A stretch of 64,000 nt of DNA, taken from positions 192,001-256,000 of IMG/VR virus record IMGVR_UViG_3300037722_000745, one strand, 5' to 3'. Under the pieces are notes generated by a model. It searched no databases and had not been told where the DNA came from. It saw only the letters and a program-made list of their open reading frames with translations. Position 1 is the stretch's first letter, and the number at the start of each line of letters is the position of its first letter. A program made the translations under genes and the position numbers. This DNA comes from a virus (lineage: Duplodnaviria > Caudoviricetes). This document shows positions 1 to 64,000 of this stretch, piece after piece.

Positions 1-592
1 CTTCATACGTCTCCAATGAGATCCTAAGATCCCGAACGTCCTGCTCTCTGACTTTCCGTAGAGAAGCGGTGCTCTTTCGGTCCTTCTCGACCAAACGCAT
101 GGCGGTGTTGATTTGGTCCAGCTTAGCCACATCGGACAGGACGTCCGCTACCACAGTACCCGATTGATCCAAGATGAAAATTGGATGGAACTGGTCAGAT
201 ACTTGAAGGACCTCCTTGTTGGTGCCCAACTTAACCGGACCGAAGGCGCTCTCTAGGAACTCCGGAGTACCTCTACCGGCCACTGTGTACTCGGAGCCAT
301 TGAACACGTACCGATTGACAGAGTCCCCCTTCTCCCAAAGCAGATCAAAATCCTTGGCCTGGATGTGCACCGAACAGAAGCACTGACACGACTTGTTACC
401 CTTCAACGCTCGTGGGCAATCCTGCTTGTGTCTAACACAGGGATCCGCAGGAGGACCTGTCAACGCCGCCTTGATGGCCCTAACCACCGCACTCTTACCG
501 ATATTGGACTTCCCAACGACGGTAGAAAAACCATCGATCTCCACGACCTGATGGTCGATGGACTGGAAGTCTTTGATCTCTACACGGACCAT
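1..592 (-). CDS. SbcC/Rad50-like (gp46-like) ABC ATPase, N-terminal part, runs off window
   Basis: Manual translation from ATG at 592 (ATGA overlap with recA stop): MVRVEIKDFQSIDHQVVEIDGFSTVVGKSNIGKSAVVRAI, an SMC/Rad50-type Walker A. Confidence 0.8.
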   Translation of the reverse strand, partial: MVRVEIKDFQSIDHQVVEIDGFSTVVGKSNIGKSAVVRAIKAALTGPPADPCVRHKQDCPRALKGNKSCQCFCSVHIQAKDFDLLWEKGDSVNRYVFNGSEYTVAGRGTPEFLESAFGPVKLGTNKEVLQVSDQFHPIFILDQSGTVVADVLSDVAKLDQINTAMRLVEKDRKSTASLRKVREQDVRDLRISLETYE

Positions 593-1887
593 CAGGCTTC
601 CGAAGCGGCCTCACCACTGGAAGAAGCCTCATCTTCTCCCTCACTGAGGGCCTCCGTCACTTCATCTTCGAGTCCTTCTAGGTCATCATCCACACTGTCG
701 CCCTCGAGATCATATCCCTCCAACAACTCATCTTCCTCTTCCAACTCAATGGGCCCATCCACTGCGGAGGCGTTCACGGCTTGGACCAACTTGTCCCTCA
801 GAGCCGTGTAGATCTTGTGGTTCTCCACTAGAAAGGCACGAAATTTTTCCTTGCCTTGAAAGCGGTGTTCCCCGATAGAGTAATAAGCCCCCTCTTTCTT
901 GATCAACTTCTGGGCCACCCCTGTTTCAATCAGAGAGAAATGGTCGTCTATACCAGCTCCGTAGCGGATGAACACCTGCGCCGAATGCCCTTGCTTGGCA
1001 TCGATCTTAGACTTGACGACCTTGACGTCCGTCACATTCCCGTAAGGGAAGCGGCGCTTCCTGCCCGTCATCGGATCCTTGCGCTCGATGAACTCGGACT
1101 TGATGCGCTGCATCCGCAGCCGCAGGTAGGCGTAGAACTTCAGCGCCTTGCCGCCACTCGTGGTTTCGTTGTCACGCCCCGAACCTCCGATAAGCGCTCG
1201 AGTCTGGTTGACGAACACTAAGGTCGTACCTGGATGCGTAGGGTCTGGCTTCTCCTTGTTGTTGGGGTCCTTCGGGAACTTGAGAAGCCACATGGCGAAC
1301 TTGGGCAGCGCTCTCGAAAATTGACGAGCGACACCGCCAATAGCCGCCTCATCATCGAAGCCCTTGTCCAGCTCCTTTTTGGGCACCATAGCCGCAACTG
1401 AGTCGACTCCTATGATGTCAAAGCCAGCTGCCACGCCAACGAACATCATCTTGAAACCCTCCTCCATAGAGTCAGGTTGGTAGACAAGGAGCTTGTCCTC
1501 CTCGTAAGAAAGACCCAACGCCTTAGCGTAGGAATGGTCCAACGCGTGTTCATAGTCGATGAACATCGCTGCACCGCCGGCCTTCTGAGCTTGCACCATG
1601 GCTGAGATCAGCATGGTTGTCTTACCACTCGACTCGGGCCCATAGACTTCGATGATGCGACGACGAGGGAAACCTGGACAGATAGGGTTCTTACCGTCTC
1701 TCGACAAACTACCCCCGATCAGCATGTCCGTAGAAAACGATCCCGTCGACACAAAGGGAATCGTTGTAGCAGTAGGCTCCAGAGGCTTCTGTTTTGTGGA
1801 TTTCTGGATCGCAGATCGTGCCTTGGCGACCATTGCAGCTCGCGCTTCAGCTACGGGATTAACCGGTTCCTTCTTACGTGGTGGCAT
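592..1887 (-). CDS. recA: Recombinase A
   Basis: RIIEVYGPESSGKTT, DYEHALD, DSVAAMVP, GGKALKFYA, KVVKSK motifs. Confidence 0.95.
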   Translation of the reverse strand: MPPRKKEPVNPVAEARAAMVAKARSAIQKSTKQKPLEPTATTIPFVSTGSFSTDMLIGGSLSRDGKNPICPGFPRRRIIEVYGPESSGKTTMLISAMVQAQKAGGAAMFIDYEHALDHSYAKALGLSYEEDKLLVYQPDSMEEGFKMMFVGVAAGFDIIGVDSVAAMVPKKELDKGFDDEAAIGGVARQFSRALPKFAMWLLKFPKDPNNKEKPDPTHPGTTLVFVNQTRALIGGSGRDNETTSGGKALKFYAYLRLRMQRIKSEFIERKDPMTGRKRRFPYGNVTDVKVVKSKIDAKQGHSAQVFIRYGAGIDDHFSLIETGVAQKLIKKEGAYYSIGEHRFQGKEKFRAFLVENHKIYTALRDKLVQAVNASAVDGPIELEEEDELLEGYDLEGDSVDDDLEGLEDEVTEALSEGEDEASSSGEAASEA

Positions 1888-2545
1888 GTCTCAACGCCTC
1901 ATGTCTGGGGAGAATTGAAAAGCGGAAGAACCGCTGGTTTTCCTTGAAAATAGCTCCTCTGTAGACGGTCTGACCCGACCTCTTGCCTTTCGTGAAGGTG
2001 TGGATCTTGGCGAAAGCTCGAAGCTCCGCAGGAGTCAAATCTGCTTCAGTCAGCTCCCCACGAAGGAACATCCAAAAACGAGCGGTGAACTTAGCGACGT
2101 GGTACCCATCAGCCTCGTCAGAACTCCACTTAGCGATCCCGGTCTCCGCCTTGGCTGCGGAAATCATGTCCGACTTGAACATCTTGCCTTTGCGGAGCTT
2201 GGGATCCTCTTTGACCATCATCTTGACCGTGCTCGGATCGAAGTACACCACGTCCTTGCGGCGGCTCCAGAGAGCTTCGTTGACCACCAGAAACAAGGCG
2301 TAGAGTCCTTCACTGAACAGTTCTCCATACGGCGGGGATTCGACCCCCACAGCCTCGATGAGCGGGTAGTGGTCCAACAACTCCACGAGCCACTGTCGGA
2401 GCAAAACGTAGCGCTCCACCCAAATCGTCTTGGAGGTCGTGGACCACCGCCCTCGAGCAACAACACGAGCGTGGTCCACGACCGACGAATTGTGAATCAG
2501 CCAGCCAAAACCTGTGAGAGAAGGATCCAGTCCTAGCGTGAACAC
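1874..2545 (-). CDS. RuvC-like Holliday junction resolvase
   Basis: TLGLDPSLTGFGW, VGVESPP, late SSDEADG acidic motif; start re-placed at GTG 2545 because the ORF-track extension runs through a CRISPR repeat. Confidence 0.8.
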   Translation of the reverse strand: MFTLGLDPSLTGFGWLIHNSSVVDHARVVARGRWSTTSKTIWVERYVLLRQWLVELLDHYPLIEAVGVESPPYGELFSEGLYALFLVVNEALWSRRKDVVYFDPSTVKMMVKEDPKLRKGKMFKSDMISAAKAETGIAKWSSDEADGYHVAKFTARFWMFLRGELTEADLTPAELRAFAKIHTFTKGKRSGQTVYRGAIFKENQRFFRFSILPRHEALRHATT

Positions 2546-2553
2546 AGTTGAGC

Positions 2554-2659
2554 GTCTCGCCGCAGCGAGCAATCAGGATCGATTCCCAGAGGGCGTCAGC
2601 GAGACGCAACTCGGGTCTTCTGGGTCTCGCCTCAGCGAGCAATCAGGATCGGTTGCCAA
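2554..2659 (-). CRISPR. Cas12j-family mini-array: 2 repeats, 1 spacer (34 nt)
   Basis: Repeats at 2554-2589 (2 mismatches to the 25.7-kb array repeat) and 2624-2659 (loop variant CTGAGG, degenerate 5' end). Confidence 0.9.
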
Positions 2660-2670
2660 CACTGTTTGGC

Positions 2671-3558
2671 TCACACCTGATCCAGCAGGTCGTGCAAGTT
2701 GTCCGCCGAGACGTCCTCTGCCGCAGATCCGCCAAGACCCAATTTGGCCTTGAGTTGGTCGGTGGTCACCTCCCGGAACGGAATCAGCTTGTCGTACAGG
2801 TTGATAGCCTGTCGGAGGACGGCTTGCCTGAGCTGGTCGTTCTTGAGCCAGACCGCAGGCCCGGTAAAACTCACGCTGATGTTCTGGTATTGAGGCTCTT
2901 TGCACTCCAGCTTGATGTCTTGAGAAGCCAGAGCCATGCCGTTTTCACGAAGACTGTCGTTGACCTTCCAGATGTCTTCGTAAATCCGGTTGCTGAAGCG
3001 CCACGGAAGTATGTCGAGCTTGCCCTTTTTGATCTGATCAGCGAGGGCTTCCTTGTTGATGATCTTGCCCTCGCTATCCGTCGGATAGATCAGCAACAAC
3101 GTGGTGAAGTAGGTCTTCACCTCAGGCAGCCTCTTCCAGACAGCGTCGGCCTCCGCCCCGTCTTTCCCCAACCGAGACAGCACAAACCCTAGCCCCTCCT
3201 GGTAGTGCGCCTTCATGACCTTGAAATGCGCCGTGCCGATATCGAGCTTCTCAATGCCAGTCAGCTCGTCAACGCTCTTGTCCAGGCTCTCCGCCTGCTT
3301 CTTAAGAGCGGTCGAGGCCACCTGCTTGATCTCCTCTCGGCTCAGCTTCTGATCTTTCTTCTTCGCTTCTTTGACAGCTTGGCGAACGGTATTCGCGTCT
3401 ACCGTGTGGAAATAGACAAACGCGCACCGAATCGTCTGGCCTTTTTTCGTCAGCTTAAGCCAATCGTTCGACTGTCCTCCGACGTTCTTCTCGTCGGGGG
3501 CAAGAGAAACTTCACCCTCAAAGTCATACTCTTCTGGAATATCGATATTATCACTCAT
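2671..3558 (-). CDS. Putative phage ssDNA-binding protein (gp32-like)
   Basis: About 295 aa, acidic C-terminal tail, sits in the recombination cluster; family assignment is inference. Confidence 0.5.
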   Translation of the reverse strand: MSDNIDIPEEYDFEGEVSLAPDEKNVGGQSNDWLKLTKKGQTIRCAFVYFHTVDANTVRQAVKEAKKKDQKLSREEIKQVASTALKKQAESLDKSVDELTGIEKLDIGTAHFKVMKAHYQEGLGFVLSRLGKDGAEADAVWKRLPEVKTYFTTLLLIYPTDSEGKIINKEALADQIKKGKLDILPWRFSNRIYEDIWKVNDSLRENGMALASQDIKLECKEPQYQNISVSFTGPAVWLKNDQLRQAVLRQAINLYDKLIPFREVTTDQLKAKLGLGGSAAEDVSADNLHDLLDQV

Positions 3559-3663
3559 CTTATGCCTCAATGTTTGGTCGCCCCAACCACTGAGTCCGTT
3601 AGACAAGGAGGTTGAGATACGACGTATCAGGTGACAGGCTCAGGCCGACATTGCCAGGTGGTT

Positions 3664-3699
3664 GTCCCACTCTTAATGGAGGTGGGCTTCCGTTGCGAC
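3664..3699 (-). repeat. Solitary full-length family-2 CRISPR repeat
   Basis: gtcccactcttaatggaggtgggcttccgttgcgac, near-identical to the 51755-52009 array repeats; intergenic. Confidence 0.92.
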
Positions 3700-3774
3700 T
3701 CGTTGAGGAAAGCCAAAGGGCGGGTCTCCCCAAGCCTGTCAAAGACCCGCTACACCAGCGCAACAAGAAAATAG

Positions 3775-4623
3775 TCAGATGTCGTCCAATATCGAGAGAT
3801 CTAGATCCTCCAATATGGCGGCGTTTGACTCACCCACTACCCCTTGTGGTGGAACACCCTCAAACTCGTCCGTAGACTCTAGAAAACGTCGAACATCAGC
3901 TTCGGTCAACTTCGCCCTTTCTCTCTCGGTACCAGAAGATTTAGGGGTCTCTTTCTCGTCCGCACCTTTCTCGTCCCCAACATCAGATTCCTCAGATCCT
4001 GGTTGTTCAGACGTAGTCTCAACAGGTTCGGGCAGCTCATCATCCAACATCGACGCAAGGTCATCCGCGTTGAAATCATCGTCCAAACCCAAACCACCAC
4101 CGGGATCTCTGGGAGAACGCTGGCTCCTAGGAACGCGCTCATCACCGTAGAAAGCACCGGTTGAGATTTCAGTCTGCATGAGACGCCGCTGGTCCTTAAT
4201 CGAGGTCATCGTAGAATGCAGCTCTCGATTTCTATAGGTCACAGCTTTGAGTACAGCGTCGAGCATGTGCATCTGATCTTTGAGTTCGTTGATCCGAAGT
4301 CTCTGATCACGTAGAAAGAAACCCGCAGTTGACTTGCGATCCTCGATATTGGAAAGCGCTCGAACACGGTCGTCATTCGCCAACAGGTTGTCGTACTCAA
4401 GGGCGTATACCGCCTCCAACCGCCGCAGCTCCCCGCCAACCTTCATCTTGTCGCGATTCAATTCGGAAAGGACGAAACCGACCTTGTTGAGATAGTTCCG
4501 ACAGGTTGCAATGATGTCCTGGAAGTAGTTGGGACCCAGGCTGCCAGGGTCATTCGCTAGCTCCAGCGTGTAGGTGTCCATCTCAGCGAAGATGGCGTCC
4601 GCCCGTTCCTCGGTCAGGTCCAT
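3775..4623 (-). CDS. Hypothetical coiled-coil protein with acidic tail
   Basis: 282-aa ORF co-oriented with neighbours. Confidence 0.7.
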   Translation of the reverse strand: MDLTEERADAIFAEMDTYTLELANDPGSLGPNYFQDIIATCRNYLNKVGFVLSELNRDKMKVGGELRRLEAVYALEYDNLLANDDRVRALSNIEDRKSTAGFFLRDQRLRINELKDQMHMLDAVLKAVTYRNRELHSTMTSIKDQRRLMQTEISTGAFYGDERVPRSQRSPRDPGGGLGLDDDFNADDLASMLDDELPEPVETTSEQPGSEESDVGDEKGADEKETPKSSGTERERAKLTEADVRRFLESTDEFEGVPPQGVVGESNAAILEDLDLSILDDI

Positions 4624-4681
4624 AGCTGTCGCCTACACCGCGGCCCGGGTGTGGTAAAGCTTCCATGCCACCTCTCTGGAT

Positions 4682-5305
4682 GTGGAGCTATCTGCCGAGA
4701 GGGTCGCAGCCCGTTACCAGCGTGCGAGCACCGACGTCGTACTGGACCGTTGGGTCGACCTATTCCTCACGGAGTTCGGGCAGGGGACGAAAATCACGGA
4801 GAAGTCCGTAGAAAGGCTCCTCCAGACCCAAGGCATATCAGCAGACGATCTAGAGCTGCTCGATGGCAACAAACAAGCCGGCGAACGTCTGCGTGCTCTT
4901 GGAGGTTGGGTTAGACGCGGCCTTTGGTACCTACTCGTTAGGCCGTTTCTGCTGATCAACAAACTCGTCCGGTCCTCAGCCTTCCGGAACGAGGTCAAAG
5001 CCGCCTTCCACCGGGAGCTGAACCGAGAAGCTCGTTCCACTCGGCACCTGATCAATGTCGCCGGGCGCCTTGCTCGGGGAGAGGCTGTCAGCCCTCATGA
5101 ACGCAAAGCCGCGTTGAAACAACTAGGCAGCCTCATGAGCAAAGCCATCCTCATCACGCTGATCAGTTCCAGCGGGGGTCCTCTCTCGAGTGGGGTGTGG
5201 GCCCCGCTTCGAGCGCTTATGGGGCCGCTGGAGGAGATCTACCTCATCCTGCTTAACCGTCCGCTCCAAGCTACCGTCAAGAAACTGCTAACGGTCCCGA
5301 TCTGA
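4682..5305 (+). CDS. Hypothetical protein
   Basis: 207-aa ORF with N-terminal AERVAARY motif. Confidence 0.65.
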   Translation: MELSAERVAARYQRASTDVVLDRWVDLFLTEFGQGTKITEKSVERLLQTQGISADDLELLDGNKQAGERLRALGGWVRRGLWYLLVRPFLLINKLVRSSAFRNEVKAAFHRELNREARSTRHLINVAGRLARGEAVSPHERKAALKQLGSLMSKAILITLISSSGGPLSSGVWAPLRALMGPLEEIYLILLNRPLQATVKKLLTVPI

Positions 5306-5860
5306 CTTCGCTAGCAAATCCTCCGTGGAAGGCCGCTGAGCTGTTGGGTCCACACCGCACACTGCAGCCAACGACCGAATCCAACGGCTAGCCCGATCTT
5401 GGTCGGAAACGGAGAGCGACTCGAACTTAGGTTCAGGTTGGACTCCCTCCACGTAGTCAAGGTATGCCAAACGAAATTCGTCCAACGTCACCAGAATCCC
5501 CAAATGCCTAAACAGAGCCGTATTGTACTCACGGAATGAACAGTGCGGTTTCAACAGGACTGCAGGATAGACCCAGTCGACCGCAGCCCCTTCCATTGGC
5601 CGAGGTGTCCCCTCGTACTCCGCCACCTGGAAAGTCACCACTTCCCGGCCAGCGAGACATGGATGGCAGAACACGCGATGCATCTTGAGGGCTTCTACAC
5701 CGATCTCCTCACGAGTCTCCCGGAGAGCCGCTTCCACGAAAGTCTCCCCAGGCTCCACGCTGCCGCCCGGCAAGCCGAAATCTAAGTGATCATCTTTGCG
5801 TGAGACCGACAAGACTTTCCCAGAATGGTAGAAAAGAATGGCTACGCCCCTGCTCGGCAT
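5288..5860 (-). CDS. Nudix hydrolase
   Basis: Nudix box GGSVEPGETFVEAALRETREEIG. Confidence 0.9.
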   Translation of the reverse strand: MPSRGVAILFYHSGKVLSVSRKDDHLDFGLPGGSVEPGETFVEAALRETREEIGVEALKMHRVFCHPCLAGREVVTFQVAEYEGTPRPMEGAAVDWVYPAVLLKPHCSFREYNTALFRHLGILVTLDEFRLAYLDYVEGVQPEPKFESLSVSDQDRASRWIRSLAAVCGVDPTAQRPSTEDLLAKSDRDR

Positions 5861-8031
5861 GAGACTAGATCCCTGAGAATAGAATTGCGATGTACAACCT
5901 TGTCATTTGACACGGCCTTGAATACTGCCTCAACCTCACCCAGGATCCAAACCTTTCGGCGGGCCCGTGTGATAGCTGTGTAGAACAAATTCCGTTGTAA
6001 CATACTTCTCTGAGTCTTCACCAGTGGCATGATCACAGTGTCGAACTCTTCCCCCTGACACCGGTGAACTGTCACTGCGTAAGCCAGCTTGAGCATGTGC
6101 TCAGCGTCTGTCTTAGGGATCTCCACCTCCATATCAGGGACCCCCCCAACGCCATGAATCCGCAAAATCAGGTTCTCCGCCGTGATCCCAACAAGCTTCC
6201 CGATATCTCCGTTGTAGACGTTCAAATTGTAGTTGTTCTTGATCACCATCAGGCGATCGCCAATCCTCGTCACAAACTCCGGCAAGGCCCATGTGGGCTG
6301 CCCCAGATCTGGATTGAGTTCGTCTCGCAGCCTGGCATTTAGGTAGTTGACTCCTACAACCCCCTCGTATTTCGGCGACACGACCTGAAAGTTCTCGTCA
6401 CGGCTTTTGAGTTTGGCAGCCAACTGAACGACGAAATCCACAATCAGATCCTCGTCCGACGTAGCCAAGAAACGGAATTCGGAATCCTCTTTCTCCGGTA
6501 TGTCCAAAGGGGACATACCACGTCGCACCCGATGAGCTGCCAGCACGATGTCACTCGTCTCAGCTTGACGAAACACGTGCTCCAATCGTATGTGTGGGAC
6601 CGCTTCACAGGCCAGCAGTTCTCGAAGCACGTTACCAGGACCAACCGAGGGCAGCTGCGCATCGTCTCCGACCATGATCACGATGGTAGTCGGTGGTGTG
6701 GCATCGAGAAGCCGGTAGAACAACTCCTGGTCGACCATCGAAAACTCGTCAATGATGAGTGCCTGTGTCTCCAGTAGACAGTCCCGATTGTGTCCCCAAG
6801 CGAACCCATCGTACCGCAGTGCTCGGTGAATGGTTTGCGCTCCAACTCCAGTCACCGAAGTGAGCCGCTTTGCCGCAATCCCAGTCGGGGCCATCAGCAT
6901 ATGTTGGACATTCAACTGCCTAAAGAGCTGCACAAAAGAACGAACCAACGTCGTCTTACCCGTCCCCGGGGCCCCGGTAACTACCAACACTCGAGTCATA
7001 AGGATCTGCTCGACCGCTCTTCGCTGCTCCTTCGACAACTCGATGTTGTTGAACATTTCGTAATTGGACAGGAAAGCACCGAGATCTACTTGCAGCTCAG
7101 AAGGTGCCAAGAGTTGAGATAGCTTCTCGGCCGCCCCACGTTCGTACAGATACGTGCTAGGGAAGTACACCCCGACGCCAGCGTCCACCTTGACTGATCC
7201 CGCATCAGCCAGTGATGCCAGAACTTTGGAGACTTCCGAATCCAGATCAGGGCACGAGAAAGGAGCGACGTGTGAATACGACGCCACTTTCAACATCAGC
7301 CCGCTCACAGCTCCACGCTGGACATAGAGATGTCCCTGCTGAATCTGTTCCCGGAGAGTCCACAGCACACCCCCAACAACTCGACGGGGGTCATCAGGAC
7401 CGATTCCTTTCGCCACCGCTATCTTGTCCGCTCGATAGAACGAGAACCCTTCGATCTCCATCAAACGGTAAGGGTTCTCTGCAAGGACCTCGACAGCCTT
7501 CGCCCCAAAGCACTGGTAGACACTCGCTACCATTGAAGCCCCCAGCTCATACTCCTGCAGGAAATCCGAAAGAGTAGCCACCCCTCGGAGATCCAACCAC
7601 TCCTTCGAAACCCTCCGCAGCTCCCTACGCTCATCCTCGCTAGCAGCAACCTCTACGAGCCGATCAACCTCCCCGAGAGCGTCATACGATTGGGTGCCGA
7701 ACTCCCTCACAACGCGACGAAGAAGCCCGAAGTCGCCTCCAAAGATCGAAACACAGTTTGTCAGGAAGTACCTGACGTCACTCGCATTGCGACCCCACGG
7801 ACGCCACAACGTAGATCTGAATTGCAAACCGTATTTAGGGTGCCTAACCCACCCCCCTTCAAACTCAAGGACCGCCCCTGACACGAGCGTGGACACGCCA
7901 AAAAAGTGGCCTGTTACCTTCGTCTCCCTGACATTAGAGCGATCCTCGCATTCGTACACCCTGACCACGAGGATGTGAAACGTCTCGCTGGTGTGGACTA
8001 CCCGCTCGACCCGTCCGCGGAGACAACTCAC
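5842..8031 (-). CDS. recD2: RecD2-like SF1B helicase
   Basis: HhH-type N-terminus, TGAPGTGKTT, IIDEFSMVD, VGDDAQLPSVGPG, LAYAVTVHRCQGEEF. Confidence 0.92.
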   Translation of the reverse strand: MSCLRGRVERVVHTSETFHILVVRVYECEDRSNVRETKVTGHFFGVSTLVSGAVLEFEGGWVRHPKYGLQFRSTLWRPWGRNASDVRYFLTNCVSIFGGDFGLLRRVVREFGTQSYDALGEVDRLVEVAASEDERRELRRVSKEWLDLRGVATLSDFLQEYELGASMVASVYQCFGAKAVEVLAENPYRLMEIEGFSFYRADKIAVAKGIGPDDPRRVVGGVLWTLREQIQQGHLYVQRGAVSGLMLKVASYSHVAPFSCPDLDSEVSKVLASLADAGSVKVDAGVGVYFPSTYLYERGAAEKLSQLLAPSELQVDLGAFLSNYEMFNNIELSKEQRRAVEQILMTRVLVVTGAPGTGKTTLVRSFVQLFRQLNVQHMLMAPTGIAAKRLTSVTGVGAQTIHRALRYDGFAWGHNRDCLLETQALIIDEFSMVDQELFYRLLDATPPTTIVIMVGDDAQLPSVGPGNVLRELLACEAVPHIRLEHVFRQAETSDIVLAAHRVRRGMSPLDIPEKEDSEFRFLATSDEDLIVDFVVQLAAKLKSRDENFQVVSPKYEGVVGVNYLNARLRDELNPDLGQPTWALPEFVTRIGDRLMVIKNNYNLNVYNGDIGKLVGITAENLILRIHGVGGVPDMEVEIPKTDAEHMLKLAYAVTVHRCQGEEFDTVIMPLVKTQRSMLQRNLFYTAITRARRKVWILGEVEAVFKAVSNDKVVHRNSILRDLVSCRAGA

Positions 8032-9959
8032 TGGGAGCCGACGAGCGTTAGGAACGAATCTTCAGACAAGCACGTAGTGCCGTTCTTGCGTGCCGCTTTG
8101 GCTTTTGTGCTGCTCGAATTAGGATCAGCCATGACCAAGTAGGTAAGCGTCCGAGTCACCGACTTCTTCACTTCGCCCCCAGCCTGCACGACTAAAGCCT
8201 CCAGATCCTTCCGAGATTGGCTAAGCGACCCCGTGAAGCAGACACTCTTGCCCGAAAGACTGCCATAGACCTTGGGCTCGATCTCAACGCCCGACTCTAG
8301 CAGTCGATCCACCAAGCCCCGATGGGCTTGGAGCCACCTCCAAAGGGCGCTTGCCTTAACCGGTCCTAAACCACCCACCGCGGAGAGCTGCTCAACATCA
8401 GCCCCACACAACCGATCCAAAGTATCGAATCCAGCACAAGTGGCCATCTTGATGGTGCTCTCGCCACACAATGGGATGGACAGCGATCCCAACAGCGTCT
8501 CCAAGGGCACCCTGCATCGGCCCCAGAGGGTCTCCAGGACTTTCTTTGCGGACCTGGCTCCCATCCGGTCAACCTGGGCAAGCTGCCCCTCTGTGAGCCC
8601 GTAGAGGTCCGCCACGTCCTTGATGAGCCCCAAGGACACCAAACGCTCGATGAGAGTCTCACCCCATTCTTTCAGACCCATACCCGAGACGTAACGCTTG
8701 ATCCGGCCTACGGCCTGCGCCGGACAATCCGACGTGTTAGGGCAAACTAGGTACTCCCCCTCCATCTGAGTCGGTTCCTTGCACGTAGGGCACAACGCCG
8801 GAGGTTCAGCGACGGTCCCAGTCCCCCTCAATACCGAAGCAACCCGAGGAATCACATCCTGCGCACGAGCGATCAGAACCGTAGCCCCCACATCTACCCC
8901 AAGCGTCCGAATGTAAGCCACGTTGTAGAGGCTCGCATTTGTAATCTCTGCGCCTACAAGACGCACAGGATTGAAAACTGCGACAGGCGTGATCCGCCCC
9001 GAACCACCTACCTGCCAATCTATTCGCTGCAGGATCGACTCTCGCGTCATCGGCGCGAATTTGAACGCCACCGCACCCTTAGGGCGGCCATCAACCTCGC
9101 CGAGGGACAACTGCGTAGCAAGGTCGTTGATCCGAACGACCAAACCATCGATCTCGTAGTCCAATTCCTCCCGCTTGAACTGTTGGTACTCCAACCACAG
9201 ATCCTGTGGGGTTCGAACACCCGGCACCATCGCTGTCACGTACCAATTAGGCACCAACAAGCCTTGGCTTTCGAGCCAGGCGAATTGCTCCCCCTCGGTC
9301 CCAAAGTCCGGCCCCTCCGCAACCTGGTAGAACATGATGGTTAGCAGCTCACAACCGGTTCCGTCATACCGCTTGGCAATTCCGCTGGCGGCATTCCGAG
9401 GATTTGCGTATCCCGGGAAATGCGTGGCATGGTCACTCTTTTTGAGTATCACTTCCCCGCGCAACGTGATCGTGGACCGGACGGAGAGCCGCCCTGGAAC
9501 TCCCTTCATCTTGGCCACGTTCACTGAGATGTCTTCGCCCGTAGTCCCGTCCCCTCGGGTCAAAGCTCGGGAGAAAACCCCCTTCACATACTCAACCGCA
9601 ATCGAAATCCCATCAAGCTTCTCGGTCACTAAGAGGGGTGCAGACTTAGCCTCTCCCGTCCCCATAATCCACGCCGTCAACTCCTCGAGAGTGTTGACCT
9701 TACTTAGGGACCCCATGGGAATGCTGTGTTCAGACTTCGTCCACGCCGACACTGGAGGGGCACCAATCGCTGTCACCGCAGGGTTATCCCCTTGAAGCGC
9801 CGACAACTCGTCTACCCACGCATCGTAGACTTCGTCTGAAACCGCGTTGGCACCGTTACCGCCGTTGTTGTAGTAATCGTGACGAGCCCGCTTGATCCGA
9901 TCTTCCAGATCTAGCCGGCGCAATACAGTGTTCGGATCGGGGTCGGTATCCATGGCCAT
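8028..9959 (-). CDS. ligA: NAD-dependent DNA ligase
   Basis: EKLDG, RGDGTTGED, RGEV, DGLVVR, AFKF, Zn finger, C-terminal BRCT. Confidence 0.95.
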   Translation of the reverse strand: MAMDTDPDPNTVLRRLDLEDRIKRARHDYYNNGGNGANAVSDEVYDAWVDELSALQGDNPAVTAIGAPPVSAWTKSEHSIPMGSLSKVNTLEELTAWIMGTGEAKSAPLLVTEKLDGISIAVEYVKGVFSRALTRGDGTTGEDISVNVAKMKGVPGRLSVRSTITLRGEVILKKSDHATHFPGYANPRNAASGIAKRYDGTGCELLTIMFYQVAEGPDFGTEGEQFAWLESQGLLVPNWYVTAMVPGVRTPQDLWLEYQQFKREELDYEIDGLVVRINDLATQLSLGEVDGRPKGAVAFKFAPMTRESILQRIDWQVGGSGRITPVAVFNPVRLVGAEITNASLYNVAYIRTLGVDVGATVLIARAQDVIPRVASVLRGTGTVAEPPALCPTCKEPTQMEGEYLVCPNTSDCPAQAVGRIKRYVSGMGLKEWGETLIERLVSLGLIKDVADLYGLTEGQLAQVDRMGARSAKKVLETLWGRCRVPLETLLGSLSIPLCGESTIKMATCAGFDTLDRLCGADVEQLSAVGGLGPVKASALWRWLQAHRGLVDRLLESGVEIEPKVYGSLSGKSVCFTGSLSQSRKDLEALVVQAGGEVKKSVTRTLTYLVMADPNSSSTKAKAARKNGTTCLSEDSFLTLVGSQ

Positions 9960-10288
9960 GGATTACACCAAGTCTCACCGTAAATCACATCACGGAAGTG
10001 AGCACCAGGGTGGACGCTACCACTGGCAGAGCGCACACCTATCTGCTGGCCGAGGCAGGGACGAGACACATCATCTTGCCGGTAGTTCCCCGCGTAGTAC
10101 TCCATGGGGGCGACGGCCTTGAACAATTCCTCGTGCCACTTCCTCGGTGCCTGCGAGTCCGGAATGGCGACTCTTGCGTCGTGGAATGCGGCGGCTGTAA
10201 CCCGTCGTGCAACACTCTCGAAGGCAGATGATTTTCGCTCCGTGAAGTCGTCAGCCCACTCCGGACACTGAAGCGCTGGGGAAGGCAT
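9911..10288 (-). CDS. Hypothetical protein, possible Fic-like N-terminal fragment
   Basis: AGNYRQ..V segment; no Fic catalytic motif seen. Confidence 0.3.
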   Translation of the reverse strand: MPSPALQCPEWADDFTERKSSAFESVARRVTAAAFHDARVAIPDSQAPRKWHEELFKAVAPMEYYAGNYRQDDVSRPCLGQQIGVRSASGSVHPGAHFRDVIYGETWCNPWPWIPTPIRTLYCAG

Positions 10289-10290
10289 TC

Positions 10291-10551
10291 TTATCCTTCG
10301 TCTTCAAAATCCTCATCCGACAGGTCACCGCGCCACGGATTCTGCCGCCAAGCATCGAGGTTCTCACCGGCCCGCTTTATCACCTCGGCAGGGTCATCCC
10401 CTTGTTCGCGGATCAGGGCTAGGGCGTCTTCCCATCCCTGTTCTGCCGCAGCATCGAAATCAAAGTGGTCCGTACTAGGGGCCCTCTCCGAAGAGCCAGG
10501 CGAGAAGTCCTGAGGGGGAATCTGGACGATAGCGAGCACCCGGTGATCCAT
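10291..10551 (-). CDS. Hypothetical protein
   Basis: 86-aa acidic ORF in operon. Confidence 0.55.
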   Translation of the reverse strand: MDHRVLAIVQIPPQDFSPGSSERAPSTDHFDFDAAAEQGWEDALALIREQGDDPAEVIKRAGENLDAWRQNPWRGDLSDEDFEDEG

Positions 10552-10630
10552 TGTCTCGCTCTTTAATAGGTGGCAAGCTACCCTTGAAAGCCTTTAATAG
10601 ACCGCAAACCCTTCGTTGTCAACGATCCAT

Positions 10631-10951
10631 TCAATGGGTTGTTTTCGTGGCTTTCAGCCGCGGGACATCCTCAGGATCAAGCTGCCCAGACTCTACAAGG
10701 CGAGCCAAGATCTCAACCGATTTCAAAGGGGTCACGATAAAACGGACTTCCTCCCCCTGATACTGCTCGAGGATGGTCTGAACGTCCAAAAAATCGAAAG
10801 ACCCATCGGCCTGCTGGATCCGTAGGACCATGCGACCATTCATCGGATCCAGCTCTACAACACCCTCGATAAGGGCTCCCAGATCCAAACCCTCAACGGA
10901 CGGGACAGACGCCATTTGCACACTCTTCAATCTCGACATCTCCACCGTCAT
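10631..10951 (-). CDS. Hypothetical protein
   Basis: 106-aa ORF overlapping the nrdJ end. Confidence 0.55.
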   Translation of the reverse strand: MTVEMSRLKSVQMASVPSVEGLDLGALIEGVVELDPMNGRMVLRIQQADGSFDFLDVQTILEQYQGEEVRFIVTPLKSVEILARLVESGQLDPEDVPRLKATKTTH

Positions 10952-13900
10952 TCACTAGCGGATGGTCGTGTTTGATCCCAGAGAACATCTCCTGAAACTG
11001 CGATTCCGAGATCTCTTCGTACGGAGCTTGAGCATAGCCGTGGGCTTTCGCCAACAAGCTCGTGGATTTAAACCGAGGCACGTACTTCGCCAGCAGCTCC
11101 GCCGTGCGCTCCCTTTCGGTCTCGGGATTGAACGAGAGCGTAGCGGAGACAGAATTGTCCGCCCACCACTCCTGGATCAACGCCTGCCGCTCGAATTGGT
11201 CGTCAATCGTCTCAGTCTGCACAGTCACCCGCGTGTGGACCGCCTTGGTCGGGAACGAGAACACAAGCGTGTGCCCGGTCTGGTCGTAAACATCGTACTC
11301 CCACGCAACCCCAGCCTCTTGTAGCGCTCTAGTCATAGGCTCATTGACGGCCAACCGAGCCCGACGGATGTAGTACGGGGCGAAAGGTGCGTGAATGCCA
11401 GGGCTGCTGGAGTTGAGCAGGCTGATCGTCCCAGAAGGCTTGGTCGTCGTGACCGCGTTCGGGCGGGCTACCCCCAGCTCATCGGCGTAGGAGTTGGCCT
11501 CCAGCCGGCACACCTCGAACCAACGAGCGAGCTGAGGTCCGACCCAGTCGAAATCACAGATGCCACCGAGTCCGACGCCCAAACGCATGTTCTTGCGACG
11601 CACCTCGTCCGACTCCTCATCCAGCAACGGAGTCAGACGCTGGCGCAGACAATAACGGGTGAGCAGGCGGAACACAGTGCCTGGATCGGTCGAACCGTCG
11701 AATTGCGCCGGAAATGCTTCTGCTAGGTTACAAGCTTCTCGATTGTGCAAGGGAATTTCGCCGCATTGTCGCACACTTACGCCTGAAAACCAGAATTTGT
11801 CTAGATTTTTGTGCTCCTTCGTTATTACAGACACAGTGTGGTTTTCGTCCACCGTGAGGTTGTAGACCGTGTGCTCTCCTTCCAGCTCCTCCACACGCGC
11901 AACCTTGTGGTTGTAATCGGACGCAGCTTCCAAGACCTCCGAGAACTTCTTGAAGCCGTGCTTGAGTGTCGGCCCGATACGGGAAGGCACCCCTTCCCCT
12001 TTGCAAGCCAAGGACCATTCCTTGCGATTCGGGTGGCGTCCTAGCCTGAAAGCCAGATCAGAACAAACACGAGCCTGCTCCACTTTGGTCGCGACCTGCT
12101 TGGACCCGTAGTGCGTGTCCATCGCCTGAAGCCGTTTCGCTTTGACCTTCGCGTCACTGTTGATATAGGCGTTGCCACAAGCTTCTGAGCAAAAGGATCG
12201 CTCACGATAGGAATGCTCCACCTCAAACGAGGCCGAACACCCTTCACAAGACTTGACCACAAAGACCTTGGAGTCTTTGATGAAAGCTTCGTACCCTTGT
12301 TCCAACATGGAGCAGAGCGTTTTGATGACACGTGGATCGGTGTCGACGTGCTCCAAGCCAAGCTCCGAAGCACATTGCTTGGCTAGCTCCACAACAGACT
12401 TCCAGGATCGATAGCCAGAGAAGGCTTGCGGGATACCCTGTGCCGAGGCGTACTCCAGCCAATCCTTCTTGCTGAATCGGCGTCCCAATTTACGAGTCAA
12501 CGTCAGACCATGATCCTTCAACTCACCACAGGTCAAACCTGACCAACGACCATTCGCCTCGCCAGAGTTGTCTTTCTCTCCGTGCAACTTGGCGTGATCA
12601 CGAAAAGTCATGATCTGGAGGTTATCAGGAGCGTTGTTCAGCTGATCGTAGTCCTTATGGTGGACTACAAGGCCGCCAGTGTTCGCGAACCCGTTCTCCG
12701 CACATACCGAATAGACCCGATCCCAGCCATCCGGGTCCTGGAAACAAGCAATCAAGCGATGCTCAAATATCTTGTCTCGATCCGGGTGACGCGTGTTGCA
12801 GTAAATACGATAATAGTCCTTACCTCCCTTCTTAACCTTCTCCAGAGCCTTCTTGAAACGCGGCAAACTGTCCCCAGGTTGGAGATCTTTCGCCTCTACT
12901 GGAGTACCATCACGTAGCAAGAAACCGTGGTTCGGCGTGGTGTCTAGGTGACTACCATCATCCAACCACACCCGGACAAGCTTTTGGTTGTAGCCTGTGA
13001 TCCGGGGGTTACGACCCATCTTGATCTCGATCTTGCCGGTCTCCTTGTTCAGGGAGTAAACCGGCACGTCCTCGCCCTCCTCCGCGAGCTGGCGGATCGA
13101 GACAGAATTGCGACCGTCTGCCACGGCGATCTTCGTGTCTCCAGAAAAACACGGATTGATGACGGTGGCCCCAGGATCGGTCTTGCGGATGAGCGCCAGG
13201 TTCAGCAGACCGGGCTCCCCGTAGAGGATGTTGTCCTCGACCATCCCATGCCAATCGAACTCGGCAATCTGCTTGTCTGTGTAAAACAGCAGCGAGTTGT
13301 TGCTGGTGTGCCGATGAGACTTCACAGCTTCGAAGTCCTTCTTCGCGTCCCGGAAAGGCCGATCCTCCGCGTCGCCCAAAACGATCAAGGCTGACCGGCG
13401 GACATTACCGGACTTCACACAGAACCCGATCAAGTTGGTGATATCGAGGCACTCAACGCTCGTCAAGCCGCGTCCCACCGCTCCACGCACGATGTCCCAC
13501 GAAAACCTCAGCAGCATCGACAGCGGGCCCGGACCGCACGCAACACCTCCAAACGTACGAATAGGCTCGCCCCGAGGGCGGATGTCCGAAAGGTCTACGA
13601 TGATATCCCGACCTTCGAAAGCCGCCTGGAGAACGAGACGCAAGGACTCTACCCACCCCTCACGTGAGTCAGGGATCTGGTGGACCGGGGTCTGACCGTT
13701 CAGGAACTCTTTGTCATTGGGCCCCACATCCTCAACGTTAGGATGATCATGGCGGCACCACACCGCCATGCGTGAGGAACCTGATCCTGCACTGACCTTT
13801 CCCAGCAAGCCGAGGGATCCCAATCCCACCCCGACGCCTCCGCCCAACATCAACTGGTTCATCACCCAACACCAGTCGTCGATCGAGCGGAGCGTGACTC

Positions 13901-15125
13901 CCCAGCAATTGCCAGTGAGGACACCGCCTTCCAACGTAAAGGAGCGTGTCTTCGGCTCGACTACGCAAAAGACCTCCTCCTCGCGACCCTCGTCTACAAC
14001 TCTGAACACTTGGTACTCAACAGGTTCCGGGCGCAGCGTGATCGTAACCAAAGGCGCAGATCGAGGACCGTAGTTCGTGTCTCCGGTCTCCACGGAGTAT
14101 CCCGTCACGCAGTAACCCAGCAAGGGTGCACGTTCGGTTGCCCATTGGATCGCCTGTGCGTTCTGAGATCCCAACCGAGGGCCCTGCTTACTTGGATCCT
14201 TACGGTCACTACCATCCATCGCTTTCCAACCTTCCAAGAACCCAGCTTGGTAGGTCAACGATGTGGCTCTATCCGGGAGGGCTTTCAGGTTGGCTTGTGA
14301 TCGCAGGAACACCACAGAGTCGCCCTGATATGAAGGAGGGGAGCATGTGTTGTGGTGCAAAGGACTCGACTCTAACACCGTCAGATACCGCGCTTTGGCC
14401 CCACAAAGCCGAACCTGGTATTGCCCCTCTCGGCCCGTAGACTGCGACCCGTCCCCGAACACGAGACCATGCACAAACCCTGCACGGTAGAAGCTCGACT
14501 CCACATCATGTTGGGTGGGCGTGACGACAACACGATCGCCAACGGAGAGGTCAGTCACTTCACCGCGGTTTGACGTGAACCACCGATGGTCCCGCGTCGC
14601 GCAGAATTCCATAACGTACTTGGAGGCCCCAGGGAGCTTGAACCCGTAGGTCAAAAGCTTCTGCTTACCGAAGGACCGAACCTCAGCCGGAGACCACCCA
14701 CCGTCCTTGGTCAACACCTCCACCTGCTGGCCTACCAAGTCCCGAAGAGACGCAAGCTCCCCGTTCGCCCAAAAGCGAGTCTCCCCTGCAAAGCAATTGT
14801 ACCTAGCGTCCGCTGGGATCCCTTCAACACCTCCGACCCATAGCCCACGCCCAGGGGGTAGCGCCTGACCCGTCCAAAAAAGATGAAAGAGCTTCTCTGC
14901 CTCGCGTTGGGATGGCTGCTGATGAGCCAGGGCCATATTACCTTCCACTACGCGACGAATCGTATCGGTCCACGTCTCACCATTGCGGCAGTACTTTGAC
15001 AGGTATGTTGACCGAGCTAAGAGCGTGCGGAATGGATCGCCCATCTGCCGGTACAGGGCCAAGAAAGATTCCTGGAGCTTGAAAGGCTGTGCTGTCTCCG
15101 TCGAAGTGTGGCGGACGATCTCCAT
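10893..15125 (-). CDS. nrdJ: Class II (adenosylcobalamin-dependent) ribonucleotide reductase with two inteins
   Basis: Spliced motifs YN/CW and NP/CGEIPL, TTTKPSGTISLL, C-terminal ECANGVCPVR. Confidence 0.92.
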   Translation of the reverse strand: MEIVRHTSTETAQPFKLQESFLALYRQMGDPFRTLLARSTYLSKYCRNGETWTDTIRRVVEGNMALAHQQPSQREAEKLFHLFWTGQALPPGRGLWVGGVEGIPADARYNCFAGETRFWANGELASLRDLVGQQVEVLTKDGGWSPAEVRSFGKQKLLTYGFKLPGASKYVMEFCATRDHRWFTSNRGEVTDLSVGDRVVVTPTQHDVESSFYRAGFVHGLVFGDGSQSTGREGQYQVRLCGAKARYLTVLESSPLHHNTCSPPSYQGDSVVFLRSQANLKALPDRATSLTYQAGFLEGWKAMDGSDRKDPSKQGPRLGSQNAQAIQWATERAPLLGYCVTGYSVETGDTNYGPRSAPLVTITLRPEPVEYQVFRVVDEGREEEVFCVVEPKTRSFTLEGGVLTGNCWGVTLRSIDDWCWVMNQLMLGGGVGVGLGSLGLLGKVSAGSGSSRMAVWCRHDHPNVEDVGPNDKEFLNGQTPVHQIPDSREGWVESLRLVLQAAFEGRDIIVDLSDIRPRGEPIRTFGGVACGPGPLSMLLRFSWDIVRGAVGRGLTSVECLDITNLIGFCVKSGNVRRSALIVLGDAEDRPFRDAKKDFEAVKSHRHTSNNSLLFYTDKQIAEFDWHGMVEDNILYGEPGLLNLALIRKTDPGATVINPCFSGDTKIAVADGRNSVSIRQLAEEGEDVPVYSLNKETGKIEIKMGRNPRITGYNQKLVRVWLDDGSHLDTTPNHGFLLRDGTPVEAKDLQPGDSLPRFKKALEKVKKGGKDYYRIYCNTRHPDRDKIFEHRLIACFQDPDGWDRVYSVCAENGFANTGGLVVHHKDYDQLNNAPDNLQIMTFRDHAKLHGEKDNSGEANGRWSGLTCGELKDHGLTLTRKLGRRFSKKDWLEYASAQGIPQAFSGYRSWKSVVELAKQCASELGLEHVDTDPRVIKTLCSMLEQGYEAFIKDSKVFVVKSCEGCSASFEVEHSYRERSFCSEACGNAYINSDAKVKAKRLQAMDTHYGSKQVATKVEQARVCSDLAFRLGRHPNRKEWSLACKGEGVPSRIGPTLKHGFKKFSEVLEAASDYNHKVARVEELEGEHTVYNLTVDENHTVSVITKEHKNLDKFWFSGVSVRQCGEIPLHNREACNLAEAFPAQFDGSTDPGTVFRLLTRYCLRQRLTPLLDEESDEVRRKNMRLGVGLGGICDFDWVGPQLARWFEVCRLEANSYADELGVARPNAVTTTKPSGTISLLNSSSPGIHAPFAPYYIRRARLAVNEPMTRALQEAGVAWEYDVYDQTGHTLVFSFPTKAVHTRVTVQTETIDDQFERQALIQEWWADNSVSATLSFNPETERERTAELLAKYVPRFKSTSLLAKAHGYAQAPYEEISESQFQEMFSGIKHDHPLVNDGGDVEIEECANGVCPVR
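11766..13151 (-). other. Intein 2 in NrdJ (462 aa, HNH-type, Gln-terminated)
   Basis: Starts CFSGDT in the NP/C active site, VYNLTVDENHT block, ends SVRQ followed by Cys; VHHKDYDQLNNAPDNL HNH motif. Confidence 0.9.
13908..14795 (-). other. Intein 1 in NrdJ (296 aa, LAGLIDADG-type)
   Basis: Starts CFAGET, ends LTGN followed by Cys; GLVFGDGS and GWKAMDGS blocks. Confidence 0.9.
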
Positions 15126-15144
15126 GTTTGAATCCTCGTCTTGT

Positions 15145-16101
15145 CTACTGGGCGATAGTTAGCATTGTCGTCTCCACAAGAGTCCTCTTGGACCGAGACG
15201 AACCCTTTACATCTACATCTATCTGGCACAACCGTCCCATATACCCCGCCAAGGATTTGAAGCTGTGCTTACGAGCCACAGGAGCCAACAAATTCTTGTA
15301 TGGCCAGAGCTTCGTTCCCGTGAGGACTGCAATCTCTTCAGGCTCTACACCTCTATCCTGCAAAGCTCGGATAGAGGCTGTCTTCTCAACTTGCCTCATC
15401 AACGATGACACCACGGGGACAAGACAGGTGTCCCCTTCCCCGGCGTACAAGTACGAGAAGAGGCGCATAGCCTTTTTGAGGTCCTTCGCCATTACGGCTT
15501 CCGCCACCGCATAAGGCGTGGCGTCAGGTGTCGGGCTGACCACCTCCGCCACATGCTTTTTTTGGATCGAACAATCCTGCCCTACATACAACGAGAGCTT
15601 CTTCAGCTCGTTCGACAACCGATAGAGGTCCGAACCAACGTATTGGTACAGCAAGGACGCCACGTCCTTCCCCAAGGAGACCTTAAGTCGCGTAGCCTCC
15701 CCTCTAATGAAGTCAAGATACTTACCGTCTTCCCACGGCTTGTACTTACGTCGCTCGACTTTCTTACCCCTCTTCGCCGCCTCAGCCCAAACGTCAGGCA
15801 ACTTCGCACTACGGACAACCGCGATCACCACAACAGACTTATCCGACGCATCACGCTCTGAAATAAACTGACGAAGAGCTTCCTCTCCCTTCACCTTCTG
15901 AGCGTTCTCAACAACGACCGTATGAGGCTCCTGGAAGCCCTCACACATGTCCACCAAGACCGTGTCCTTTAGCCCATCCTCGGCATCAACCTTGATGACG
16001 ATTCGATCCTTTTTGAGCACAGACTCGACGTCCCGATCTAGAAAGAAGTCATCCTCTCCAAACAAGACGATAAAGGGCCTGAATATTGACTTTGCCGCCA
16101 T
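15145..16101 (-). CDS. holA: DNA polymerase III delta subunit-like
   Basis: IVLFGEDDFFLD, VGSDLYRLSNELKKLSLY, DVDVKGS; adjacent to delta'. Confidence 0.75.
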   Translation of the reverse strand: MAAKSIFRPFIVLFGEDDFFLDRDVESVLKKDRIVIKVDAEDGLKDTVLVDMCEGFQEPHTVVVENAQKVKGEEALRQFISERDASDKSVVVIAVVRSAKLPDVWAEAAKRGKKVERRKYKPWEDGKYLDFIRGEATRLKVSLGKDVASLLYQYVGSDLYRLSNELKKLSLYVGQDCSIQKKHVAEVVSPTPDATPYAVAEAVMAKDLKKAMRLFSYLYAGEGDTCLVPVVSSLMRQVEKTASIRALQDRGVEPEEIAVLTGTKLWPYKNLLAPVARKHSFKSLAGYMGRLCQIDVDVKGSSRSKRTLVETTMLTIAQ

Positions 16102-16110
16102 CCGAGCACA

Positions 16111-17073
16111 CTACAGGAGGAAAGACTCCACGAGGCGAGTCTTGAAATGGAAGGAGAGGTTAAGCGGTGTGGAACGTCTCTGTTGGAGAAGCTCACGTGT
16201 CTTCTGAGAGACTGTAAACCAGGACCTGACGCTTGCCTTGAGTCCGAGATCTTTCAGCTCGTCAAGGCAGTCAGCGTTCAGTGCTCGCATGGGATCTACA
16301 CGAACCATAAGGACATCATGAGAGATCTGCTCCAGAAATTTCAGTGCTAGAGGTAAGTCCCGATCCATCGCGTCTACTGCCGAAAAAAGTGCGGACCAGT
16401 CCCTTTGAACAGCTAGCTGTAGCACTCGTAGGACTTGGTCCCTAAGGGCTATCTTCCCTGAGTTCCAATATCCAACCGCTCGACCAACTGAACCTTCTCC
16501 CAATCGCGCACAGATTAGAGCTTTAGCGGTCTCCTCACCCTCCCCCACGGATTCAACAACTACTGATGAAACGAAGTCGTCAGGTAGGGGTCCGTACCGC
16601 ACGAGACCGCAACGTGATCGAAGAGTGGGAAGAACACGTTCCCGCTCTTCCGCTATCAAAAAAAACCTTGCACTCTCTGGCGGCTCTTCCAACGTCTTCA
16701 AAAAGGCGTCCGCCGCCGGGACCGTGAAAAGATCCGCACCGTCCACAATGAAACATCGTACGCTACCGAGACCGGGCCTGACCTGAGCGTCCGCAATGAG
16801 CTTGCGTACGCGATCTACTCCGATGTCCTTTTCGTCAGCTGATACGACGATGAGATCCGGATGCTGACCTCGCATGAGGTCATAGCAAGAAGGGCACGGG
16901 CACCCTACCTCACGGCTCCCAACGCAGAACAACTCCTGGACAGCCTTCTGAACGGAAAACCGTCGACCAACACCAGAGGGCCCCACCAGAAGTAGAGGTG
17001 TCTCAAGACTCCCTTCTACGAACCTCCGAAGGAACTTCGTCCCCTCCTCTTGGTGTTTCACTTCCGCTAGCAT
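16111..17073 (-). CDS. holB: DNA polymerase III delta' subunit-like
   Basis: LLVGPSGVG, C-x-C-x2-C Zn motif, GQHPDL, DAFLKTLEEPP, LPTLRSRC. Confidence 0.85.
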   Translation of the reverse strand: MLAEVKHQEEGTKFLRRFVEGSLETPLLLVGPSGVGRRFSVQKAVQELFCVGSREVGCPCPSCYDLMRGQHPDLIVVSADEKDIGVDRVRKLIADAQVRPGLGSVRCFIVDGADLFTVPAADAFLKTLEEPPESARFFLIAEERERVLPTLRSRCGLVRYGPLPDDFVSSVVVESVGEGEETAKALICARLGEGSVGRAVGYWNSGKIALRDQVLRVLQLAVQRDWSALFSAVDAMDRDLPLALKFLEQISHDVLMVRVDPMRALNADCLDELKDLGLKASVRSWFTVSQKTRELLQQRRSTPLNLSFHFKTRLVESFLL

Positions 17074-17233
17074 CAGACTCGAGGAAACCAACGGATCGCT
17101 GGGGAGGATCCACTGGGACGAACTGAAGGACAGCATGGTAGTGCTGTCCGCAACGCTGACAGGCGTACCGATGGACCTCTACACCAGTAGATTCCAACCT
17201 GCCCTCACACTTCATGCAACGGGTTACGATCAT
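17003..17233 (-). CDS. Small Zn-ribbon protein
   Basis: CMKC...CQRC. Confidence 0.5.
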   Translation of the reverse strand: MIVTRCMKCEGRLESTGVEVHRYACQRCGQHYHAVLQFVPVDPPQRSVGFLESDASGSETPRGGDEVPSEVRRRES

Positions 17234-17436
17234 AGAGAGATTGGACCGCCAACAGAAACGACCTGTGTTCGGTGGCACTTGACACACTGATAGACTCGAG
17301 ATCCGCTTCCTGCCGAAGTGATCTCAATCGAGGTTATGGAGTCACAGTCTTCATTCTTGCACCGCATGTTCACTTCCACGGAAGGCTTAGAGTCCTTGCC
17401 AAGTCCGGGGTTCAAAGAAGTCGGGTCAATGGTCAT
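17230..17436 (-). CDS. Small Zn-ribbon protein
   Basis: CKNEDC...CVKC. Confidence 0.55.
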   Translation of the reverse strand: MTIDPTSLNPGLGKDSKPSVEVNMRCKNEDCDSITSIEITSAGSGSRVYQCVKCHRTQVVSVGGPISL

Positions 17437-17438
17437 CG

Positions 17439-18023
17439 TTAGAACCTCGTAGGGTAGTCAACAGGGAACAACTCTTGCAACACAAGCACAAGGCGATTGA
17501 AGAACATATCCTCCTGGGTGAGCGTACCCTCTCGCTTCTCCGAAGGGATGAGATGTGAGGCGTCCGGGATCCCCCGAGAAGGTTTGAAAGGGAGAGACGG
17601 GCTCTCTCCCGCAGATAACATCGTCAGCAATCCTTGGATCTTCTGGTACTCGTCATACCGCAACCTATCGAGGAAGGACCTCAACCCGGCCGAAGGCTTT
17701 TCTGGAGGAGGCTGCATCACCCGATTGGGTTGAGGGGATACCACTGCCGATGGAGGGTTGCCTGGTGGAATGACGGGCTGAAAAACCGTCGTGCTGTACC
17801 GAAAGAACGGAAAGATCTTTCTCCAATCGTCCCCTCGAACTACCACGGTGTAGGACCTTGGCCGGACAAACTCCACGAATGAAGTGTCTCGTAGCTTACC
17901 TGACCGGACCTGAGCCCGACCCTTCGCAGCGTCTACGATGGCTTGTGCCAAACGGGGCACATCCGACCTTCGAACATGGGTAGGCCGGCTCCCCCCTATT
18001 CGCTGAAGTCGCGAATCCATCAC
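17439..18023 (-). CDS. Hypothetical protein
   Basis: 194-aa ORF in operon. Confidence 0.6.
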   Translation of the reverse strand: MMDSRLQRIGGSRPTHVRRSDVPRLAQAIVDAAKGRAQVRSGKLRDTSFVEFVRPRSYTVVVRGDDWRKIFPFFRYSTTVFQPVIPPGNPPSAVVSPQPNRVMQPPPEKPSAGLRSFLDRLRYDEYQKIQGLLTMLSAGESPSLPFKPSRGIPDASHLIPSEKREGTLTQEDMFFNRLVLVLQELFPVDYPTRF

Positions 18024-18045
18024 CTAGTGACGGCTCACAAAGACC

Positions 18046-20144
<2,099 letters not shown>

Positions 20145-20213
20145 GCCCGGGTAGTGGGGTGAATCGGATTCCGCCCACCCGGCCGGCCCCCTCCGGCCCT
20201 ACGCTGTGGTCCG

Positions 20214-20558
20214 ATGGGCATTCTACGCGAACGCGTGGTCCGCGGCAGGACCCGCCAAGACCGCGAGCCGCGCGGCTTCCAGCTCACCTCAACCGAGGCC
20301 GCCAACGTCAAGGTTGCCCTGCTCCATTTGCGGGCCCAGCACGGGTGCTGGCGCGAGGTGGCCCGCGTCATGGGTTGCACGAAGAGGGCCCTGGAGAAGG
20401 CCGCAGAGACCCGGCGGCGACCGTCCCCGGGCTTGGCGCTCCACGTGGCCCGAGCGCTGGGCTTGCCCGTGGAGGCGATGCTCACCGGGGCGCGGTCGGA
20501 GCCAGGGAGCTGCCCGATGTGTGGGCGGGCGAGTAGCAGGGCTCAACTGTCTAGGTAG
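20214..20558 (+). CDS. XRE-family HTH protein
   Basis: WREVARVMGCTKRALEKAAE...PSPGLALHVARALGLPVEAML. Confidence 0.7.
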   Translation: MGILRERVVRGRTRQDREPRGFQLTSTEAANVKVALLHLRAQHGCWREVARVMGCTKRALEKAAETRRRPSPGLALHVARALGLPVEAMLTGARSEPGSCPMCGRASSRAQLSR

Positions 20559-20830
20559 CGATGGAAGTTGCTCGGATGAATGTAGAGCCTAGCCAGCCAT
20601 GACCTGAGCACGCTCGGCATGATTCTCGTGTCGTCGTCCTCTTCGATCGGCAACACGAGTTTGATCTCCTCGTACTGTCTGTCTGTGGAGATCTCTCACA
20701 ACGCACTCCTCGCCGTTGATCATGCGCGTTGCAGACGTGACGGTCACGCCGTGCTCACGGCACACTTTCTCGACGAACTCCCGGACCGTAATCGACGGCC
20801 CGAATGGGAATGCAGGCATGACGGCCTATT

Positions 20831-21178
20831 CTAGGCCGATAGTCTCAATTTGCTAGCCGTTGCGTGGATGATCCACGGCGGCGGAACATCGGGTGCCACG
20901 GTTGGCCCCAGCAAATCCACGGCGCCGCCCAATGGGCGAGCCTCCCTGAACTTCTCAAAATAGTGGCTGGGTGCTCTCGGGACGTCTTGCATTGGGTCCT
21001 TGCCCAGCTCGATATTGGCAGCCGCTTGGTTGACAAATGCGCGCTGCCAAGATGCAAGCACGGCGTCCAAAGAAGTTCCCTGTGCCGCGACATCAAACTC
21101 TAGACACTGAGCAACCCACGTGCCTTCTTCAAGAAGGATGACAATGCTCAAGTCCTCAAACTTCCAGCTCTTTTGCAT
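20831..21178 (-). CDS. HicB-like antitoxin
   Basis: EEGTWVAQCLEFDVAAQGTSLDAVL partial RNase H fold pattern. Confidence 0.6.
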   Translation of the reverse strand: MQKSWKFEDLSIVILLEEGTWVAQCLEFDVAAQGTSLDAVLASWQRAFVNQAAANIELGKDPMQDVPRAPSHYFEKFREARPLGGAVDLLGPTVAPDVPPPWIIHATASKLRLSA

Positions 21179-21597
21179 AGTCGCGCGGTTTTCTTGACAA
21201 GAGCGAGAGCGTTCGCCCTAGTGCGTCTGTAATAGTAGGGGCCACGGCGCTCAGCGGCAAGCGCCGCTAGCATGCCGAGACCGTATGCGCAAACCATGCA
21301 CAGCCGCAAAATAAGCGAAAAAGCGCGTGCCCCTGAACATTCTGCGAGTTCTAAGGCTAGCTTGTCGCTCGCTCCAAAAGCACCGATCTCGCCCACTGGG
21401 TTACGGGCTGTCCCGCCCTCGCGGCGGCTTCCGTGATAGCCGCCCGCTCTCCGTCGCTCAGCCTGATCGCGAAGACCGACTTCGCAGCGCCCTTCGGCAA
21501 CGGCGGCCTGCCGATCCTCGCCTTGGGCGGTGACCCAGAGTCAACATTTGTTTAGAGTGTTGTCTAAATTTAGCCCTCGTGGTAATCGACTCTTGGT

Positions 21598-22827
21598 ATG
21601 ACGCCTCCCGGGTTTTCTAATCCTTTCCGTCCTGGGGCAGGTCACCAGCCTCCTTACCTGGCTGGTCGGTCGCGGGAAACTAATGAATTCAAAATCTTAC
21701 TGGATCAGGACGTGATTCTGAACAGTCTGGTCCTGACGGGGCTTCGGGGGACCGGAAAGACAGTCCTGCTAGATACCTTCAAGCCTATCGCGATCTCCTC
21801 AAAGTGGGTGTGGGTGGGAGCGGACCTCTCTGAGTCGACTAGCATCAGTGAAGAACGGATTGTGAAGAGGCTTCTAGCTGACCTCGCGATCGTCACCGCT
21901 AGCATCCAGATCAGCGAACACCAGCGCAAGCAGATCGGCTTCGGTGCTGGCACGACAACGGTCCCAATCTGTCTCGACTATTCCGCGCTTGATGCGGTGT
22001 ACAAGGCCACTCCAGGATTGCCTGCCGATAAGCTGAAAGCCGTACTGCAGCTGGCGTGGTCAGCTCTCAAGCCGCTAGGACACCGAGGGATCGTCTTCGC
22101 CTACGATGAGGCGCAGAACCTCTCAGACCATGCTGCGAAAGAGGAGTTTCCACTGTCGCTCCTCCTCGACGTATTCCAGTCGCTTCAGAAGCATCAGCTC
22201 CCATTCCTGCTTACCCTGGTTGGGCTACCAACCTTGTTTCCGAAGTTGGTGGAGGCGCGCACTTTCGCCGAGCGCATGTTCCGGGTTGTCTTTCTCGACA
22301 GGCTTGGGCGCCAGGATTGTAGGGACGCCATCCTGAAACCAGTCCAAGACGCTCAATGCCCCATCCAACTCGACGACCCGTCCGCCGAACACATCATAGA
22401 CATTTCCGGCTGCTACCCGTACTTCATCCAGTTCATCTGCCGAGAAGTCTATGACGCGTTCCTGCAAGGGCAGACACGGGTACCTGTTGACGAGATAACG
22501 CGAAAGCTCGACAGCGACTTCTTCGCCGGTAGGTGGTCGCGCGTCACCGACAGACAACGCGAGCTTCTCAAAGTAGTAGCCTCTCTGGAAAGCTCCGACG
22601 GCGAATTCATGGTGCAGGAGATCGCAGAGAAATCGAAAGAGCTGACTAAACCATTCAGTCCAAGCCACATCAACCAGATGCTAGTCACTCTCGCGAACAA
22701 CGGCATGATCAACAAGAACAGGCACGGGAAGTACTCCTTCGCAGTGCCTCTTCTTGGCCGCTTCATTCTGCGGCAGGCAACCGCTGACAGAGAGGAGGAC
22801 CCTGGAGGGCAACAGCTGCTCTTCTAG
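21598..22827 (+). CDS. AAA_16-like P-loop ATPase with C-terminal winged helix
   Basis: PPYLAGR, GLRGTGKT, FAYDEAQ, GCYPYFIQ. Confidence 0.8.
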   Translation: MTPPGFSNPFRPGAGHQPPYLAGRSRETNEFKILLDQDVILNSLVLTGLRGTGKTVLLDTFKPIAISSKWVWVGADLSESTSISEERIVKRLLADLAIVTASIQISEHQRKQIGFGAGTTTVPICLDYSALDAVYKATPGLPADKLKAVLQLAWSALKPLGHRGIVFAYDEAQNLSDHAAKEEFPLSLLLDVFQSLQKHQLPFLLTLVGLPTLFPKLVEARTFAERMFRVVFLDRLGRQDCRDAILKPVQDAQCPIQLDDPSAEHIIDISGCYPYFIQFICREVYDAFLQGQTRVPVDEITRKLDSDFFAGRWSRVTDRQRELLKVVASLESSDGEFMVQEIAEKSKELTKPFSPSHINQMLVTLANNGMINKNRHGKYSFAVPLLGRFILRQATADREEDPGGQQLLF

Positions 22828-22852
22828 CCAGGAGCTACGGAATTGAAAGACT

Positions 22853-22949
22853 GGAGGGTGACCCGCGGTTGGACCGCTCAAGGGCTCTACATCCTGATCG
22901 GGCCCGGTGTTGCAGCTCCGGTGGGGTTCGAATCCCTCACCCTCCGCCA
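22853..22949 (+). tRNA. Allo-tRNA-like (8/4) tRNA with CUA (amber) anticodon
   Basis: 8-bp acceptor GGAGGGTG/CACCCTCC, 4-bp T stem, long variable arm, loop CTCTACA (CTA at 22887-22889), G73-CCA. Confidence 0.75.
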
Positions 22950-23257
22950 CCATGATGCGTCTTGCTGCTGGCGTCCGCAAGGATGCTCGCCCGGACCGCC
23001 TCCGCAGCCCCCGTGACGGGCCCCAGCCCCAGCACCGCGAAGAACCGGCGCTTGGTGCCCGTGGTGGCCTCGCTCCACGCGTAGGCCCGGCGCGCCTTGG
23101 GGTGCCCGTCCAGCTCGAACACCTCGACGTCTCCCTCCCAGGCTGTCTCCCCCGTGGGGGCGCGCTCGACTACATGCACAGTCTCGACGTGGCGCGCGGC
23201 GCAGCCGTGAAGGTGCTTGATGGCTTCGAGCAAGGCGTCGGTTCCGGCGGGGTCCAT
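22937..23257 (-). CDS. Hypothetical protein
   Basis: 106-aa ORF inside the TIR element. Confidence 0.6.
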   Translation of the reverse strand: MDPAGTDALLEAIKHLHGCAARHVETVHVVERAPTGETAWEGDVEVFELDGHPKARRAYAWSEATTGTKRRFFAVLGLGPVTGAAEAVRASILADASSKTHHGGGG

Positions 23258-23360
23258 GCCGGAAGCCTAACCCGCCCGGCGGCCGTGCCAAGATCGGGGC
23301 GCCGATCAAATCACCCCACTACCCACGCCCGCGGAAGAGACGCCTGAGAGCCCAGTTCCT

Positions 23361-23849
23361 TCACCTGCGCGGTCCAGCACTCCCCACGCCCGCGGAAGAG
23401 ACGTTGTCTTGCAGCCTCGCCTCGCAGGCTGCTCTGTACACAGCCACGTCTGCTTCCAGCCTATCGAAGCCTGCGTCCGCAACTTTCGCGAGCCATGGAT
23501 ACGTTCGTAGCAGGCGAAGAAACGCGAGCGCCGCACCCGACTCCTCTCCGCGCTTCCACCTTGCGATGGTGCGTGACGGAAGTTGAAACACGCGCTCAAT
23601 ATAGGCGTTGCTGAGCCCACAGGCATCAAGGTAGACCAGCATCGTTGGTATCGATGCCTTCTTTGAGCTATCCAGCGCTTCTTCAATCCTCGAATCGTTT
23701 ACGTCGGCGAAATCACCGCTTTCTCCGCACATTCGGCACCTCAGCTGCTGCATCTTCCACGAAACGGAAGGGCCATATGGGACAGCGATGTTCTCGCATC
23801 GATCGATCGGTTCGAGTTGGGTAGAACCGCATGCTGGGCACTGAGTCAT
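23361..23849 (-). CDS. MqsA-like Zn-ribbon/HTH antitoxin-type protein
   Basis: CPACG...CRMCGE, HTH with TIARWKRGE; C-terminus runs through the I-E-like repeat. Confidence 0.7.
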   Translation of the reverse strand: MTQCPACGSTQLEPIDRCENIAVPYGPSVSWKMQQLRCRMCGESGDFADVNDSRIEEALDSSKKASIPTMLVYLDACGLSNAYIERVFQLPSRTIARWKRGEESGAALAFLRLLRTYPWLAKVADAGFDRLEADVAVYRAACEARLQDNVSSAGVGSAGPRR

Positions 23850-23971
23850 AGCTTCTTCCCTCCTGCTCAGGCGTCGGGTAGAGCCGGTATTTGTAATTCC
23901 GCCGGAGGTCCACTCCGAGGCCCTACACCAGTCAAGCGCGAGCTTTGCCCTTTAGCCGTGGAATTGTGGCA

Positions 23972-25375
23972 TCAATCCGCGCCCTTGAGGTTCGAGACCG
24001 GGTAAAGCCGGTGTTCAACTCTCGCAATCCCCTCCGCCTCTAGAACGGCGAGAACCGCGTCGAGATCCTTGTAGACGTGCCCGCACTCATCAAGCGGCGT
24101 CTTCTTGTGATTGCCCACGATCCCCTCGATCTGGACGCCGCCGAAGGTTCGCTTGACGCTCGCCATCTCGTTGTCGATTCGAGCCTGCTTGTGCCCCAGC
24201 CGGCGCTTCGCTTCTGAGCGGCCTAAGATCCGACCCGAACCGTGGTTCACCGAGCAGGCGGACTTGTAGGCCCCATCTCCCGGGAACAGGATCGCAGCAC
24301 CTTCGTACATCGAGCCCGGAATGAGGCACGGGTGACCCGTAGTCTCCCACGCCGTCCCTACCAGGTCAGGATGCCCTGCCGGAAAGGCTCGGGTTGCTCC
24401 CTTCCGATGCACGAAGCCCCGCTTGTGGGTCCCGTCGGGCAGCACAAGGGTCTCTTCCTGCACCAGGTTGTGGCTGATCTCGTAGTAGACTTCGAGGTCA
24501 GCGTTGAACACTTCCTGCGTCGCCTCTTGAACCCCCACCACGATCTGATGACGGTTCGCGACCGCGAAGTTGGCCGCCGAGTTGTGGTAAGCCCAGTACT
24601 CTCGACCAAGAGGCTCATCTATTCGAAGCCAGGAATCCTCTCGACGGTTCTTCGGTAACCCCCGGAGAGCGGCCCCTTCGTAGAAGAAGTGGTTCGCCGT
24701 CTGCCAACCGTAGCCCCGCGACCCACAGTGGACCATCACCCAAACCGACCCGTCATCTCGATCGACTTGCATCTCGATGAAGTGGTTGCCGCCACCCACG
24801 CTACCGAGCTGGTCGGACACCTTCGAGTAGGCTTTCTCGATGTGACTTAGATCCAACGTCTCCGGGATCGGGATGTACCGCCGCTCACAGAGCGCCTCGT
24901 TGATCCCCAAAGACTTGGCCCCATATCGAAGCACCTCGTCGACCTGACGAGAGCCCAGCCGCCTCATGAGGGCAGGCCGCTCGGACCCTACGCCGGTCGC
25001 CACCCGCTTCTCGACTTCCTCGACCCACTGCTGACGCTTGTGCCGACTCCGAACCGCCTTGGCTCCAAGGTTCACTTTCATGCAAAGAGCCCCGCACGAG
25101 ATGTCGTAGCCCGAGCCGCCCTGGATGATCGTGTCTTCAGTCACGATGACCGAGCCGACCGGCACGCCGTATCCCCTGTGGCAATCCGGCATCAGGTACG
25201 CCCCAATGACCCCCTCGTAGGACGCCCCGTTCGCGATCTGCTGCCAGACCGACTCTTCCGACGCCGCATAAAGGTCATCCGACAAAAAGGCATGAGCCTC
25301 CACCCGCATCTGCCCAACGCGGGGCAGCACGTAGTGATTGTCGCTGACCTTCTGAGCCTGGTACTTGAAAGACAT
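23972..25375 (-). CDS. rtcB: RtcB RNA ligase
   Basis: MPDCHRGYGVPVG, GYDISCG, GSVGGGNHFIE, MVHCGSRG, SHN, HRKGATRA, NHGSGR. Confidence 0.95.
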   Translation of the reverse strand: MSFKYQAQKVSDNHYVLPRVGQMRVEAHAFLSDDLYAASEESVWQQIANGASYEGVIGAYLMPDCHRGYGVPVGSVIVTEDTIIQGGSGYDISCGALCMKVNLGAKAVRSRHKRQQWVEEVEKRVATGVGSERPALMRRLGSRQVDEVLRYGAKSLGINEALCERRYIPIPETLDLSHIEKAYSKVSDQLGSVGGGNHFIEMQVDRDDGSVWVMVHCGSRGYGWQTANHFFYEGAALRGLPKNRREDSWLRIDEPLGREYWAYHNSAANFAVANRHQIVVGVQEATQEVFNADLEVYYEISHNLVQEETLVLPDGTHKRGFVHRKGATRAFPAGHPDLVGTAWETTGHPCLIPGSMYEGAAILFPGDGAYKSACSVNHGSGRILGRSEAKRRLGHKQARIDNEMASVKRTFGGVQIEGIVGNHKKTPLDECGHVYKDLDAVLAVLEAEGIARVEHRLYPVSNLKGAD

Positions 25376-25379
25376 GAGA

Positions 25380-25598
25380 CTACTTCACGTAGGAGAAGGT
25401 GCCGTCCGAAGCCGCCTCCAACCCGAGCTGCTCGCCGGGAATTCGGCTTAGCACGCCCAAGGGCTTGCCGCCCTTCGTGATGATAAAGGTCCGACCTAGC
25501 TCCACCATACGCATCACCTCTCCCGGCCGACCGCGGAGTTCAGTCATCGTGATGGTCTCTAGATCGTTCAACTGGACGGCTTCCTGAATCCTCTGCAT
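25380..25598 (-). CDS. Phd/YefM-like antitoxin
   Basis: TITMTELRGRPGEVMRMVELGRTFIITKGGKPLGVL. Confidence 0.7.
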   Translation of the reverse strand: MQRIQEAVQLNDLETITMTELRGRPGEVMRMVELGRTFIITKGGKPLGVLSRIPGEQLGLEAASDGTFSYVK

Positions 25599-25704
25599 GG
25601 GGCTCCAATTAGGAATGGGGCGACAGCCGAAGCCGCCGCCCCATACCGTCTCAGATTGACAGGGTCGGGTGGCCGTCTTCGAGCCACACTGGTTACGTTA
25701 CCGC

Positions 25705-26179
25705 GTCTCGCCGCAGCGAGCAATCAGGATCGGTCCCCAGCGGCTGATTCCTGCCGGAGGCAGTCACGCCTACTCCGCGTCTCGCCGCAGCGAGCAATCA
25801 GGATCGGTCCCCAGCTGATCATCACGATTCAGCTGCCGGCATCCGCTTCAAGTCTCGCCGCAGCGAGCAATCAGGATCGGTCCCCAGGACGTCCTCGAGA
25901 TCAACGGCAACGAGTACGACGCGAGGTCTCGCCGCAGCGAGCAATCAGGATCGGTCCCCAGCTACGGCGTCCGACGTGATGAGCGTGGCCGCGAGAACGT
26001 CTCGCCGCAGCGAGCAATCAGGATCGGTCCCCAGCAGCGTGCGAGCTGCGGATCGGTGGCTGCAGCCTTGTGTCTCGCCGCAGCGAGCAATCAGGATCGG
26101 TCCCCAGCTGCAAAAACTGGACTTCGCGTTATATGCCGTCCTCGTCTCGCCGCAGCGAGCAATCAGGATCGGTCCCCAG
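25705..26179 (-). CRISPR. Type V (Cas12j) CRISPR array: 7 repeats, 6 spacers (36-38 nt)
   Basis: Identical 36-nt repeat CTGGGGACCGATCCTGATTGCTCGCTGCGGCGAGAC with 3' hairpin CTCGC/GCGAG, 128 bp downstream of cas12j. Confidence 0.98.
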
Positions 26180-26307
26180 GGCTCCAGTGGAAGCCCAGAC
26201 ATTCCAATCGGTTATAAGCCGCATTGCGAGCGGTCCCAAGTACCACAGATTCAGATGTCAAAGAACACGGGCGGAAAGTGCCCAGGGTGTGGGCTAAACG
26301 ACCGAAT

Positions 26308-28464
26308 TCACTCAGCCGCGAGAGACTCCAGGGGGGTAGACGCCACTGAGGCTCTCGCGGCTTTCCGGAGGGATACACCAGTGATGGCTACCATCGCGAT
26401 ATTATAGGCAGCCACATCGATGTCCGCGTTCCCACGGTACCCGCAACAAACACATATGAAAGCTTCACGATTGACTCGGTCTCGATTGGCCTTGTCACAG
26501 TGCCCGCACTCGGGGCACGTCCGTGATGTATTATACGGATCCACTTTGATCACCCGATAGCCTCGGTGCACAGCCAAGTCGCAGAACGCTCCGAAGAGAG
26601 CGTCCATGAGCCACCGCCCTTCCTGTTTGGCTGCGAAGAAACCACCCCACCCTGACTTACGGCTCCCCTTCCCGCCTCTACGGAAGCTGTGATGAAGGTC
26701 CTCGACCGCTACGATGACCTTTCCGCACTGAGCCCGCTTCTCGGCTGTCCTAATGACGTAGTTGACGCAGTGTCGCGACAACTCCTTCTTGCGGATGGAT
26801 AGCTGGTGGTACTTCGAGCTGTTCCTTTCAGCCTCCCATTTGGCTTCGTTCAGTGCCTTGCGGGTCTCGGATGTCAGTTGAGGCCGAAAATGCTGAGCCC
26901 AGTTCACGTCCCATCTCTTGCGAATCTCGGTCTTCCGCTTTTTCCCTTTACCCTTGAAGAAGGGGAACATGTAGAGCGTGTCGTCCACACCACGTTCCTT
27001 CGCCAAGTCAGATAGAATAGAGCTTCGACTGTTCACCTTGTCCCAGGGTACTTCATCCACCGATAGCCCGAGATGGCCACACACCTGCATCTTGGCTTGC
27101 TCTGGTCCGAAGGTATCCAACGCCAACACCTCCGCTTGTTGTTCGGCGGTCAGAGAGCGTACGGCTGCTAACCGCAAATTCTCTTGGTGCTTGTCATACG
27201 CCTTACGAAACCGGAAGAAGTCCTCTACAGTCTGCTCCGGTAACGTAAAAGCCTGCAACCGTTCTACGCACTTCCCTGGACGAATCCGTAGCGCATTCGC
27301 AGCGATCAAGTTGTTGACGCCTAGATCGACACCTACGAGGCTAAACGTCTCCGTGGTGTCATCTAGCATCTTCGACACATAGGATCCCTTCACAACCTTG
27401 GCCTTGACGACCGGCACGACCCCTTGCTTATAGATCAACGTGGCGGTGTAACGTACCGGCTTGCCCGGCTTCTTCACTACACTCAACGTGGGGTCATTCG
27501 TCACCAGATTCAGAAGACTCTCAATCGTCACCGGCACCGATCGGTCTAACAATTTGCGGTACTGTGTGTTGCGGAGAAGCCCTCGGAGATCGAGAAGTGC
27601 CCAGTCATCAGCTACCCTAACGACCGCCAACAACATGTTGTCGTCGATCGCCCCACCACGTGAGCGTGCCCAAGAAGCCCGTTTCCGACGGTGCTTCTTA
27701 ACGGAAAGATTTTCTCGATCCCATGGGGGTACATACCCCGGTTGACCTTCAGGTATCTCTAGCCGATCTACACCACAAGCGGCGATGGGTGTTGACGGAT
27801 CTCGGCTATAACCCGTCACCCCAGGAATGGACCCAGGCACATAGGGCTTCAACTTCATATGCTGGTACCCAAACACGCTACAGTTGATCCCCGGGCGGTG
27901 CCGCAGATGACCTGTCTCATCGAGGGCCGTTTCAGGTTCGTCGAGTGTTAGAAGAGGTAGGCCACGTTCTGCCCGATGCTCGTTCCGCTGTTCAATCTTT
28001 GCTACCTTTTTGCTGTTGCGATTCTCAACCTTCTTGAGAACCCCCTCGTAGGTGGCCCGAGCGTTTTGGAAAATCAGGTTGAGACCTTGGACATTGAAGT
28101 ACCCGTCCGTGTCCACCCGCGTAGCCTTAAGCCAGGCCCTAAGCCCTGCTTCAGACTTCCCAGGATCCGTAGCCTTGAACTCCTCGTAACTCTGAGCATA
28201 GACGTACTTCTGGATCACCACCGACGCTTTGTAGATCGGCCACTCCTCCAAAGGCCGACTCATCGCCACGATGTTACACTTCACCGGAGGTTTGAAATTA
28301 GGCTGTGTTGTGCCCCCCTTTCCTTCAAGAAAGGCCACAGCAGCGCCTTCGCCTTTCGACTTGAGGATCCTACCAGCCTGCCTCGAGTCATGTTTTTTGA
28401 ACCGCAGCCCAGGGAAGGACTTCTTACAGAGGGCGACGAGTGGGGTTTCCTTTTTGTCTGGCAC
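26308..28464 (-). CDS. cas12j: Cas12j (CasPhi) type V effector, 718 aa
   Basis: Split RuvC (VGVDLG, VAVEDL, NADIDVAAYNIA), Zn ribbon CPECGHC..C..C, and NVQGLNLIFQNAR and C-terminal LAAE segments recalled from CasPhi-1; adjacent array; no cas1/cas2 in the window. Confidence 0.93.
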   Translation of the reverse strand: MPDKKETPLVALCKKSFPGLRFKKHDSRQAGRILKSKGEGAAVAFLEGKGGTTQPNFKPPVKCNIVAMSRPLEEWPIYKASVVIQKYVYAQSYEEFKATDPGKSEAGLRAWLKATRVDTDGYFNVQGLNLIFQNARATYEGVLKKVENRNSKKVAKIEQRNEHRAERGLPLLTLDEPETALDETGHLRHRPGINCSVFGYQHMKLKPYVPGSIPGVTGYSRDPSTPIAACGVDRLEIPEGQPGYVPPWDRENLSVKKHRRKRASWARSRGGAIDDNMLLAVVRVADDWALLDLRGLLRNTQYRKLLDRSVPVTIESLLNLVTNDPTLSVVKKPGKPVRYTATLIYKQGVVPVVKAKVVKGSYVSKMLDDTTETFSLVGVDLGVNNLIAANALRIRPGKCVERLQAFTLPEQTVEDFFRFRKAYDKHQENLRLAAVRSLTAEQQAEVLALDTFGPEQAKMQVCGHLGLSVDEVPWDKVNSRSSILSDLAKERGVDDTLYMFPFFKGKGKKRKTEIRKRWDVNWAQHFRPQLTSETRKALNEAKWEAERNSSKYHQLSIRKKELSRHCVNYVIRTAEKRAQCGKVIVAVEDLHHSFRRGGKGSRKSGWGGFFAAKQEGRWLMDALFGAFCDLAVHRGYRVIKVDPYNTSRTCPECGHCDKANRDRVNREAFICVCCGYRGNADIDVAAYNIAMVAITGVSLRKAARASVASTPLESLAAE

Positions 28465-28482
28465 CCGGAGGCCCTACACCAA

Positions 28483-29100
28483 TCAGATGCGAGTCTTGCC
28501 CTTTGGCCGCGGAATCGTGGCGTCATGCAGCCGAAAGCCCAGCTTTGCCTGACCCAACCACGCAAGGACCTGAAGCGTCGGATGGGCCACCAGGTTGTGG
28601 AAGGCCCACGCATGCCTGGCAACCCTGAAGCGCTTGCCTTCGATCATCGCCGGCCGAAGATCCATCACAAGGTCGAGCGCTTGCTGTCCTTCAACCACGT
28701 ACAAGCCGCTGTCTCGCGTGTAGACTTTGACCCTCAAGTGTCTCTCCAACTCTGCACAATCCACCTGGAGAATCGCCTCCCGAAGGATGAGCTGGTCGAG
28801 CACTTTCACGTGAAACGACACTACTCTGCCCCGAGGAACTGCATCACGATCCGATGTGCATGCTCCGATTCCTGTTGAAACTGCCGCCGCCAGAAAGCGC
28901 TGTCGCGCTCGTGCATTTTCCGCCGCTGACACTCCGACAGCCAGAGATAGCCAAACAGAACGGTTCCGATCCCCATCAACGCACAGAAAGCCATACTGCT
29001 CACCTACACCGGATCGTCGGAATCCTTGAAGCCGGGTAGAAACTGCACCCCAGTCGTGAATTCGATCGCCGGCCGCCAAGTCATGCCACAGTGCTGACAC
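28483..29100 (-). CDS. Hypothetical protein(s), boundaries uncertain
   Basis: Overlapping ORFs in the track. Confidence 0.3.
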   Translation of the reverse strand: MSALWHDLAAGDRIHDWGAVSTRLQGFRRSGVGEQYGFLCVDGDRNRSVWLSLAVGVSAAENARARQRFLAAAVSTGIGACTSDRDAVPRGRVVSFHVKVLDQLILREAILQVDCAELERHLRVKVYTRDSGLYVVEGQQALDLVMDLRPAMIEGKRFRVARHAWAFHNLVAHPTLQVLAWLGQAKLGFRLHDATIPRPKGKTRI

Positions 29101-29213
29101 GAATGCGTATGATGGAATTTTGTAGCGAACTCGCCTTGGTCGATATGACGCTTACCGCACTCTGGACACCACAAGAGCAGCGGTATAACCAGGGGTTCAG
29201 ATTCAGGGGTCAC
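29004..29213 (-). CDS. Small Zn-ribbon protein
   Basis: CPECG...HSCQHCG. Confidence 0.55.
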   Translation of the reverse strand: MTPESEPLVIPLLLWCPECGKRHIDQGEFATKFHHTHSCQHCGMTWRPAIEFTTGVQFLPGFKDSDDPV

Positions 29214-29294
29214 TCAATCCTCTTCACCTTCGCGGGCTTTGTTACACCCAGCACTCTATACACCGAACACCGACCGTCGGTGTACTAACACAAC

Positions 29295-29720
29295 GTGGCA
29301 GTGTCGCGAGAAGAAAGCCGGCGGCGTTATAACCAATCCCCAAAAGGGCGAGCTAACGCCAGCCGCCACGCAAAGAGCCCCAAGGCAAAAGCGAGGCGCC
29401 AGAAATGGATGCGGACGCCCAAGGGCAAGGCAGTTCAACGTCAGTACAAGGAACGTCGCCGGGCCTGGATGCAGGCAGAAAAACTTCGCCGTGGTTGTAT
29501 TGACTGCGGCTACAACAAGCATCCCGCAGCACTCGACTTCGATCACATTGTCGGGGAGAAAAAATTCGCCCTATCGAAGGTGTCGCGAAGCCTAGAGGCC
29601 CTCAAAGATGAGATTGCCAAGTGTGTAGTTCGCTGCTCGAACTGCCACCGCATCCGAACTTTCGAGATCCGGCAGTCCGCAGTGGACAAACGCACCCTAC
29701 GCATGGAGAAGGACGCAGCT
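29295..29720 (+). CDS. HNH-like homing endonuclease, reading in-frame into the vWA gene
   Basis: GCIDCG..ALDFDH..CVVRCSNCHRIRT. Confidence 0.75.
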
Positions 29721-30708
29721 ATGTCAAGTACCGCCTACACACTCAGCAGAGATCTATTTCTAATCAAGCAGGTTCTGAGCCAGAACACCCCACCAACCGC
29801 TGCCGTCGAAACGGCAATCAATCATCTCGTTGTGATTGATTGCAGCGGCAGCATGTCCTGGGATCTGCCGAAGATCCGCGAGCAACTCAAACGCAAAGTT
29901 CCGAAACTACTGAAGGAGCAGGACACCATCTCGATCATCTGGTTCAGCGGCCGGCGGCAATTCGGGACGCTGTTGGAAGCCGAGCCCGTCGCAACGCTGG
30001 TCGACCTCCAGGATGTTGAGAGAGCCATCGATCGCTGGCTCAAGCCCGTGGGGCTCACCGGATTCAGGGAACCCCTCGAAGAGGCCGCCAAGGTCGTCGA
30101 GCGCGTGTCCAAGGCTCGCAAGGGTTCGGTCGCCTCTTTGTTCTTCATGTCCGACGGCTGTGACAACCAGTGGGACCGGGCCGAGATCCTCAAGGCCACC
30201 GAGACAGCCGCTGGAGGGTTCGCTTCCACAACTTTCGTCGAGTACGGCTACTACGCCGACCGGCCCCTGCTCACCGCCATGGCCGAGAAGTCGGGCCACG
30301 GACTTCTACATGGGCAAGGAACTGAAGGTCAACCTCAAAGGGTTGTCTTCGCTGCCGAGCCTCAACGATGTCCGCAAGCAACGCGACAAGGGTAAGTTCA
30401 ACGCAGGCGGCGAACTCATGAAGCCCGTGTTGGAATTGGTCGAGAGCTTCCTCGACAGCGATGCTTACAAGCAGGCCGCGGACAAGGACGCCGTCCTGAA
30501 GGCGTGGCTCGAAGGGCAGACCAAAGCCGCCAAAGCCAAGACCCGCGAGCACCTCTACAAGATGGCCGAAGTCTCGTTCGCCCTCATCGTCGGTCAGACG
30601 TGGTTCAGCGAGTTTAACTCTCTCGATGAGAACTCGCTTACCATCACGGTCGATGGTAAGGACATCCCATGCAAGGCCGAGATGCGTGAGATCGAGGTCA
30701 AGATCTAG
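29721..30708 (+). pseudogene. vWA-domain protein with internal deletion/frameshift
   Basis: MIDAS VIDCSGSM and FMSDG; frame change near 30295 joins a C-terminal domain (MGKELKVNL...EVKI). Confidence 0.65.
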
Positions 30709-30734
30709 AGCGGTCCAACTACGGAGCGGACACG

Positions 30735-31034
30735 TTAATCACCGAGACGAGACAACACCTCAGCAAGCATGTCCTTGATGACTGGGATGTGCCGGGTATT
30801 CGTAGCTAGCTCTCGCACATCATCTCGCAAAAACTGAACTTCCTTCTGGAGTATTCGTGTTTGCGCCCCTAGAGCGGTCACATCCAGCCCTGAAGCAACC
30901 AAATCTTGACGCAACAATTGCAGTTCAGAACAAACTGCCTTCAGCGCTTCTAGCGAAGGGTTCAGCGGATCGCGTTGTTCCAAACGACGAATCTCCATAC
31001 CGACCCGGTCCGTTTCGTCACCGCTGCCGCCCAT
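30735..31034 (-). CDS. Hypothetical coiled-coil protein
   Basis: 99-aa ORF. Confidence 0.5.
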   Translation of the reverse strand: MGGSGDETDRVGMEIRRLEQRDPLNPSLEALKAVCSELQLLRQDLVASGLDVTALGAQTRILQKEVQFLRDDVRELATNTRHIPVIKDMLAEVLSRLGD

Positions 31035-31071
31035 ACTTGGTGTGGGTCAACACAAAGAATATGGTAACGAG

Positions 31072-31099
31072 AGGCGTCACCCCTCAGGGTGACGCCTTT
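31072..31099. terminator. GC-rich hairpin, putative terminator
   Basis: AGGCGTCACCC-CTCA-GGGTGACGCCT followed by TT. Confidence 0.55.
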
Positions 31100-31412
31100 A
31101 TAAGAACAACCTGAATAGGAACTCGGTGTGAGGGGAGATGCCACCTGTTTTGTCCGGTAGCCCGCCAAAGCCTAACCGAAACCAACTAGACTTTCCGTGG
31201 CGCCGCCTAGGTAGAACACCCACTCTTGCGGGCTTGCCAGCTCGGTTCGCCACGGAATACCGCCTTGGCTGCCCCCTTCGGAGCGAGGAAGGCGCCCGCA
31301 AAGCCGCGGATGGGTCTACCGCATTTGGAGGGGGTTTGGCTTTTAGGTTTTCGCTAGTTGTTCAGTGTATGAGGAGGAGAAAGCCATGATCTGAGCGAAG
31401 CAGAAGGACATC

Positions 31413-31727
31413 ATGGATGTGATGCAACGAAGAACTCAGCCGAGGTGTGCCATGGGTCAGGCGCATATTAAACAGTACAAAACACTACTCGTGGAGTTAC
31501 TACTAGAGCGTGAGATAAACGGTGGTGAGCTAGGGCAAGAGGCTGAAAGTAGCTACACCGAGCGTCTGTGGGACATTTGGCGGGAACTCACCGATGAAGA
31601 ACAAGATGAAGTCGAAGAATGGGCTGCATCGTTGAACGAGCCGCTCGATGCTCCTGAGGATTTGGGATTGGTCGACACTGTGCCGGCAAGTGGACAAATG
31701 CCCAGACGACGTAAGGACGAGACCTAA
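31413..31727 (+). CDS. Hypothetical protein
   Basis: 104-aa acidic ORF with RBS. Confidence 0.55.
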   Translation: MDVMQRRTQPRCAMGQAHIKQYKTLLVELLLEREINGGELGQEAESSYTERLWDIWRELTDEEQDEVEEWAASLNEPLDAPEDLGLVDTVPASGQMPRRRKDET

Positions 31728-31850
31728 AACAACCGTAGTTGCAGAATTCACACGGTTTCTCAGAATCCACCCCTGAGGGAGGTGAAAGCCTCCCTCGTAA
31801 TTGAAACACCACTGAATAGGAATCCGGTGTCAGGTTGTGACGTGGATCGA

Positions 31851-32396
31851 CTAACCTATCGAGATCAGTCGATCCTCACCGCCGAGGTAAAAAGCCCACT
31901 CTGCAGGAGCCTTGGCGATCGGGATCGCCGGCACCGACAGAGGAAGCTCCTTGGGCCTGTACGGGCGTCTAAGCAACTTCATCTTGGCTTGCTCCGGCGT
32001 CCGCCCCGCCTTGCGGGAGTTGCAGGAGTAACAAGACGTCACGATGTTCTCCCACACCGTTCGACCACCCAACTTCCGCGGATTCACGTGGTCGTAGTTC
32101 AGCTCCCGACGAGGAGCCCGCTTTCCGCAGTACTGGCACGTGAAATTATCTCGAGTCAGAACGTTGGTCCGAGAGAACTTTACGCCCTTCTTGTTGAAAG
32201 GGATCTTCGTCGTAAGCCGGGCTACCGACGGAATCTCAAACGACACGCTTGGGGAAGTCGCCACGAACGGCTCTCCATCCCATGTCGTTTCAAGCGGCTC
32301 GATGTGAGAGTCGAGCAGCTTGCAGATCGCGTCTTGCCACGGAACAATCCGGTGCGCTTGCATCCATGGAGTTAGGATCAGAGTGTGGAATTGCAT
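31851..32396 (-). CDS. McrA-like HNH endonuclease
   Basis: RDNFTCQYCG, DHVNPRKLGG, WENIVTSCYSCNSRK. Confidence 0.9.
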   Translation of the reverse strand: MQFHTLILTPWMQAHRIVPWQDAICKLLDSHIEPLETTWDGEPFVATSPSVSFEIPSVARLTTKIPFNKKGVKFSRTNVLTRDNFTCQYCGKRAPRRELNYDHVNPRKLGGRTVWENIVTSCYSCNSRKAGRTPEQAKMKLLRRPYRPKELPLSVPAIPIAKAPAEWAFYLGGEDRLISIG

Positions 32397-32455
32397 TTGG
32401 TTCTATCGCCTGCGTCTCTTCTTCCGCATCGGCGCCTCCAGCTAGGGTTTTTAAG

Positions 32456-32538
32456 TGCGGGTCGAGGGAGTCGAACCCTCACGTCCTCGCGGACAGTGGA
32501 TTTTAAATCCACAGCGTTTACCATTTCGCCAGACCCGC
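32456..32538 (-). tRNA. tRNA-Leu(TAA)
   Basis: Class II cloverleaf, loop TT-TAA-AA. Confidence 0.9.
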
Positions 32539-32545
32539 GTTAACA

Positions 32546-32637
32546 TGGTGCTCGGGGCAAGGATCGAACTTGCACGCCTCTCGGCAGCAAGGTCTCATTG
32601 AGACCCGGCCGTGTCTCCCTGTTTCCACCACCCGAGC
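32546..32637 (-). tRNA. Leu-like tRNA with atypical, palindromic anticodon arm
   Basis: Acceptor GCTCGGG/CCCGAGC-ACCA; arm GGTCTC-AAT-GAGACC. Confidence 0.55.
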
Positions 32638-32975
32638 ATAACCTCAGTTCAGCGCGGACAAGCCACGCTGTTGGACAGCTGTAACAGCTCCCTTTCGAAC
32701 ATACTGTACGATTCCCTGCGGGCTAATACACAGATCCTCAATAGAAAACCTGACGGCTGCCTTACAACAACTGCGACCCCAACCCGCACTCAGTGCTCGA
32801 CGACCCGCTTGATCACAAGAGCAACGACCGCAATTGAGGCACACGTAAACCTGCTCTTCAGGAACGGCCATAGCATTCCCTCTCCCACACTACACCACGA
32901 AGCACCCTATGAAAGAATTACATCAACGGTGTTCATCTTATCCCCGTGCCTAAAAGGACCGTGCCTAAAAGGACC

Positions 32976-32994
32976 GTCTCGCCGCAGCGAGCAA
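32976..32994 (-). repeat. Solitary Cas12j-family repeat (3' 19 nt)
   Basis: gtctcgccgcagcgagcaa abutting a 15-bp tandem duplication (32944-32973). Confidence 0.85.
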
Positions 32995-33009
32995 AGCTCG
33001 GGAGCATCA

Positions 33010-33576
33010 ATGACCGAAGAACCCGCCGCCCCAAAGGCCACCAAGAAGCTCAATGCATACCGAGATCTGATCCTGGCTGCTGCGGCACTCGCAACCGCCG
33101 TTGGATCCTGGCTCAAGCCCGCTGACACCACCGCAACCGAGAACACTTACGAGTGGACCGCCGAGAAGATCGAGACTCTGTCCGAGAACGACGCGAAGCT
33201 ACACGCTGACGTGGTGGCCCTCCGCGGCTTCCTGGAAGGCTATATGGCCGGCCACGAGGTCGAAGTCGAAGACGAGGTCGAAGAGACCTCTAGACGCCCT
33301 ACCCGCACGCAGAACCGCCGCACATCTCGCCGTCCTTCATCAGACAGCTCTGGCAGCGACCCTGCACGACCTGCCGCAGCGGCGGCACCGAAGGAAACGA
33401 CGGCACCGGTGGTACCAGAGAATCCGCTAGCCGCCGACGACACCCCACCTGCACCACCACCGAAGCCCGCCCTACCTGAAATGAAAGCTCACCCAGAAGC
33501 CCTGAAGGCACCTAAGTTCTCCGACATGATGCAGCAGAGGGAAGCTCCACCTCCGCCACCTCCGACGGCAAAGTAG
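33010..33576 (+). CDS. Hypothetical Pro-rich protein with N-terminal hydrophobic segment
   Basis: GGAG RBS, ATG at 33010. Confidence 0.65.
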   Translation: MTEEPAAPKATKKLNAYRDLILAAAALATAVGSWLKPADTTATENTYEWTAEKIETLSENDAKLHADVVALRGFLEGYMAGHEVEVEDEVEETSRRPTRTQNRRTSRRPSSDSSGSDPARPAAAAAPKETTAPVVPENPLAADDTPPAPPPKPALPEMKAHPEALKAPKFSDMMQQREAPPPPPPTAK

Positions 33577-33647
33577 GCCCACCCGGACTCGAACCGGGAC
33601 CTACCCGTTTATGAGACGGGGACTCTGACCAATTGAGCTATGGGCCC
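33574..33647 (-). tRNA. tRNA-Ile2/Met(CAT)
   Basis: Cloverleaf, loop CT-CAT-AA. Confidence 0.85.
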
Positions 33648-33650
33648 GCG

Positions 33651-33726
33651 TGGTGGACCTGGTCGGAATTGAACCGACGACTTCTACCGTGTCGAGGTAG
33701 CACTCTGGCCGCTGAGTTACAGGTCC
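33651..33726 (-). tRNA. tRNA-Val(GAC)
   Basis: Cloverleaf, CCA encoded. Confidence 0.9.
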
Positions 33727-34211
33727 AAGATGAGTTGGTGGGTTCGTAGTGTTCGTCGTTCCAACGCCTCGCGATCGTTGTCGTTCCGAATCACGTAGTC
33801 CGCTACCTTTAGCTTTTCCGACAAAGGAAGTTGACTCCAACCGCTTCTGAGCCTCGACTTCCGACAGCTTGTTGCGCTTCATCATCCGACGTATCTGCAA
33901 CGATGGCTCCGCCGCGACGACAATGAGCTTGTCCATGTGCTTGTAGGTGCCCATCTCGACGTGGAGAGCCGCATCGTAGACGACATAGGGGGCCGGGCCT
34001 TGTTGCGCTACGCCAACCCGTGGATAAGCGGGTGCACGTACTCTTCACCGAAGCATCTAACCAGCTCACGAAAGCCGAACGTCCCTGGGGCCGCTGCGTC
34101 GAGGGCCAGTTCGTCGGCGTCGATGATCACCACGCCTTGCTTGGCGAGAACACGCCCTACGGTACTCTTACCTGAGGCAATACCTCCCGTCAGTCCAACA
34201 ACCCGCTTCAC
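33717..34211 (-). pseudogene. coaE: Dephospho-CoA kinase pseudogene
   Basis: VGLTGGIASGKSTV..DAD; PYVVYDAALHVE..MDKLIVV and QLPLSEKLKVADYVIRN lie in shifted frames; internal segment missing. Confidence 0.8.
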
Positions 34212-34468
34212 GGAGCCCCGAACGGTTCAACGTCGATCTTCACGTCGATCTCTCGGCTACAATTCATGCAGCGGTACCGACGAACACCGTCGTCTAGAGG
34301 TTCGAGGCTTGTAATGAAAGCTTCTGATCGGTCGCAGTATTCGCAGGGCGCCAGGATGATCGTGTGGTGAGCGATCTCCGACACCAAGTCCGACAACGTG
34401 GTCACGATGGACTTCAATGCCAACCACAACCGACGCTTGGGATACCCACACTCAGAAAGCTTGATCAC
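34208..34468 (-). CDS. Small Zn-binding hypothetical protein
   Basis: CEYC...CMNC. Confidence 0.5.
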   Translation of the reverse strand: MIKLSECGYPKRRLWLALKSIVTTLSDLVSEIAHHTIILAPCEYCDRSEAFITSLEPLDDGVRRYRCMNCSREIDVKIDVEPFGAP

Positions 34469-34704
34469 TTCACGAACTCCTCCCAGAGGCCCAGATGGGA
34501 CCTTCCGCGCTCGAACTTCGGGCAGCTTCCGTGAGCGTAGACGCTCAACTGCCGTTTACCCCCAGTATGCTTCAGGTGTTGGTAGTCGTGGATCACACAG
34601 GTCCCGAAGTTGTCGTTGTTGAAATGCCCGTGGACGCACGTGCCGCAGGTACCTCGGATCGAGTACCCGATGCGAAGCAGCTCCTCTCGTTTGTTAGCGT
34701 CCAT
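34465..34704 (-). CDS. Small Cys-rich protein (truncated paralog at about 34819-34950)
   Basis: MDANKREELLRIGY..CGTC vs MDENKKRKLQEVGY..CGFC. Confidence 0.6.
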   Translation of the reverse strand: MDANKREELLRIGYSIRGTCGTCVHGHFNNDNFGTCVIHDYQHLKHTGGKRQLSVYAHGSCPKFERGRSHLGLWEEFVK

Positions 34705-34717
34705 GATGAACTCCTAG

Positions 34718-34786
34718 CTCGGGTGCAGGGACTCGAACCCCGATAAGCGGCACCAAAAACCGCTGTACCGCGGAGCTGGGTCTATT
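34718..34786 (-). pseudogene. Degenerate tRNA-Gln(TTG), 5' acceptor strand lost
   Basis: Anticodon and T arms intact. Confidence 0.55.
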
Positions 34787-34953
34787 TGTGGAATTCCTAA
34801 CGGAGTCGGACCTGTAACTCAGTACGTGTGGTACAAGCAAGTACCCCACACCCCGCTCGGGCTCGGAAAGATCGAGTGCGTGCAGAAACCACAAGCCACT
34901 GCAACCCGGTACCCAACCTCTTGCAGCTTACGTTTCTTGTTCTCATCCATGGG

Positions 34954-35027
34954 TGGCTCGGGGAGAGGGACTCGAACCCCCATTCGTGGGACCAAAACCC
35001 ACCGTCCTACCCTTAGACGATCCCCGA
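34954..35027 (-). tRNA. tRNA-Gln(TTG)
   Basis: Cloverleaf, CCA. Confidence 0.9.
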
Positions 35028-35070
35028 AAATCCTAAACTTACAACACTCCTCTTGAGGATTCCAGTTTAG

Positions 35071-35143
35071 AGCAGGTGATGGGACTCGAACCCACGACAA
35101 CCAGCTTGGGAAGCTGACACTCTACCAACTGAGTTACACCTGC
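35071..35143 (-). tRNA. tRNA-Gly(CCC)
   Basis: Cloverleaf. Confidence 0.9.
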
Positions 35144-35343
35144 ATTTGGGCAAGAAGAAACAGGAGCGAGAAAAGCACACAGTCCCTGGGAAAGCCGAAT
35201 TGCACGCCAGCCCGTACCGGGCCTCAGGAAGCGCCTCAGATGGCCCCCTTTGGGATTGCAGGTACGTTCCAGTCAATCTCTTGACTAACTGACTAGGTCT
35301 CCTTGCCCGACGACGGAACCGAAGCCCCATCGCCCCCGACCCC

Positions 35344-35880
35344 TCACTCAACGAGCGCGGGATCCAAGCCTTCGATGTCGATCAAGGTCGCGTTCGCAAC
35401 CGCAATGGTAGCCCGAACCTTGCCGGCCTTCTTCGCGTACTCGGTCGCCCGCTCCACCGCCGCCGCCGGGGTGATGGTCGGGATCGCATGGACCTGACCC
35501 ACCTGCCTCACGTCGTCGTGGTAGCTGTACCGATCCTCCTTCGGACCGACACCTTTCCGGTACATCTTCTCGGCCCGCGCCAAACTTCCGACGAGCTTGA
35601 TCAGGAAGGCCAGCGTAGTCTCCCCGTCGGGGAACACCGAATCCTCATAGGGAACCTCAACCCTGACCGCCAAGTTGTACCGCATCTGAGCTGTCTGAAG
35701 GGTTGCGATAGCCGCCTCCGCCCTGAGGTAGGTCGCCACGACCTGTTGCGGATTCTCCTTTTCCGGTTCGTCAGGGAACCTCCTGAGGGACCCATCGTAC
35801 ATCCGAGAAGCCGTATCCCTCCGCAGCTCTTGCTGCTTGATGGCCTCCCGTAGTTGATACCCTGTCATCTTCATGTTCAT
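35344..35880 (-). CDS. Hypothetical protein
   Basis: ORF from MNMKMTGY. Confidence 0.6.
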   Translation of the reverse strand: MNMKMTGYQLREAIKQQELRRDTASRMYDGSLRRFPDEPEKENPQQVVATYLRAEAAIATLQTAQMRYNLAVRVEVPYEDSVFPDGETTLAFLIKLVGSLARAEKMYRKGVGPKEDRYSYHDDVRQVGQVHAIPTITPAAAVERATEYAKKAGKVRATIAVANATLIDIEGLDPALVE

Positions 35881-35883
35881 CTC

Positions 35884-35955
35884 CATCTGCTGGGGAATCG
35901 AACCCCTGAGCGCCTGCATGCCATGCAGGCGCTCTCCCAACTGAGCTACAGCCCC
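35884..35955 (-). pseudogene. tRNA-Ala(GGC) with replaced 3' acceptor strand
   Basis: 5' GGGGCTG, D, anticodon and T arms intact; 3' end runs into an ORF start. Confidence 0.65.
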
Positions 35956-35959
35956 TTAG

Positions 35960-36031
35960 CGCCCCCGGCAGGACTCGAACCTGCGTGACCCGCTTAGGAA
36001 ACGGGGGCCTCATCCGCTAGGCTACGGGGGC
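35960..36031 (-). tRNA. tRNA-Arg(CCT)
   Basis: Cloverleaf. Confidence 0.85.
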
Positions 36032-36396
36032 AGGTTTCACAAGCTCCCGGCGGCCCTCCAGGGTCTTGAATTGATCGACAAGCCGCTGTTGCTCGGCAGT
36101 GAGCGGCAGTAACGATGATCGTTTGACATCCGTCAACGTGATACTCCACTCCCGGTCCTGGCTCTTGTACCCGAGCGTTCGGGTAAAAGGGTTGTCCGCC
36201 AATTCAACAGTTTGCCGGTTTTTCTGTATGTAGCATCGCACATCATCCAACAGGTCAAACAGATTGGTGTACATCTCGGCCCATACACCAAAAAAGACCG
36301 GGTTGTGTGTCTCATTGATTACCAAAGGTGACGGGGGCCGATCATAAGGTGGGAAAGTTTGAAGGCCGTTCGAGGTGAGAAGCTGTGAACCGGTTT

Positions 36397-36468
36397 CCCG
36401 GGCGACGGGAGTCGAACCCGCTACATCCTGTTCCGTAGACAGACGCTCTTCCAATGAGCTACGCGTGT
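36397..36468 (-). pseudogene. Chimeric tRNA-Arg(ACG), mispaired acceptor stem
   Basis: ACACGCG vs CGCCCGG. Confidence 0.6.
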
Positions 36469-36496
36469 AAGCTATCTCTAGCGGAACGGCCTTCAG

Positions 36497-36544
36497 TGTC
36501 AGGACGTGGGATCGAACCACGCTGGCTTCCAAACAAGTCCTGAC
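36497..36544 (-). other. tRNA-like minihelix (acceptor plus T arm, no D arm) fused to a repeat
   Basis: GTCAGGA...CGTGG-TTCGATC-CCACG-TCCTGAC-A. Confidence 0.6.
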
Positions 36545-36563
36545 GTCTCGCCGCAGCGAGCAA
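36545..36563 (-). repeat. Solitary Cas12j-family repeat (3' 19 nt)
   Basis: gtctcgccgcagcgagcaa. Confidence 0.85.
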
Positions 36564-36592
36564 AGCAAATAGTTGTCTGGGGTGCAGACTAG

Positions 36593-36719
36593 CGGGGCTA
36601 TTGGGAGTCGAACCCAAGCTTGTAAGGACCAACAGCGTCTCGCTTGCACGAGAGAGGGTTGAACCTGGTTTGTTTCCTCGTTATTAGCAAGGTGACGGAC
36701 CGACCGTCTGTATAGCCCC
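36593..36719 (-). ncRNA. tRNA-like RNA with large variable-region insert (Y-RNA-like family, copy 1)
   Basis: Acceptor GGGGCTA/TAGCCCC, T arm, insert with GCAA hairpin and CTTACAAGC. Confidence 0.6.
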
Positions 36720-36773
36720 AGTTCGGCCGGCCCAGACCATTCTGGACCGACCTTGGCGAGAAGAAGAAGACTC

Positions 36774-37346
36774 TCAAGTCCTAGTTACACCACCGGGATG
36801 CAATTCGAAACCAATTTTCTCCCCCGTGGCGAGAAATTCTTGGGCGGCCCTCGCCAAAAGGGTGGAAGCAACCCCTATGAAGGGTAAATGCTCACCGCCC
36901 TCGCAGGTAGCAGCCCCCGCCACGCCCTCGGAATCGATGATGAAGTTCTCGTCCCAGACAACCCGTCCGAAGGCCCCATCAGCCGCCAGGGCCCCATGCA
37001 GACACGGAATCTTGGAGTCCCGGGCGAAGCCCTGGACGAGCTGTCGTGAGGCAGCATTGTCCAAGCAATCGATGATCAAGTCGGTGTTGATGAGCAACTC
37101 CCGAACGTTGACCTCGGTGAGCTTGTGCGGCACGACCGTCGGCTTAAGACCGAACATAAACAACAGGGTTTGCCCGAGCGCCTGAGCCTTGTTCTTACCC
37201 ACGCTCGGCTTGCCGTGGAATTGGGCCAGGGTGTTCTTCTGTTCCACCCGGTCGAAGTCGATGATCTTGAGGTCGGCCTCACCCCGGAGGAACAAGGCCA
37301 AGTGGGAGCCTAGAGCGCCGGCTCCAACGATGGTTACGTACTTCAT
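36774..37346 (-). CDS. ThiF/E1-like ubiquitin-activating enzyme
   Basis: IVGAGALGS, IIDFDRVEQKN..AQ, KNKAQAL, IIDCLDN. Confidence 0.88.
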   Translation of the reverse strand: MKYVTIVGAGALGSHLALFLRGEADLKIIDFDRVEQKNTLAQFHGKPSVGKNKAQALGQTLLFMFGLKPTVVPHKLTEVNVRELLINTDLIIDCLDNAASRQLVQGFARDSKIPCLHGALAADGAFGRVVWDENFIIDSEGVAGAATCEGGEHLPFIGVASTLLARAAQEFLATGEKIGFELHPGGVTRT

Positions 37347-37365
37347 AGCGACCTCCTTGCGCTCT

Positions 37366-37800
37366 TTATCGCTTTGGCAAAAAGCGCCTAGATTCATTCA
37401 TGGCGTTTTCGTACTGACGCCATTGCACCAGCTCTTTGAGGTACTCAGCGATGCGTTCCTTGTTCGCTGGATGGTCAAGTTGTATGCCATCCTTAGTAAT
37501 CAACTCGACTACCTCATCCAGAGAGTGGTTCTCTGCTAACTTAGACACAGAACCGAAGGGGACCTTCGGCCTCAGTTGGATCAAGTTGTACGGACGAGCC
37601 TCGTTTGCCGAGAATCGGTCCACCACGAAATCCGTCAGGTCCACCTCCTGTGCGTCGATGCCGGGGATACCGCCCCGCAAGGCTTCAGAGACCCACCCTC
37701 GTACATCCCCGTCCGTTGAATCGAACGCCACCGGGTCCGGCAGGTCACCATTCTGACCGCCGTAGGTGACGTTCACCTTGGCTTCGTGTTCTGCGATCAT
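37366..37800 (-). CDS. Ubiquitin-like (beta-grasp) protein with C-terminal extension
   Basis: VNVTYGGQNGDLPDPV...LRPKVPFG followed by about 60 aa; located between JAB and E1 genes. Confidence 0.6.
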   Translation of the reverse strand: MIAEHEAKVNVTYGGQNGDLPDPVAFDSTDGDVRGWVSEALRGGIPGIDAQEVDLTDFVVDRFSANEARPYNLIQLRPKVPFGSVSKLAENHSLDEVVELITKDGIQLDHPANKERIAEYLKELVQWRQYENAMNESRRFLPKR

Positions 37801-38459
37801 GTTATACCTCCTTGTGATCCAATCTTAGGCAGCCCCGACTCTCGCCGAAGCTGTTCCATCCAGGGGGGCTTGTACAGTGCAGGTCCCTTGCGGTAATCCA
37901 AGCGTCCCGGACCGACCCAACATAATTCGCAGAATCGATCCGCCGTAGTGATCCACCAGACAAGACGCTTACCCAAAGCCGCTTCAACCGCGTGGAAGGT
38001 CGTCACATCCTCATAGGACGGGCCGGGCTCTCCAAACCCCGGGTGACTGTGAGCGAAACCCAGGACGCGCTCCCGGTGCTCCCAGATGACATCCCACAGC
38101 TCGCGGCTGTCGGGAAGGCTCCCCACGGTTCGACCCGCGGGATTGTGCCAGTAGATCGGGTTGCAATCCAGATCCACCAAAACTCCAGCTTCGACGCTCA
38201 TGTGATTCCCCGTGTTCTCCATTGTGCGGACCACTGAATGCACTGACCCAAACGGATCCACATAGCGACCCGGGTAGTCAGGATGTGTAGGGAGTTTGCC
38301 CTCCGAACAGTCGTATTGAGGATCCTCCGACCACCCGCAGTTAGAACAACCCCAAGGGCCGTAAATGACCCCAACCCCCACGTCGACCGAATCCTGCCTA
38401 CAGGGCTCGCTGCATTCCGGACATTTTAACTCTTGATGGTCCACTCGGTCTTCTCCCAT
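37797..38459 (-). CDS. JAB/MPN metalloprotease (with N-terminal Zn-ribbon segment)
   Basis: JAMM motif AHSHPG...PSYED. Confidence 0.85.
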   Translation of the reverse strand: MGEDRVDHQELKCPECSEPCRQDSVDVGVGVIYGPWGCSNCGWSEDPQYDCSEGKLPTHPDYPGRYVDPFGSVHSVVRTMENTGNHMSVEAGVLVDLDCNPIYWHNPAGRTVGSLPDSRELWDVIWEHRERVLGFAHSHPGFGEPGPSYEDVTTFHAVEAALGKRLVWWITTADRFCELCWVGPGRLDYRKGPALYKPPWMEQLRRESGLPKIGSQGGIT

Positions 38460-38912
38460 TCAGCCACGCAGTCGAGGCAGAAACTGTCTTTGCCAGCCTC
38501 CTTCGAGTAGTCTGACGCTGCGAGCCACCGATGTGCCGACGGCCACGAGTTTGGCTCACCTGCGCCGCATAGTGCCAACCCGTGCCAAAGAAGGTGGACA
38601 ACCCTCACAGCGACTGGACCTTCCAGTCGTCGAGATTACAGCCCTCGGGACCGTGTTCAATGATCTGCCTCACATGTCCGGGGCCAAACGGTACCTTGTG
38701 GTTGAAGGCAGCACCGCCCTCGAACTGGTCGTACTCATCTTGATCGGTCCATCGCCGCGACGTGCAGGTGAACTGCGTCGCCGCCCCGCCGCTGAGATCT
38801 TGGATCGTCAGCTTCAGTACCTTGGGGGTCCAGCCCTTGGTTCGCGGGGTGATCGCCCAATGGTACGTCGTACCCATGAACTCTAGTTTGCGTCCCTTGT
38901 GCAGTGCCATCG

Positions 38913-39863
38913 CTAACCCACATGCCGAAACACTACAAGACGACCTTCCCGCTCCGCCTGGCGAATGACCGGCGGCAGAGATTCTAAACTCAACCAAGCA
39001 TCCCCGCGGGTGCCGCCCGCAAAATCCGTGTCGTCGTAGTGTGCCGTCAGACAGATGCCCGCGTCGATGATCTGTAGAGTCCGAGCGTCGCATGTGCACT
39101 CGTAACGCCGCCCACCCATCCGGAACCGCACGACCATCTCGTTGCGTCGCGGGGCCTGCCGGTGATCGAGATACTCAGCCTCACCAACCGCGAGAGCCGC
39201 CCGAGCCGCGGTCCCGAAATCCTCTTGGGCCAACGCCCGCCGGCCAGCACCATCACCGAGCTGCTCCGCGATCTCCCGACGACGGGTTTCCCGCTGCCGT
39301 TCCTCTTCCTCACGCTGAAGGCGTTCCGCCAGCTCCCGCCGACGCCGCTCCGCCTCCAACCGCCGCCACCGCTCAAGCGTGAAGGCGACATCCAAAGCCG
39401 GCGACACCTCTCGGATATCAGCTAGCGTATCCTTGCCGTCCAGAAAGGCCGTCTGCACCTCGAACTCGGGCCCCAGAGGCATTTCTTGCTGGATGTAGAC
39501 CAACGGGCCGTCCTCGGACACGCGGCCCGCAGAGACCCGTACGAAGCGATCTAGGCCCGGTTCGATGAGATGGACCCGCTCCGTCTCGCTCTTAAAGGAG
39601 GCGAGCTTCCTTTGCGAAGCCGACACGAGCCGATCGCCGACCAGGTAGCCTACCTCTCGGTACTTGAGCTGCTCCGGCTCGGGATCACACACCTCCTGGA
39701 CCCGAGCCGTCCGACCGCCCACCGAGAACCGAACCCAGCCATGCTCCGCCGGCAGCCGACCCTCGATCACCCACCGACGTGGGCCCGACCGGAGGGACCT
39801 ACCCCCAATCCAAGGCGCGACAAGCGTCTCGCCTTCAGTCGCAAGTAAGTCTCTCCAACCCAT
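38913..39863 (-). CDS. Putative E2-like (UBC-fold) protein containing an in-frame CRISPR repeat
   Basis: C-terminal IIDAGICL (candidate catalytic Cys); operon with JAB, Ubl and E1. Confidence 0.6.
   Translation of the reverse strand: MGWRDLLATEGETLVAPWIGGRSLRSGPRRWVIEGRLPAEHGWVRFSVGGRTARVQEVCDPEPEQLKYREVGYLVGDRLVSASQRKLASFKSETERVHLIEPGLDRFVRVSAGRVSEDGPLVYIQQEMPLGPEFEVQTAFLDGKDTLADIREVSPALDVAFTLERWRRLEAERRRRELAERLQREEEERQRETRRREIAEQLGDGAGRRALAQEDFGTAARAALAVGEAEYLDHRQAPRRNEMVVRFRMGGRRYECTCDARTLQIIDAGICLTAHYDDTDFAGGTRGDAWLSLESLPPVIRQAEREGRLVVFRHVG
39583..39618 (-). repeat. Solitary family-2 repeat inside a CDS
   Basis: gtctcgctcttaaaggaggcgagcttcctttgcgaa encodes SQRKLASFKSET. Confidence 0.88.
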
Positions 39864-40018
39864 GGCCCAGCCACCTATTACACCGATTAGGCTGCCAGCA
39901 AACAACCAAAACGAAGGGATTCGCCCCATCAAAGTGGAATTACTACCACTGTCACGGCGTCCAAATTTTGGTTTGGGATGTCACATGAGGGTTAATTAAA
40001 CACCCTGATTTCAACGAC

Positions 40019-40300
40019 GTGTTGGGTTTGGCCTACTTCCTGCAAGCCTGGCGGAGCCCTCCTGGGGCCAAAATGGAGATGAAAATGAAAGACACAGAAC
40101 GCCTGCTGCCCTGGAACCAACACGGCGACATTCACCACACGTTCACGAACAAAGGGTCTGGAATTGTCTACCCGCACGACGAAGGCTTCCACTGGGAAGT
40201 TTTTGGTGGTGGAGACAGCTCCTGGCACGACCAGGCGGAATCTCTACACTCAGCTAAAGCCCACGTAGAAGGCACCTTTGTGGGTCGCGGCCTGATTTAG
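40019..40300 (+). CDS. Hypothetical protein
   Basis: ORF track; probable start MKMKDTE. Confidence 0.45.
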   Translation: MLGLAYFLQAWRSPPGAKMEMKMKDTERLLPWNQHGDIHHTFTNKGSGIVYPHDEGFHWEVFGGGDSSWHDQAESLHSAKAHVEGTFVGRGLI

Positions 40301-40329
40301 ATCGACAAGCGGGGCGTCGTCTAATTTCA

Positions 40330-40713
40330 CTACCAGACGACGCCCCCACCTCGTTTTTCAAGCCGGCCCGCAGAGACCCGTACAAAGCGATCTAGGCCCG
40401 GTTCGATGAGATGGACCCGCTCCGCAGCACGGAGAACCTCCCCGTCCGCTTGTCCAGCCTGAACCGAGGACGGTACGAGGCGATCTCCAACGAGATAGCC
40501 AACCTGCCTGTGCCACAGGCTTTCTAACTCAGGTTCGGCCAGAGCCTTGACCTGAGCCTTACGTCCCTCCAACGCAAACTCAATCCAGCCATGCTCTACA
40601 GGAAGGCTCCCCTCGATGACCCAGCGACGGGAGCCCGACCGGAGGGACCGGCCCCCAACCCAAGGTGCGACAATCGTCTCACCTTCTTTCTGAAGTAGGG
40701 TCCTCCAAGTCAT
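40330..40713 (-). pseudogene. Truncated paralog of the E2-like gene (N-terminal 127 aa)
   Basis: APWVGGRSLRSG, EHGW, YLVGDRLV and ERVHLIEPGLDRFVRVSAGR shared with the E2-like gene. Confidence 0.8.
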
Positions 40714-41642
40714 GACTCTCCAACCCTAATCTTCCAGGACTCCAAACTCTCACCACGTCTTCTACGTCGGGCCAACTTCAGTCTTGCTTCGGGGGTACTA
40801 AGAGCCTTCGTTATAGCCTCGCTATGTTTGGCTTTAACTTCGGGGATACTGAGTGTCTGGGCTATAGCCCTACCGCGTTTCTCTTTCTCCCCAGGTTGAG
40901 CCCATTGGCCTTTCATCCTACGACTCATAGCGGCCAGCCGTTCCAAAGTCATTGATGCTTGAACACCAATCTTATGGCGCTTCTTCACCTCAGGTAGGGC
41001 CAGTCTCTTAGCTGCCTCAATGCTTAGCTTCTTTCGCACCTCACTTGTATACCCGGCTTTTTGAAGCTTGATGCGTTGCCCCCTTTCCTCGGCCGAGTAC
41101 CCAGCCCAAGATGCCTTAAGACCCGCACTACGTTTCTCCTTCTCACCGGGTCTGGAGTAAACCTCCAACATCTTAGCTCTACGACGAGCTTTAGAATCAG
41201 GTTGACTGCAGGCCAAGATCAACGCTTCACGGTGCCTAGCCTTTACGTCGGGCCGTGCCATAGCTAACTTTACCCCAGCACTGTTCTTAGCTCGAACCTC
41301 CGGCCTATTCTGAGCCTCTTTCCCAGACACCGACATTTTCCGTCGAGTCTCTGCCGAAGGCTTCCCGTTTGACCCACCTGTCTTCAGATTGTACCCAAGC
41401 GGAGACAGAGAGGTGGCCACCCATTTAATTTCCAGCGCATCCAATTCCTCTTTCGAGGATGCCTCACCAACGACCTCAAACACGAATTTGTCTCGGCCAT
41501 ACTTGGCGATAGCCGCCCGCAAAGCGTGGCAATGGCTGTCAGTCCTGAAATGATGTGACCACCTCTCCGAAGGGTTGATGGTTTGACCGTGGTAACATTT
41601 TCCGCTGACCAAACAACGAATCCTGTAAACCAAACCGTACAC
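40710..41642 (-). CDS. GIY-YIG homing endonuclease with NUMOD3-like repeats
   Basis: GLVYRIRCLVSGKCYHGQT, GYNLKTGG, SAETRRKMS. Confidence 0.88.
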   Translation of the reverse strand: MYGLVYRIRCLVSGKCYHGQTINPSERWSHHFRTDSHCHALRAAIAKYGRDKFVFEVVGEASSKEELDALEIKWVATSLSPLGYNLKTGGSNGKPSAETRRKMSVSGKEAQNRPEVRAKNSAGVKLAMARPDVKARHREALILACSQPDSKARRRAKMLEVYSRPGEKEKRSAGLKASWAGYSAEERGQRIKLQKAGYTSEVRKKLSIEAAKRLALPEVKKRHKIGVQASMTLERLAAMSRRMKGQWAQPGEKEKRGRAIAQTLSIPEVKAKHSEAITKALSTPEARLKLARRRRRGESLESWKIRVGES

Positions 41643-41652
41643 AACCGCAGTT

Positions 41653-43590
41653 TTAGCAAAAGGCTGCTGGCTTCTGCAACAGATCCGTCTTGAGAATGGT
41701 TTCCACGAGGGTTACTCGCGGAGCGGCCTTTACCACTGCCCTACCTACCGGCGTGGCAGCGATCATGGCTCGGATGGTAGGCGGGATCGCGTAGGGATCC
41801 GCGAAGATCCCCTCGTCGATCATGAAGCACGGGATGCCGAGTTGGGCTGCCGTGTCCGTGACCGCGTGGTACATGGGGGAGCTGCGGACCTTCAAGAAGC
41901 CAAATGCAATCGGGTTGAGGCCCGAAGCTTGGACCGCCTTATGGAACGGGCCAGCCTCCTCATCTCCGACGAAGATAAACAACACATCCTCGTCCGGCTG
42001 AGGCTTATGTTGATTGAGAGCCCGAACCCCCGCTCCGTAGTCAGTCCCTCCTCCTGCATGGATCCCGCGGAACGCCTGTTCGACGCCCGCTGCGGATTCA
42101 TGCTTAAGGGCAATCTCTCGCCCCGTAGTGTTGAAGACCGAGATGTGCACCTGGTCCTTGGGGAAGCCCTGTAGGAACTTCGCCAAGTAGCGCTTGGCTT
42201 CGGTGATCGCGTTCTGCATGGATCCCGAGATGTCCACCATGAAGTAGATCCGCAAACCCTTCACGACTTCCTCGACCGCCGCCTTGAGGGCGTTGTCGGC
42301 CGCCTCGTTCAGCTTCTCTTGGGTCGCCTTCGACCGCACTCGGGTCGCGATGTTCGCTGCCCGCATGTCGTCGGCTTCCTTAGTGGCACACTCCCACCGC
42401 TCTCGAATCTCCTGGACCTCAAGAAGTCCAAGCTCTTCGAGCGTTGGGGTTGCGATCAAAAGGTCCTTGTTGGAAAGAGACCCTGCCTCGATGGCTGCCG
42501 CCACAATCGCCCGCGTCAGCCCCATACCCTTCGGCAGGAGCCCCACGATGCGCTTGAAGTTAGGCTTGGTCGCAACGATAGTCTCGCAGACCTGCTCCTC
42601 CGAAAGGCCCTCCCAGGACTCCGCAGCCTTGACAGCCTGGCCGATGGCGACGGTACGGTGACCCTCGTCGGCCTGCTGCTGCCCCCACCGCAGCGTCTCG
42701 AAGAACTTTGGTGAGGTCGGCTTGTACCGGCAGGCGATGGCGAGTTCGATCACCTTCGTCCGGAAGCCCGCCTTGACGAGGCCCTCCAACATCTGAGGGT
42801 TCTCTTCACGGTACCGGAGCCACTTCTCCGCCGCCTTGGGCCAACGACCCATGAACGGCCGACGAGCGGACTTGCCAAAGCCCAGCTCCCGGTTGATCTC
42901 GGCCACCTGCGGCAGCCGTAGGATGTCGTGGATCCGCATTAGAAGCTTGGGATCGAATGTCTTGATCTCGTTCTTCTGTTGTGCCCCGTCACCTTGAGAG
43001 CGGGACCGGGTGAGCAGCAGCATGGCCTCACCGACATCCCGGTAATCCTCGTCGAAGAACAGGACCTTGCCGTTCTCAACAACCGGGTCACCCTTGCGGT
43101 ATTGCACGAGCATGAACGCCGCGAGAATGACCTTCAGGTCCCGGTGCTCCTGCCCGAATGCGTAGCTGGCCCACTTGGCGGCGAACTCGTTGTCGAGCTT
43201 CCAGACCTCGGCGACCTGCTTGTACATCCAGATCACGACCTCCGGGTAGAGGCCGGGCGGCTGGTAGCGACCAACAGCGCGGTTGCCGTCCTTAACGATG
43301 ACATCGCCCTGAAGCACTGGGGCGAGCGTCGCGGGGTTCCGACCCGTGGTCATCTTCCCGAGCTTGACCTTGGTGCCCTTCCGACGGCCCACGCCCTTGC
43401 GAAGCTCGTAGACGATCTTGTCGCCCTCTTCCTCTGCGTGGGTCACCGGCAGCCACTTCGTGCCCACCACGGAGCCAGGATCTGGAATCACTACGCCTGG
43501 TCGGTTGTGCATTGCGTGATCAGAATACGAGAGGACCGTCTGGAGGATTCTCTCAGCCGGCCCGAGTGCGTTCTGTTCGTGATTTGGCAC
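41653..43590 (-). CDS. vWA-domain protein, possibly TROVE/Ro60-like
   Basis: C-terminal MIDAS MVDISGSM, GGTDY and FVGDEE; helical N-terminal region; TROVE assignment is inference. Confidence 0.65.
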   Translation of the reverse strand: MPNHEQNALGPAERILQTVLSYSDHAMHNRPGVVIPDPGSVVGTKWLPVTHAEEEGDKIVYELRKGVGRRKGTKVKLGKMTTGRNPATLAPVLQGDVIVKDGNRAVGRYQPPGLYPEVVIWMYKQVAEVWKLDNEFAAKWASYAFGQEHRDLKVILAAFMLVQYRKGDPVVENGKVLFFDEDYRDVGEAMLLLTRSRSQGDGAQQKNEIKTFDPKLLMRIHDILRLPQVAEINRELGFGKSARRPFMGRWPKAAEKWLRYREENPQMLEGLVKAGFRTKVIELAIACRYKPTSPKFFETLRWGQQQADEGHRTVAIGQAVKAAESWEGLSEEQVCETIVATKPNFKRIVGLLPKGMGLTRAIVAAAIEAGSLSNKDLLIATPTLEELGLLEVQEIRERWECATKEADDMRAANIATRVRSKATQEKLNEAADNALKAAVEEVVKGLRIYFMVDISGSMQNAITEAKRYLAKFLQGFPKDQVHISVFNTTGREIALKHESAAGVEQAFRGIHAGGGTDYGAGVRALNQHKPQPDEDVLFIFVGDEEAGPFHKAVQASGLNPIAFGFLKVRSSPMYHAVTDTAAQLGIPCFMIDEGIFADPYAIPPTIRAMIAATPVGRAVVKAAPRVTLVETILKTDLLQKPAAFC

Positions 43591-43635
43591 GATCCACCTC
43601 TCTCGCAACCCTCCGCATGGGAGGGGAATTGCCGC

Positions 43636-43654
43636 GTCTCGCCTCAGCGAGCAA
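43636..43654 (-). repeat. Solitary Cas12j-family repeat (3' 19 nt, CTGAGG loop variant)
   Basis: gtctcgcctcagcgagcaa, 45 nt upstream of the vWA start. Confidence 0.85.
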
Positions 43655-43781
43655 ATTACCGCTAAGGAGGATGACGGCGCCCGTGGTGTCTACTACACCG
43701 AAAAGCCAGAACTCGACCGAGTTAAAGAGAGCGGGTTTTTGCTGGACCCTGGATTCCCCCGGAAGGGCAGGTCGAGTTTAG

Positions 43782-43853
43782 TCGGGGTGACAGGGATCGA
43801 ACCTGCGACCTCTCGCCCCCAAAGCGAGCGCTCTACCACTGAGCAACACCCCG
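43782..43853 (-). tRNA. tRNA-Pro(TGG)
   Basis: Cloverleaf. Confidence 0.9.
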
Positions 43854-43905
43854 AGAAATCTGTTATACGCTGGCTAGACTACGACAACCACGTGCTCCGA
43901 GAGAT

Positions 43906-44136
43906 TTGACCGTGGATCACACCTACGACCGCCGCCCGAAGACCGCCACTGATCGCGAGTTCCAAGAGATGGCCGAGATCTACCTCAAGAAGCTCGGCTA
44001 CTCGCCTAAGCAGGTCCGCAGCTGGACTCGCAACATGGCCCAGGCCATCGAGAAGGCGTTGAAGTCCTCGCGTGAAACTCGCGAAGTTGAATACCATATC
44101 GGTCTCGAAGAGGAAGGCGAGGAACGTCTTCGCTAA
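43906..44136 (+). CDS. Hypothetical protein
   Basis: 76-aa ORF. Confidence 0.5.
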   Translation: MTVDHTYDRRPKTATDREFQEMAEIYLKKLGYSPKQVRSWTRNMAQAIEKALKSSRETREVEYHIGLEEEGEERLR

Positions 44137-44336
44137 CCATCAGACTTCACCCCGGTTCTTCGTTTTCCATACGTTCTGTATCTGTGACACAAGGCGCACA
44201 CCACGTCGCATTTGGCAGCCTCTTCCTTGGTTCGTTTGAGAGAGCCCGTCCTGCTTGCCGAGCCGAGATCGAACGCCTTAGTTCTTGGATCGCGATGATC
44301 GAAGTCCATCGCCCAATACGGATGCGAATACCACGG
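44133..44336 (-). pseudogene. HNH endonuclease fragment fused to a tRNA-Pro(CGG) 5' half
   Basis: MDFDHRDP..KCDVVCALCHRYRT, homologous to 29295-29720. Confidence 0.6.
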
Positions 44337-44377
44337 GTGTTCCCGAAACAGGCGTCCTACCAGTGGACTACACCCCG
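44337..44377 (-). pseudogene. tRNA-Pro(CGG) 5' half
   Basis: CGGGGTGTAGTCCACTGGTAGGACGCCTGTTTCGGGAACA. Confidence 0.65.
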
Positions 44378-44378
44378 G

Positions 44379-44450
44379 TACGCGCAGAAGGATTTGAACC
44401 TTCATTTCTCGCTCATCAGACGAGGGTCCTAACCGTTGGACGATGCGCGC
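44379..44450 (-). tRNA. tRNA-Ile(GAT)
   Basis: Cloverleaf. Confidence 0.88.
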
Positions 44451-44617
44451 GTGGTCTGAAATTATGCTGCAAGCCGGCACAGGTGTTCGTACTACGACCT
44501 ACGCACGGCTCAAGCTCGGAAAGCCAGTTTGAAGAGTATAGCGAGTTTTACCCAAGTTTAGCGTGATCCAGATAAACTCAGGTAAACTCGCTATACTTCC
44601 GCCCCCAAGACGACGAT

Positions 44618-44824
44618 TCAGTCCTTGTCGTCGTCGGAGTCGTCGTTCTTCTTCTTCTTCTTGATGTTCTTCAAAAACTCGGGCGGAAGCTCACCGGCTA
44701 CCCGGATACCAAGGCCCACGAGATCCCGGGCCAGCACCTTGCGGGACGGGCTCTCGGTCTGGGAGTAGGCCAGTAGCTTGCGAAGTTCCGCTTCAAGTTC
44801 ATCGGCCGATGCGATCTTGTTCAT
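44618..44824 (-). CDS. Hypothetical protein
   Basis: 68-aa ORF with RBS. Confidence 0.55.
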   Translation of the reverse strand: MNKIASADELEAELRKLLAYSQTESPSRKVLARDLVGLGIRVAGELPPEFLKNIKKKKKNDDSDDDKD

Positions 44825-45243
44825 GCCTTCACCGGCTCACAAAACGTTCAGCGGACTACTTCCCCTTGGGGGACCAACCTACCCGAAATAACCGATAGGG
44901 CCTCATAGGACTCGATCAATGCCTGTCTGGTAGGGATGGTATAACCTAGCCACACAGACAGGTCTCTTTGGCCCAAACCACCCACGATGCTGAGCAAGTA
45001 AATCACAGCGAGGAAATCGTTCATAGGACCTCTATCCCGCCCGAGTTGTCAGCCCCGCCGCTTGTTCTTGTTGCGGGGCTTCTGTGCCCCACGCTTGACC
45101 CAGCGGCCGGCATTCTCGTTCCGATGGGGCGGGCAGAACGAGCATGACAGATCGACGACCCGCTTGACGCGCTTGTATGTCCGACTGTCGTTCTCTTCCT
45201 TGAGCTGCTGTGCTGCCTTCATGTTGAGCCTCGCTAGGATGGG

Positions 45244-45326
45244 TGCAAGCGGAGGGAGTCGAACCCTCACGGGCTTTCGCCCACAACGACCTCAACGTTG
45301 CGCGTCTGCCATTCCGCCACGCTTGC
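45244..45326 (-). tRNA. tRNA-Leu(GAG)
   Basis: Class II cloverleaf. Confidence 0.9.
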
Positions 45327-45368
45327 AGTAGTATGTCATGGGTTTCTCCCATTCCGTTACTCGTGGCT

Positions 45369-45443
45369 TGGAAGCGGGAGGTGGAGTCGAACCACCGACC
45401 TCGAGCTTATGAGGCTCGCGAGCTGCCACTGCTCCATCCCGCT
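45369..45443 (-). tRNA. tRNA-Met(CAT)
   Basis: Cloverleaf, CCA. Confidence 0.85.
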
Positions 45444-45706
45444 ACGAAAATTCTACGAACTCCGGATCCACCTCGTCGTTGGGGATCGTCGTCAAGAGGG
45501 TCGCGATCGACTTCCGTTGAAGGTCGTTGGTAATATCCTCCAATGTTGGCACCGTACCCCCATCAGCACCAATGAAGATCCTACCGCGACCCCGCTTTCC
45601 GAGTTCCAACCTCCTGCGTTCGCTCGGTTCCACCCAGAAGGTGATGCCCGCGAGGTTGGCTGTGTATGTGATGCGGACTCGTGTCATGCTGAAAAGACTA
45701 CACCAG

Positions 45707-45778
45707 CTCGGGCGCAGGGACTCGAACCCCCGATTAGATGAACCAGAATCACCCGTCCTACCATTAGACGACGCCAGA
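45707..45778 (-). tRNA. tRNA-Gln(CTG)
   Basis: Cloverleaf, one acceptor mismatch. Confidence 0.8.
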
Positions 45779-45786
45779 AAAACGTT

Positions 45787-46044
45787 TCACGCTCCTGAAG
45801 CTCTGCGCTGGACCCGTTTCGACCACGCCTTGAAGCCTCCAACCCTAGCTCCCAGAAGGCTTTTAGCAATGTCGTGGCGACTCGCGCCTACCGCCATCAC
45901 ATGGCGAGGGTAGCCCCTCTGCACCATCACGTAAAAGGGCCTGCGTAGCTGCTGGTAGAAGGCCAGCCGGATCGCTGTCCGCAGATCCTCAGACCGTTCC
46001 TTGCCGTTCGCTCGGCGGATGTACGGCTGGAACTTGCTCCGCAT
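45787..46044 (-). CDS. Hypothetical basic protein (intact paralog of the repeat-interrupted ORF at 46539-46646)
   Basis: MRSKFQPYIRRANGK. Confidence 0.6.
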   Translation of the reverse strand: MRSKFQPYIRRANGKERSEDLRTAIRLAFYQQLRRPFYVMVQRGYPRHVMAVGASRHDIAKSLLGARVGGFKAWSKRVQRRASGA

Positions 46045-46538
46045 GCTAGTTCAACCGTCGCAGCAACAGCGGCACAGGAGCATCGAAGTCCCAGACATGC
46101 TGTGCGTGGCACTTACCGCAGTCGTACTGGACGAACCCCTCCGGGGTGTGCTTGAACGTGGTCGCCTCGTCAGTCACCAGCTCGTTGTTGCACTGCGGGC
46201 AATAGACCCGAGTAAACGTCTGCTGCTTGGGCTTCAACAGGTTTCGCAACCACTGGAACACGTCTGTTATCCTTTGCTCGGGCGGAGGGAGTCGAACCCC
46301 CACGGGCTCGAACGGTGAGGTCCTAAAGGAGGACTATGCTGAGCGCCTGATGGCTCTCTGCGGGACCCCAAAGCTGTTGAGTCCCATCCTGGCTTTCCCA
46401 ATGGCCTCCACCACCTGTTGTATCATGCGCAACCCAGATCCAGCCTGCTTCTTTAAGTCAATGGCCATAGGGTGGAGCTTGAAGGCAGCCCAAGCGAAGT
46501 TGCACAGCTCCTCTTACTGTTACCGCCAAACACCAACT

Positions 46539-46646
46539 TCAATGTTTCCCGCATCGAAGAGCCTTTCGATCCTGTCCCACTCTTGATGGAGGTGGGCTTC
46601 CCTTACCATTTACCCTACGGATGTAGGGCCTGTATTTGTTTCGCAC
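46539..46646 (-). pseudogene. Paralog of 45787-46044 interrupted by a family-2 repeat
   Basis: MRNKYRPYIRRVNGK, then repeat-encoded GSPPPSRVG, then early stop. Confidence 0.65.
46574..46601 (-). repeat. Solitary family-2 repeat (3' 28 nt)
   Basis: 28/28 match to the array repeat. Confidence 0.92.
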
Positions 46647-46649
46647 TAG

Positions 46650-46720
46650 CTCGGGGTGAGAGATTCGAACTCCCGTAAACAGTACCAGAAACTGCTGTCC
46701 TACCATTAGACGAACCCCGA
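46650..46720 (-). tRNA. tRNA-Gln(CTG)
   Basis: Cloverleaf. Confidence 0.88.
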
Positions 46721-46732
46721 AAAACTACCGCC

Positions 46733-46963
46733 TCACGCGCTGCCCGTATAAGCCACGCTGAAAACCATCCCCGACATCACGAGCACTTCCTGGCCGTGAG
46801 TCAAGCTCCCGTTCATCTCGTGGTACTTCTCCCGTAGCTTGCAATGAAACACCACCGTCGGGTTGTACTCCGACTTGAGTTCCGCCAGCTCAACCACATC
46901 CTCGTAGCTCAGAACCTCTGCGTCGGTCTGGAAGTCCTGTCCATTGACTTTGAAACTGGTCAC
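46733..46963 (-). CDS. Multiubiquitin-type Ubl domain protein
   Basis: FKVNG..VLSYEDVVELA..TVVF..GSLTHGQEV..GMVFSV pattern. Confidence 0.65.
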   Translation of the reverse strand: MTSFKVNGQDFQTDAEVLSYEDVVELAELKSEYNPTVVFHCKLREKYHEMNGSLTHGQEVLVMSGMVFSVAYTGSA

Positions 46964-47241
46964 GGTTCCTCCGCGATTCGGGCCAGAACATGCCCATGGC
47001 ACGGATCCGGGACACACCAGCAGCCCAGCACCTTACCACGGAGTTCCTGCTTCACTAGGCGGAGCAACGAAGGCTTACCGCGGATCCAAGTCTCGTACTT
47101 CTCGATAGCTTCCTCACGAGTCGCGACCTTGAACTGTGCCCGAGTGTTCTCTTTGTGGCTGTAAGGATTACCGTAGATCGACGGACGTCCGACGTAGACA
47201 TCGTAGCGATCTCGACGACAATGCACGACCCGAGTGCTCAT
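46960..47241 (-). CDS. DUF4326-family protein
   Basis: DVYVGRPSIYGNPY, ELRGKVLGCWCVPDPCHGHVL. Confidence 0.85.
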   Translation of the reverse strand: MSTRVVHCRRDRYDVYVGRPSIYGNPYSHKENTRAQFKVATREEAIEKYETWIRGKPSLLRLVKQELRGKVLGCWCVPDPCHGHVLARIAEEP

Positions 47242-47327
47242 CCGGCTCCCACTTGAGATATGGACTCAATGGTCTGGGGGACCATTCGGTAGCGTCGTGT
47301 CTTAGGCATGAGATCCACTACACCACT

Positions 47328-47418
47328 TGGCGGAAGGTGAGGGGATCGAACCCTCGCACGCCTCATCAGCGCGACCTCAGATTAGCAATCTGGTGTCTTA
47401 CCACTCGACCAACCTTCC
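47328..47418 (-). tRNA. tRNA-Ser(GCT)
   Basis: Class II cloverleaf, CCA. Confidence 0.9.
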
Positions 47419-47422
47419 AAGG

Positions 47423-47506
47423 CGGAGGATGAGGGACTCGAACCCCCACACGCTTTCACGTACCTCCGATTTCAAATCGGGTGCCTTGCCATTCAGCCAA
47501 TCCTCC
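47423..47506 (-). tRNA. tRNA-Ser(TGA)
   Basis: Class II cloverleaf. Confidence 0.9.
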
Positions 47507-47512
47507 AAAGAG

Positions 47513-47595
47513 CGGAAAGAGAGGGAGTCGAACCCTTGCCGTTGCCGACAACCGGTTTTCGAAGCCGGCGGCCCACCACTGAGCCTTCACCTTCC
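47513..47595 (-). tRNA. tRNA-Ser(CGA) with allo-tRNA-like 8/4 fold
   Basis: 8-bp acceptor (one T-T), 6-bp D stem GGCTCA/TGGGCC with 4-nt loop, 4-bp T stem, G73. Confidence 0.7.
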
Positions 47596-47712
47596 AAGTG
47601 ATGCGATAGCCGCCACGAGTCCCCGTCGGCCACTGCAAACCGGCAGCCCCTGACAGAATCCTCGTTGACGACTTACCCGGGTTTACCCTCGCTCGAATCC
47701 ACACGAGGCGGG

Positions 47713-47786
47713 TGGTGGCGACGAGGGGACTTGAACCCCAGCCGACAGCCTTATGAGAGCCGCGTCCTAACCCGTAGGGCGTCGCC
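47713..47786 (-). tRNA. tRNA-Met/Ile2(CAT)
   Basis: Acceptor GGCGACG/CGTCGCC-ACCA. Confidence 0.8.
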
Positions 47787-48153
47787 GTGGTGGGGCCGAA
47801 GCCCCAAGCACATCACCACCTCCACTGGATGCTGTGCCGATGTGCCCGATCATCAAAGTCATCGTACCTGCCGTGCCAGATCAGTCGGAGTTCCCTGGCT
47901 CGGTGTCCCTTCCAAAAGAACCGCCGGTCATCTCGGGGGCTCCGAGCCGCCCAATTGGAACCTTGGCCTTCCCGATTGGGGCTGTGCCGTCCGTTCTTAC
48001 GTCGATGATTCCGTCGCATGTCGCCTCCAGGTTCAAAGACCTAAAGGCGGCTCTCCTCTCGTGATCAGCATCTTGCTGCTCCTTGTTGGTTTTGACGGTG
48101 GAACGTCGCCAAAAACTCTCTTATAGGGCACCCTGCCTAAGGAGCCCCACCCC

Positions 48154-48489
48154 ATGGATCCCAACCGCATCATCCACAGATACCTAACAGCAGCATCCTC
48201 GGTCATGACGTGGCCAAAGTTAAAAGGCCACCTCATCAAGCTCACTAAACCCGTTTCTGTGAGCAAGGGTAAGCCAGGAAGGAAGAAGGTGAAATTCGAC
48301 AAAGGTGTTACCTTTGTGATGACTGGGGGAGTTGTGAAAGGCACCCTTTTGGAGTCCCACCTCTTTGAAGCCACCCTTGAAGGCGACCATTATTGGATCC
48401 AATCAAACATACATCCCTTTGGGATGTACCCGCATAAATTCATGACAAAAGGCGGTAAGGAACTAGGTCCTGAGTTCTTCGCTCAGTGA
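48154..48489 (+). CDS. Hypothetical protein flanked by 32/33-bp direct repeats
   Basis: 111-aa ORF; repeats at 48051-48083 and 48492-48523. Confidence 0.6.
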   Translation: MDPNRIIHRYLTAASSVMTWPKLKGHLIKLTKPVSVSKGKPGRKKVKFDKGVTFVMTGGVVKGTLLESHLFEATLEGDHYWIQSNIHPFGMYPHKFMTKGGKELGPEFFAQ

Positions 48490-48529
48490 TCCTCTCCTCT
48501 CGTGATCAGATCTTGCTGCTCCTACCTAG

Positions 48530-48603
48530 CGCCTCTGGAAGGATTCGAACCTTCAAGCTTCGGTTTCGTAGACCGACGATCTGTCCAATTGATCTACAGA
48601 GGC
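48530..48603 (-). tRNA. tRNA-Arg(ACG)
   Basis: Cloverleaf. Confidence 0.9.
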
Positions 48604-48618
48604 ATTCGTTTTTAGAGG

Positions 48619-48694
48619 CACCCCCGGGAGGACTCGAACCTCCGCATGACCCGGCTTCGGAGGCCGGCGCTCTGTCCAACTGAGCTACGAGGGC
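48619..48694 (-). tRNA. tRNA-Arg(CCG)
   Basis: Cloverleaf. Confidence 0.9.
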
Positions 48695-48798
48695 TTGTGG
48701 TGATTTGCCATTCGCGTGCGGGATCAACCACCAACCCGTAGACGCACTCGTAGGTCGTTCCTACGCGCAATCACCACGCTACGGTGCCGAAACACCGG

Positions 48799-48871
48799 CA
48801 CTCCCGACAGGACTCGAACCTGCATGATCCTGGTTAGAAGCCAGGCGCCTATCCAGTTAGACTACGGGAGC
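48799..48871 (-). tRNA. tRNA-Arg(TCT)
   Basis: Cloverleaf. Confidence 0.9.
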
Positions 48872-48875
48872 ATTG

Positions 48876-48911
48876 GTCTCACTCTAGAGGGAGGTGAGCT
48901 TCCCTCGCAAC
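48876..48911 (-). repeat. Solitary family-2 repeat variant
   Basis: gtctcactctagagggaggtgagcttccctcgcaac, 29/36 to the array-type repeat with compensatory stem CTCAC/GTGAG; 4 nt upstream of tRNA-Arg(TCT). Confidence 0.8.
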
Positions 48912-48944
48912 TACAACACACCGAAGGCACGCCGGCAGAGCCTT

Positions 48945-49022
48945 TGGAGGCGCAGGCGGGACTCGAACCCACGAAAATACCTGTTTTGCAGACAGGCCCC
49001 TTAGCCGCTTGGGTACTGCGCC
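48945..49022 (-). tRNA. tRNA-Cys(GCA)
   Basis: Cloverleaf, U73-CCA. Confidence 0.9.
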
Positions 49023-49067
49023 GAAACCTTCACCTACTAGAAGACGAGAACGCCGAAGCGTTACAAG

Positions 49068-49138
49068 TGCGCGTGGAGGGGATCGAACCCTCATCTGCTG
49101 GGTGGAAGCCAGCTATCCTACCATTGAACGACACACGC
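49068..49138 (-). tRNA. tRNA-Gly(TCC)
   Basis: Cloverleaf. Confidence 0.85.
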
Positions 49139-49214
49139 TTATGCCCCGTAGTTGGCGGCCTCCCAAGGCAAAAGTCAGAACTCACAAGGCGGCGGAAGCT
49201 GTACTTCTCTCAGC

Positions 49215-49442
49215 TTAGGAGGTCTTTGTGTGTCTTTTGTACTGACCGGAATTGGCTCCGTATTCACGTTTGATCCAATTAGCAGGTCCTATTTTCAAGG
49301 CACCCTTGACTTGGCCCGAGTTCGCACCGAACTCTTTCTTGATCCACGCCAAGGCTTTAGCGTCTTGTTCCTTCGTATGCGCTGCTGTTCGAAGAGCTAG
49401 CTCGACAAGCTTCGTAGCAATTTCGACCCTACTGGGATTCAC
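49215..49442 (-). CDS. Hypothetical protein with internal repeat
   Basis: WIKKEFGANSGQVK / WIKREYGANSGQYK. Confidence 0.55.
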   Translation of the reverse strand: MNPSRVEIATKLVELALRTAAHTKEQDAKALAWIKKEFGANSGQVKGALKIGPANWIKREYGANSGQYKRHTKTS

Positions 49443-50051
49443 GCCTTGGCTGTAGGCAAGAATTTAACGAAGCTCAGACTGTAACTCTTGAGGGGTCGAA
49501 ATTTTGCGCATAACACCATAGAAAAGCCATAAATGGCTTAGCAGCTTACCTTGAAGGCTGGCACCCAGGACATCGAACTCGAAGCTTATGGGGAGCAACC
49601 CCACATGGAAAGAGTGTTCGGGATCCTCTGCGCATGCTCGGGCCAATCCTTGAACTTGTCGCCGTAGTTCTCTCGACACAACCGAGTGATCGCGATGTGA
49701 GAACTGAGACACACAGACATGATCTTACGCGTCTCCCTGGCACTCAATCCAGAAGCCGTAGGCCCAGACCTCCACAGAGCCGACAACTCCTCCTCACTAA
49801 GAGGAGCTTCCAGACTCCCTCCCAAATCGGACAAGGAAGCGTCAATATCCGCTGTAGAGGCCATCTCTCGGGTTTTTGATTGTGTTTCTGATGGGCGGAA
49901 TATACACCGCAGGCAGCATGCCCCCGAGCGCCCAAAGCGGAAGCCGGAGAACTCGAATCCCAAACGACCCCGAGAGGCCGTTCCCACCGCTTTCCAAGCG
50001 GGTCCAGTCCCTAACTGGTTCAGCTTCCAAGGGGAGCCTGTTGAGGGAATC

Positions 50052-50158
50052 GTCTCGCCGCAGCGAGCAATGAGTGCATGACTACACCAAGCCAACAAGC
50101 GCTGATGGAAGCAGGCCAGTTGCGTGACTACGTAGTGGACCTGTCGGGAGTTGAACCC
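50052..50158 (-). repeat. 107-bp duplication (copy A) ending in a 20-nt Cas12j-family half repeat
   Basis: 2 mismatches versus 51439-51545. Confidence 0.9.
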
Positions 50159-50212
50159 CGATCCCGGTTACCACCGTACCAAGGTGGTGCTCTGCCACTG
50201 AGCTATACGGGC
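50136..50212 (-). pseudogene. Chimeric tRNA: Thr(GGT) 5' part plus Ala(TGC) 3' end
   Basis: GCCCGTA does not pair with CAGGTCC; T arm and 3' end match 51520-51545. Confidence 0.7.
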
Positions 50213-50547
50213 GTTGAACCGAAAGACAACCCTCTCTCTAGCTTGCCTCCTAGACTCCATATCGCGTAAGGCATGCCTCAGAATTTGAAGGTTGACGATC
50301 GCATCGTAAAGCTCCCGCTCCTTCGCTCCGCTGTCTATAAGCCTCTCTAGTTTATCGATCTCTCGTCGGATCCGATTCCGATCTTGCAAACGCTTAGGGA
50401 GCCGCAAGCCTGTGGTCCGATCCTGACGCTCAACCTTCCTAAGTTGCTGCTCGATATAGTCCACCTCTTTTGGGGTCAAGGATCGAGGCAGTAGTCCAGG
50501 CCGAGGGAAAGTCACCTCAAAAGGACGGTCCGGTTTGGGTACCGGCA

Positions 50548-51054
50548 TCAGATCTGACCTAACACCTTTCGAACCAACCGCATGAACGTCAGTCCAGCGA
50601 GTTCAGGATCTGTGCTGAATGCGGTCTCCGTGATAGACCGTTTGAAGTCAGCTCCGCTCAAGGGTTTGTGAGGCACATACCCGAACGAAAGTAACGGAAG
50701 ACCGCCCCGGATTGACAACATCAACGTGAAGGTCTCCAAAGCGGGTCGAGTGGAGAAGTAGTAGTACAGCTTCATCCGCTGCTGGGTAGCATTCATGTAG
50801 AAACGATCGCCATGGAACTTCCGCCTGAATGCTGAAAGGGCCTTGGGTAAGAGGATCTCGATAGACAACTTGGCCGCATCAAAGACCTCTTGCGCAGACG
50901 TTGGCACCCCGACTTCAGGAGGACCCCAACGAGCTTGCCGGGCCATCCTCTCGGACCACGGAACGACCCATGACGGGATTTCCGGCTGCCAGTCCCCAAG
51001 GGCTACCTGGTAACCCCACCTGGCCGCCACGCGCTTTGCAAGAGTACCCATCAC
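50548..51054 (-). CDS. Hypothetical protein
   Basis: 168-aa ORF with N-terminal AKRVAARW. Confidence 0.6.
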   Translation of the reverse strand: MMGTLAKRVAARWGYQVALGDWQPEIPSWVVPWSERMARQARWGPPEVGVPTSAQEVFDAAKLSIEILLPKALSAFRRKFHGDRFYMNATQQRMKLYYYFSTRPALETFTLMLSIRGGLPLLSFGYVPHKPLSGADFKRSITETAFSTDPELAGLTFMRLVRKVLGQI

Positions 51055-51084
51055 CTCGTGCAGTGTGATGGGTAGATTAGTGAG

Positions 51085-51158
51085 GCTACCTGACGGGACT
51101 CGAACCCGCTCTCACCGGACCCACAATCCGGCCGCCATCCTATCGGCGCTCAGGCAGC
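51085..51158 (-). tRNA. tRNA-His(GTG)
   Basis: G-1:C73, loop TT-GTG-GG. Confidence 0.8.
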
Positions 51159-51258
51159 AGAAGTATCACAACGGTCCCGGGCCGGGTGCGACGAGCTAGC
51201 CACACGCGCCGAGTAGCTAGCTCGGACGCGCTGCGTTCTGTGCCCCGTTGTGACACGG

Positions 51259-51341
51259 TGCGAACGAGAGGAGTCGAACCTCCACGACCTCGCGATCAGC
51301 TGGGTTTGAGCCAGCCGCGTCTGCCATTCCGCCACGTTCGC
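51259..51341 (-). tRNA. tRNA-Leu(CAA)
   Basis: Class II cloverleaf. Confidence 0.9.
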
Positions 51342-51355
51342 GTGAGCACTACTCA

Positions 51356-51391
51356 GTCTCGCTCTTAGGGGAGGCGAGCTTCCTTTGATCC
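51356..51391 (-). repeat. Solitary family-2 repeat variant
   Basis: gtctcgctcttaggggaggcgagcttcctttgatcc; stem CTCGC/GCGAG. Confidence 0.78.
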
Positions 51392-51438
51392 CATACAGGA
51401 AATCCTTCTTGCAAGCTACGGTGCTGGAGACAGGAGTC

Positions 51439-51545
51439 GTCTCGCCGCAGCGAGCAATGAGTGTATGACTACACCAAGCCAACAAGCGCTGATGGAAGCA
51501 GGCCAGTTGCGTGACTACGTGGTGGACCTGTCGGGAGTTGAACCC
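51439..51545 (-). repeat. 107-bp duplication (copy B) ending in a 20-nt Cas12j-family half repeat
   Basis: See copy A. Confidence 0.9.
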
Positions 51546-51591
51546 GCAAACTCTCCTTGCAAGGGAGAGCCCTGACCCGTCAGACAAGCCC
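51520..51591 (-). tRNA. tRNA-Ala(TGC)
   Basis: G3:U70, CCA, atypical D arm. Confidence 0.75.
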
Positions 51592-51596
51592 ATTTA

Positions 51597-51676
51597 GGTC
51601 CGAGGCGAATTGTCGACTCCGCGTCTCCAGCTTCCGTACGCAATAGCTGGCGCTCTAACACTGAGCTACTCGAACC
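51597..51676 (-). other. tRNA-like element with 12-nt anticodon loop and degenerate T loop
   Basis: Acceptor GGTTCGAG/CTCGGACC; stem CCAGCT/AGCTGG around ATTGCGTACGGA. Confidence 0.5.
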
Positions 51677-51678
51677 AG

Positions 51679-51750
51679 CGGAGCCGAGGGGACTCGAACC
51701 CCCCTCACTGGCGTGACAAGCCAGCCGCCTCACCCGATGCGTACGGCTCC
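51679..51750 (-). tRNA. tRNA-Asp(GTC)
   Basis: Cloverleaf, G73. Confidence 0.85.
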
Positions 51751-51754
51751 GTAA

Positions 51755-52009
51755 GTCCCACTCTTGATGGAGGTGGGCTTCCGTTGTGACCGTGCGGATT
51801 TCGGAGATGACGCTGAAGCCGTCATCGGTCCCACTCTTGATGGAGGTGGGCTTCCGTTGTGACTTCGCTCCGATCGCAATCCCGCAGGATCGCGACCAGC
51901 CGTCCCACTCTTGATGGAGGTGGGCTTCCGTTGCTGCCAGGCAGGACGGCTCGAAGTGGCTAAGATGATGTTGGTCCCACTCTTGATGGAGGTGGGCTTC
52001 CGTTGCTGC
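51755..52009 (-). CRISPR. Second CRISPR array (family 2): 4 repeats, 3 spacers (36-38 nt), no adjacent cas gene
   Basis: 36-nt repeat GTCAC/GCAGC-AACGGAAGCCCACCTCCATCAAGAGTGGGAC; leader-like region 52010-52160. Confidence 0.95.
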
Positions 52010-52356
52010 AGTGCGCTCAAAAAGACCTAAAATTTCCAAAGAGCTGAGAGCCGGATTGCGAGAGCCTCTGCAAACTCCCGCTAAATCCGACTCCATGGAG
52101 AGTACTACACTGTTCACAGAGAGCGCAAGACCCTAAATTCATTGTCTTGCGAGCGATCCCCGGGCTCCAGGCGTCACCGAGGCTCTCGCGTTCCGATGCC
52201 GTCCAACAAGGAAACTCCACGTCCCGGCGAAGAGTTGAGAGCATGGGCAGTACCGTGCCCACAAGGGCCAGTCCTCTCGCTCAACCCCGCGAAGTCGAGC
52301 TGTTTCAGGAATGTGACACGGGTTTTGGTTGATGCTGGCCAAACATGACTACCCAG

Positions 52357-52432
52357 TGGAGCCGGCGGGGATCGAACCCGCCGCAAAGCCGCATTGCAAG
52401 TGCAGCTCGCCCCCGCCAACCGATACGGCTGA
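52357..52432 (-). pseudogene. Degenerate tRNA-Ala(TGC)
   Basis: T arm and anticodon intact, 5' end eroded. Confidence 0.55.
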
Positions 52433-52440
52433 GGGGTATC

Positions 52441-52833
52441 TCACCGAAGAGATGACGGCTCATAAAGTGTCAATAGCTCCTTTGCCCAATCTACGAGGTC
52501 CGACACCCTCGCGCCGGTAGGTTGCGGACTTCGCCACAACTCCAGGTTGCACGGTCTGTTGTCGTCCCTAACCCCGTTCTTGTGGTGTACCGTCTCACCC
52601 GGCAAGAGATAGCGGCCAAGGACTTCCTCCATCACAAGGATGTGCTCAAACACGTACGGACCGCTTGTAGCCCTAGGGTGCAGCGGAACTCGCCGCATCA
52701 CGTATCGAATCGGATCGCCGCACCCAAGGCAGGGTACCTTTGGGAGAGATCGCCGCCGACACATCGGGCATTTCCGATGTCTGCTACTTGGTGTGAAAAG
52801 TCTGCAACACGAGCTACAAGTTTTGACAGCCAT
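52441..52833 (-). CDS. HNH homing endonuclease
   Basis: YVFEHILVMEEVLGRYL..VHHKNGVRDDNRPCNLELW. Confidence 0.85.
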   Translation of the reverse strand: MAVKTCSSCCRLFTPSSRHRKCPMCRRRSLPKVPCLGCGDPIRYVMRRVPLHPRATSGPYVFEHILVMEEVLGRYLLPGETVHHKNGVRDDNRPCNLELWRSPQPTGARVSDLVDWAKELLTLYEPSSLR

Positions 52834-52896
52834 TAGTCACCGAGACAGTCTCGGCGTGCAGGGTACACCACGTGCAGGTTGCCATCTTCGTACCCT

Positions 52897-53295
52897 TGGA
52901 CTCGGTGGGAATCGAACCCACGTCCTAGAAAGCTATCGAACAGCGTCTACGTGCGTAGCGTGACTTCGGACTCGGTTAAGGTCGTGCCCATGCCTCACGC
53001 CGGCTTCCACCTGGGGCGTGACTGGTTTTCCAGTCTTGCCTCCACCACCGATCTAGCGACCTAAGGTCTTGCGACCCGTTTCCCACAGCCAATCGGACTC
53101 TGTGGTGCAGCCCTGCGTTTACTTACGCCGCTCGAAATCGAAGCAGGGAATCTACCCCGAGCGACGGCTCAGGCAGCCTGAGCAAAGCCGTTATAGTTGG
53201 CTTTTCTTGTTTGGTCGGCTTGATAACCCGGCCTGCTGACCAACCGGGGCACGCTGCTGCTCGAATTACCTCCCAGTCGAAACCTTTACGAGCCC
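52897..53295 (-). ncRNA. ssrA: tmRNA
   Basis: GGGCTCG/CGAGTCC-A with G3:U70, GGTTTCGAC 5' motif, T arm; tag frame ends ANYNGFAQAA-stop. Confidence 0.92.
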
Positions 53296-53322
53296 TAAAT
53301 CTGTCATCGCATACACCAAAAG

Positions 53323-53399
53323 TCTGGAGCCCCTTCCCGGAATCGAACCGAGTTATCTGGTTTACAAGACCAGCGCATCACCAACTATGCTTAAGGGGC
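53323..53399 (-). tRNA. tRNA-Thr(TGT)
   Basis: Cloverleaf, CCA. Confidence 0.9.
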
Positions 53400-53625
53400 T
53401 TAGCTACGCCAGCAGAAAACGCTAGAGTTCTCACACCGGTCCGCACTCTAGCAGCGGCCCTACATACCCCGGGCCGCCAGCCTAGCTTGGCAGCCCACCA
53501 GGGGCCTGGTGTCAGGCGGGACGCCGTCCGAATACCTCAGAGCTTTTGACCGGGCTAGAGAGCCCAAGATGAGGGTCATCGTTCAGCATCGACCGGTGGA
53601 GAAAATGGTAGCGACGGAGGGAGTC

Positions 53626-53647
53626 GTCTCGCCTCAGCGAGCAATCA
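53626..53647 (-). repeat. Solitary Cas12j-family repeat (3' 22 nt) fused to a tRNA 3' end
   Basis: gtctcgcctcagcgagcaatca; followed on the minus strand by GACTCCCTCCGTCGCTACCA. Confidence 0.88.
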
Positions 53648-53683
53648 AGTTGGCGGCCACCGCCAAAAGCCCCGTAAAGTTTA

Positions 53684-53828
53684 GCCCGCGTTCGAGATGA
53701 GCGACCTGGTTAGCGATTGCTTGTTTTCCGAACAAGTGCGTTTGCCAGTTACGCCACAAAGGCCGGACGGCCTTCGACGGGACTCGAACCCGCATATGCA
53801 TGTAAGATCGTTCTGGCGGAACGCGAGC
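53684..53828 (-). ncRNA. Circularly permuted tRNA-like RNA (YrlA-like Y RNA candidate)
   Basis: Terminal helix GCTCGCGTTC/GAACGCGGGC enclosing T arm, loop-closed acceptor stem, D arm and anticodon-like arm. Confidence 0.7.
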
Positions 53829-53961
53829 TGGTGGGGAGTCTTGGAGTCGAACCAAGTTTGCTTGTAAGCGCCGCTGGCGGCTCCCTTGCGGGAGCGAGAG
53901 GCAGTGCTGGAGTATCGCTTTCGATTTACCGTCGAAATAGAGGCCAACCCTCCTACTCCCC
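53829..53961 (-). ncRNA. Tyr-like tRNA with about 60-nt variable-region insert (Y-RNA-like family, copy 2)
   Basis: GGGGAGT/ACTCCCC-ACCA, loop CG-GTA-AA, insert with GCAA hairpin, CGCCAG and CTTACAAGC. Confidence 0.65.
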
Positions 53962-54068
53962 AGATGCCGGTGCTCACCACACCACCGTCGTCAACGCAAG
54001 GGACCGGCGCCCCTGTGAAGCTCTCTGGCGATGATGCAGTACCCTCTCTAATACACCAAAGAAGGCGG

Positions 54069-54140
54069 AGCAGGTAGAGGGAATCGAACCCTCGCCTCCA
54101 GCTTGGCAAGCTGGCATCCTACCGACTGGACGATACCTGC
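54069..54140 (-). tRNA. tRNA-Gly(GCC)
   Basis: Cloverleaf. Confidence 0.9.
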
Positions 54141-54141
54141 A

Positions 54142-54216
54142 TGGTCGGGGTGGCGGGAGTCGAACCCGCGACCTTCTGTCCCCCAGACAGACGCCCTTCC
54201 ACTGAGCTACACCCCG
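54142..54216 (-). tRNA. tRNA-Pro(GGG)
   Basis: Cloverleaf, CCA. Confidence 0.9.
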
Positions 54217-54236
54217 TTGTTTGGTTGCGGGAGCCG

Positions 54237-54264
54237 GTCTCGCTCTTTCAGGTGGCGAGCTACC
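54237..54264 (-). repeat. Degenerate solitary family-2 repeat between duplicated tRNA-fMet 3' ends
   Basis: 24/28 to the 54941 variant; 14-bp direct repeat at 54224-54237 and 54281-54294. Confidence 0.72.
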
Positions 54265-54281
54265 ACGGTTTTTCAAACCAG

Positions 54282-54353
54282 TTGCGGGAGCCGGAATCGA
54301 ACCGACGAGGCTTGGGTTATGAGCCCGAGTTGAGGGCCAACACTCTTCCCGCG
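54282..54353 (-). tRNA. Initiator tRNA-fMet(CAT)
   Basis: C1xA72 mismatch, GGG/CCC anticodon stem. Confidence 0.85.
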
Positions 54354-54354
54354 G

Positions 54355-54427
54355 TGGCCAGAGAGGGAATCGAACCCCCGACGCCTTCATCTTCAGCGAA
54401 GCGCTCTACCAACTGAGCTATCTGGCC
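54355..54427 (-). tRNA. tRNA-Phe(GAA)
   Basis: Cloverleaf. Confidence 0.9.
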
Positions 54428-54431
54428 GTTG

Positions 54432-54472
54432 TGGTGGGTCCTCTCGGGATCGAACCGAGTTCTCCGATTTTT
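54432..54472 (-). pseudogene. tRNA 3' half (from the anticodon loop to CCA) fused to a repeat
   Basis: AAAAATCGG-AGAA-CTCGG-TTCGATC-CCGAG-AGGACCC-ACCA. Confidence 0.75.
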
Positions 54473-54508
54473 GTCTCACTCTTGTAGGGGGTGAGCTTCC
54501 CTTACTCC
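54473..54508 (-). repeat. Solitary family-2 repeat variant
   Basis: gtctcactcttgtagggggtgagcttccctt; stem CTCAC/GTGAG. Confidence 0.78.
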
Positions 54509-54535
54509 CCACTGGCCTACTAGCCAACCACTCAG

Positions 54536-54607
54536 TGCTCCTACGGGGAATCGAACCCCGGCCGCCGGGGTGAAAACCCAGCATCCTGACCACTAGACGA
54601 TAGGAGC
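54536..54607 (-). tRNA. tRNA-Glu(TTC)
   Basis: Cloverleaf. Confidence 0.88.
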
Positions 54608-54609
54608 GT

Positions 54610-54685
54610 TGGCGTCCCTACAGAGATTTGAACTCTGGTTTCCAGATTGAGAATCTGGCGTCCTGGCCGACTAGACGATAGGGAC
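54610..54685 (-). tRNA. tRNA-Glu(CTC)
   Basis: Cloverleaf, CCA. Confidence 0.9.
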
Positions 54686-54686
54686 G

Positions 54687-54762
54687 TGGAGCCCGCGATC
54701 GGGATCGAACCGACTACCTCCTGCGTACGAAGCAGGCGCCCTACCTTCAGGGCCTCACGGGC
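54687..54762 (-). tRNA. tRNA-Thr(CGT)
   Basis: Cloverleaf, CCA. Confidence 0.88.
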
Positions 54763-54826
54763 AAAGCGTGGCGAGCCTTCGGGGCCTCTTACACAGATCG
54801 CCGTACAGACGATGCGACCACACTAG

Positions 54827-54895
54827 CAGGCCGGCAGGGAATCGAACCCTGTCCTACGGATTTGGAGTCCGTTTGGCTTCCTTAGCCCCCGACCT
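54827..54895 (-). tRNA. tRNA-Trp(CCA)
   Basis: Compact cloverleaf. Confidence 0.8.
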
Positions 54896-54940
54896 AGATT
54901 TATCTCGCTCTTCCGCCAGCCAAGGCATACACGCATTGCT

Positions 54941-54976
54941 GTCTCGCTCTTGAAGGAGGCGAGCTTCCTTTGCGAG
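54941..54976 (-). repeat. Solitary family-2 repeat variant
   Basis: gtctcgctcttgaaggaggcgagcttcctttgcgag, nearly identical to the copy inside the E2-like gene. Confidence 0.85.
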
Positions 54977-55008
54977 AGTCCTGCCACACCGTCTGATTAA
55001 ACGCCTCT

Positions 55009-55084
55009 TGGCTCCAGGGGAGGGACTCGAACCCCCATCTTTCCGGTTAACAGCCGGACGCATTACCATTAGTGCTACCCTGGA
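55009..55084 (-). tRNA. tRNA-Asn(GTT)
   Basis: Cloverleaf, CCA. Confidence 0.9.
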
Positions 55085-55310
55085 ATATGACAGGTGGGGA
55101 CCCCGAAGCCTTAGGAGCCGCAAGGCCCCCACCATCGGCGAGATGATCCCCGCTACAGAGCCGCTCCCCGAAGGTCGCGGGTACCGCGTGCGAGGCTACA
55201 TTCGCCGCACCGAATTCCTATTCAGTTGTCATAGAGCTGTAGGTGCTTCCACGGGACCTGTGTCCCGAAGTGCTTTCGCCCCCTCCATTGGAGGCGCTCT
55301 TTCGCACCAG

Positions 55311-55382
55311 TGGGTGGCATGGGAATCGAACCCACCTGTGCCTGATTAAGAGTCAGGTGCATCGCCTTGATGCTAACCACCC
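55311..55382 (-). tRNA. tRNA-Lys(CTT)
   Basis: Cloverleaf. Confidence 0.88.
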
Positions 55383-55588
55383 GCTGTCTTCGCCTGGATG
55401 AGAGCCAACAGCTCGTCGAGCAACTCATCGTCCGCGTAGAGAAGTCGGACTAGGATCTGTTTCTGTGTCACCTTGCCTTTCGCGTCCTTCGTGTGGCGGA
55501 CCACGCAGCCGTTGTCGAAGTAGACCACCTGCTCGGTGAGTCGATCTTCATCCGCGTTGTCCAGTCGTCGTTCGTTCAGAACCCTCAT
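55373..55588 (-). CDS. Hypothetical protein
   Basis: 71-aa ORF between tRNAs. Confidence 0.5.
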   Translation of the reverse strand: MRVLNERRLDNADEDRLTEQVVYFDNGCVVRHTKDAKGKVTQKQILVRLLYADDELLDELLALIQAKTAGG

Positions 55589-55595
55589 GCGTCGT

Positions 55596-55672
55596 TGGTG
55601 GGGCCGACAGGAATCGAACCTGCAACCGTCGAGTTAAAAGCTCGCTGCTCTGCCTGGTTGAGCTACGGCCCC
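55596..55672 (-). tRNA. tRNA-Lys(TTT)
   Basis: Cloverleaf, CCA. Confidence 0.9.
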
Positions 55673-55747
55673 AGAAGGGTCTTCGGAGTCGTAGCTACGT
55701 TTGAGTCGAGAAGTCATCGTTCGCTTACATTCATCGTTCGCTGACTT

Positions 55748-55829
55748 TGGTGGGAGTGGAGGGAATCGAACCCCCTGCGCCTTTCGACAACCGGTTTACA
55801 GCCAGTCTCCCGTCCATCGGGTCACTCCC
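55748..55829 (-). tRNA. tRNA-Tyr(GTA)
   Basis: Class II cloverleaf, CCA. Confidence 0.88.
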
Positions 55830-55917
55830 ATGAGTTGGTTGGAGAGTGAGCCTCGATAGCTTTCGTGGATGGGCTTTGTACGTGGGCTGATCATGTGAAA
55901 TCCTTGGTCCAGAAACG

Positions 55918-55948
55918 AAAAAAGCCACCTGGGTTTTCCCTAGGCGGC
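55918..55948 (-). terminator. Intrinsic terminator or attenuator hairpin upstream of the tRNA cluster
   Basis: GCCGCCTAGG-GAAAAC-CCAGGTGGC-TTTTTT. Confidence 0.6.
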
Positions 55949-56331
55949 CTTCGTCATGCACAGAGTGTGAGTCAACGAGAGTCCGCCTAAGTATCCGCCT
56001 CCGGGTTCTGATTGCGGCGCGTAAACGCGGAGGCTTCGACATGGGTCGTAGGCTTAATGGCGCCTGCATAACCGAGTCTCCCAAAGCCCAGTCCCAGGAC
56101 ACGCCACGACCCCGACAAGGCTTTGCCTTGCTCGAAGCGTGCTGGTGTTGAAGTCCGGGACATCATGTCGATCACTCTGGTTTGGACTGTCGTTCTTTGG
56201 GGCCGTTGTCGGTGGGTTATGAACCCAACACGAGCTGACCGTTCTACCTTCCTACGGTCTACAAGAGGAAAGTGCAACCGTCCTCGCGTCGAATTCGGAT
56301 CTTTTTCTCCGAACCTCGAGAACTCAACCAC

Positions 56332-56941
56332 TTACGGTGTGATGCCTACTTGAAGGTATGTGAGGGTACCGAGAAAATCTGGGTTGCCTTCACCAAACCC
56401 AGAGCGAAGCGTGTTGAGTCGGTCTGCCAACCACCCAAAAGTGGGATCTGCATCCCACGTGCCCGGGTAAGATACCCCCTTGAAGTCCGTGAAGCGGATG
56501 TACTCCCCGCTAGCAACCGGAGCTGTCGAGTCCCACGCCAGACGGATCTGCAAACGCGTCCCCTCCGCGATGGCATCCCCTGAGCCCGCCAACGAGTTGA
56601 CCGCCGTACTACCTCCGGTGCTGTTGAAGATAGCACACTCGGGCCGGTTGGAGTCGTCCATGTCGATCCGGATCTTGCCTCCATTGCCGACCAACTCCAT
56701 CACCGTGCTCCCCGCCCCCAACGCTGGGGCGACAACCTCAACCTCGATAATTCCTCGGATCCCAGGATGATCGATCGCAGTAGCGCCTACTCGCCTAGTT
56801 GTCACCAACAACCCCGGAAGCGACCTGAAGGTGGTCCCTGGAGGGGTGTTCAGGCTGTTAGACCCAGAACTAACGAGTGCTGGATCCATCACTAGGCCCG
56901 TCGGGTAGAGAATGTGGGAGTGGTCGGGGATGTTTGGCATA
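56332..56941 (-). CDS. Hypothetical beta-rich protein (possibly structural)
   Basis: ORF from MPNIPDH. Confidence 0.55.
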
Positions 56942-57018
56942 ATCGGCTGAGCCTCGTAATTAGGAGCAAGACGGTATACCAAGCCATCCTCAAAAGTTCT
57001 TTTGCTATCGCGTAGGCA

Positions 57019-57636
57019 ATGGGACCAATATCCGCCGACGTGCAACGGATGCTGCGCCAAGCCTCCGAGAAGACCGCCACGCAGCCTTTCGTCTGCGAAG
57101 TTTTCGAAGATCCTCAGTGGAATAGCTTCGTCGAGCTGTGGGCACCTAGGATCTACACCTTCATCCGTGAAGCCCTAGGCAGTTATGCCACCGAGCCTCG
57201 TCCAACCATCATCCCCCTAGACGCCGGATTTCACATAGCCGGAGCCAACGCGAGCTTCAACATCGTGACCGGCCAGATCCAGCTCACCCCCGCCATGGCC
57301 GGCAACCCCGGAGTCATTCTAGAGAAACTCACCCACGAGATGGTTCATGGGTCGCTAGCGGCATTCCCAGAAGGTGACCCCTTCTATGAAGAGGGTATGG
57401 CTGCGGACTACGGCACCTGGATCTTAGCTCACGCTCCCGTCTGGGAGCCATACCGTGACATGATGATCAAAGCCGCCGCCGACAACATCCGCAACCGTCG
57501 AGATCGAGCCATGGCGACGGACTCCGACTACGATCGTAAAAGGTGGGCCGGAGGCGTCTACGCAATGACAGCGTTCGGGCCCCACCTCATCACCCGGCTG
57601 AGACAGAAGAAAGAGTGTGGTGATCTGACATGGTGA
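57019..57636 (+). CDS. Putative zincin-like metallopeptidase
   Basis: LTHEMVH (HExxH) followed by YEEG. Confidence 0.65.
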   Translation: MGPISADVQRMLRQASEKTATQPFVCEVFEDPQWNSFVELWAPRIYTFIREALGSYATEPRPTIIPLDAGFHIAGANASFNIVTGQIQLTPAMAGNPGVILEKLTHEMVHGSLAAFPEGDPFYEEGMAADYGTWILAHAPVWEPYRDMMIKAAADNIRNRRDRAMATDSDYDRKRWAGGVYAMTAFGPHLITRLRQKKECGDLTW

Positions 57637-57834
57637 TCTGTCACTTGCGGCCTCTATTAGCCTTGAGGCGCTCGAGCTTCGCAATCGACCGACGTAGCCA
57701 TCGCGGTGGAGTGTTCCCACTCTTGGCAATAGCTTTGAGGGTCTCCTCATACTCTCTCCGACTGTTGCAGCCGTAGGAACGATCCCGATTGTCCATGTGT
57801 AGGCCGTTAAATTTCGATAAGATACCCTTGCTCA

Positions 57835-58188
57835 TCACAACACCTTCCCGATCCAGGATTGCTTGTACGCCCAGTAGTCACACAAGGCTCTGTAGCCGTC
57901 CTCCGTGCAAGGATCGGACAGCGATCCAACCTCCTCCTTGTCGATAAACCGCAACACCCAGTACATCATCGCAGCCACCGGATCACCACGTTCTTCGTAC
58001 GCTCGGGTCCGTTCAACACAGAACTGATACCACCAGCGTGGGTTCGGTGACGGGACAAACGGCTCACGAGGCTCAACCTCTGGCTCAGATTTGGTTGTAC
58101 GCCATCGATCCTCGTCCCGAGAGCGACGCCTCTTGCGCTTCCTCTTCGCGACCTTGCGCTGCTGCCAGCGCTCTGCCCAAGTGCTCAT
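57835..58188 (-). CDS. Hypothetical protein
   Basis: 117-aa ORF. Confidence 0.5.
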   Translation of the reverse strand: MSTWAERWQQRKVAKRKRKRRRSRDEDRWRTTKSEPEVEPREPFVPSPNPRWWYQFCVERTRAYEERGDPVAAMMYWVLRFIDKEEVGSLSDPCTEDGYRALCDYWAYKQSWIGKVL

Positions 58189-58715
58189 TCGCCCTCCAAC
58201 ATCGCCGCCAACTCCAAACTGTCCCGAAACACGGGCTCACCTCCATCTGGAAGCTCCTCCAGAGTCGACAACAAAGCCCTCCACTGGCCTTTGGGTGGTT
58301 CGAAGGCTAAAAGCCCCTTCTCAACCACCCACCCTCGAATCTCGGGTAACGTAACCTTTGCCAAAAGATACGCAAGCTTCCTAAGATCGACAACATGCCC
58401 GAGCAAAACACCCTGATGTTCATAGTCAACATCACCAAGAGGAATCAACTTCGATGGTGCTTCCCCAGCCCACTCTTTCAAATCCTCAACCACGAACACC
58501 TTTGGCTCAGAAGGTGGACCCGTCAACAAGTCCTCCAGGCGCGATTTTGGGTACCCTTTCCCCTGCTTAGGACCCGCCGCCTTCACCCCAAACAGGATAT
58601 AGCTGTCTGTCGCCACTGACCACGTAATCCGTTCAATCTTAATAGAGAACGGGGCCGCGTGCCAAGGTTTGGACCCGGACGCAAATCGCATGAGCTGTGA
58701 GAGCAAAACACTCAT
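58185..58715 (-). CDS. Hypothetical protein
   Basis: 176-aa ORF. Confidence 0.5.
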   Translation of the reverse strand: MSVLLSQLMRFASGSKPWHAAPFSIKIERITWSVATDSYILFGVKAAGPKQGKGYPKSRLEDLLTGPPSEPKVFVVEDLKEWAGEAPSKLIPLGDVDYEHQGVLLGHVVDLRKLAYLLAKVTLPEIRGWVVEKGLLAFEPPKGQWRALLSTLEELPDGGEPVFRDSLELAAMLEGE

Positions 58716-58953
58716 CTGGTTTCTGTACCTGATCCAGAATTCCTCTGGGAAGATCTACACCGGCATCTCACCAGACCCTGAAAAGAGGGTGCAAGTCCAC
58801 AACACCGGGAAAGGTGCCAAAGCAACTCGTGCCGGTCGACCATGGAGGTTGGTCTATACAGAGTGCTGCGGCTCCAAAGGTCAAGCGTTGCGACGAGAAC
58901 TAGCCGTCAAGAGGTTGTCTCGAGATCAGAAACTAGAACTGATCGAGACCTAA
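58669..58953 (+). CDS. Small GIY-YIG nuclease (UPF0213-like)
   Basis: WFLYLIQ..KIYTGIS..RVQVHNTGKGAKAT..RPWRLVY. Confidence 0.85.
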   Translation: MDPDANRMSCESKTLIWFLYLIQNSSGKIYTGISPDPEKRVQVHNTGKGAKATRAGRPWRLVYTECCGSKGQALRRELAVKRLSRDQKLELIET

Positions 58954-59624
58954 TCTGCCTGAGGAAGCTTCCCCACAAGCTCGCGAATACGCTCGGCCTC
59001 CTCAGCTTCCCGTAGCTTCGCCTTCAATTTAGTTGAACGCGCCAAGTGCGATGGCATTGGCTTGTCGGCTTCCATGCCCCATGCATCCCAACCAGGTGGA
59101 CACCCTCTAGCAAACAACTCAATGCGTGAGGTATCCCCAAAAAGCTCCTCAATACGCTCCCGAACCTCTGGCGGCTTGCTAGAGTGCCCCGGTGGTCGTG
59201 GGGCGAACACATACTGGCTCTGGCTCTCGGTCCTCAATGGCAGCGTGCGACCCCGCTTCTGTGTTGAGCCTATGAGCACGATCTCGCCTAGCTGTTTCAC
59301 AAAACTCGGCCGCACCCCCTGACCTTCGATGACCTTGCCGTCCTTCGTCGTCTTGATCCAGAAATAGGCGATACCGCGGTAGTAGAAGCCCCACTGCCGG
59401 ATGAGGTCGATCGCCTCTGCGAGCTTCGGCCCGGTCGCCCACATGAACAAGACTCCCTTACCATCGATGAGCTGGCGGACTGGCAAAGCTTCAAGTTCCT
59501 CGAAGGACATCATGTTGTAATGTTTGCCAGCCGCCTGGTCCTTATCCGGGTCGCCATAGTATTCCCATGGCACGTCAATGTGTATAACCCGATAGACCGA
59601 CGGGAGAGTATCTAAGGGCCTCAT
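58950..59624 (-). CDS. MT-A70-family adenine methyltransferase
   Basis: IHIDVPW, LFMWAT, HSSKPPEV, RIELFAR. Confidence 0.85.
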   Translation of the reverse strand: MRPLDTLPSVYRVIHIDVPWEYYGDPDKDQAAGKHYNMMSFEELEALPVRQLIDGKGVLFMWATGPKLAEAIDLIRQWGFYYRGIAYFWIKTTKDGKVIEGQGVRPSFVKQLGEIVLIGSTQKRGRTLPLRTESQSQYVFAPRPPGHSSKPPEVRERIEELFGDTSRIELFARGCPPGWDAWGMEADKPMPSHLARSTKLKAKLREAEEAERIRELVGKLPQAD

Positions 59625-59777
59625 CGGAACACCCGGTAACCTCGACCCTCAAGAAAACCTACAGCGAATTCTTCAAAGTCGGCGTCGGTTAAATCACCTA
59701 AAGCTATGTTGATTCGATTACACACCACACGAACGTTGTCCTGCGTGTAACCTAGAGTCGAGTCAATACCCACGTAA

Positions 59778-59905
59778 CTACGACCTGCATGCAGGGCTGC
59801 GACGCAGGGTCGTCCCCGATCCGCAGTAGGGATCGAGCGTCACCCCACCGCGGGGCGTGACGAGTTTGACGAGCCGCTCCATCAGCGCCAACGGCTTCAT
59901 GGTCG
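59778..59905 (-). pseudogene. Duplicated C-terminal fragment of the DNA methyltransferase
   Basis: PTMKPLALMERLVKLVTPRGGVTLDPYCGSGTT vs HPTMKSLSLMEWLVKLVTPRGGTTLDPYCGTGTT. Confidence 0.7.
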
Positions 59906-59973
59906 GGACTCCCAACAAGGGCCCGCAGAAACGACCTTGTAGCGGCCCGCCAGCGTCACAAGGGAGGGCGGGT

Positions 59974-62900
59974 TCATTCCTCCGGGACCAGTTCTTCGAG
60001 ACGAGATGAGATGTCCGCGAGGTCGTCATCAAATGCTTTGTCTCCCGACTTCGTGCGGAGTGCCTTCAGGCGAGCTTCGGCCAGGGCATGGAAGTCTGGA
60101 TCCTTCTCGATTCCGACGTACTGACAGCCCGCCTGAATAGCCGCTACACAGGTTGTCCCTGTTCCGCAGTACGGATCGAGCGTTGTCCCACCTCGGGGCG
60201 TAACGAGCTTGACCAACCATTCCATGAGGGAGAGAGATTTCATCGTGGGGTGAGGGTTCTTCGCTCCCTTCATCCAACCTTCACGCTCTTGCTTGCTGAC
60301 CTTCGCTGTGTAGAAGAATGGAGCCTCAGGCTCGAACTGACCGAAGTAGCGTGAAGCCCCTCCTCCCTCACCCACTACCGATGATGGTTTTGACCCATCA
60401 GCAGTTGTGACTGCCCCGTGGTAGCCCATACCCTTTTGACATTCACCGGAGAACCATCCCGGGGCTCTAAAACCGCTCTGCTTGTCCAACGCCTTGACCG
60501 GACACCCCTCGACACACTCGTAGACGGGGATCTCCTCCATCCCATCAGCATCACCTTGCGGCTCTGACGTGTAAGAGTGTCCGGCCCCATCACCGAACGG
60601 CTTCATCCCGTCATCGAAGCGGTTGATGACGGGGGCCTTGACCCGCTTCGAACCTACGACCTCACACTCGGTCGAATGAATCATCAGAGTGTTAGCTGGC
60701 CAACGCCCATGATTGTGGACCTCCGTCTCCACACCCCCGACCATCCCCTTCACCATCGTGTTGCGAGCTTTGCCCGGCGAACTGCTGTTGGTCCGCGTCG
60801 TGTGGCCGATCCGCGTCGCATCGATATTCAGCCCGCCCGTACCGTGCTTCAGAACGTTCTGAGCAACAGTAGCCTCCGAAAGAGGCTTACGGAACACTAA
60901 TATCGGTTCCCACGAGGGTTTAAGAGCCGTGCCAAGGCCATCAAATTGTGAAGCGGCTTCGGAGTCCACCCCTGCCTTCAACACCGCTTTCTTCACATTT
61001 AAACTCTTGGGAAAACCAGAGTTACCTGTGATGAACACCCTACCATTGCGTCGAGCTACGAACGCCCCAGTCTCCACGCGAACACACCACACCTCCCCGT
61101 CATAGTCTTTCAGATGGGTCGCATGGAGATGTCTGGACTGTAATTCCGTAGTCCGATTGTCGTGCAACGAAACACAACGCTTCTTCGCGTTGTCCCGACC
61201 TTGCCACCCGATCATGTGGGCCAGGACCTGAAACCACTCACGGTCAACACCGTCTTTTTGGTAGAATTGCTTCTGGCCTACAGATCCATCCCCGTCCATA
61301 GCTGCGGATAGAAACGCCCTCTTCTCATCAAGGGTCATCCGCCACAACAGGTCGTAAGTTGGATGTTTGCCGGGCAAGATCTCTCGAACACTCAGAGCCG
61401 GTTCGCCCGAGAAGAACCACGTGTATTCTGTGTACTCCCGGCCCTTGTATGTGCGTACCCTCTCGTACTTTTTGAAGTCGGGAGCGAACTTCTGAGTCAA
61501 CCGATCAATCTCAACCACATGGTCGGGATTGACACTGCTCTGGTAAATGCGAACACCCGTCCAGGAGTTATCGAATCCGCCCTCAGTCCAGATCCACGCC
61601 AAGAAAGCAGCGTAGTCTTCCCCGCCAATCCCCGCCCCATCGTGGTACCCAGCCAATGGTAGCTTGATTGCTTGCCACCGATTGATCTCAGCAGCCTCCA
61701 TCGGAACCCACTCTTCCTCGAACCACTTGCGACGGGTTTTTGCTACCTGTCTACGGATAGCGTGTCGCTTGAATACGCGATGGTTAGGGGTCAGTAGCTG
61801 ATCGGTGTTGTCGTTACGAAAGCACACCATCGACCCCTGGTAAGGGGCTCGGAACACTTCTAAGACAGGACGTAATCCAATCCCCTCTGTGGCCGGGTCC
61901 CACGTGGCTACCGACAAACCTTCTTTGAGTTGGTCCGGTCCCACCCACCCGTGCTCAGTGAGAATCTCACTATCCTCACTGAGACACCCGTAAACCCACT
62001 GGAACACCTGGACGCTGAACTGCGCTGCTACGGTATCTCGACACTCAAAACCCGCGAATCGCAGTCCCATCGAGATTAAGTCGAACGTGCGGGTGGAGCC
62101 AAAGCTCAAGAGGTGCCCGCCGGGCTTGAGGGCGCGGTAGCATTCCCTCCATACGGCAACGGGCGGGATTTCCCAGGTATGACCCATAAAATCTTTATGT
62201 GTCTTGTGTGGTGAATGGAAACGATCCAACAGAACCCTTGGCACCGCAACGTTCAACGTAATTGCCCCGCCTGCGGGCAACCCTACCTTGCAAGTCAGAA
62301 AGCGCTTGAGAAGCGTCGTCAGACTACCTGCTCCAGACGCTGTTCCTATACACTCCGAGGAAGTCAGAAGAAGTCGAGCGTCGGCTTGGTCTGCGGGGTC
62401 TGCAAAAACGAGTTCACCAGAAACCCGAGCCACATCAAGGGTAAGCACGGCGCAAACTTCTGTAGCCCTATCTGTCACTATAAAGGGCGCTCCCTCGGGC
62501 TCTCCAAACGGATTGTGTACAAGCCGTACAACCATACGAAACAAGGCCGGGCCAACCGAAGTAAAGCAGCCGCACACCTCTACGCATCCGGTAAAGGTTT
62601 GGCTTTCCCGAAGACAGAACTGGCGGTCCTTGAGCGCCTCAAAACCCAAGGAATCAACGTTGTCCACCAGAAGGTTGTCGAACTTCCCGACAGGGCCTAT
62701 GCGGTTGACTTCTTTTTCCCCACTAGAGCCGACGGGGGTTTGATCATCGAATTGGATAACCCCGGACGACATGATCGGGGGTTGATGCACGCTGACTTTG
62801 AACGAGACAAGATCTTGAGCGAATTGGGGTTCGAGGTCGTCCGCTTGTGGGACAACGGACGACCGGAGAATGCTATTCGCGCAGTGCTGGACACCCTTCT

Positions 62901-63081
62901 TCAATGGCCCGAGAGACGGAGCGCCTCCAAGGTACCGGATGATGTCCTCTGCGGTAGGTTCTCTAGAAGATAGACCATACGGGGGGTCAGTGACGATCGA
63001 GTCAACGCTGGAGTCAGGGAGCGTCTTCAGGACTTCGAGGCAGTCGCCCAGGTGGACCTGGTTAGGTTTCAGAGCTGGCAT
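59974..63081 (-). CDS. Beta-class N4/N6 DNA methyltransferase with an intein and an antisense endonuclease insert
   Basis: GDCLEVL, TDPPYGL, HPTMK, LDPYCGTGTT, GIEKD. Confidence 0.88.
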   Translation of the reverse strand: MPALKPNQVHLGDCLEVLKTLPDSSVDSIVTDPPYGLSSREPTAEDIIRYLGGAPSLGPLKKGVQHCANSILRSSVVPQADDLEPQFAQDLVSFKVSVHQPPIMSSGVIQFDDQTPVGSSGEKEVNRIGPVGKFDNLLVDNVDSLGFEALKDRQFCLRESQTFTGCVEVCGCFTSVGPALFRMVVRLVHNPFGEPEGAPFIVTDRATEVCAVLTLDVARVSGELVFADPADQADARLLLTSSECIGTASGAGSLTTLLKRFLTCKVGLPAGGAITLNVAVPRVLLDRFHSPHKTHKDFMGHTWEIPPVAVWRECYRALKPGGHLLSFGSTRTFDLISMGLRFAGFECRDTVAAQFSVQVFQWVYGCLSEDSEILTEHGWVGPDQLKEGLSVATWDPATEGIGLRPVLEVFRAPYQGSMVCFRNDNTDQLLTPNHRVFKRHAIRRQVAKTRRKWFEEEWVPMEAAEINRWQAIKLPLAGYHDGAGIGGEDYAAFLAWIWTEGGFDNSWTGVRIYQSSVNPDHVVEIDRLTQKFAPDFKKYERVRTYKGREYTEYTWFFSGEPALSVREILPGKHPTYDLLWRMTLDEKRAFLSAAMDGDGSVGQKQFYQKDGVDREWFQVLAHMIGWQGRDNAKKRCVSLHDNRTTELQSRHLHATHLKDYDGEVWCVRVETGAFVARRNGRVFITGNSGFPKSLNVKKAVLKAGVDSEAASQFDGLGTALKPSWEPILVFRKPLSEATVAQNVLKHGTGGLNIDATRIGHTTRTNSSSPGKARNTMVKGMVGGVETEVHNHGRWPANTLMIHSTECEVVGSKRVKAPVINRFDDGMKPFGDGAGHSYTSEPQGDADGMEEIPVYECVEGCPVKALDKQSGFRAPGWFSGECQKGMGYHGAVTTADGSKPSSVVGEGGGASRYFGQFEPEAPFFYTAKVSKQEREGWMKGAKNPHPTMKSLSLMEWLVKLVTPRGGTTLDPYCGTGTTCVAAIQAGCQYVGIEKDPDFHALAEARLKALRTKSGDKAFDDDLADISSRLEELVPEE
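61021..61986 (-). other. Intein in the DNA methyltransferase (322 aa, LAGLIDADG-type)
   Basis: Starts CLSEDSE, ends FITGN followed by Ser; AMDGDGS block. Confidence 0.88.
62215..62973 (+). CDS. Zn-ribbon plus DUF559/Vsr-like endonuclease, antisense within the MTase
   Basis: CPACG, CSRRC, CGVC, CSPIC; YAVDFF..LIIELDNPGRH..DFERDKIL..GFEVVRLW. Confidence 0.8.
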   Translation: METIQQNPWHRNVQRNCPACGQPYLASQKALEKRRQTTCSRRCSYTLRGSQKKSSVGLVCGVCKNEFTRNPSHIKGKHGANFCSPICHYKGRSLGLSKRIVYKPYNHTKQGRANRSKAAAHLYASGKGLAFPKTELAVLERLKTQGINVVHQKVVELPDRAYAVDFFFPTRADGGLIIELDNPGRHDRGLMHADFERDKILSELGFEVVRLWDNGRPENAIRAVLDTLLQWPERRSASKVPDDVLCGRFSRR

Positions 63082-63108
63082 AGATCCTCCGGTAAGGCTC
63101 TATGCCAT

Positions 63109-63876
63109 TTAGACGCCTACCTGAAGGTAATCAAAGTTGTTCTGGAGTACCTTGAGGATCTTTGCCTTGTACCCGACGTGCCATAGAGAGGGTGTTAACG
63201 GTTTGCCGGTCGAGCTGTAAGGATGCTTCAACAAGGACTCCACCCCATTGGCCACATCTCCAACGATTTCCTTGTCAGAGTACCCGTCGATCAATGAGAG
63301 CTTCACATAGAGTGGCGCATCAGGATGGATAGCTCTCAACTTGCTCTGCAGCTTAGGGAGTTGTCGTTTGAGTTGCTGCTCTACAGTGTCCTCGTCGAAC
63401 ACCGAAAGCTCGTGACGACCCTCTTCCCCATCACTGAAGAAGATGTCACTGACCTCCCGCTTCTTCTTTAGGGCATTCAGCCCCTGTCGCCGGAGACCCG
63501 TATAGACATACTGCTCGGCATCACGCAAAGAAGACCCTTCACGTATCCCTTGAGATCCAGAACTGAGGAATCGAACCATGAAGTCCATCATCACCTCCTC
63601 GACAAAGTCCGGATGGCGAAATCGGCTCATCATCGAACGATAGGAGATCTTACCGAACTTCCTCGCGCGGTTCTTGTAGTCGTCAGGGATCCCCTGCACC
63701 CCTCTCTTGAGGAACTCGGCGTACATCGCTTCCCCAAAAGCATCCGTGGTTGTCACCGCCAGACGAGTGAAGAAATCCCCGAGGCGGACCTGTAAGGGTA
63801 AAGAAGCCCAAAGCTGCCGTCGGAGATCACCAGAGGCTTGGACTAGCTTCGCTATGCGATCCATCACCAGAGCCAC
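63109..63876 (-). CDS. Sigma-70/ECF-like protein
   Basis: Region-2-like VEEVMMDFMVRF..YVYTGLRRQGLNALKK and region-4-like LSLIDGYSDKEI. Confidence 0.5.
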   Translation of the reverse strand: MALVMDRIAKLVQASGDLRRQLWASLPLQVRLGDFFTRLAVTTTDAFGEAMYAEFLKRGVQGIPDDYKNRARKFGKISYRSMMSRFRHPDFVEEVMMDFMVRFLSSGSQGIREGSSLRDAEQYVYTGLRRQGLNALKKKREVSDIFFSDGEEGRHELSVFDEDTVEQQLKRQLPKLQSKLRAIHPDAPLYVKLSLIDGYSDKEIVGDVANGVESLLKHPYSSTGKPLTPSLWHVGYKAKILKVLQNNFDYLQVGV

Positions 63877-64000
63877 GACACAAAAACTAACTGAAATTCG
63901 GAGCCTCCGCCTTCAGAACGTCCACCACAGTACGGCGTACTCTAGGAGGTAACTCAGAGTCCCGAAGGGCTTGCATGAGCTTTGCACCCCCACCTAGGAA

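Follow-up and report, generated by a model that had tools for sequence, protein, structure and literature searches.

In the TnpB systems of IS200/IS605 elements, the guide is supplied by the DNA that flanks the transposon, behind the scaffold RNA, and the element keeps the target apart from its adjacent motif. In work on spacer–protospacer recombination (Varble 2019), CRISPR loci are reported to be transferred by transduction; stable solitary repeats inside phage genes are not known to have been described there. Solitary repeats in viruses are already known, mainly as decoys against host CRISPR. Such viral SRUs are single repeat copies, often placed right downstream of a promoter, and some of them act as RNA anti-CRISPRs, or Racrs (Faure 2019; Camara-Wilpert 2023, PMC10651486). 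Virus mini-arrays serve in inter-virus conflict as minimal CRISPR units with guides against relatives (Medvedeva 2019; PMC11656645), while delocalised crRNAs and crRNA-like RNAs rely on partial matches to direct binding at promoters or homing sites (PMC11656645; bioRxiv 10.1101/2024.10.29.618823).

The window analysed here, 64,000 nt of a 323-kb phage contig, belongs to a genome with about 20 lone handle copies from two CRISPR repeat types. A sequence-only reading of the window had listed 14 solitary repeats, six of the Cas12j family (F1) and eight of a second family (F2). All of them were recovered in place by pattern scans, repeat-family grouping (D1/D2/D4) and covariance models, with covariance-model E values of 1e-5 to 1e-12; the most diverged is the unit at 54237 (38 bits). 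Each keeps its 3′ hairpin-GAC end and lies on the minus strand, as had been claimed, yet almost every gene in the window is on the minus strand too, as is every window feature given coordinates below. A fifteenth copy in the window is F2-like (10553–10590), and five more lie beyond it in the contig, at genome positions 11450(−), 87499(+), 126196(−), 286427(+) and 297925(+). The sense orientation prevails (15 of 19 solitary copies), and two of the copies outside the window are antisense to neighbouring genes.

Like SRUs and Racrs, these units stand outside arrays and within a mobile element, the phage, and the F2 copies are single repeats in a virus genome without a cognate cas gene in the element. 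Unlike viral SRUs, they number about 20, represent two type V subtypes in one genome and are concentrated in a tRNA cluster; further, the F1 copies fit the phage's own Cas12j, and several of them run directly into native genes at PAM-adjacent sites, with one set in frame within a conserved gene. Apparently undescribed so far are a Cas12j phage with this many solitary units (about 20) of two type V subtypes, the packing of such units into a tRNA operon and their joining to native genes at PAM-type junctions, once in frame within a conserved gene. Reported as observed below are the anatomy of the units, the conservation of their handles with covariation, the positions of the junctions and the genomic context.

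The cognate effector of F1 is encoded by the same genome. The cas12j gene (26308–28464; 718 aa) has a Pfam TNB domain, and in phmmer searches against the PDB its product matched CasPhi-2 (7lys, E 2.3e-159) and Cas12j-SF05 (E 1.7e-150). It adjoins an array of seven 36-nt F1 repeats (25705–26179), whose 3′ end is the published Cas12j-2 repeat motif GATTGC-stem-GAC. A mini-array of two F1 repeats and one 34-nt spacer (2554–2659) separates a 311-aa ORF from the next one. With this mini-array and a four-repeat orphan F2 array, the phage resembles carriers of virus mini-arrays; the solitary units differ in that their ‘spacer’ is the phage's own contiguous DNA, with no second repeat bounding it.

Judged from sequence, the solitary F1 units are the minimal handle of Cas12j, from position −1 to about −19/−22. 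They retain U-18/G-17 and A-2/C-1 (TTGC-stem-loop-stem-GAC), which are contacts in the Cas12j3 structure, and their stem is 100% paired, with three of the five pairs changed on both sides across phages. The earlier proposal that the solitary units keep exactly the effector-binding handle is borne out. The handle at 32976–32994 is followed by a 15-nt tandem duplication, the one at 36545–36563 directly by a tRNA-like minihelix (36497–36544), and the one at 53626–53647 by a 20-nt tRNA 3′ end with CCA. Two F1b units, which combine the promoter-like motif GGTGTAGT with an F1 handle, are duplicates with 97% identity over 113 nt: one (50052–50096) precedes a 17-nt tRNA 3′ fragment and tRNA-Ser, the other (51439–51483) the 19 nt that remain of a syntenic tRNA-Leu(cag), a gene still present in the relative L018. 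The handle at 43636–43654 lies in the 5′ UTR of a VWA gene, 45 nt downstream of a promoter motif that is conserved in relatives, and belongs to an insertion of about 75 nt as compared with L018 and a second relative, L017.

The second family is not an unknown partner of Cas12j: by homology its scaffold is of the Cas12m (type V-M) type, about 29 nt with a pseudoknot. The last ~29–30 nt of the 36-nt F2 repeat form this stem and pseudoknot scaffold, with AC at the end, and columns 8–36, which are conserved among the solitary copies, correspond to the part of the 36-nt Cas12m2 scaffold that is ordered; the published GoCas12m scaffold has ~30 nt and a pseudoknot. The main stem is 98% paired with two covarying pairs, the pseudoknot helix shows one swap, and the copies fall into three stem variants. 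In other metagenome contigs (L028 and L029/L030, apparently one element), F2 arrays adjoin a 794-aa protein that matches Cas12m structures (E 4e-24). No Cas12m homologue was found in the 323-kb contig, itself about 68% complete, which leaves F2 without a cognate gene in the contig where F1 has cas12j.

Most solitary F2 copies in the window are near tRNAs. One follows tRNA-Gln (46574–46605), others stand 4 nt before tRNA-Arg(tct) (48876–48906), 14 nt before tRNA-Leu(caa) (51356–51387) and between tRNA-Asn and tRNA-Trp (54941–54976). Behind the diverged unit at 54237–54266 stand 15 nt that repeat the tRNA-Met 3′ end, and behind the unit at 54473–54504 a 41-nt tRNA 3′ part ending in CCA. The copy at 3664–3699 is intergenic and identical to the array repeat at 35 of 36 positions, that at 10553–10590 stands 1 nt before a start codon, and that at 39583–39617 lies inside a conserved gene, here called B. 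The orphan F2 array (51755–52009) holds four repeats and three spacers, its last repeat 4 nt upstream of tRNA-Asp.

The model offered with the sequence-only reading left out the strong tie of the units to the tRNA cluster and to promoters. The cluster (32455–55829; 42 tRNAs and a tmRNA), the only one in the contig, contains 13 of the 19 solitary units, an enrichment with p 2.7e-11 by length and 2.4e-5 by non-coding space. The motif GGTGTAGT has 21 copies, 19 of them intergenic, and stands 10–52 nt upstream of five solitary units, far above chance. The 17–22 kb loci of syntenic relatives contain no F2 units and only 0–2 F1-like hairpins each, at non-orthologous positions, and no cas12j in the corresponding interval between a conserved 780–789-aa gene and RtcB. 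The unit at 48876 is missing from the corresponding spacer of L017 and L018.

It had further been claimed that, at several sites, GAC is followed by the downstream part of a gene that has been interrupted. This holds for gene B (39583, in frame) and likewise for the tRNA 3′ fragments at 36545, 50052, 51439, 53626, 54237 and 54473. At 43636, the 55 nt following GAC are missing from relatives and are therefore not native DNA. As for the flank said to be replaced, TTC precedes the homologous sequence in intact homologues of the junctions at 50052, 51439, 53626 and 54237, and homologues of the 39583 junction are preceded by TGC (paralogue), TTC (L018) and CTC (L017). TTC or TGC is therefore seen at five sites, which represent about three independent events, and the rule fails at 48876, where relatives have ATC and CGC; the sites at 3664, 32976, 36545, 46574, 51356 and 54941 are not readable in this respect. 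The three Cas12j T-loop junctions may be a single event spread by tRNA T-arm recombination, and both ends of the 113-nt F1b duplicate lie in T-arm sequence. The idea of a PAM-replacement scar likewise survives for about three independent junctions, but not at 54237 and 10553, which are insertions flanked by direct duplications (13 and 8 nt, respectively) and where the PAM-bearing copy is still present upstream. Where the T-rich PAM (TTC/TGC) is found at the junction only in uninterrupted copies, the filled locus has no PAM and would hence be self-immune.

Gene B (38913–39863; 316 aa) belongs to a conserved huge-phage family. Its F2 unit puts 31 nt in place of 40 nt, replacing a variable loop with the frame kept, and adjoins the family's most conserved block. 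Fragment A (40330–40713), which corresponds to the 5′ portion of a paralogue of B, lies beside a GIY-YIG homing endonuclease gene (40710–41642) that has no counterpart at the same position in relatives. In fragment A, TGC precedes 38 nt that match the guide position of gene B perfectly. The tract of high identity between the two copies spans 61 nt at 98%, next to the repeat on its protospacer side, against 70% elsewhere; it exceeds the length of a 36–38-nt spacer and is more in keeping with conversion between alleles than with capture from an array. Where the repeat adjoins a T-arm or gene B sequence, it stands beside the protospacer's first base with the PAM gone, as spacer–protospacer recombination (Varble 2019) would leave it. 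Unlike in that process, the source spacer was not found in this phage: spacers of the present arrays matched neither the junction sequences nor the available relatives, so that the assumed source spacers are hypothetical.

The reading we favour, tentatively and with rather less than even confidence, is that repeats were captured at PAM-adjacent protospacers, with loss of the PAM, which left self-inert units of handle and native guide that are probably transcribed. A repeat-spacer unit or its crRNA would have undergone recombination with a matching protospacer next to a PAM in the phage genome itself, the putative targets being tRNA genes at their T-arm TTC sites and the conserved block of gene B. 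With the GAC end of the repeat in the PAM position, the locus would no longer be targetable. Since the units are oriented with transcription in the tRNA operon or closely follow a phage promoter motif, RNAs joining handle and native sequence should be released, presumably by transcription, effector processing and tRNA processing. These RNAs would be inert on the phage itself; they could occupy the phage-encoded Cas12j, or a Cas12m from the missing part of the genome, the host or another element, and in related phages they could recognise alleles that lack the interruption and still have the PAM. That the units are expressed and loaded, and that they might affect rivals, are predictions of this reading; no RNA runs containing this DNA were found. 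A point against guide function is that several of the ‘guides’ would measure only 4–14 nt once RNase P has cleaved. The order of scaffold and flanking DNA as guide is that of TnpB; unlike TnpB, the units have no nuclease gene, transposase or transposon ends, and the effector would act in trans, that of F2 being non-cutting. If expressed and loaded, the units would represent a phage's escape from targeting by capture of the targeting repeat, as well as a naturally occurring parallel to tRNA-flanked guide RNA arrays, and the sequence predictions are clear enough for in vitro Cas12j and Cas12m tests of both ideas.

A possible, though on the whole unlikely, alternative is that the units are Racr-like RNA anti-CRISPRs or decoys: handles strongly expressed from the tRNA operon would soak up Cas12m, and perhaps the Cas12j of rival phages, and guide function would be irrelevant. 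Promoter-adjacent viral units without cas genes are known, some of them Racrs, and non-targeting crRNA inhibits as well. The absence of a cognate F2 effector from the contig is in line with this, as are the three stem variants of F2, which could cover several Cas12m variants. Further, several units abut tRNAs so closely that a mere 4-nt tail would be left, and the phage-like contigs L031 and L032 also carry solitary or tandem F2 handles. One concern is that the F1 copies, which fit the Cas12j encoded by this phage, would dilute the phage's crRNAs. The decoy function also leaves the PAM-adjacent junctions and the in-frame copy in gene B unexplained, and the phage has kept a real F2 array with three spacers.

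Capture without consequence, in which the units are neutral scars of array-target exchange or of tRNA-cluster shuffling and have no present function, is likewise unlikely in our view. Fragments of tRNAs without adjoining repeats abound in the cluster, and unit positions differ between relatives. Decayed copies exist as well: at genome position 297925, as a degenerate hairpin near 36650, and at L018 13384, where the end reads GCC. Against neutrality, the loops and 5′ flanks of F2 have diverged, yet its 22 structural positions show compensated changes only. Nor would neutral scars account for five units just below the promoter motif or for the preserved frame of gene B.

More speculative, and improbable, is the proposal that crRNAs write their own handles into the genome. 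Once bound to a PAM-flanked protospacer, a crRNA would act as template or recombination partner, its handle entering at the PAM-protospacer boundary or, with a short duplication, inside the protospacer (54237, 10553), and the resulting heritable, hard-wired, PAM-less guides would pass between co-infecting relatives as minimal RNA-guided drive elements that act in trans. Somewhat more doubtful still is the full model of the sequence-only reading, in which every unit homes, or acts as a gene drive, with itself as template: its crRNA would direct cleavage of PAM-bearing empty alleles in sibling phages, and repair would copy the repeat in. The PAM-type junctions, the co-conversion-like tract beside the gene B repeat and the presence of cas12j speak for it. 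However, eight of the 14 units have the scaffold of Cas12m, which binds DNA and does not cut it and whose gene is absent from the contig, so that cut-and-repair homing cannot apply to these sites as stated. The F1b duplicates carry different ‘guides’, so the second did not arise through the guide of the first. Further, a cutting system would not tolerate the perfect TGC-flanked target that persists in fragment A, and no empty alleles were found in the Logan contigs of four metagenome runs, which are identical to the window.

Least credible is a role as RNA-processing or regulatory sites, with Cas12j or another RNA-binding factor attaching to handles within 5′ UTRs and polycistronic tRNA transcripts to cut, stabilise or repress these. 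Cas12j1 and Cas12j2 do process their own pre-crRNA, most copies are sense, one unit (43636) is in a 5′ UTR, another (10553) precedes a start codon by 1 nt, and one in the relative G001 is upstream of an RBS, but two copies are antisense to their neighbours, and the order of tRNAs is the same in relatives without the units, which means that tRNA maturation does not depend on them.

As atypical single repeat and guide units outside arrays, the solitary copies also recall delocalised crRNAs. Among promoter- or homing-type targets, only a 13-nt match of 54237 to the neighbouring tRNA-Met was found. The Cas12m locus on L028 itself bears single repeat-plus-guide units near its genes.

The parent contig is a single viral sequence of 323 kb, estimated to be 68% complete, of which the window is bases 192001-256000; it carries three CRISPR repeat families. 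The cas12j nuclease gene (window 26308-28464, minus strand; E 2e-159 to CasPhi-2) is followed by a seven-repeat array of the Cas12j family, F1 (25705-26179), with an RtcB RNA ligase gene directly downstream of the array (23972-25375, minus strand). No close Cas12j homologue was found among IMG/VR or GenBank phages. The second family, F2, forms a four-repeat orphan array (51755-52009) inside a tRNA cluster (32455-55829, minus strand) that holds all 42 tRNA genes of the contig and its tmRNA gene (52897-53295, minus strand). The third, F3, has the 3' end ATTGAAAC and resembles type I/III repeats. Its four arrays lie far from the window; there are also at least five solitary F3 copies, including one in the window (31775-31807, plus strand). 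Elsewhere, F3 sites lie at genome positions 1-257, 61.3-61.9 kb, 64.6-65.5 kb, 120.2-121.2 kb, 10715, 285970, 286134 and 322376. One F3 spacer shares a 29-nt match with the phage's own DNA, adjoining TTC. F1 and F2 spacers gave no match (blastn, tblastx) to the contig, the relative G001 or the syntenic loci of relatives, and a weak spacer match in the VWA gene was judged unconvincing.

The 14 solitary units reported in the window by the sequence-only reading, lone repeat copies outside arrays that keep the 3' hairpin-GAC end, were all recovered as described by covariance models trained on the solitary units themselves (E 1e-5 to 1e-12). The models added an overlooked unit at 10553-10590, and five further solitary copies lie beyond the window. 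The tRNA cluster makes up 7.2% of the contig, yet contains 13 of the 19 solitary F1 and F2 copies known at the time of the test (p 2.7e-11 by length; 2.4e-5 against non-coding space). Within the window all units do lie on the minus strand, but 15/19 units point the same way as their two neighbours, with 2/19 antisense, so that the uniformity partly reflects gene orientation. Directly after the GAC of F1 unit 32976 comes a stretch of 15 nt that is perfectly duplicated in tandem (2.3 copies, 32944-32977). We found no paper on solitary repeats linked to tRNA clusters or to Cas12j phages.

The F1 repeat ends in GATTGC-stem-GAC, as does the published Cas12j-2 repeat. Its solitary copies keep 19-22 nt, spanning U-18/G-17 and A-2/C-1, where handle contacts have been reported for Cas12j3, and the stem pairing is invariant across the phage and its relatives, with three of five pairs altered on both sides. 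F2 was ruled out as a Cas12j repeat; F2-type arrays in other metagenome contigs adjoin a Cas12m-like protein of 794 aa (Cas12m structure match, E 4e-24, metagenome scan) and the scaffold fits Cas12m. The published Cas12m scaffold is ~30 nt long and contains a pseudoknot, its first seven nucleotides being disordered; F2 agrees in length, pseudoknot and conserved columns. Among the solitary F2 copies, conservation within the 36-nt repeat covers columns 8-36, the stem is 98% paired with two covarying pairs, and a second helix gives the pseudoknot. The PAM of published Cas12m is TTN or T/C-rich, and the protein binds DNA without cutting it. No Cas12m homologue was found in the 323-kb contig (68% complete). 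In L028, one of the metagenome contigs with a Cas12m-like gene, a short series of repeats with 15-18-nt spacers runs into the 3' part of the cas12m ORF, and a degenerate repeat lies directly upstream of a T5orf172-domain gene (L028 7321-7454 and 10285-10444); both may be regulatory crRNA-like units.

At several sites the native phage DNA directly after GAC, the 'guide', is tRNA sequence. F1 units 50052, 51439 and 53626 are followed by tRNA 3' ends of 17-20 nt starting at T-loop position 57, which in intact homologues is directly preceded by ggTTC. The fragment at 51439 is a remnant of tRNA-Leu(cag), which L018, a syntenic locus of a relative, retains at the same place. Behind F2 unit 54237 lies a copy of the 3' end of tRNA-Met; the intact tRNA-Met gene 44 nt upstream has the same sequence after a different TTC. 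Units 50052 and 51439 belong to a 113-nt duplicate whose two ends both lie in T-arm sequence, so the three T-loop junctions may represent one event. Through a 113-nt duplication tRNA-Thr(ggt) and tRNA-Ala(tgc) have an identical 3' end; both score poorly as tRNAs. Fragments of tRNAs are numerous in the cluster, and one F1 handle is directly followed by a minihelix of 48 nt made up of acceptor and T-arm (36497-36544, minus strand).

Gene B (38913-39863), a member of a large conserved huge-phage family, carries F2 unit 39583, where 40 nt of a variable loop were exchanged for 31 nt with the frame intact; the most conserved block of the B protein comes directly after the unit. Between the VWA gene and B lies an insertion (40330-41642, minus strand) that consists of a GIY-YIG homing endonuclease gene and, downstream of it, fragment A, a truncated B paralogue (40330-40713); both are absent from this position in L017 and L018. 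Identity between A and B is ~70% before the unit and 98% over the 61 nt after it. This tract is preceded by TGC in fragment A, and the corresponding flank reads TTC in L018 and CTC in L017. A TTC or TGC flank is thus seen in intact homologues at 50052, 51439, 53626, 54237 and 39583 (with CTC in L017), but not at 48876, where relatives have ATC and CGC, contrary to the PAM rule; at 43636 the inserted DNA comprises the handle and a further 55 nt and has no native counterpart. Flanking direct duplications, clear at 54237 alone and marginal at 10553, were rejected as a general signature. Genome 10757-11746 (L023) contains an entire RNase HII gene, then an antisense F1b unit (motif GGTGTAGT plus F1 handle), then an in-frame, diverged RNase HII C-terminus fragment, which resembles the remains of a gene left where recombination took place.

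A candidate phage promoter element, the motif GGTGTAGT, has 21 copies in the contig, 19 intergenic and most aimed at a gene start 15-130 nt off; copies in the window lie at 43692-43699, 44367-44374, 45697-45704, 47317-47324, 50081-50088, 51468-51475 and 32889-32896 (all minus strand). L017 and L018 retain the motif upstream of the VWA gene. In this phage it precedes the three F1b handles by 10 nt, unit 43636 by 45 nt and an F2 copy (genome 286427) by 52 nt.

A handle joined to native DNA at a putative protospacer start is the trace expected if a repeat-spacer unit recombined with the DNA it targets, which would join the handle at the protospacer start with loss of the PAM. Debris alone is a less likely reading, because the handles are kept and covary, candidate promoters lie near and the gene B copy is in frame. 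On both grounds we tentatively favour, as a possibility suggested by sequence features, captured repeats now yielding putative self-inert handle-plus-native-guide RNAs, which may serve as guides against relatives, as decoys, or in both roles. A strong rival for F2 is that its units act as decoys, since their effector has no gene in the contig and belongs to a class that merely binds DNA. The full homing model proposed earlier, in which each unit is a self-templating PAM-replacement scar, is weakened by the Cas12m-type identity of F2, by the 'guide' of 39583 matching fragment A in the same genome, and by unrelated 'guides' in the F1b duplicates. Further, Logan contigs from four metagenome runs, covering 36-56 kb, showed no empty alleles: they were identical to the window, and their joints stemmed solely from unrelated tRNAs and assembly breaks at repeats. 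Host tRNA targeting was rejected: one tRNA-fragment 'guide' with TTC matched only gut Bacilli and Muribaculaceae MAG tRNAs, deemed coincidental because the phage is from sediment or soil, and a second had no match.

L017, L018/L020, L026 and L027 have their tRNAs in the same order as this phage and also have its VWA-B-JAB-ThiF block, and between a conserved 780-789-aa gene and RtcB this phage has cas12j where L020 and L027 have other genes. The relatives' 17-22 kb loci have just 0-2 F1-like hairpins each, at non-orthologous positions, and lack F2 units; the abundance of solitary units thus goes with the phage's own CRISPR content. IS200/IS605-type mobilisation was dismissed, the sole TnpB-like gene sitting in an IS607-like unit unrelated to the hairpins. 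This unit (genome 292778-294579, L001) encodes a serine recombinase that has a MerR-type HTH; its TnpB is divided between two ORFs, an 82-aa HTH ORF and a 282-aa OrfB/TNB ORF.

What the first reader, a model, noticed from the sequence alone, without database searches (positions are those of the whole stretch)
39523..40426. CRISPR repeat embedded in-frame in an E2-like gene, with a 39-nt perfect protospacer in the adjacent paralog
Seen: a 36-nt family-2 repeat (39583-39618) encodes SQRKLASFKSET in place of the paralog's segment (PSSVQAGQADGEVLRAA) and keeps the ORF open. The 60 nt after it match the truncated paralog (40364-40423) at 59/60, the first 39 nt perfectly. Elsewhere the two genes look clearly more diverged (roughly 70-80% by eye). 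The protospacer 5' flank is TGC (fits TBN), and the paralog is truncated just past the match, next to a GIY-YIG gene. Inference: an mRNA that doubles as a pre-crRNA against the sister allele, and direct evidence that repeat plus spacer recombined into its own target gene.
Basis: partly seen in the sequence, partly recalled or inferred. Interest (0 to 1): 0.87.

Follow-up and report, generated by a model that had tools for sequence, protein, structure and literature searches.

The report
CRISPR repeat inside a phage gene
A giant phage that carries its own Cas12j (CasPhi) nuclease has one copy of a CRISPR repeat sitting in-frame inside a conserved gene, followed by 60 bases that recur almost exactly, next to a PAM-like flank, in a truncated older copy of that gene; the pattern is real, but it looks more like a recombination scar than a proven self-made guide RNA.

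Summary
A 36-nt Cas12j-type solitary repeat (39583-39618, crRNA sense = mRNA sense) replaces the variable loop of a conserved 316-aa huge-phage gene, in frame. The next 60 nt match a truncated paralog (40364-40423) at 59/60. The rest of the two copies is 72-76% identical (dS about 0.94), and orthologs match the block at only 72-73%. The target flank is TGC, which fits the TBN PAM of CasPhi-2. The window's Cas12j is a close CasPhi-2 homolog. Three independent assemblies carry the same arrangement, so it is not a misassembly.

- The identity tract (60 nt) is longer than the 36-38-nt spacers.
- Its upstream edge is hidden by the repeat-for-loop replacement, and its other edge is the truncation point.
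- A fully active guide would cut the phage's own fixed genome.
- No RNA data exist.
- "E2-like" has no Pfam or fold support.

My best reading (about 0.45) is a young recombination or gene-conversion tract in a locus invaded by a homing endonuclease, joined to a recent copy of one of the phage's many dispersed repeats. A working "mRNA = pre-crRNA" guide against repeat-less alleles remains possible (about 0.25). Other first readers of this scan noted the same repeat and the dispersed family on this genome.

The parts
38913..39863 (-). Full-length 316-aa gene of a large uncharacterised huge-phage family. In relatives it always lies directly after a vWA protein and before JAB/Ubl/ThiF genes.
   Evidence: ORF and translation. 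At least 892 homologs of 313-322 aa, the nearest at 70%. Synteny in relatives. AF2 model has pLDDT 83; the repeat-encoded residues 83-94 form a loop between strands.
39583..39618 (-). Solitary family-2 CRISPR repeat (36 nt), crRNA sense on the mRNA strand, in frame. It replaces the family's variable loop.
   Evidence: It is 34/36 identical to the solitary copy at 54941-54976 with no flank homology. The stem keeps pairing through two double-sided compensatory changes across the family.
39523..39582 (-). 60-nt block in the 'spacer' position right after the repeat. It encodes ERVHLIEPGLDRFVRVSAGR.
   Evidence: 59/60 identity to 40364-40423.
40364..40423 (-). Matching block at the 3' end of the truncated paralog. 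The 5' flank (40424-40426, read on the minus strand) is TGC.
   Evidence: It is the only second genomic match of any repeat-adjacent sequence in the 323-kb contig.
40330..40713 (-). Truncated paralog (127 aa: 117 homologous residues plus a 10-aa tail). All family-invariant N-terminal residues are kept.
   Evidence: dS 0.94 and dN/dS 0.27 versus the full copy. Longer branch in the N-terminal tree, 0.48 versus 0.18.
40710..41642 (-). Free-standing GIY-YIG homing endonuclease gene inserted between the vWA gene and the truncated paralog (ATGA stop/start overlap).
   Evidence: Pfam PF01541 E 2e-11. PHROG homing endonuclease E 2e-32. Absent at this position in all relatives examined.
40073..40300 (+). 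Convergent 75-aa ORFan between the two copies.
   Evidence: Called as a gene in the JGI assemblies. No homolog among 5.8 billion proteins other than itself.
40311..40359 (+). 12-bp GC-rich hairpin plus T-run (terminator-like for the ORFan). It ends 4 nt from the block at 40364.
   Evidence: Fold -27.3 kcal/mol, z -5.6.
41653..43608 (-). vWA-domain protein, the conserved upstream neighbour of the gene family.
   Evidence: Pfam VWA_2. Synteny.
26308..28464 (-). Cas12j (CasPhi) effector, 718 aa. It is the only full-size Cas12 found on the contig.
   Evidence: PDB CasPhi-2 7lys E 2e-159 over the full length. TNB domain. Genome scan.
25705..26179 (-). Family-1 array (7 repeats) next to cas12j. The repeat has the same GATTGC-stem-AC architecture as the published Cas12j-2 repeat.
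   Evidence: Cas12j-2 repeat sequence in PMC11048056.
51755..52009 (-). Family-2 array (4 repeats, period 72-74) within the tRNA region.
54941..54976 (-). Closest relative of the in-gene repeat (34/36); intergenic, among tRNAs.

Best explanation
The locus is a recombination scar in a part of the genome invaded by a homing endonuclease, and it has picked up one of the phage's own dispersed CRISPR repeats.

Shown:
- The ancestral arrangement in all relatives is vWA gene, about 30 nt, then a single copy of the gene.
- This phage instead has vWA, a GIY-YIG endonuclease, an old diverged 5' fragment of the gene, an ORFan with its terminator, and then the full gene.
- The full gene's variable surface loop has been replaced, in frame, by a recent copy of a 36-nt solitary repeat. 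That repeat belongs to a family kept under selection for its hairpin.

Inferred:
- The 60-nt near-identity is a young gene-conversion or repair tract between the two old copies.
- Its ends are set by the two heterologies: repeat versus loop on one side, the truncation on the other.
- A double-strand break (from the endonuclease next door or from Cas12j) repaired from more than one template would explain why the repeat junction and the young tract touch.

As a by-product, the arrangement meets every sequence requirement of a CasPhi-2-type guide/target pair. I think it is more likely than not that this pair is inactive on the phage's own DNA. Possible reasons are a non-cognate long-loop handle, a wrong PAM for this ortholog, or the guide not being made.
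For: - Ancestral synteny without endonuclease, ORFan or second copy.
- Old divergence of the copies (dS 0.94) against a single difference in the block.
- Orthologs are only 72-73% identical in the block.
- The tract is 60 nt while spacers are 36-38 nt.
- The in-gene repeat is a near copy (34/36) of the solitary copy at 54941, sharing nothing beyond the 36-nt unit.
- It is the only family member inside a conserved gene.
- None of the other 27 repeat-adjacent sequences has a second genomic match.
- The arrangement is identical in three independent assemblies and eight runs, so it is stable rather than self-destructive.
- The repeat-encoded residues lie in a loop that varies in length and sequence across the family.
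Against: - A randomly captured filler would rarely be exactly one full CRISPR repeat unit; repeats make up about 0.5% of the genome (my estimate).
- The young tract starts at the very base where a spacer would start.
- The target flank fits TBN, a 19% chance on its own.
- No donor allele or intermediate form was found, so the order of events is not shown.
- A short island between diverged paralogs is not an easy substrate for ordinary gene conversion.
Confidence: 0.45

Rival explanations
1. Working hard-wired guide. Cas12j processes the mRNA of the full gene at the embedded repeat. The released handle-plus-block RNA guides Cas12j against repeat-less alleles of the same gene in co-infecting relatives. 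Those alleles carry a T-initial flank where this phage has the repeat's GAC. The truncated paralog is a captured remnant of such an allele that arrived with the homing endonuclease.
For: - Sense orientation, intact handle, perfect 39-nt match and TGC flank.
- Close CasPhi-2 homolog with a published TBN PAM.
- A single repeat plus spacer inside a longer transcript is enough for guide production (PMC9942878).
- CasPhi-2 cuts mRNAs that carry its repeat (PMC9943656).
- Virus-borne mini-arrays that target nearby genes of close relatives are known (PMC6858448).
- Another array of this same phage carries a spacer matching its own gene at 34/39, with the mismatches in the seed next to TTC. This fits a war between close relatives.
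- The 5' part of family 2 resembles the Cas12j-2 repeat.
Against: - The perfect PAM-like-flanked target lies in the phage's own genome and is fixed.
- The tract is longer than a spacer.
- Known orthologs differ from the block at 27%, so no known relative would be hit.
- The handle is family 2, not the family-1 repeat next to cas12j.
- There is no promoter-like site and no RNA data.
Confidence: 0.25
2. RNA-level element only. Like the other solitary repeats, which punctuate the tRNA/mRNA transcripts of the minus strand, the in-gene copy is a processing or stability hairpin. Cutting there would lower or split expression of the gene. The neighbouring identity block is unrelated to its function.
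For: - Nearly all solitary copies are intergenic, co-oriented with the tRNAs and genes, and some end 4-5 nt before a tRNA 5' end.
- Compensatory stem changes show selection on the hairpin.
- CasPhi-2 lowers expression of repeat-bearing mRNAs.
Against: - It does not explain the young 60-nt tract or why it abuts the repeat.
- The in-gene copy is recent (34/36 to 54941), so its conservation says nothing yet.
Confidence: 0.12
3. Self-targeting as a switch. The guide cuts the truncated copy's block. Single-strand annealing between the two 60-nt blocks then deletes the 841-bp segment. This fuses the old N-terminal fragment to the C-terminal part and removes the guide, giving a subpopulation with a different N-terminal domain.
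For: - Direct 60-nt repeats flank exactly one 841-bp unit.
- In two runs the 861-nt contig of that unit has about 0.8 times the k-mer depth of both flanks (46.1 versus 56 and 56; 16.4 versus 19.8 and 21.1). The shared 40-mer has flank plus loop depth rather than twice the flank.
Against: - In two other runs the depths are equal.
- Contig depths are rough.
- No hybrid protein appears among the homologs found.
- The deletion would be irreversible.
Confidence: 0.05
4. Assembly artefact or a mixture of two strains stitched together at the shared 40-61 nt.
For: The k=31 contigs break at the shared 40-mer, so they cannot phase it.
Against: - Three independent JGI assemblies, one a 214-kb contig, give the same order.
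- The 861-nt contig begins and ends in the shared 40-mer, so it can only be placed in tandem.
- The shared 40-mer has about double depth.
- Low-coverage runs bridge each junction separately.
Confidence: 0.02

Closest known systems
Solitary repeat units (SRUs) / RNA anti-CRISPRs (Racrs) in viral genomes (Faure 2019; Camara-Wilpert 2023, PMC10651486)
   Same: A lone CRISPR repeat with an intact hairpin in a virus genome, outside any array; one of many in this phage.
   Different: - Known SRUs mimic the host's repeats and are intergenic; the published finder masks ORFs.
- This repeat type was found only in this phage, not in arrays of 185,579 reference genomes or in other viral contigs.
- It resembles the phage's own Cas12j repeats and lies inside a coding sequence.
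Virus-borne mini-CRISPR arrays used in conflicts between related viruses (Medvedeva 2019, PMC6858448; Faure 2019)
   Same: A repeat plus a sequence matching a nearby gene of a sister genome or allele. Self-protection would come from the flank or from sequence differences.
   Different: - Here there is a single repeat with no downstream repeat.
- It is embedded in the very gene it matches.
- The perfect target is in the same genome.
Spacer-protospacer homologous recombination between phages and CRISPR loci (Varble 2019, cited in PMC8616872)
   Same: A precedent for a repeat-spacer unit becoming joined to its target by recombination through the spacer.
   Different: - That case is host array versus phage and gives transducing particles.
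- Here the tract is 60 nt, both partners are phage DNA, and the second junction, on the other side of the repeat, is unexplained (only TCG is shared there).
Engineered CasPhi-2/Cas12a guides and degradation tags embedded in mRNAs (PMC9942878, PMC9943656)
   Same: One repeat followed by a spacer inside a longer transcript yields a guide, and the carrier mRNA is cut.
   Different: Those are synthetic constructs with repeats in untranslated regions. A natural case inside a reading frame has not, to my knowledge, been described.
Rickettsia palindromic elements and other small palindromic repeats inserted in frame in protein genes
   Same: A short hairpin-forming dispersed repeat sits in frame in a tolerant surface loop of a conserved protein.
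   Different: Those elements are 100-150 bp and unrelated to CRISPR. Here the unit is exactly one 36-nt CRISPR repeat, and it replaces rather than adds sequence.
Free-standing GIY-YIG homing endonucleases of large phages (T4 Seg/Mob type, from established knowledge)
   Same: An intergenic endonuclease gene inserted between two conserved genes, with disturbed flanking sequence.
   Different: The cleavage site is unknown. A partial duplication of the flanking gene with a young internal tract is not the usual outcome of homing.

Membership tests
CRISPR repeat of this phage's family 2 (Cas12j-type repeat) | Full-length similarity to the array repeat, with the 3' hairpin and terminal GAC | tested here: met
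   27/36 identity to the array consensus and 34/36 to the solitary copy at 54941. All 7 stem pairs form. Two pairs co-vary across the family with no one-sided change.
CRISPR repeat of this phage's family 2 (Cas12j-type repeat) | Recognised and processed by the phage's Cas12j | not testable with these tools
   The array next to cas12j is family 1. Family 2 shares the GTC..AACG 5' part and the stem-plus-AC end with the Cas12j-2 repeat but has a longer loop. The contig is only about 68% complete.
Functional crRNA / protospacer pair of a CasPhi-2-like effector | Repeat in sense orientation upstream of the spacer on a transcribed strand | tested here: met
   The hairpin-GAC end faces the block on the coding strand of an open 316-codon gene. 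Transcription itself was not tested.
Functional crRNA / protospacer pair of a CasPhi-2-like effector | Target identical to the spacer, with a 5' TBN PAM on the non-target strand | tested here: met
   39 nt perfect, 59/60 overall, flank TGC. TBN is published for CasPhi-2. The PAM of this ortholog is unknown.
Functional crRNA / protospacer pair of a CasPhi-2-like effector | Spacer of array-like length, delimited like an acquired spacer | tested here: not met
   Array spacers are 36-38 nt. The identity runs 60 nt and stops only where the paralog stops.
Functional crRNA / protospacer pair of a CasPhi-2-like effector | Mature guide RNA present; target cleaved | not testable with these tools
   No RNA run holds the sequence. 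All holders are DNA contigs.
Virus-borne mini-array for conflicts between viruses | Target lies in a related virus while the carrier's own copy is protected | tested here: not met
   The only match is in the carrier's own genome with an intact PAM-like flank. No relative carries the block.
Solitary repeat unit / Racr | Lone repeat that mimics the host's CRISPR repeat | tested here: inconclusive
   The pattern gave only 28 scattered single hits, no arrays, in reference genomes, and about 17 are expected by chance (my estimate). The host is unknown.
Ubiquitin-conjugating E2-like protein | Match to an E2/UBC or Prok-E2 profile or fold | tested here: not met
   No Pfam or PHROG family. No PDB, AFDB or Atlas fold match for the whole protein or for the C-terminal domain. 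Only the context (JAB, ThiF) and conserved cysteines point that way.
GIY-YIG homing endonuclease | GIY-YIG catalytic domain, free-standing, lineage-specific insertion between conserved genes | tested here: met
   Absent from relatives at this site. Activity and target site were not tested.

The most novel reading that the evidence does not exclude
A natural 'guide inside a gene'. A Cas12j phage has copied one of its repeats into a conserved gene, so that the gene's own mRNA is processed into a guide whose spacer is native coding sequence. The repeat's GAC end replaces the PAM and protects the carrier allele. Any repeat-less allele, whether a co-infecting relative or the endonuclease-linked fragment next door, is cut. 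Repair from the carrier copy keeps the target identical (the 60-nt tract) or deletes the 841-bp unit. This would be adaptation-free, hard-wired CRISPR targeting between alleles, close to a natural gene-drive logic.
Probability: 0.18. Interest if true: 0.88.

Novelty: new variant of a known kind. Interest (0 to 1): 0.55.

Why it matters
Solitary CRISPR repeats in viruses are known, but they have only been looked for outside genes. Here is a clean, reproducibly assembled case of one inside an intact conserved gene of a phage that carries its own CasPhi-type nuclease, and the sequence after the repeat has a perfect PAM-like-flanked twin 841 bp away.

If the RNA is processed, it would show three things:
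- Phages lacking Cas1/Cas2 can make guides by moving repeats rather than by acquiring spacers.
- An mRNA can double as a pre-crRNA in nature.
- CRISPR cutting and homologous repair can shape paralogs.

If it is not processed, the locus is still a well-dated example of how CRISPR repeats spread as small dispersed elements and are tolerated in protein loops. It also shows that "spacer-like" matches next to lone repeats can arise by recombination alone.

Tried and rejected
- **Chance or protein constraint for the identity step: rejected.** P = 1.4e-6, and orthologs are 72-73% identical in the block.
- **Misassembly: rejected.**
- **Strain variants lacking the endonuclease, the loop unit or the repeat.** Runs with partial coverage were only low-depth copies of the same phage.
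- **Donor allele of the truncated copy.** No relative was found in viral or metagenome contigs.
- **The 39-nt match elsewhere.** None in viral contigs. No hit of the locus or of the Cas12j array in GenBank phages.
- **Host origin of family 2.** No arrays in reference genomes and none in other viral contigs.
- **Polarising the history.**
  - The N-terminal tree places the two copies in different, weakly supported groups.
  - Per-gene identities to six relatives are all 53-79%, with no pattern.
  - Bit-score correlations are uninformative.
- **PAM inference from array spacers.** No protospacers were found.
- **Promoter just upstream of the repeat.** None by the consensus scan.
- **Second effector.** Only a 282-aa TnpB-like remnant besides cas12j.
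- **E2 fold.** No support.
Full report
**Setting.** The window is bases 192001-256000 of a 323-kb IMG/VR phage contig, with estimated completeness 68%.
- It carries 42 tRNA genes and a tmRNA, all on the minus strand.
- It has a 718-aa Cas12j that aligns over its full length with CasPhi-2 (PDB 7lys, E 2e-159).
- A family-1 array of seven repeats lies next to that gene (25705-26179).
- A family-2 array of four repeats lies at 51755-52009.
- About two dozen lone hairpin-GAC elements of both families are scattered mostly between tRNAs and genes, co-oriented with them.
- Read on the minus strand, both families end in a 5-bp stem plus AC. This is how the published Cas12j-2 repeat ends (sequence in PMC11048056).
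- The minus strand is therefore the crRNA sense.

**The observation.** The 36 nt at 39583-39618 are a family-2 repeat.
- It is 34/36 identical to the lone copy at 54941-54976. The two share nothing beyond the 36-nt unit.
- All seven stem pairs are intact. Across ten family members, two stem pairs change on both sides together and none changes on one side (97% of cells paired, 0 of 500 shuffles as good).
- The repeat lies on the coding strand of an open 316-codon gene (38913-39863) and reads in frame as SQRKLASFKSET.
- A 127-codon paralog (40330-40713) aligns with the first 117 codons.
- At DNA level the N-terminal 84 codons are 76% identical, with dS 0.94 and dN/dS 0.27.
- About 41 nt of the paralog then face about 32 unrelated nt of the repeat, a difference of 9 nt.
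- After that, 60 nt are 59/60 identical. Homology then ends.
- Four orthologous loci match the block at only 43-44/60, so protein constraint does not explain the step.
- On the minus strand the three bases before the paralog's block are TGC. Before the full copy's block they are the repeat's GAC.
- Of 28 repeat-adjacent 37-mers in the contig (array spacers and sequences after lone repeats), this is the only one with a second match.

**Is it real DNA?**
- Three JGI assemblies from different samples, one a 214-kb contig, are 99.99-100% identical to the window over 8 kb around the locus.
- Logan k=31 contigs from eight runs agree without a single difference.
- These contigs break at the 40-nt exact repeat, as they must. 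An 861-nt contig begins and ends in that 40-mer, which has about double depth. Low-coverage runs bridge each junction separately.
- I found no variant form.
- One unexplained detail: in two runs the 861-nt contig has about 0.8 times the depth of both flanks (46.1 versus 56 and 56; 16.4 versus 19.8 and 21.1). In two others the depths are equal.

**What the gene and the locus are.**
- The gene belongs to a family of at least 892 proteins of 313-322 aa from large phage contigs. The nearest member is 70% identical, and none carries a Pfam domain.
- In every relative examined it is single-copy. It starts about 30 nt after a 618-642-aa vWA protein and is followed by JAB, small ORFs and ThiF/E1. The same downstream genes are present here.
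- The family has a loop of variable sequence and length (consensus VRVDPDPxxIxxxS) exactly where the repeat sits, and no member has anything repeat-like there.
- In an AlphaFold model (pLDDT 83), the repeat-encoded residues form a loop between strands of an N-terminal beta-barrel.
- The label "E2-like" finds no support. There is no Pfam or PHROG family and no fold match, for the whole protein or for the Cys-bearing C-terminal domain. It remains a guess from operon context.
- Compared with the relatives, this phage has three extra pieces:
  - a GIY-YIG homing endonuclease gene between the vWA gene and the truncated copy, with an ATGA overlap;
  - the truncated copy itself, which therefore occupies the ancestral position;
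  - a convergent 75-aa ORFan with a strong terminator hairpin that ends 4 nt from the block.

Every sequence requirement of a CasPhi-2-type guide and target is met.
- For CasPhi-2 the PAM is TBN.
- A single repeat followed by a spacer within a longer transcript gave the best editing (PMC9942878).
- Repeats embedded in an mRNA caused that mRNA to be degraded (PMC9943656).
- Virus-borne mini-arrays that hit nearby genes of sister viruses are known (PMC6858448).
- A third, type-I-like array of this same phage carries a spacer matching its own gene at 34/39, with the mismatches in the seed beside TTC. This points to conflict with close relatives.
- A captured filler would rarely be exactly one repeat unit.

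**Points against.**
- First, the identical tract is 60 nt while spacers here are 36-38 nt. Positions 38-60 are still 22/23 (P about 0.015-0.04). "A 39-nt protospacer" is therefore one mutation in a longer tract.
- Second, the tract's start at the repeat's last base is partly forced, because the repeat replaced the only sequence that could have shown where the tract really begins. Its end is simply the end of the paralog.
- Third, a fully active pair would cut the phage's own genome, yet the arrangement is fixed wherever the phage was assembled.
- Fourth, the handle is family 2, whereas the array beside the only Cas12j found is family 1.
- Fifth, no known relative would be targeted, since orthologs differ from the block at 27%.
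- Sixth, there are no RNA data.

**Most likely history.** I could not order the events.
- No close relative or donor allele exists in the collections searched.
- Trees and identities are uninformative at 60-75%.
- The simplest account is this. A locus already disturbed by the endonuclease and holding two old, diverged copies suffered a recent break-and-repair event. That event homogenised the short island between two heterologies and, in the same or a linked event, copied a lone repeat into the adjacent tolerant loop.
- Only TCG is shared at the upstream junction.
- I give this 0.45.
- I give the working-guide reading 0.25, an RNA-processing-only role 0.12, a self-targeting deletion switch 0.05, and an artefact 0.02.

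**Novelty and verdict.**
- Lone CRISPR repeats in viruses are known, but the published survey masked ORFs. An in-frame copy in an intact conserved gene, paired with a PAM-like-flanked twin in the same genome, is a new variant of that kind.
- It is a single case without expression data.
- Other first readers of this scan flagged the same repeat and the dispersed family on this genome. I re-tested the parts I use.

Noticed in passing
window 23911-23974 and 28462-28525: 64-nt direct repeats (81% identical) flank the whole rtcB / family-1 array / cas12j block (about 4.55 kb). This suggests the CRISPR-Cas module arrived as a cassette with a duplicated intergenic segment.
   Followed up: no
window 39554-40414 (Logan contig), runs X1 and X2: The 861-nt contig between the two copies of the shared 40-mer has about 0.8 times the k-mer depth of both flanks in two runs but equal depth in two others. 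A subpopulation may lack the 841-bp unit, or it may be noise.
   Followed up: partly
window 48876-48911 / tRNA-Arg 48797-48871; 51755-51790 / tRNA-Asp 51678-51750; 51356 / tRNA-Leu 51257-51341: Family-2 repeats end 4-15 nt before the 5' end of a tRNA gene, so the 'spacer' position is occupied by a tRNA. This points to a role in processing the tRNA transcript, or to tRNA-bearing guide-like RNAs.
   Followed up: partly
window 50046-50158 and 51433-51545: 113-nt duplication (97%). It comprises the 3' end of a tRNA, a linker and a short-loop repeat variant with a different 5' half. A third copy of that variant lies at genome position 11450.
   Followed up: no
genome C1:61400-61900 (outside the window): A third array has a 36-37-nt repeat ending ATTGAAAC. 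One spacer (61665-61703) matches the phage's own DNA at 60212-60250 at 34/39, beside TTC, with four of the five mismatches at spacer positions 3, 4, 8 and 9.
   Followed up: partly
window 39583-39618 and 54941-54976: In these two copies only, the first five bases (T/C)TCGC repeat the 5' arm of the stem. RNA folding therefore prefers an alternative long-range pairing of bases 1-5 with 30-34, which could compete with the handle hairpin.
   Followed up: no
window 10893-15125: The B12-dependent ribonucleotide reductase gene is interrupted by an intein with an HNH endonuclease domain. An HNH endonuclease also lies at 31851-32396. The region is rich in homing elements.
   Followed up: no
genome C1:292778-293626 (L013 1384-2232, minus strand): A 282-aa ORF has a strong Cas12f/TnpB zinc-ribbon domain match (87.6 bits). 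It is probably a TnpB remnant, too short to be a second effector.
   Followed up: partly
window 40073-40300: The 75-aa acidic, His-rich ORFan between the two gene copies has no homolog in 5.8 billion proteins. Small genes beside lone repeats are sometimes anti-CRISPRs (PMC10651486). This was not tested.
   Followed up: partly

Follow-up and report, generated by a model that had tools for sequence, protein, structure and literature searches.

The stretch of DNA analysed here (64 kb, hereafter the window) lies within a 323-kb record of a huge phage of soil and sediment; this record is 68% complete, and genome-wide negative results cover its 323 kb only. The window encodes a CasPhi-2-like Cas12j together with a CRISPR array:

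26308..28464, minus strand: cas12j gene, 718 aa (phmmer against CasPhi-2 (7lys), E 2.3e-159, residues 9-703)
25705..26179, minus strand: Cas12j CRISPR array, seven 36-nt repeats with spacers of 37-38 nt

The open reading frame of cas12j is intact, and the putative RuvC residues D380, E588 and D681 of its product were invariant in an alignment of 11 homologues. The array is located directly downstream of the gene, and its 36-nt repeat reads CTGGGGACCGATCCTGATTGCTCGCTGCGGCGAGAC. Judging by these features, the repeats of the phage are part of a real, seemingly working Cas12j system.

Along with the array, three stand-alone handle units were found inside a 43-tRNA island, 22-28 kb from cas12j and within the tRNA operon, on the minus strand shared by the tRNAs and the array:

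50052..50071, minus strand: handle of unit 1, exact 3' 20 nt of the Cas12j repeat (hairpin CTCGC-TGCG-GCGAG followed by AC)
50033..50051, minus strand: tail 1, layout of tRNA nt 57-75 (GATT / CCCTC / AACAGGC / T / CC)
51439..51458, minus strand: handle of unit 2, 3' 20 nt of the Cas12j repeat
51420..51438, minus strand: tail 2, nt 57-75 of tRNA-Thr(UGU) type (GACT / CCTGT / CTCCAGC / A / CC)
53626..53647, minus strand: handle of unit 3, 3' 22 nt of the repeat with the loop variant TGAG
53606..53625, minus strand: tail 3, nt 57-76 of an elongator-Met-type tRNA(CAU) (GACT / CCCTC / CGTCGCT / A / CCA)

The half repeat of units 1-3 represents the exact 3' 20-22 nt of the 36-nt array repeat, which constitute the hairpin handle, and on the minus strand every unit closes with ...ATTGCTCGCTG[C/A]GGCGAGAC. 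The tail, a candidate guide, follows directly 3' of the handle on the strand of the array in all three units and reads GATTCCCTCAACAGGCTCC in unit 1 (50051->50033), GACTCCTGTCTCCAGCACC in unit 2 (51438->51420) and GACTCCCTCCGTCGCTACCA in unit 3 (53625->53606). The joining of three Cas12j half-repeats to tRNA tails at nt 57, proposed in the initial annotation, was confirmed; the positions given there for the junctions (50052, 51439 and 53626) indicate the right sites but mark the last repeat base instead of the first tail base, a negligible shift. Unrelated sequence stands in place of the 5' half of the repeat, and no repeat of the same family lies downstream, so the units, devoid of full repeats on both sides, are not members of an array. 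All seven solitary dispersed copies of the Cas12j repeat keep the hairpin and the GAC end, with unrelated 5' halves. Unit 1 is followed by tRNA-Ser(GGA), which starts at 50028, 4 nt beyond tail 1, the handle ending 23 nt before the tRNA-Ser 5' end.

The tails of the three units are genuine tRNA 3' ends in register. Scored with a position weight matrix for tRNA nt 57-73, built from 40 of the phage's own tRNAs, tails 3, 1 and 2 reached 13.7, 12.9 and 10.4 bits, respectively, against a median of 12.8 bits for the phage's own tRNA tails (genome-wide p of 4e-5 to 1.5e-4). None of the other 81 17-mers adjacent to repeats of three families scored above -0.3 bits; tRNA tails in exact register were accordingly represented by 3 of 84 repeat-adjacent 17-mers, while about 0.01 would be expected by chance. 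CC occupies positions 74-75 in each tail. Within the phage's own genome, the tails are matched best by tRNA 3' ends; these are all in exact register and follow gttc. An intact tRNA matching any tail had been reported as missing from the window, and the same holds for the entire 323-kb record, where the closest own tRNAs differ at 4-5 positions in 20 (4 in the case of tail 1, whose closest counterpart is the Gly(GCC) tail).

Units 1 and 2 share a duplicated segment, and two tRNA genes lie at its borders:

50046..50158, minus strand: duplication copy A, 113 nt comprising the 3' part of the T-arm, the acceptor strand, a 61-nt linker and the handle (repeat family D6; 97% identity and alignment)
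51433..51545, minus strand: duplication copy B, 113 nt, the first part being the natural 3' end of tRNA-Ala(UGC)
51517..51591, minus strand: tRNA-Ala(UGC), complete with encoded CCA, upstream of unit 2 (ARAGORN; Rfam, 24.7 bits; acceptor pairing)
50153..50213, minus strand: 5' part of tRNA-Thr(GGU), nt 1-56, ending in TTC and cut off from a fitting 3' end (weak ARAGORN/Rfam call, 33.3 bits)

The acceptor of tRNA-Ala forms seven of seven pairs (including G3:U70) solely with the copy-B segment, and the duplicated segment supplies a 3' strand that fails to pair with the acceptor 5' strand of tRNA-Thr(GGU), GCCCGTA. Unit 1 is probably a secondary copy of unit 2 that landed in the T loop of tRNA-Thr(GGU), a gene of the phage itself that is now broken, and tail 1 may be the displaced end of that gene. 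U73 and CC of tail 1 agree with the other Thr tRNAs of the phage. When unit 1 was considered as a split tRNA with the Thr(GGU) part upstream, its acceptor pairing amounted to five of seven pairs, which is no better than with several other tRNAs. Upstream of units 2 and 3, no 5' tRNA part (nt 1-56) was found.

The tRNA island contains further irregular elements. A family-2 repeat at 54473 is followed by a 41-nt tRNA 3' half, a half repeat at 36545 by a mini tRNA-like element, and odd tRNA-like pieces lie at about 53.7-53.9 kb. Next to the solitary family-2 repeat at 54237 lies a duplicated 13-nt stretch from the end of initiator tRNA-Met; this tRNA is intact, and TTC precedes the end in the intact copy. 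In the phage as in the Cas12j-encoding relative G406, two families of solitary repeats are scattered over the genome on the transcribed strand, where they often precede a tRNA by 4-20 nt or stand immediately in front of a ribosome-binding site. The open reading frames near the units comprise an HNH endonuclease gene and others that gave no match.

Searches of bacterial collections covered tails 2 and 3, the pattern for tail 3 being its first 17 nt. Together with the CCA that follows (20 nt in total), tail 3 has perfect counterparts in the tRNA(CAU) genes of 13 bacterial genomes, invariably after gggttc, and these exact matches come from small-genome Bacilli-like MAGs. Tail 2 matched one bacterial tRNA-Thr(UGU) at 19 of 20 positions, again with ggttc in front, in a thrU-tyrU-glyT-thrT-tufB operon (locus L098); the organism behind this sole match comes from groundwater and shows no co-occurrence with the phage. 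The initial annotation had expected the tails to recur at tRNA 3' ends after GTTC, which holds true for tails 2 and 3 in bacteria but not in IMG/VR, where no tRNA bearing any of the three tails was found. Its suggestion of guides aimed at tRNA genes of competitor phages, prophages or the host gained from these bacterial matches; however, no plausible host or rival phage carrying the targets was found in IMG/VR or among the source genomes of the bacterial matches.

We tentatively favor, at somewhat less than even probability, the interpretation of the three units as stand-alone, delocalised Cas12j crRNA genes residing in the tRNA transcription unit of the phage and aimed at tRNA genes. It builds on what was observed: the anatomy of the units, handles identical to part of the array repeat, an intact effector gene, tails of tRNA nature in tRNA register, and matches to real bacterial tRNA genes. 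Each unit would consist of a 20-22-nt handle and a 19-20-nt copy of tRNA nt 57-75 or 57-76, the tails being Thr(GGU)-like, Thr(UGU)-type and elongator-Met-type. The TTC of the tRNA T loop is universal. Since the guide begins at nt 57, any gene for the respective tRNA offers T54-T55-C56 on the 5' side of the protospacer (tRNA-sense strand). As the initial annotation had anticipated, this TTC would serve as the PAM, in agreement with the 5'-TBN-3' published for Cas12j (PMC11641405), and GGTTC indeed stands before the bacterial matches of tails 2 and 3. The span from nt 57 to the CCA end (19-20 nt) would satisfy the need of Cas12j for a guide of at least 17 nt (PMC11600238). At the units themselves the tail is preceded by GAC, thus no PAM exists there, which would provide self-protection, and the phage's own tRNA genes would escape by virtue of at least 4 mismatches in 20 positions. 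Maturation might proceed through co-transcription with the tRNAs; for instance, RNase P, by cutting at tRNA-Ser, would give unit 1 a guide of 23 nt. We infer that the units are transcribed, loaded into Cas12j and direct cleavage, the owner of the targets being the host, prophage att sites or rival phages.

Two relatives lend weight to the proposed crRNA genes: in G409 the entire array beside cas12j is built of 21-nt half repeats, and in G406 a solitary half repeat lies inside the tRNA island. A number of observations count against them. The fusion of a repeat to a tRNA tail was seen in none of the four Cas12j relatives examined, though solitary or half-repeat units are present there. Units 1 and 2 stem from one duplication, so the effective sample is reduced to two independent junctions and a copy. 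Cas1 is absent from the phage record (323 kb, 68% complete), which leaves the origin of the precise PAM-adjacent junctions unexplained. The phage turned up in no RNA run. The missing target carriers likewise weigh against this reading, as do the numerous further fragments and degenerate copies of tRNAs in the island, of which some lie beside repeats.

The latter observations lead to the main rival, to which we assign a lower though still appreciable probability: the units might be unselected and non-functional relics of a recombination hotspot, where shuffling affects tRNA genes, CRISPR repeats and genes of homing endonucleases, and junctions arise by microhomology or gene conversion at the T loop (GGTTC / GAYTCC). 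Unit 1 speaks for such shuffling, being a clear copy-paste event with both end points in T-loop sequence and a broken tRNA-Thr(GGU), and so do the further fragments of the island (54473, 36545 and about 53.7-53.9 kb), the HNH endonuclease gene and the failure to find a target organism. However, the identical junction of the last repeat base to nt 57 recurs with three different tails, while the microhomology between repeat end and T loop extends over only 1-3 nt. Relics would hardly be expected to include tails as undecayed as 2 and 3, which are identical to living tRNA genes at 19-20 of 20 positions, nor a handle that is perfect in all solitary copies amid differing flanks; moreover, no other repeat-adjacent sequence is tRNA-like in the nt-57 register.

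Phage tRNA islands often harbor homing endonucleases, and the HNH gene of this island is compatible with a second alternative, namely that the units are homing cassettes acting as a natural drive. A cassette with a terminal handle would sit between the PAM TTC and the remainder of a phage tRNA gene, so its guide would read the flank, and co-infecting relatives would be targeted only at alleles that are uninterrupted; the cassette would then be copied during repair from the occupied allele, a logic shared with the TnpB omega-RNA at IS200/605 ends. The insert of unit 1, with nt 1-56 of tRNA-Thr(GGU) directly upstream and a Thr-like tail (U73, CC) downstream, would fit this arrangement, as would the family-2 repeat at 54237 with its duplicated initiator tRNA-Met end that follows TTC in the intact copy. 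Nevertheless, we consider homing improbable. The upstream tRNA part is missing from units 2 and 3, the five of seven pairs between tail 1 and the Thr 5' strand are equalled by several other tRNAs, and neither an empty-site allele in IMG/VR nor strain variation across four soil and sediment runs was detected. Furthermore, Cas12j cuts PAM-distally, which does not explain an insertion at the PAM junction.

We are equally doubtful of a role at the RNA level, where the tail would not be a DNA guide. The handles could bring Cas12j or a different nuclease to polycistronic tRNA or mRNA transcripts, which would be cut or stabilised; alternatively, 8-9-nt TTC-adjacent matches in the phage's own tRNAs could let Cas12j bind without cutting and thereby tune transcription. 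The two families of solitary repeats on the transcribed strand near tRNAs or ribosome-binding sites, in the phage as well as in G406, are in line with this proposal, and crRNA-like regulators with partial complementarity do exist (PMC8730458). It leaves unexplained, however, the exact register of the tRNA tails in three units and the fact that these tails are full-length, perfect copies of foreign tRNA ends and not of own genes.

Classical att sites in tRNA genes share an identity block with the tRNA 3' end, and integrases acting at tRNA genes bring along a copy of the 3' part of the tRNA, from the T loop onward, so the tails, identical to bacterial tRNA 3' ends from T loop to CCA, could be read as attP-like cores of the phage or of an inner element, or else as exons of intron-split tRNAs. 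Both are very improbable: the 323 kb contain no cognate tyrosine integrase (PF00589) and no rve transposase, the sole recombinase being a small enzyme of the serine type, encoded about 48 kb away from the nearest unit; att sites would not be expected to comprise three different tRNA cores, each on a CRISPR handle; and units 2 and 3 have no 5' exons, nor was any Rfam intron family matched.

Compared with known systems, the proposed crRNA genes show several features of a Cas12j crRNA unit: a repeat-derived 3' handle, a cognate effector with conserved putative nuclease residues, a 3' guide on the same strand and, for tails 2 and 3, a TBN-flanked protospacer. With the canonical CasPhi/Cas12j arrays of Biggiephage-like huge phages they share the effector family (E 2e-159 to CasPhi-2), the repeat layout (...ATTGC-hairpin-GAC), the orientation and the TBN PAM logic. 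In contrast to those arrays, the units are single, lack the 5' repeat half and a downstream repeat, are scattered in a tRNA operon and draw their guides from tRNA ends and not from phage genes.

Cas12 enzymes descend from TnpB. At the ends of IS200/605 elements, the scaffold of the TnpB omega-RNA stops at the element boundary and the guide reads the flanking DNA, the empty site having the TAM/PAM before the guide match. The phage units differ by the absence of a transposase and by a matching 5' flank that is present only at unit 1 (and at the family-2 unit at 54237). In synthetic polycistronic tRNA-gRNA arrays, guides are placed between tRNA genes, to be freed by RNase P and RNase Z. Unit 1 is similarly embedded, 23 nt before the tRNA-Ser 5' end; unlike these engineered constructs, the phage arrangement is natural and its guide is itself tRNA sequence.

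Solitary CRISPR repeats in virus genomes, transcribed as small RNAs, are known from viral mini-arrays and from SRUs, the RNA anti-CRISPRs (PMC11656645, PMC10651486), and as solitary repeats of a virus the phage units resemble them. However, such Racrs imitate host repeats so as to poison the Cas proteins of the host, and they lack a meaningful guide, whereas the phage units copy the repeat of the phage's own Cas12j array and add tRNA-derived guides; this identity was therefore rejected.

The closest precedent is found in CRISPR-associated transposons (CAST), in whose V-K and I-F types delocalised crRNAs consist of a partial repeat and a tRNA-matching spacer (PMC8730458). The phage units are likewise encoded outside the array and combine a partial repeat with a tRNA-matching spacer. 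CAST effectors, in contrast, are unable to cut, recruit Tn7-like transposases and home beside a tRNA gene. Membership in CAST was dismissed, since no rve transposase is encoded in the 323-kb record (68% complete) and the phage Cas12j retains the putative RuvC residues. The carrier differs as well, being a huge phage with three guides for three tRNAs.

The half repeats described here belong to a phage whose 323,174-bp IMG/VR record, estimated to be 68% complete, includes the window as bases 192001-256000 and whose sequence is found, essentially unchanged, in roughly a dozen metagenome runs from soil and sediment; contigs from four soil and sediment runs were identical to the window (GC content 56%) and carried no informative indels. 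Between 32.4 and 55.8 kb of the window lies a tRNA island of 43 tRNA genes and one tmRNA gene, all encoded on the minus strand. The features on which the analysis draws are listed below (window positions, unless marked as genome), where a handle is the 20-22-nt 3' hairpin part of the Cas12j repeat, or half repeat, and a tail is the 19-20 nt directly following it.

25705-26179, directly downstream of cas12j: Cas12j array of seven repeats (36-nt repeat CTGGGGACCGATCCTGATTGCTCGCTGCGGCGAGAC)
26308-28464, minus strand: cas12j ORF, 718 aa, matching CasPhi-2 (PDB 7lys) over nearly the full length (E 2.3e-159)
genome 11450 and window 32976, 36545, 43636, 50052, 51439 and 53626, minus strand: solitary Cas12j half repeats
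50033-50071, minus strand: unit 1 (handle 50052-50071, tail 1)
51420-51458, minus strand: unit 2 (handle 51439-51458, tail 2)
53606-53647, minus strand: unit 3 (handle 53626-53647, tail 3)
50153-50213, minus strand: tRNA-Thr(GGU), its T loop broken after TTC by a 101-nt duplicated segment
51755-52015: four-repeat array of a second, distinct repeat family (family-2, repeats ending ...AAGAGTGGGAC), which also has many solitary copies
52441-52833, minus strand: HNH homing-endonuclease gene inside the tRNA island
52896-53295, minus strand: phage-encoded tmRNA inside the tRNA island (tag ANYNGFAQAA)
genome 1-222, 61334-61776, 64596-65500 and 120396-121166, outside the window: four arrays of a third repeat family (...ATTGAAAC-type, repeats ending ...CGTAATTGAAAC)

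Residues D380, E588 and D681 of the Cas12j protein are invariant across 11 homologues (33-49% identity), and from their motif context (DLGQTN, EDLN and HADL) we take them as the putative RuvC triad. No Cas1 was found in the 68%-complete phage record. A TTC-flanked self-match of the phage's own spacers was traced to the third repeat family, and so carries no information on Cas12j. The hairpin part of the Cas12j repeat is present in 16 genome copies, 16/16 on the minus strand: seven in the array, two in a mini-array (2554 and 2624) and seven solitary, the last retaining just the final 19-23 nt of the repeat. Directly 3' of the handles at 50052, 51439 and 53626 we found exactly the tail sequences quoted in the initial annotation, which had read them as tRNA 3' ends in perfect register. 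A weight matrix for tRNA nt 57-73, trained on 40 of the phage's own tRNAs, upheld that reading, the three tails scoring 13.7, 12.9 and 10.4 bits against a median of 12.8 for the phage's own tRNAs (genome-wide p 4e-5 to 1.5e-4), with scores of at most -0.3 for the 81 other 17-mers that lie next to repeats of the three families. Positions 74-75 are CC in all three tails, and one carries the full CCA. The observation of handle-tail fusions is thus confirmed and statistically solid. The best in-genome matches of the tails are tRNA 3' ends in the identical register with gttc before them, and since these carry 4-5 mismatches in 20 nt, the phage record contains no intact cognate tRNA gene, as had been noted for the window. 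When folded, the units gave z-scores near 0 and no significant fold of their own; an Rfam search over the stretch with E up to 10 returned only tRNA, tmRNA and weak sub-threshold matches, mostly tRNA-like.

Matches of the tails in other genomes point to real tRNA genes. The tail 3 17-mer occurs 22 times among representative genomes of 185,579 species; 13 of these matches are the 3' end of an elongator-Met-type tRNA(CAU), with gggttc before and CCA after, so that all 20 nt of tail 3 are matched, and the other nine are chance occurrences in unrelated DNA. The genomes concerned are small-genome Bacilli-like MAGs, some of them labelled Muribaculaceae at NCBI yet grouped with genomes of 0.6-3 Mb. 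Among 67 occurrences of the tail 2 17-mer in 241 million metagenome records, 66 are due to chance and one falls in a tRNA-Thr(UGU), 19/20 identical and directly preceded by ggttc; this gene heads a classical bacterial thrU-tyrU-glyT-thrT-tufB operon (L098) and comes from a groundwater organism absent from the phage's runs. The expectation that the tails would match tRNA genes with GTTC in front was accordingly borne out for tail 2 (one locus) and tail 3 (13 genomes). None of the three 17-mers lies within a tRNA across 2.9 million IMG/VR contigs.

In type V systems the crRNA carries the handle 5' and the guide 3', and the PAM stands 5' of the protospacer on the strand bearing the guide sequence. 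If the guide corresponds to tRNA nt 57-76, the PAM would therefore be T54-T55-C56, and TTC, proposed earlier as the PAM, does fit the 5'-TBN-3' motif published for Cas12j (PMC11641405). From nt 57 to the CCA end there are 20 nt, compared with the at least 17 nt of PAM-proximal complementarity required by Cas12j variants (PMC11600238). The units themselves lack a PAM because GAC stands before the tail, and the phage's own tRNA genes differ from the tails at 4 or more positions. With PAM, guide length, absence of a PAM at the units and mismatches of the own genes all fitting, the proposed mechanism is internally consistent. For unit 1, tRNA-Ser(GGA) begins 4 nt after the tail, so that RNase P cutting at this tRNA would yield a 23-nt guide. 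No sigma-70-like promoter was found across 49.8-54.3 kb. Judged from sequence, the view that the units supply Cas12j with guides against tRNA genes and that the T-loop TTC serves as PAM is coherent and offers the best explanation; we hold it tentatively, as a little short of probable.

The main rival explanation is that recombination in a highly fluid tRNA island produced the units as by-products, and the anatomy of the units bears on their history. A 113-nt duplication of 97% identity links units 1 and 2; it starts inside a T arm (GGGTTC AACT CCCGA CAGGTCC A CCA), runs on across a 61-nt linker and closes with the handle plus GA. The opening portion of the segment forms, in unit 2, the natural 3' end of tRNA-Ala(UGC), whose acceptor pairs 7/7, including the G3:U70 Ala identity pair, only with that portion. 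The tRNA-Ala(UGC) gene is therefore complete by itself, which makes tail 2 a surplus tRNA end with no partner; some 50 nt further downstream stand a solitary family-2 repeat and, after it, tRNA-Leu. In unit 1 the segment directly follows nt 1-56 of tRNA-Thr(GGU), the acceptor strand of which is unpaired with it, and an additional CGGGAT/CGGGGT repeat stands ahead of the T stem; the gene is apparently a pseudogene. Like the phage's other Thr tRNAs, tail 1 has U73 and then CC; it pairs 5/7 with the Thr 5' strand, a fit no better than it makes with several other tRNAs. In the simplest history, a copy of unit 2 would have entered the phage's tRNA-Thr(GGU) at its T loop, via T-loop sequence on both sides, breaking this tRNA and leaving its own end as "tail 1"; unit 1 would then be secondary. 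Unit 3 has nothing but the handle in common with units 1 and 2, and no tRNA 5' part was found upstream of it by Rfam or by local alignment of the Met 5' part.

A 45-nt stretch common to units 1 and 2, made up of the linker end and the handle, has a third copy at genome 11450 (L001, outside the window; GTTGGCTTGGTGTAGTCAYGCACTC plus half repeat), and since this copy precedes non-tRNA sequence, the same cassette head carries three different guides. Behind the solitary family-2 repeat at 54941, the next 20 nt (54921-54940) are complementary at 15-16/20 positions to the linker/handle junction in the RNA of units 1 and 2 (AGCAATG.GTGTATG.C; 50066-50085 and 51453-51472). This may reflect either an antisense relation or chance, the genome-wide expectation being about 0.2 matches of this kind.

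In keeping with the recombinational explanation, other tRNA pieces occur in the island: the 3' half of a tRNA behind a family-2 repeat, a mini tRNA-like element behind a Cas12j half repeat, and degenerate tRNAs. The 3' half, 41 nt long, is joined to the solitary repeat at 54473-54500 (minus strand; 54432-54500) and comprises one strand of the anticodon stem, the T arm, the acceptor strand (AGGACCC), A and CCA, its 5' half not being upstream. The mini element (36495-36564, minus strand) directly follows the half repeat ending at 36545 and has an 8-bp acceptor-like stem, GTCAGGAC/GTCCTGAC, around the T arm GTGG-TTCGATC-CCAC. At 51597-51675 (minus strand) lies a tRNA missed by ARAGORN (Rfam 33.7 bits) whose acceptor stem is 8 bp long (GGTTCGAG/CTCGGACC) and whose anticodon loop has 14 nt, the D arm being normal. 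High-scoring T-arm/tail sequences after ggttc at 22930 (plus strand) and at 34734, 36609 and 46293 (minus strand), outside ARAGORN calls, may represent additional uncalled or degenerate tRNAs. Recombination by-products would be less expected to show an identical, base-exact junction with three different tails, a strictly preserved handle and undecayed tails 2 and 3.

A more exotic alternative is a homing cassette whose guide reads into its flank and whose empty allele bears the PAM, an idea with which unit 1 and the family-2 unit at 54237 agree and units 2 and 3 do not. In that family-2 unit (repeat 54237-54264, minus strand; 54217-54353) the repeat is followed by CGGCTCCCGCAACCA, an exact 13-nt copy of the 3' end of an initiator-type tRNA-Met 45 nt upstream, plus CA completing CCA; the copied stretch stands after TTC in the intact tRNA-Met, and between the repeat and the 5' end of tRNA-Pro(GGG) there are exactly 20 nt. 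It looks like either an insertion with target duplication or a guide against the uninterrupted Met-Pro junction. An attP/att site is unlikely, with no tyrosine integrase or rve transposase in the 68%-complete record, a small, distant serine recombinase as the sole recombinase, and ORFs adjoining the units that are unknown or HNH endonuclease. An intron or split tRNA fails for units 2 and 3, the search for 5' partners (Rfam E-value mode, Met 5' alignment and acceptor pairing against all own tRNAs) giving weak, non-specific support for unit 1 only.

Should the guides work, the virus would exploit a near-universal, mutation-resistant combination of PAM and target, namely the T-loop TTC together with the 20 nt of the tRNA tail. 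One strategy would then unite two features that are hallmarks of huge phages, their large tRNA sets and their CRISPR systems, and about 20 nt of repeat would suffice naturally as a Cas12j handle, a point of use in designing minimal guides. A bolder and, in our view, unlikely extension is CRISPR-based host takeover and tRNA replacement, in which Cas12j with the tail guides would cut host chromosomal tRNA genes (thrU-type and elongator-Met-type) at the universally conserved T loop while the phage's own 43 guide-mismatched tRNAs substitute, or, in a variant, the units would act as self-copying homing cassettes in rival phages. Were the units relics, they would still record how, within phage tRNA islands, tRNA genes recombine at the T loop with CRISPR repeats.

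Comparison with relatives was confined to distant ones: the exact Cas12j repeat was not found in IMG/VR, a single-sequence Cas12j search of IMG/VR and GenBank phages found nothing, and the phage has no close relative in either collection. An alignment-based search revealed four distantly related phages with Cas12j, all sharing the repeat architecture described here. One (G407) has an array only. Another (G406, 529 kb; L109 about 1501-1519, and L129) carries a solitary half repeat on the tRNA strand of a 45-tRNA island, between tRNA-Gln and tRNA-Asn, and a second one directly ahead of a ribosome-binding site and start codon. In a third (G409; L106, 5655-5873), five 21-nt half repeats (AATTGCGCTCTGAGGAGCGAC) with spacers of 24-37 nt stand upstream of cas12j and a normal 36-nt-repeat array downstream. 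Half-repeat units and their placement in tRNA islands are therefore recurrent in these Cas12j systems. The tRNA-tail fusions are absent from all four relatives and were found only in this phage, and none of the relatives' tRNAs matches the tails.

The phage units would work like the delocalised, tRNA-matching crRNAs of CAST transposons and are not members of that class: unlike in CAST, the effector retains its nuclease residues, the record contains no transposase and the carrier is a phage. If the guides work, a principle known from CAST transposons, which are nuclease-dead, would extend to a phage nuclease that is active.
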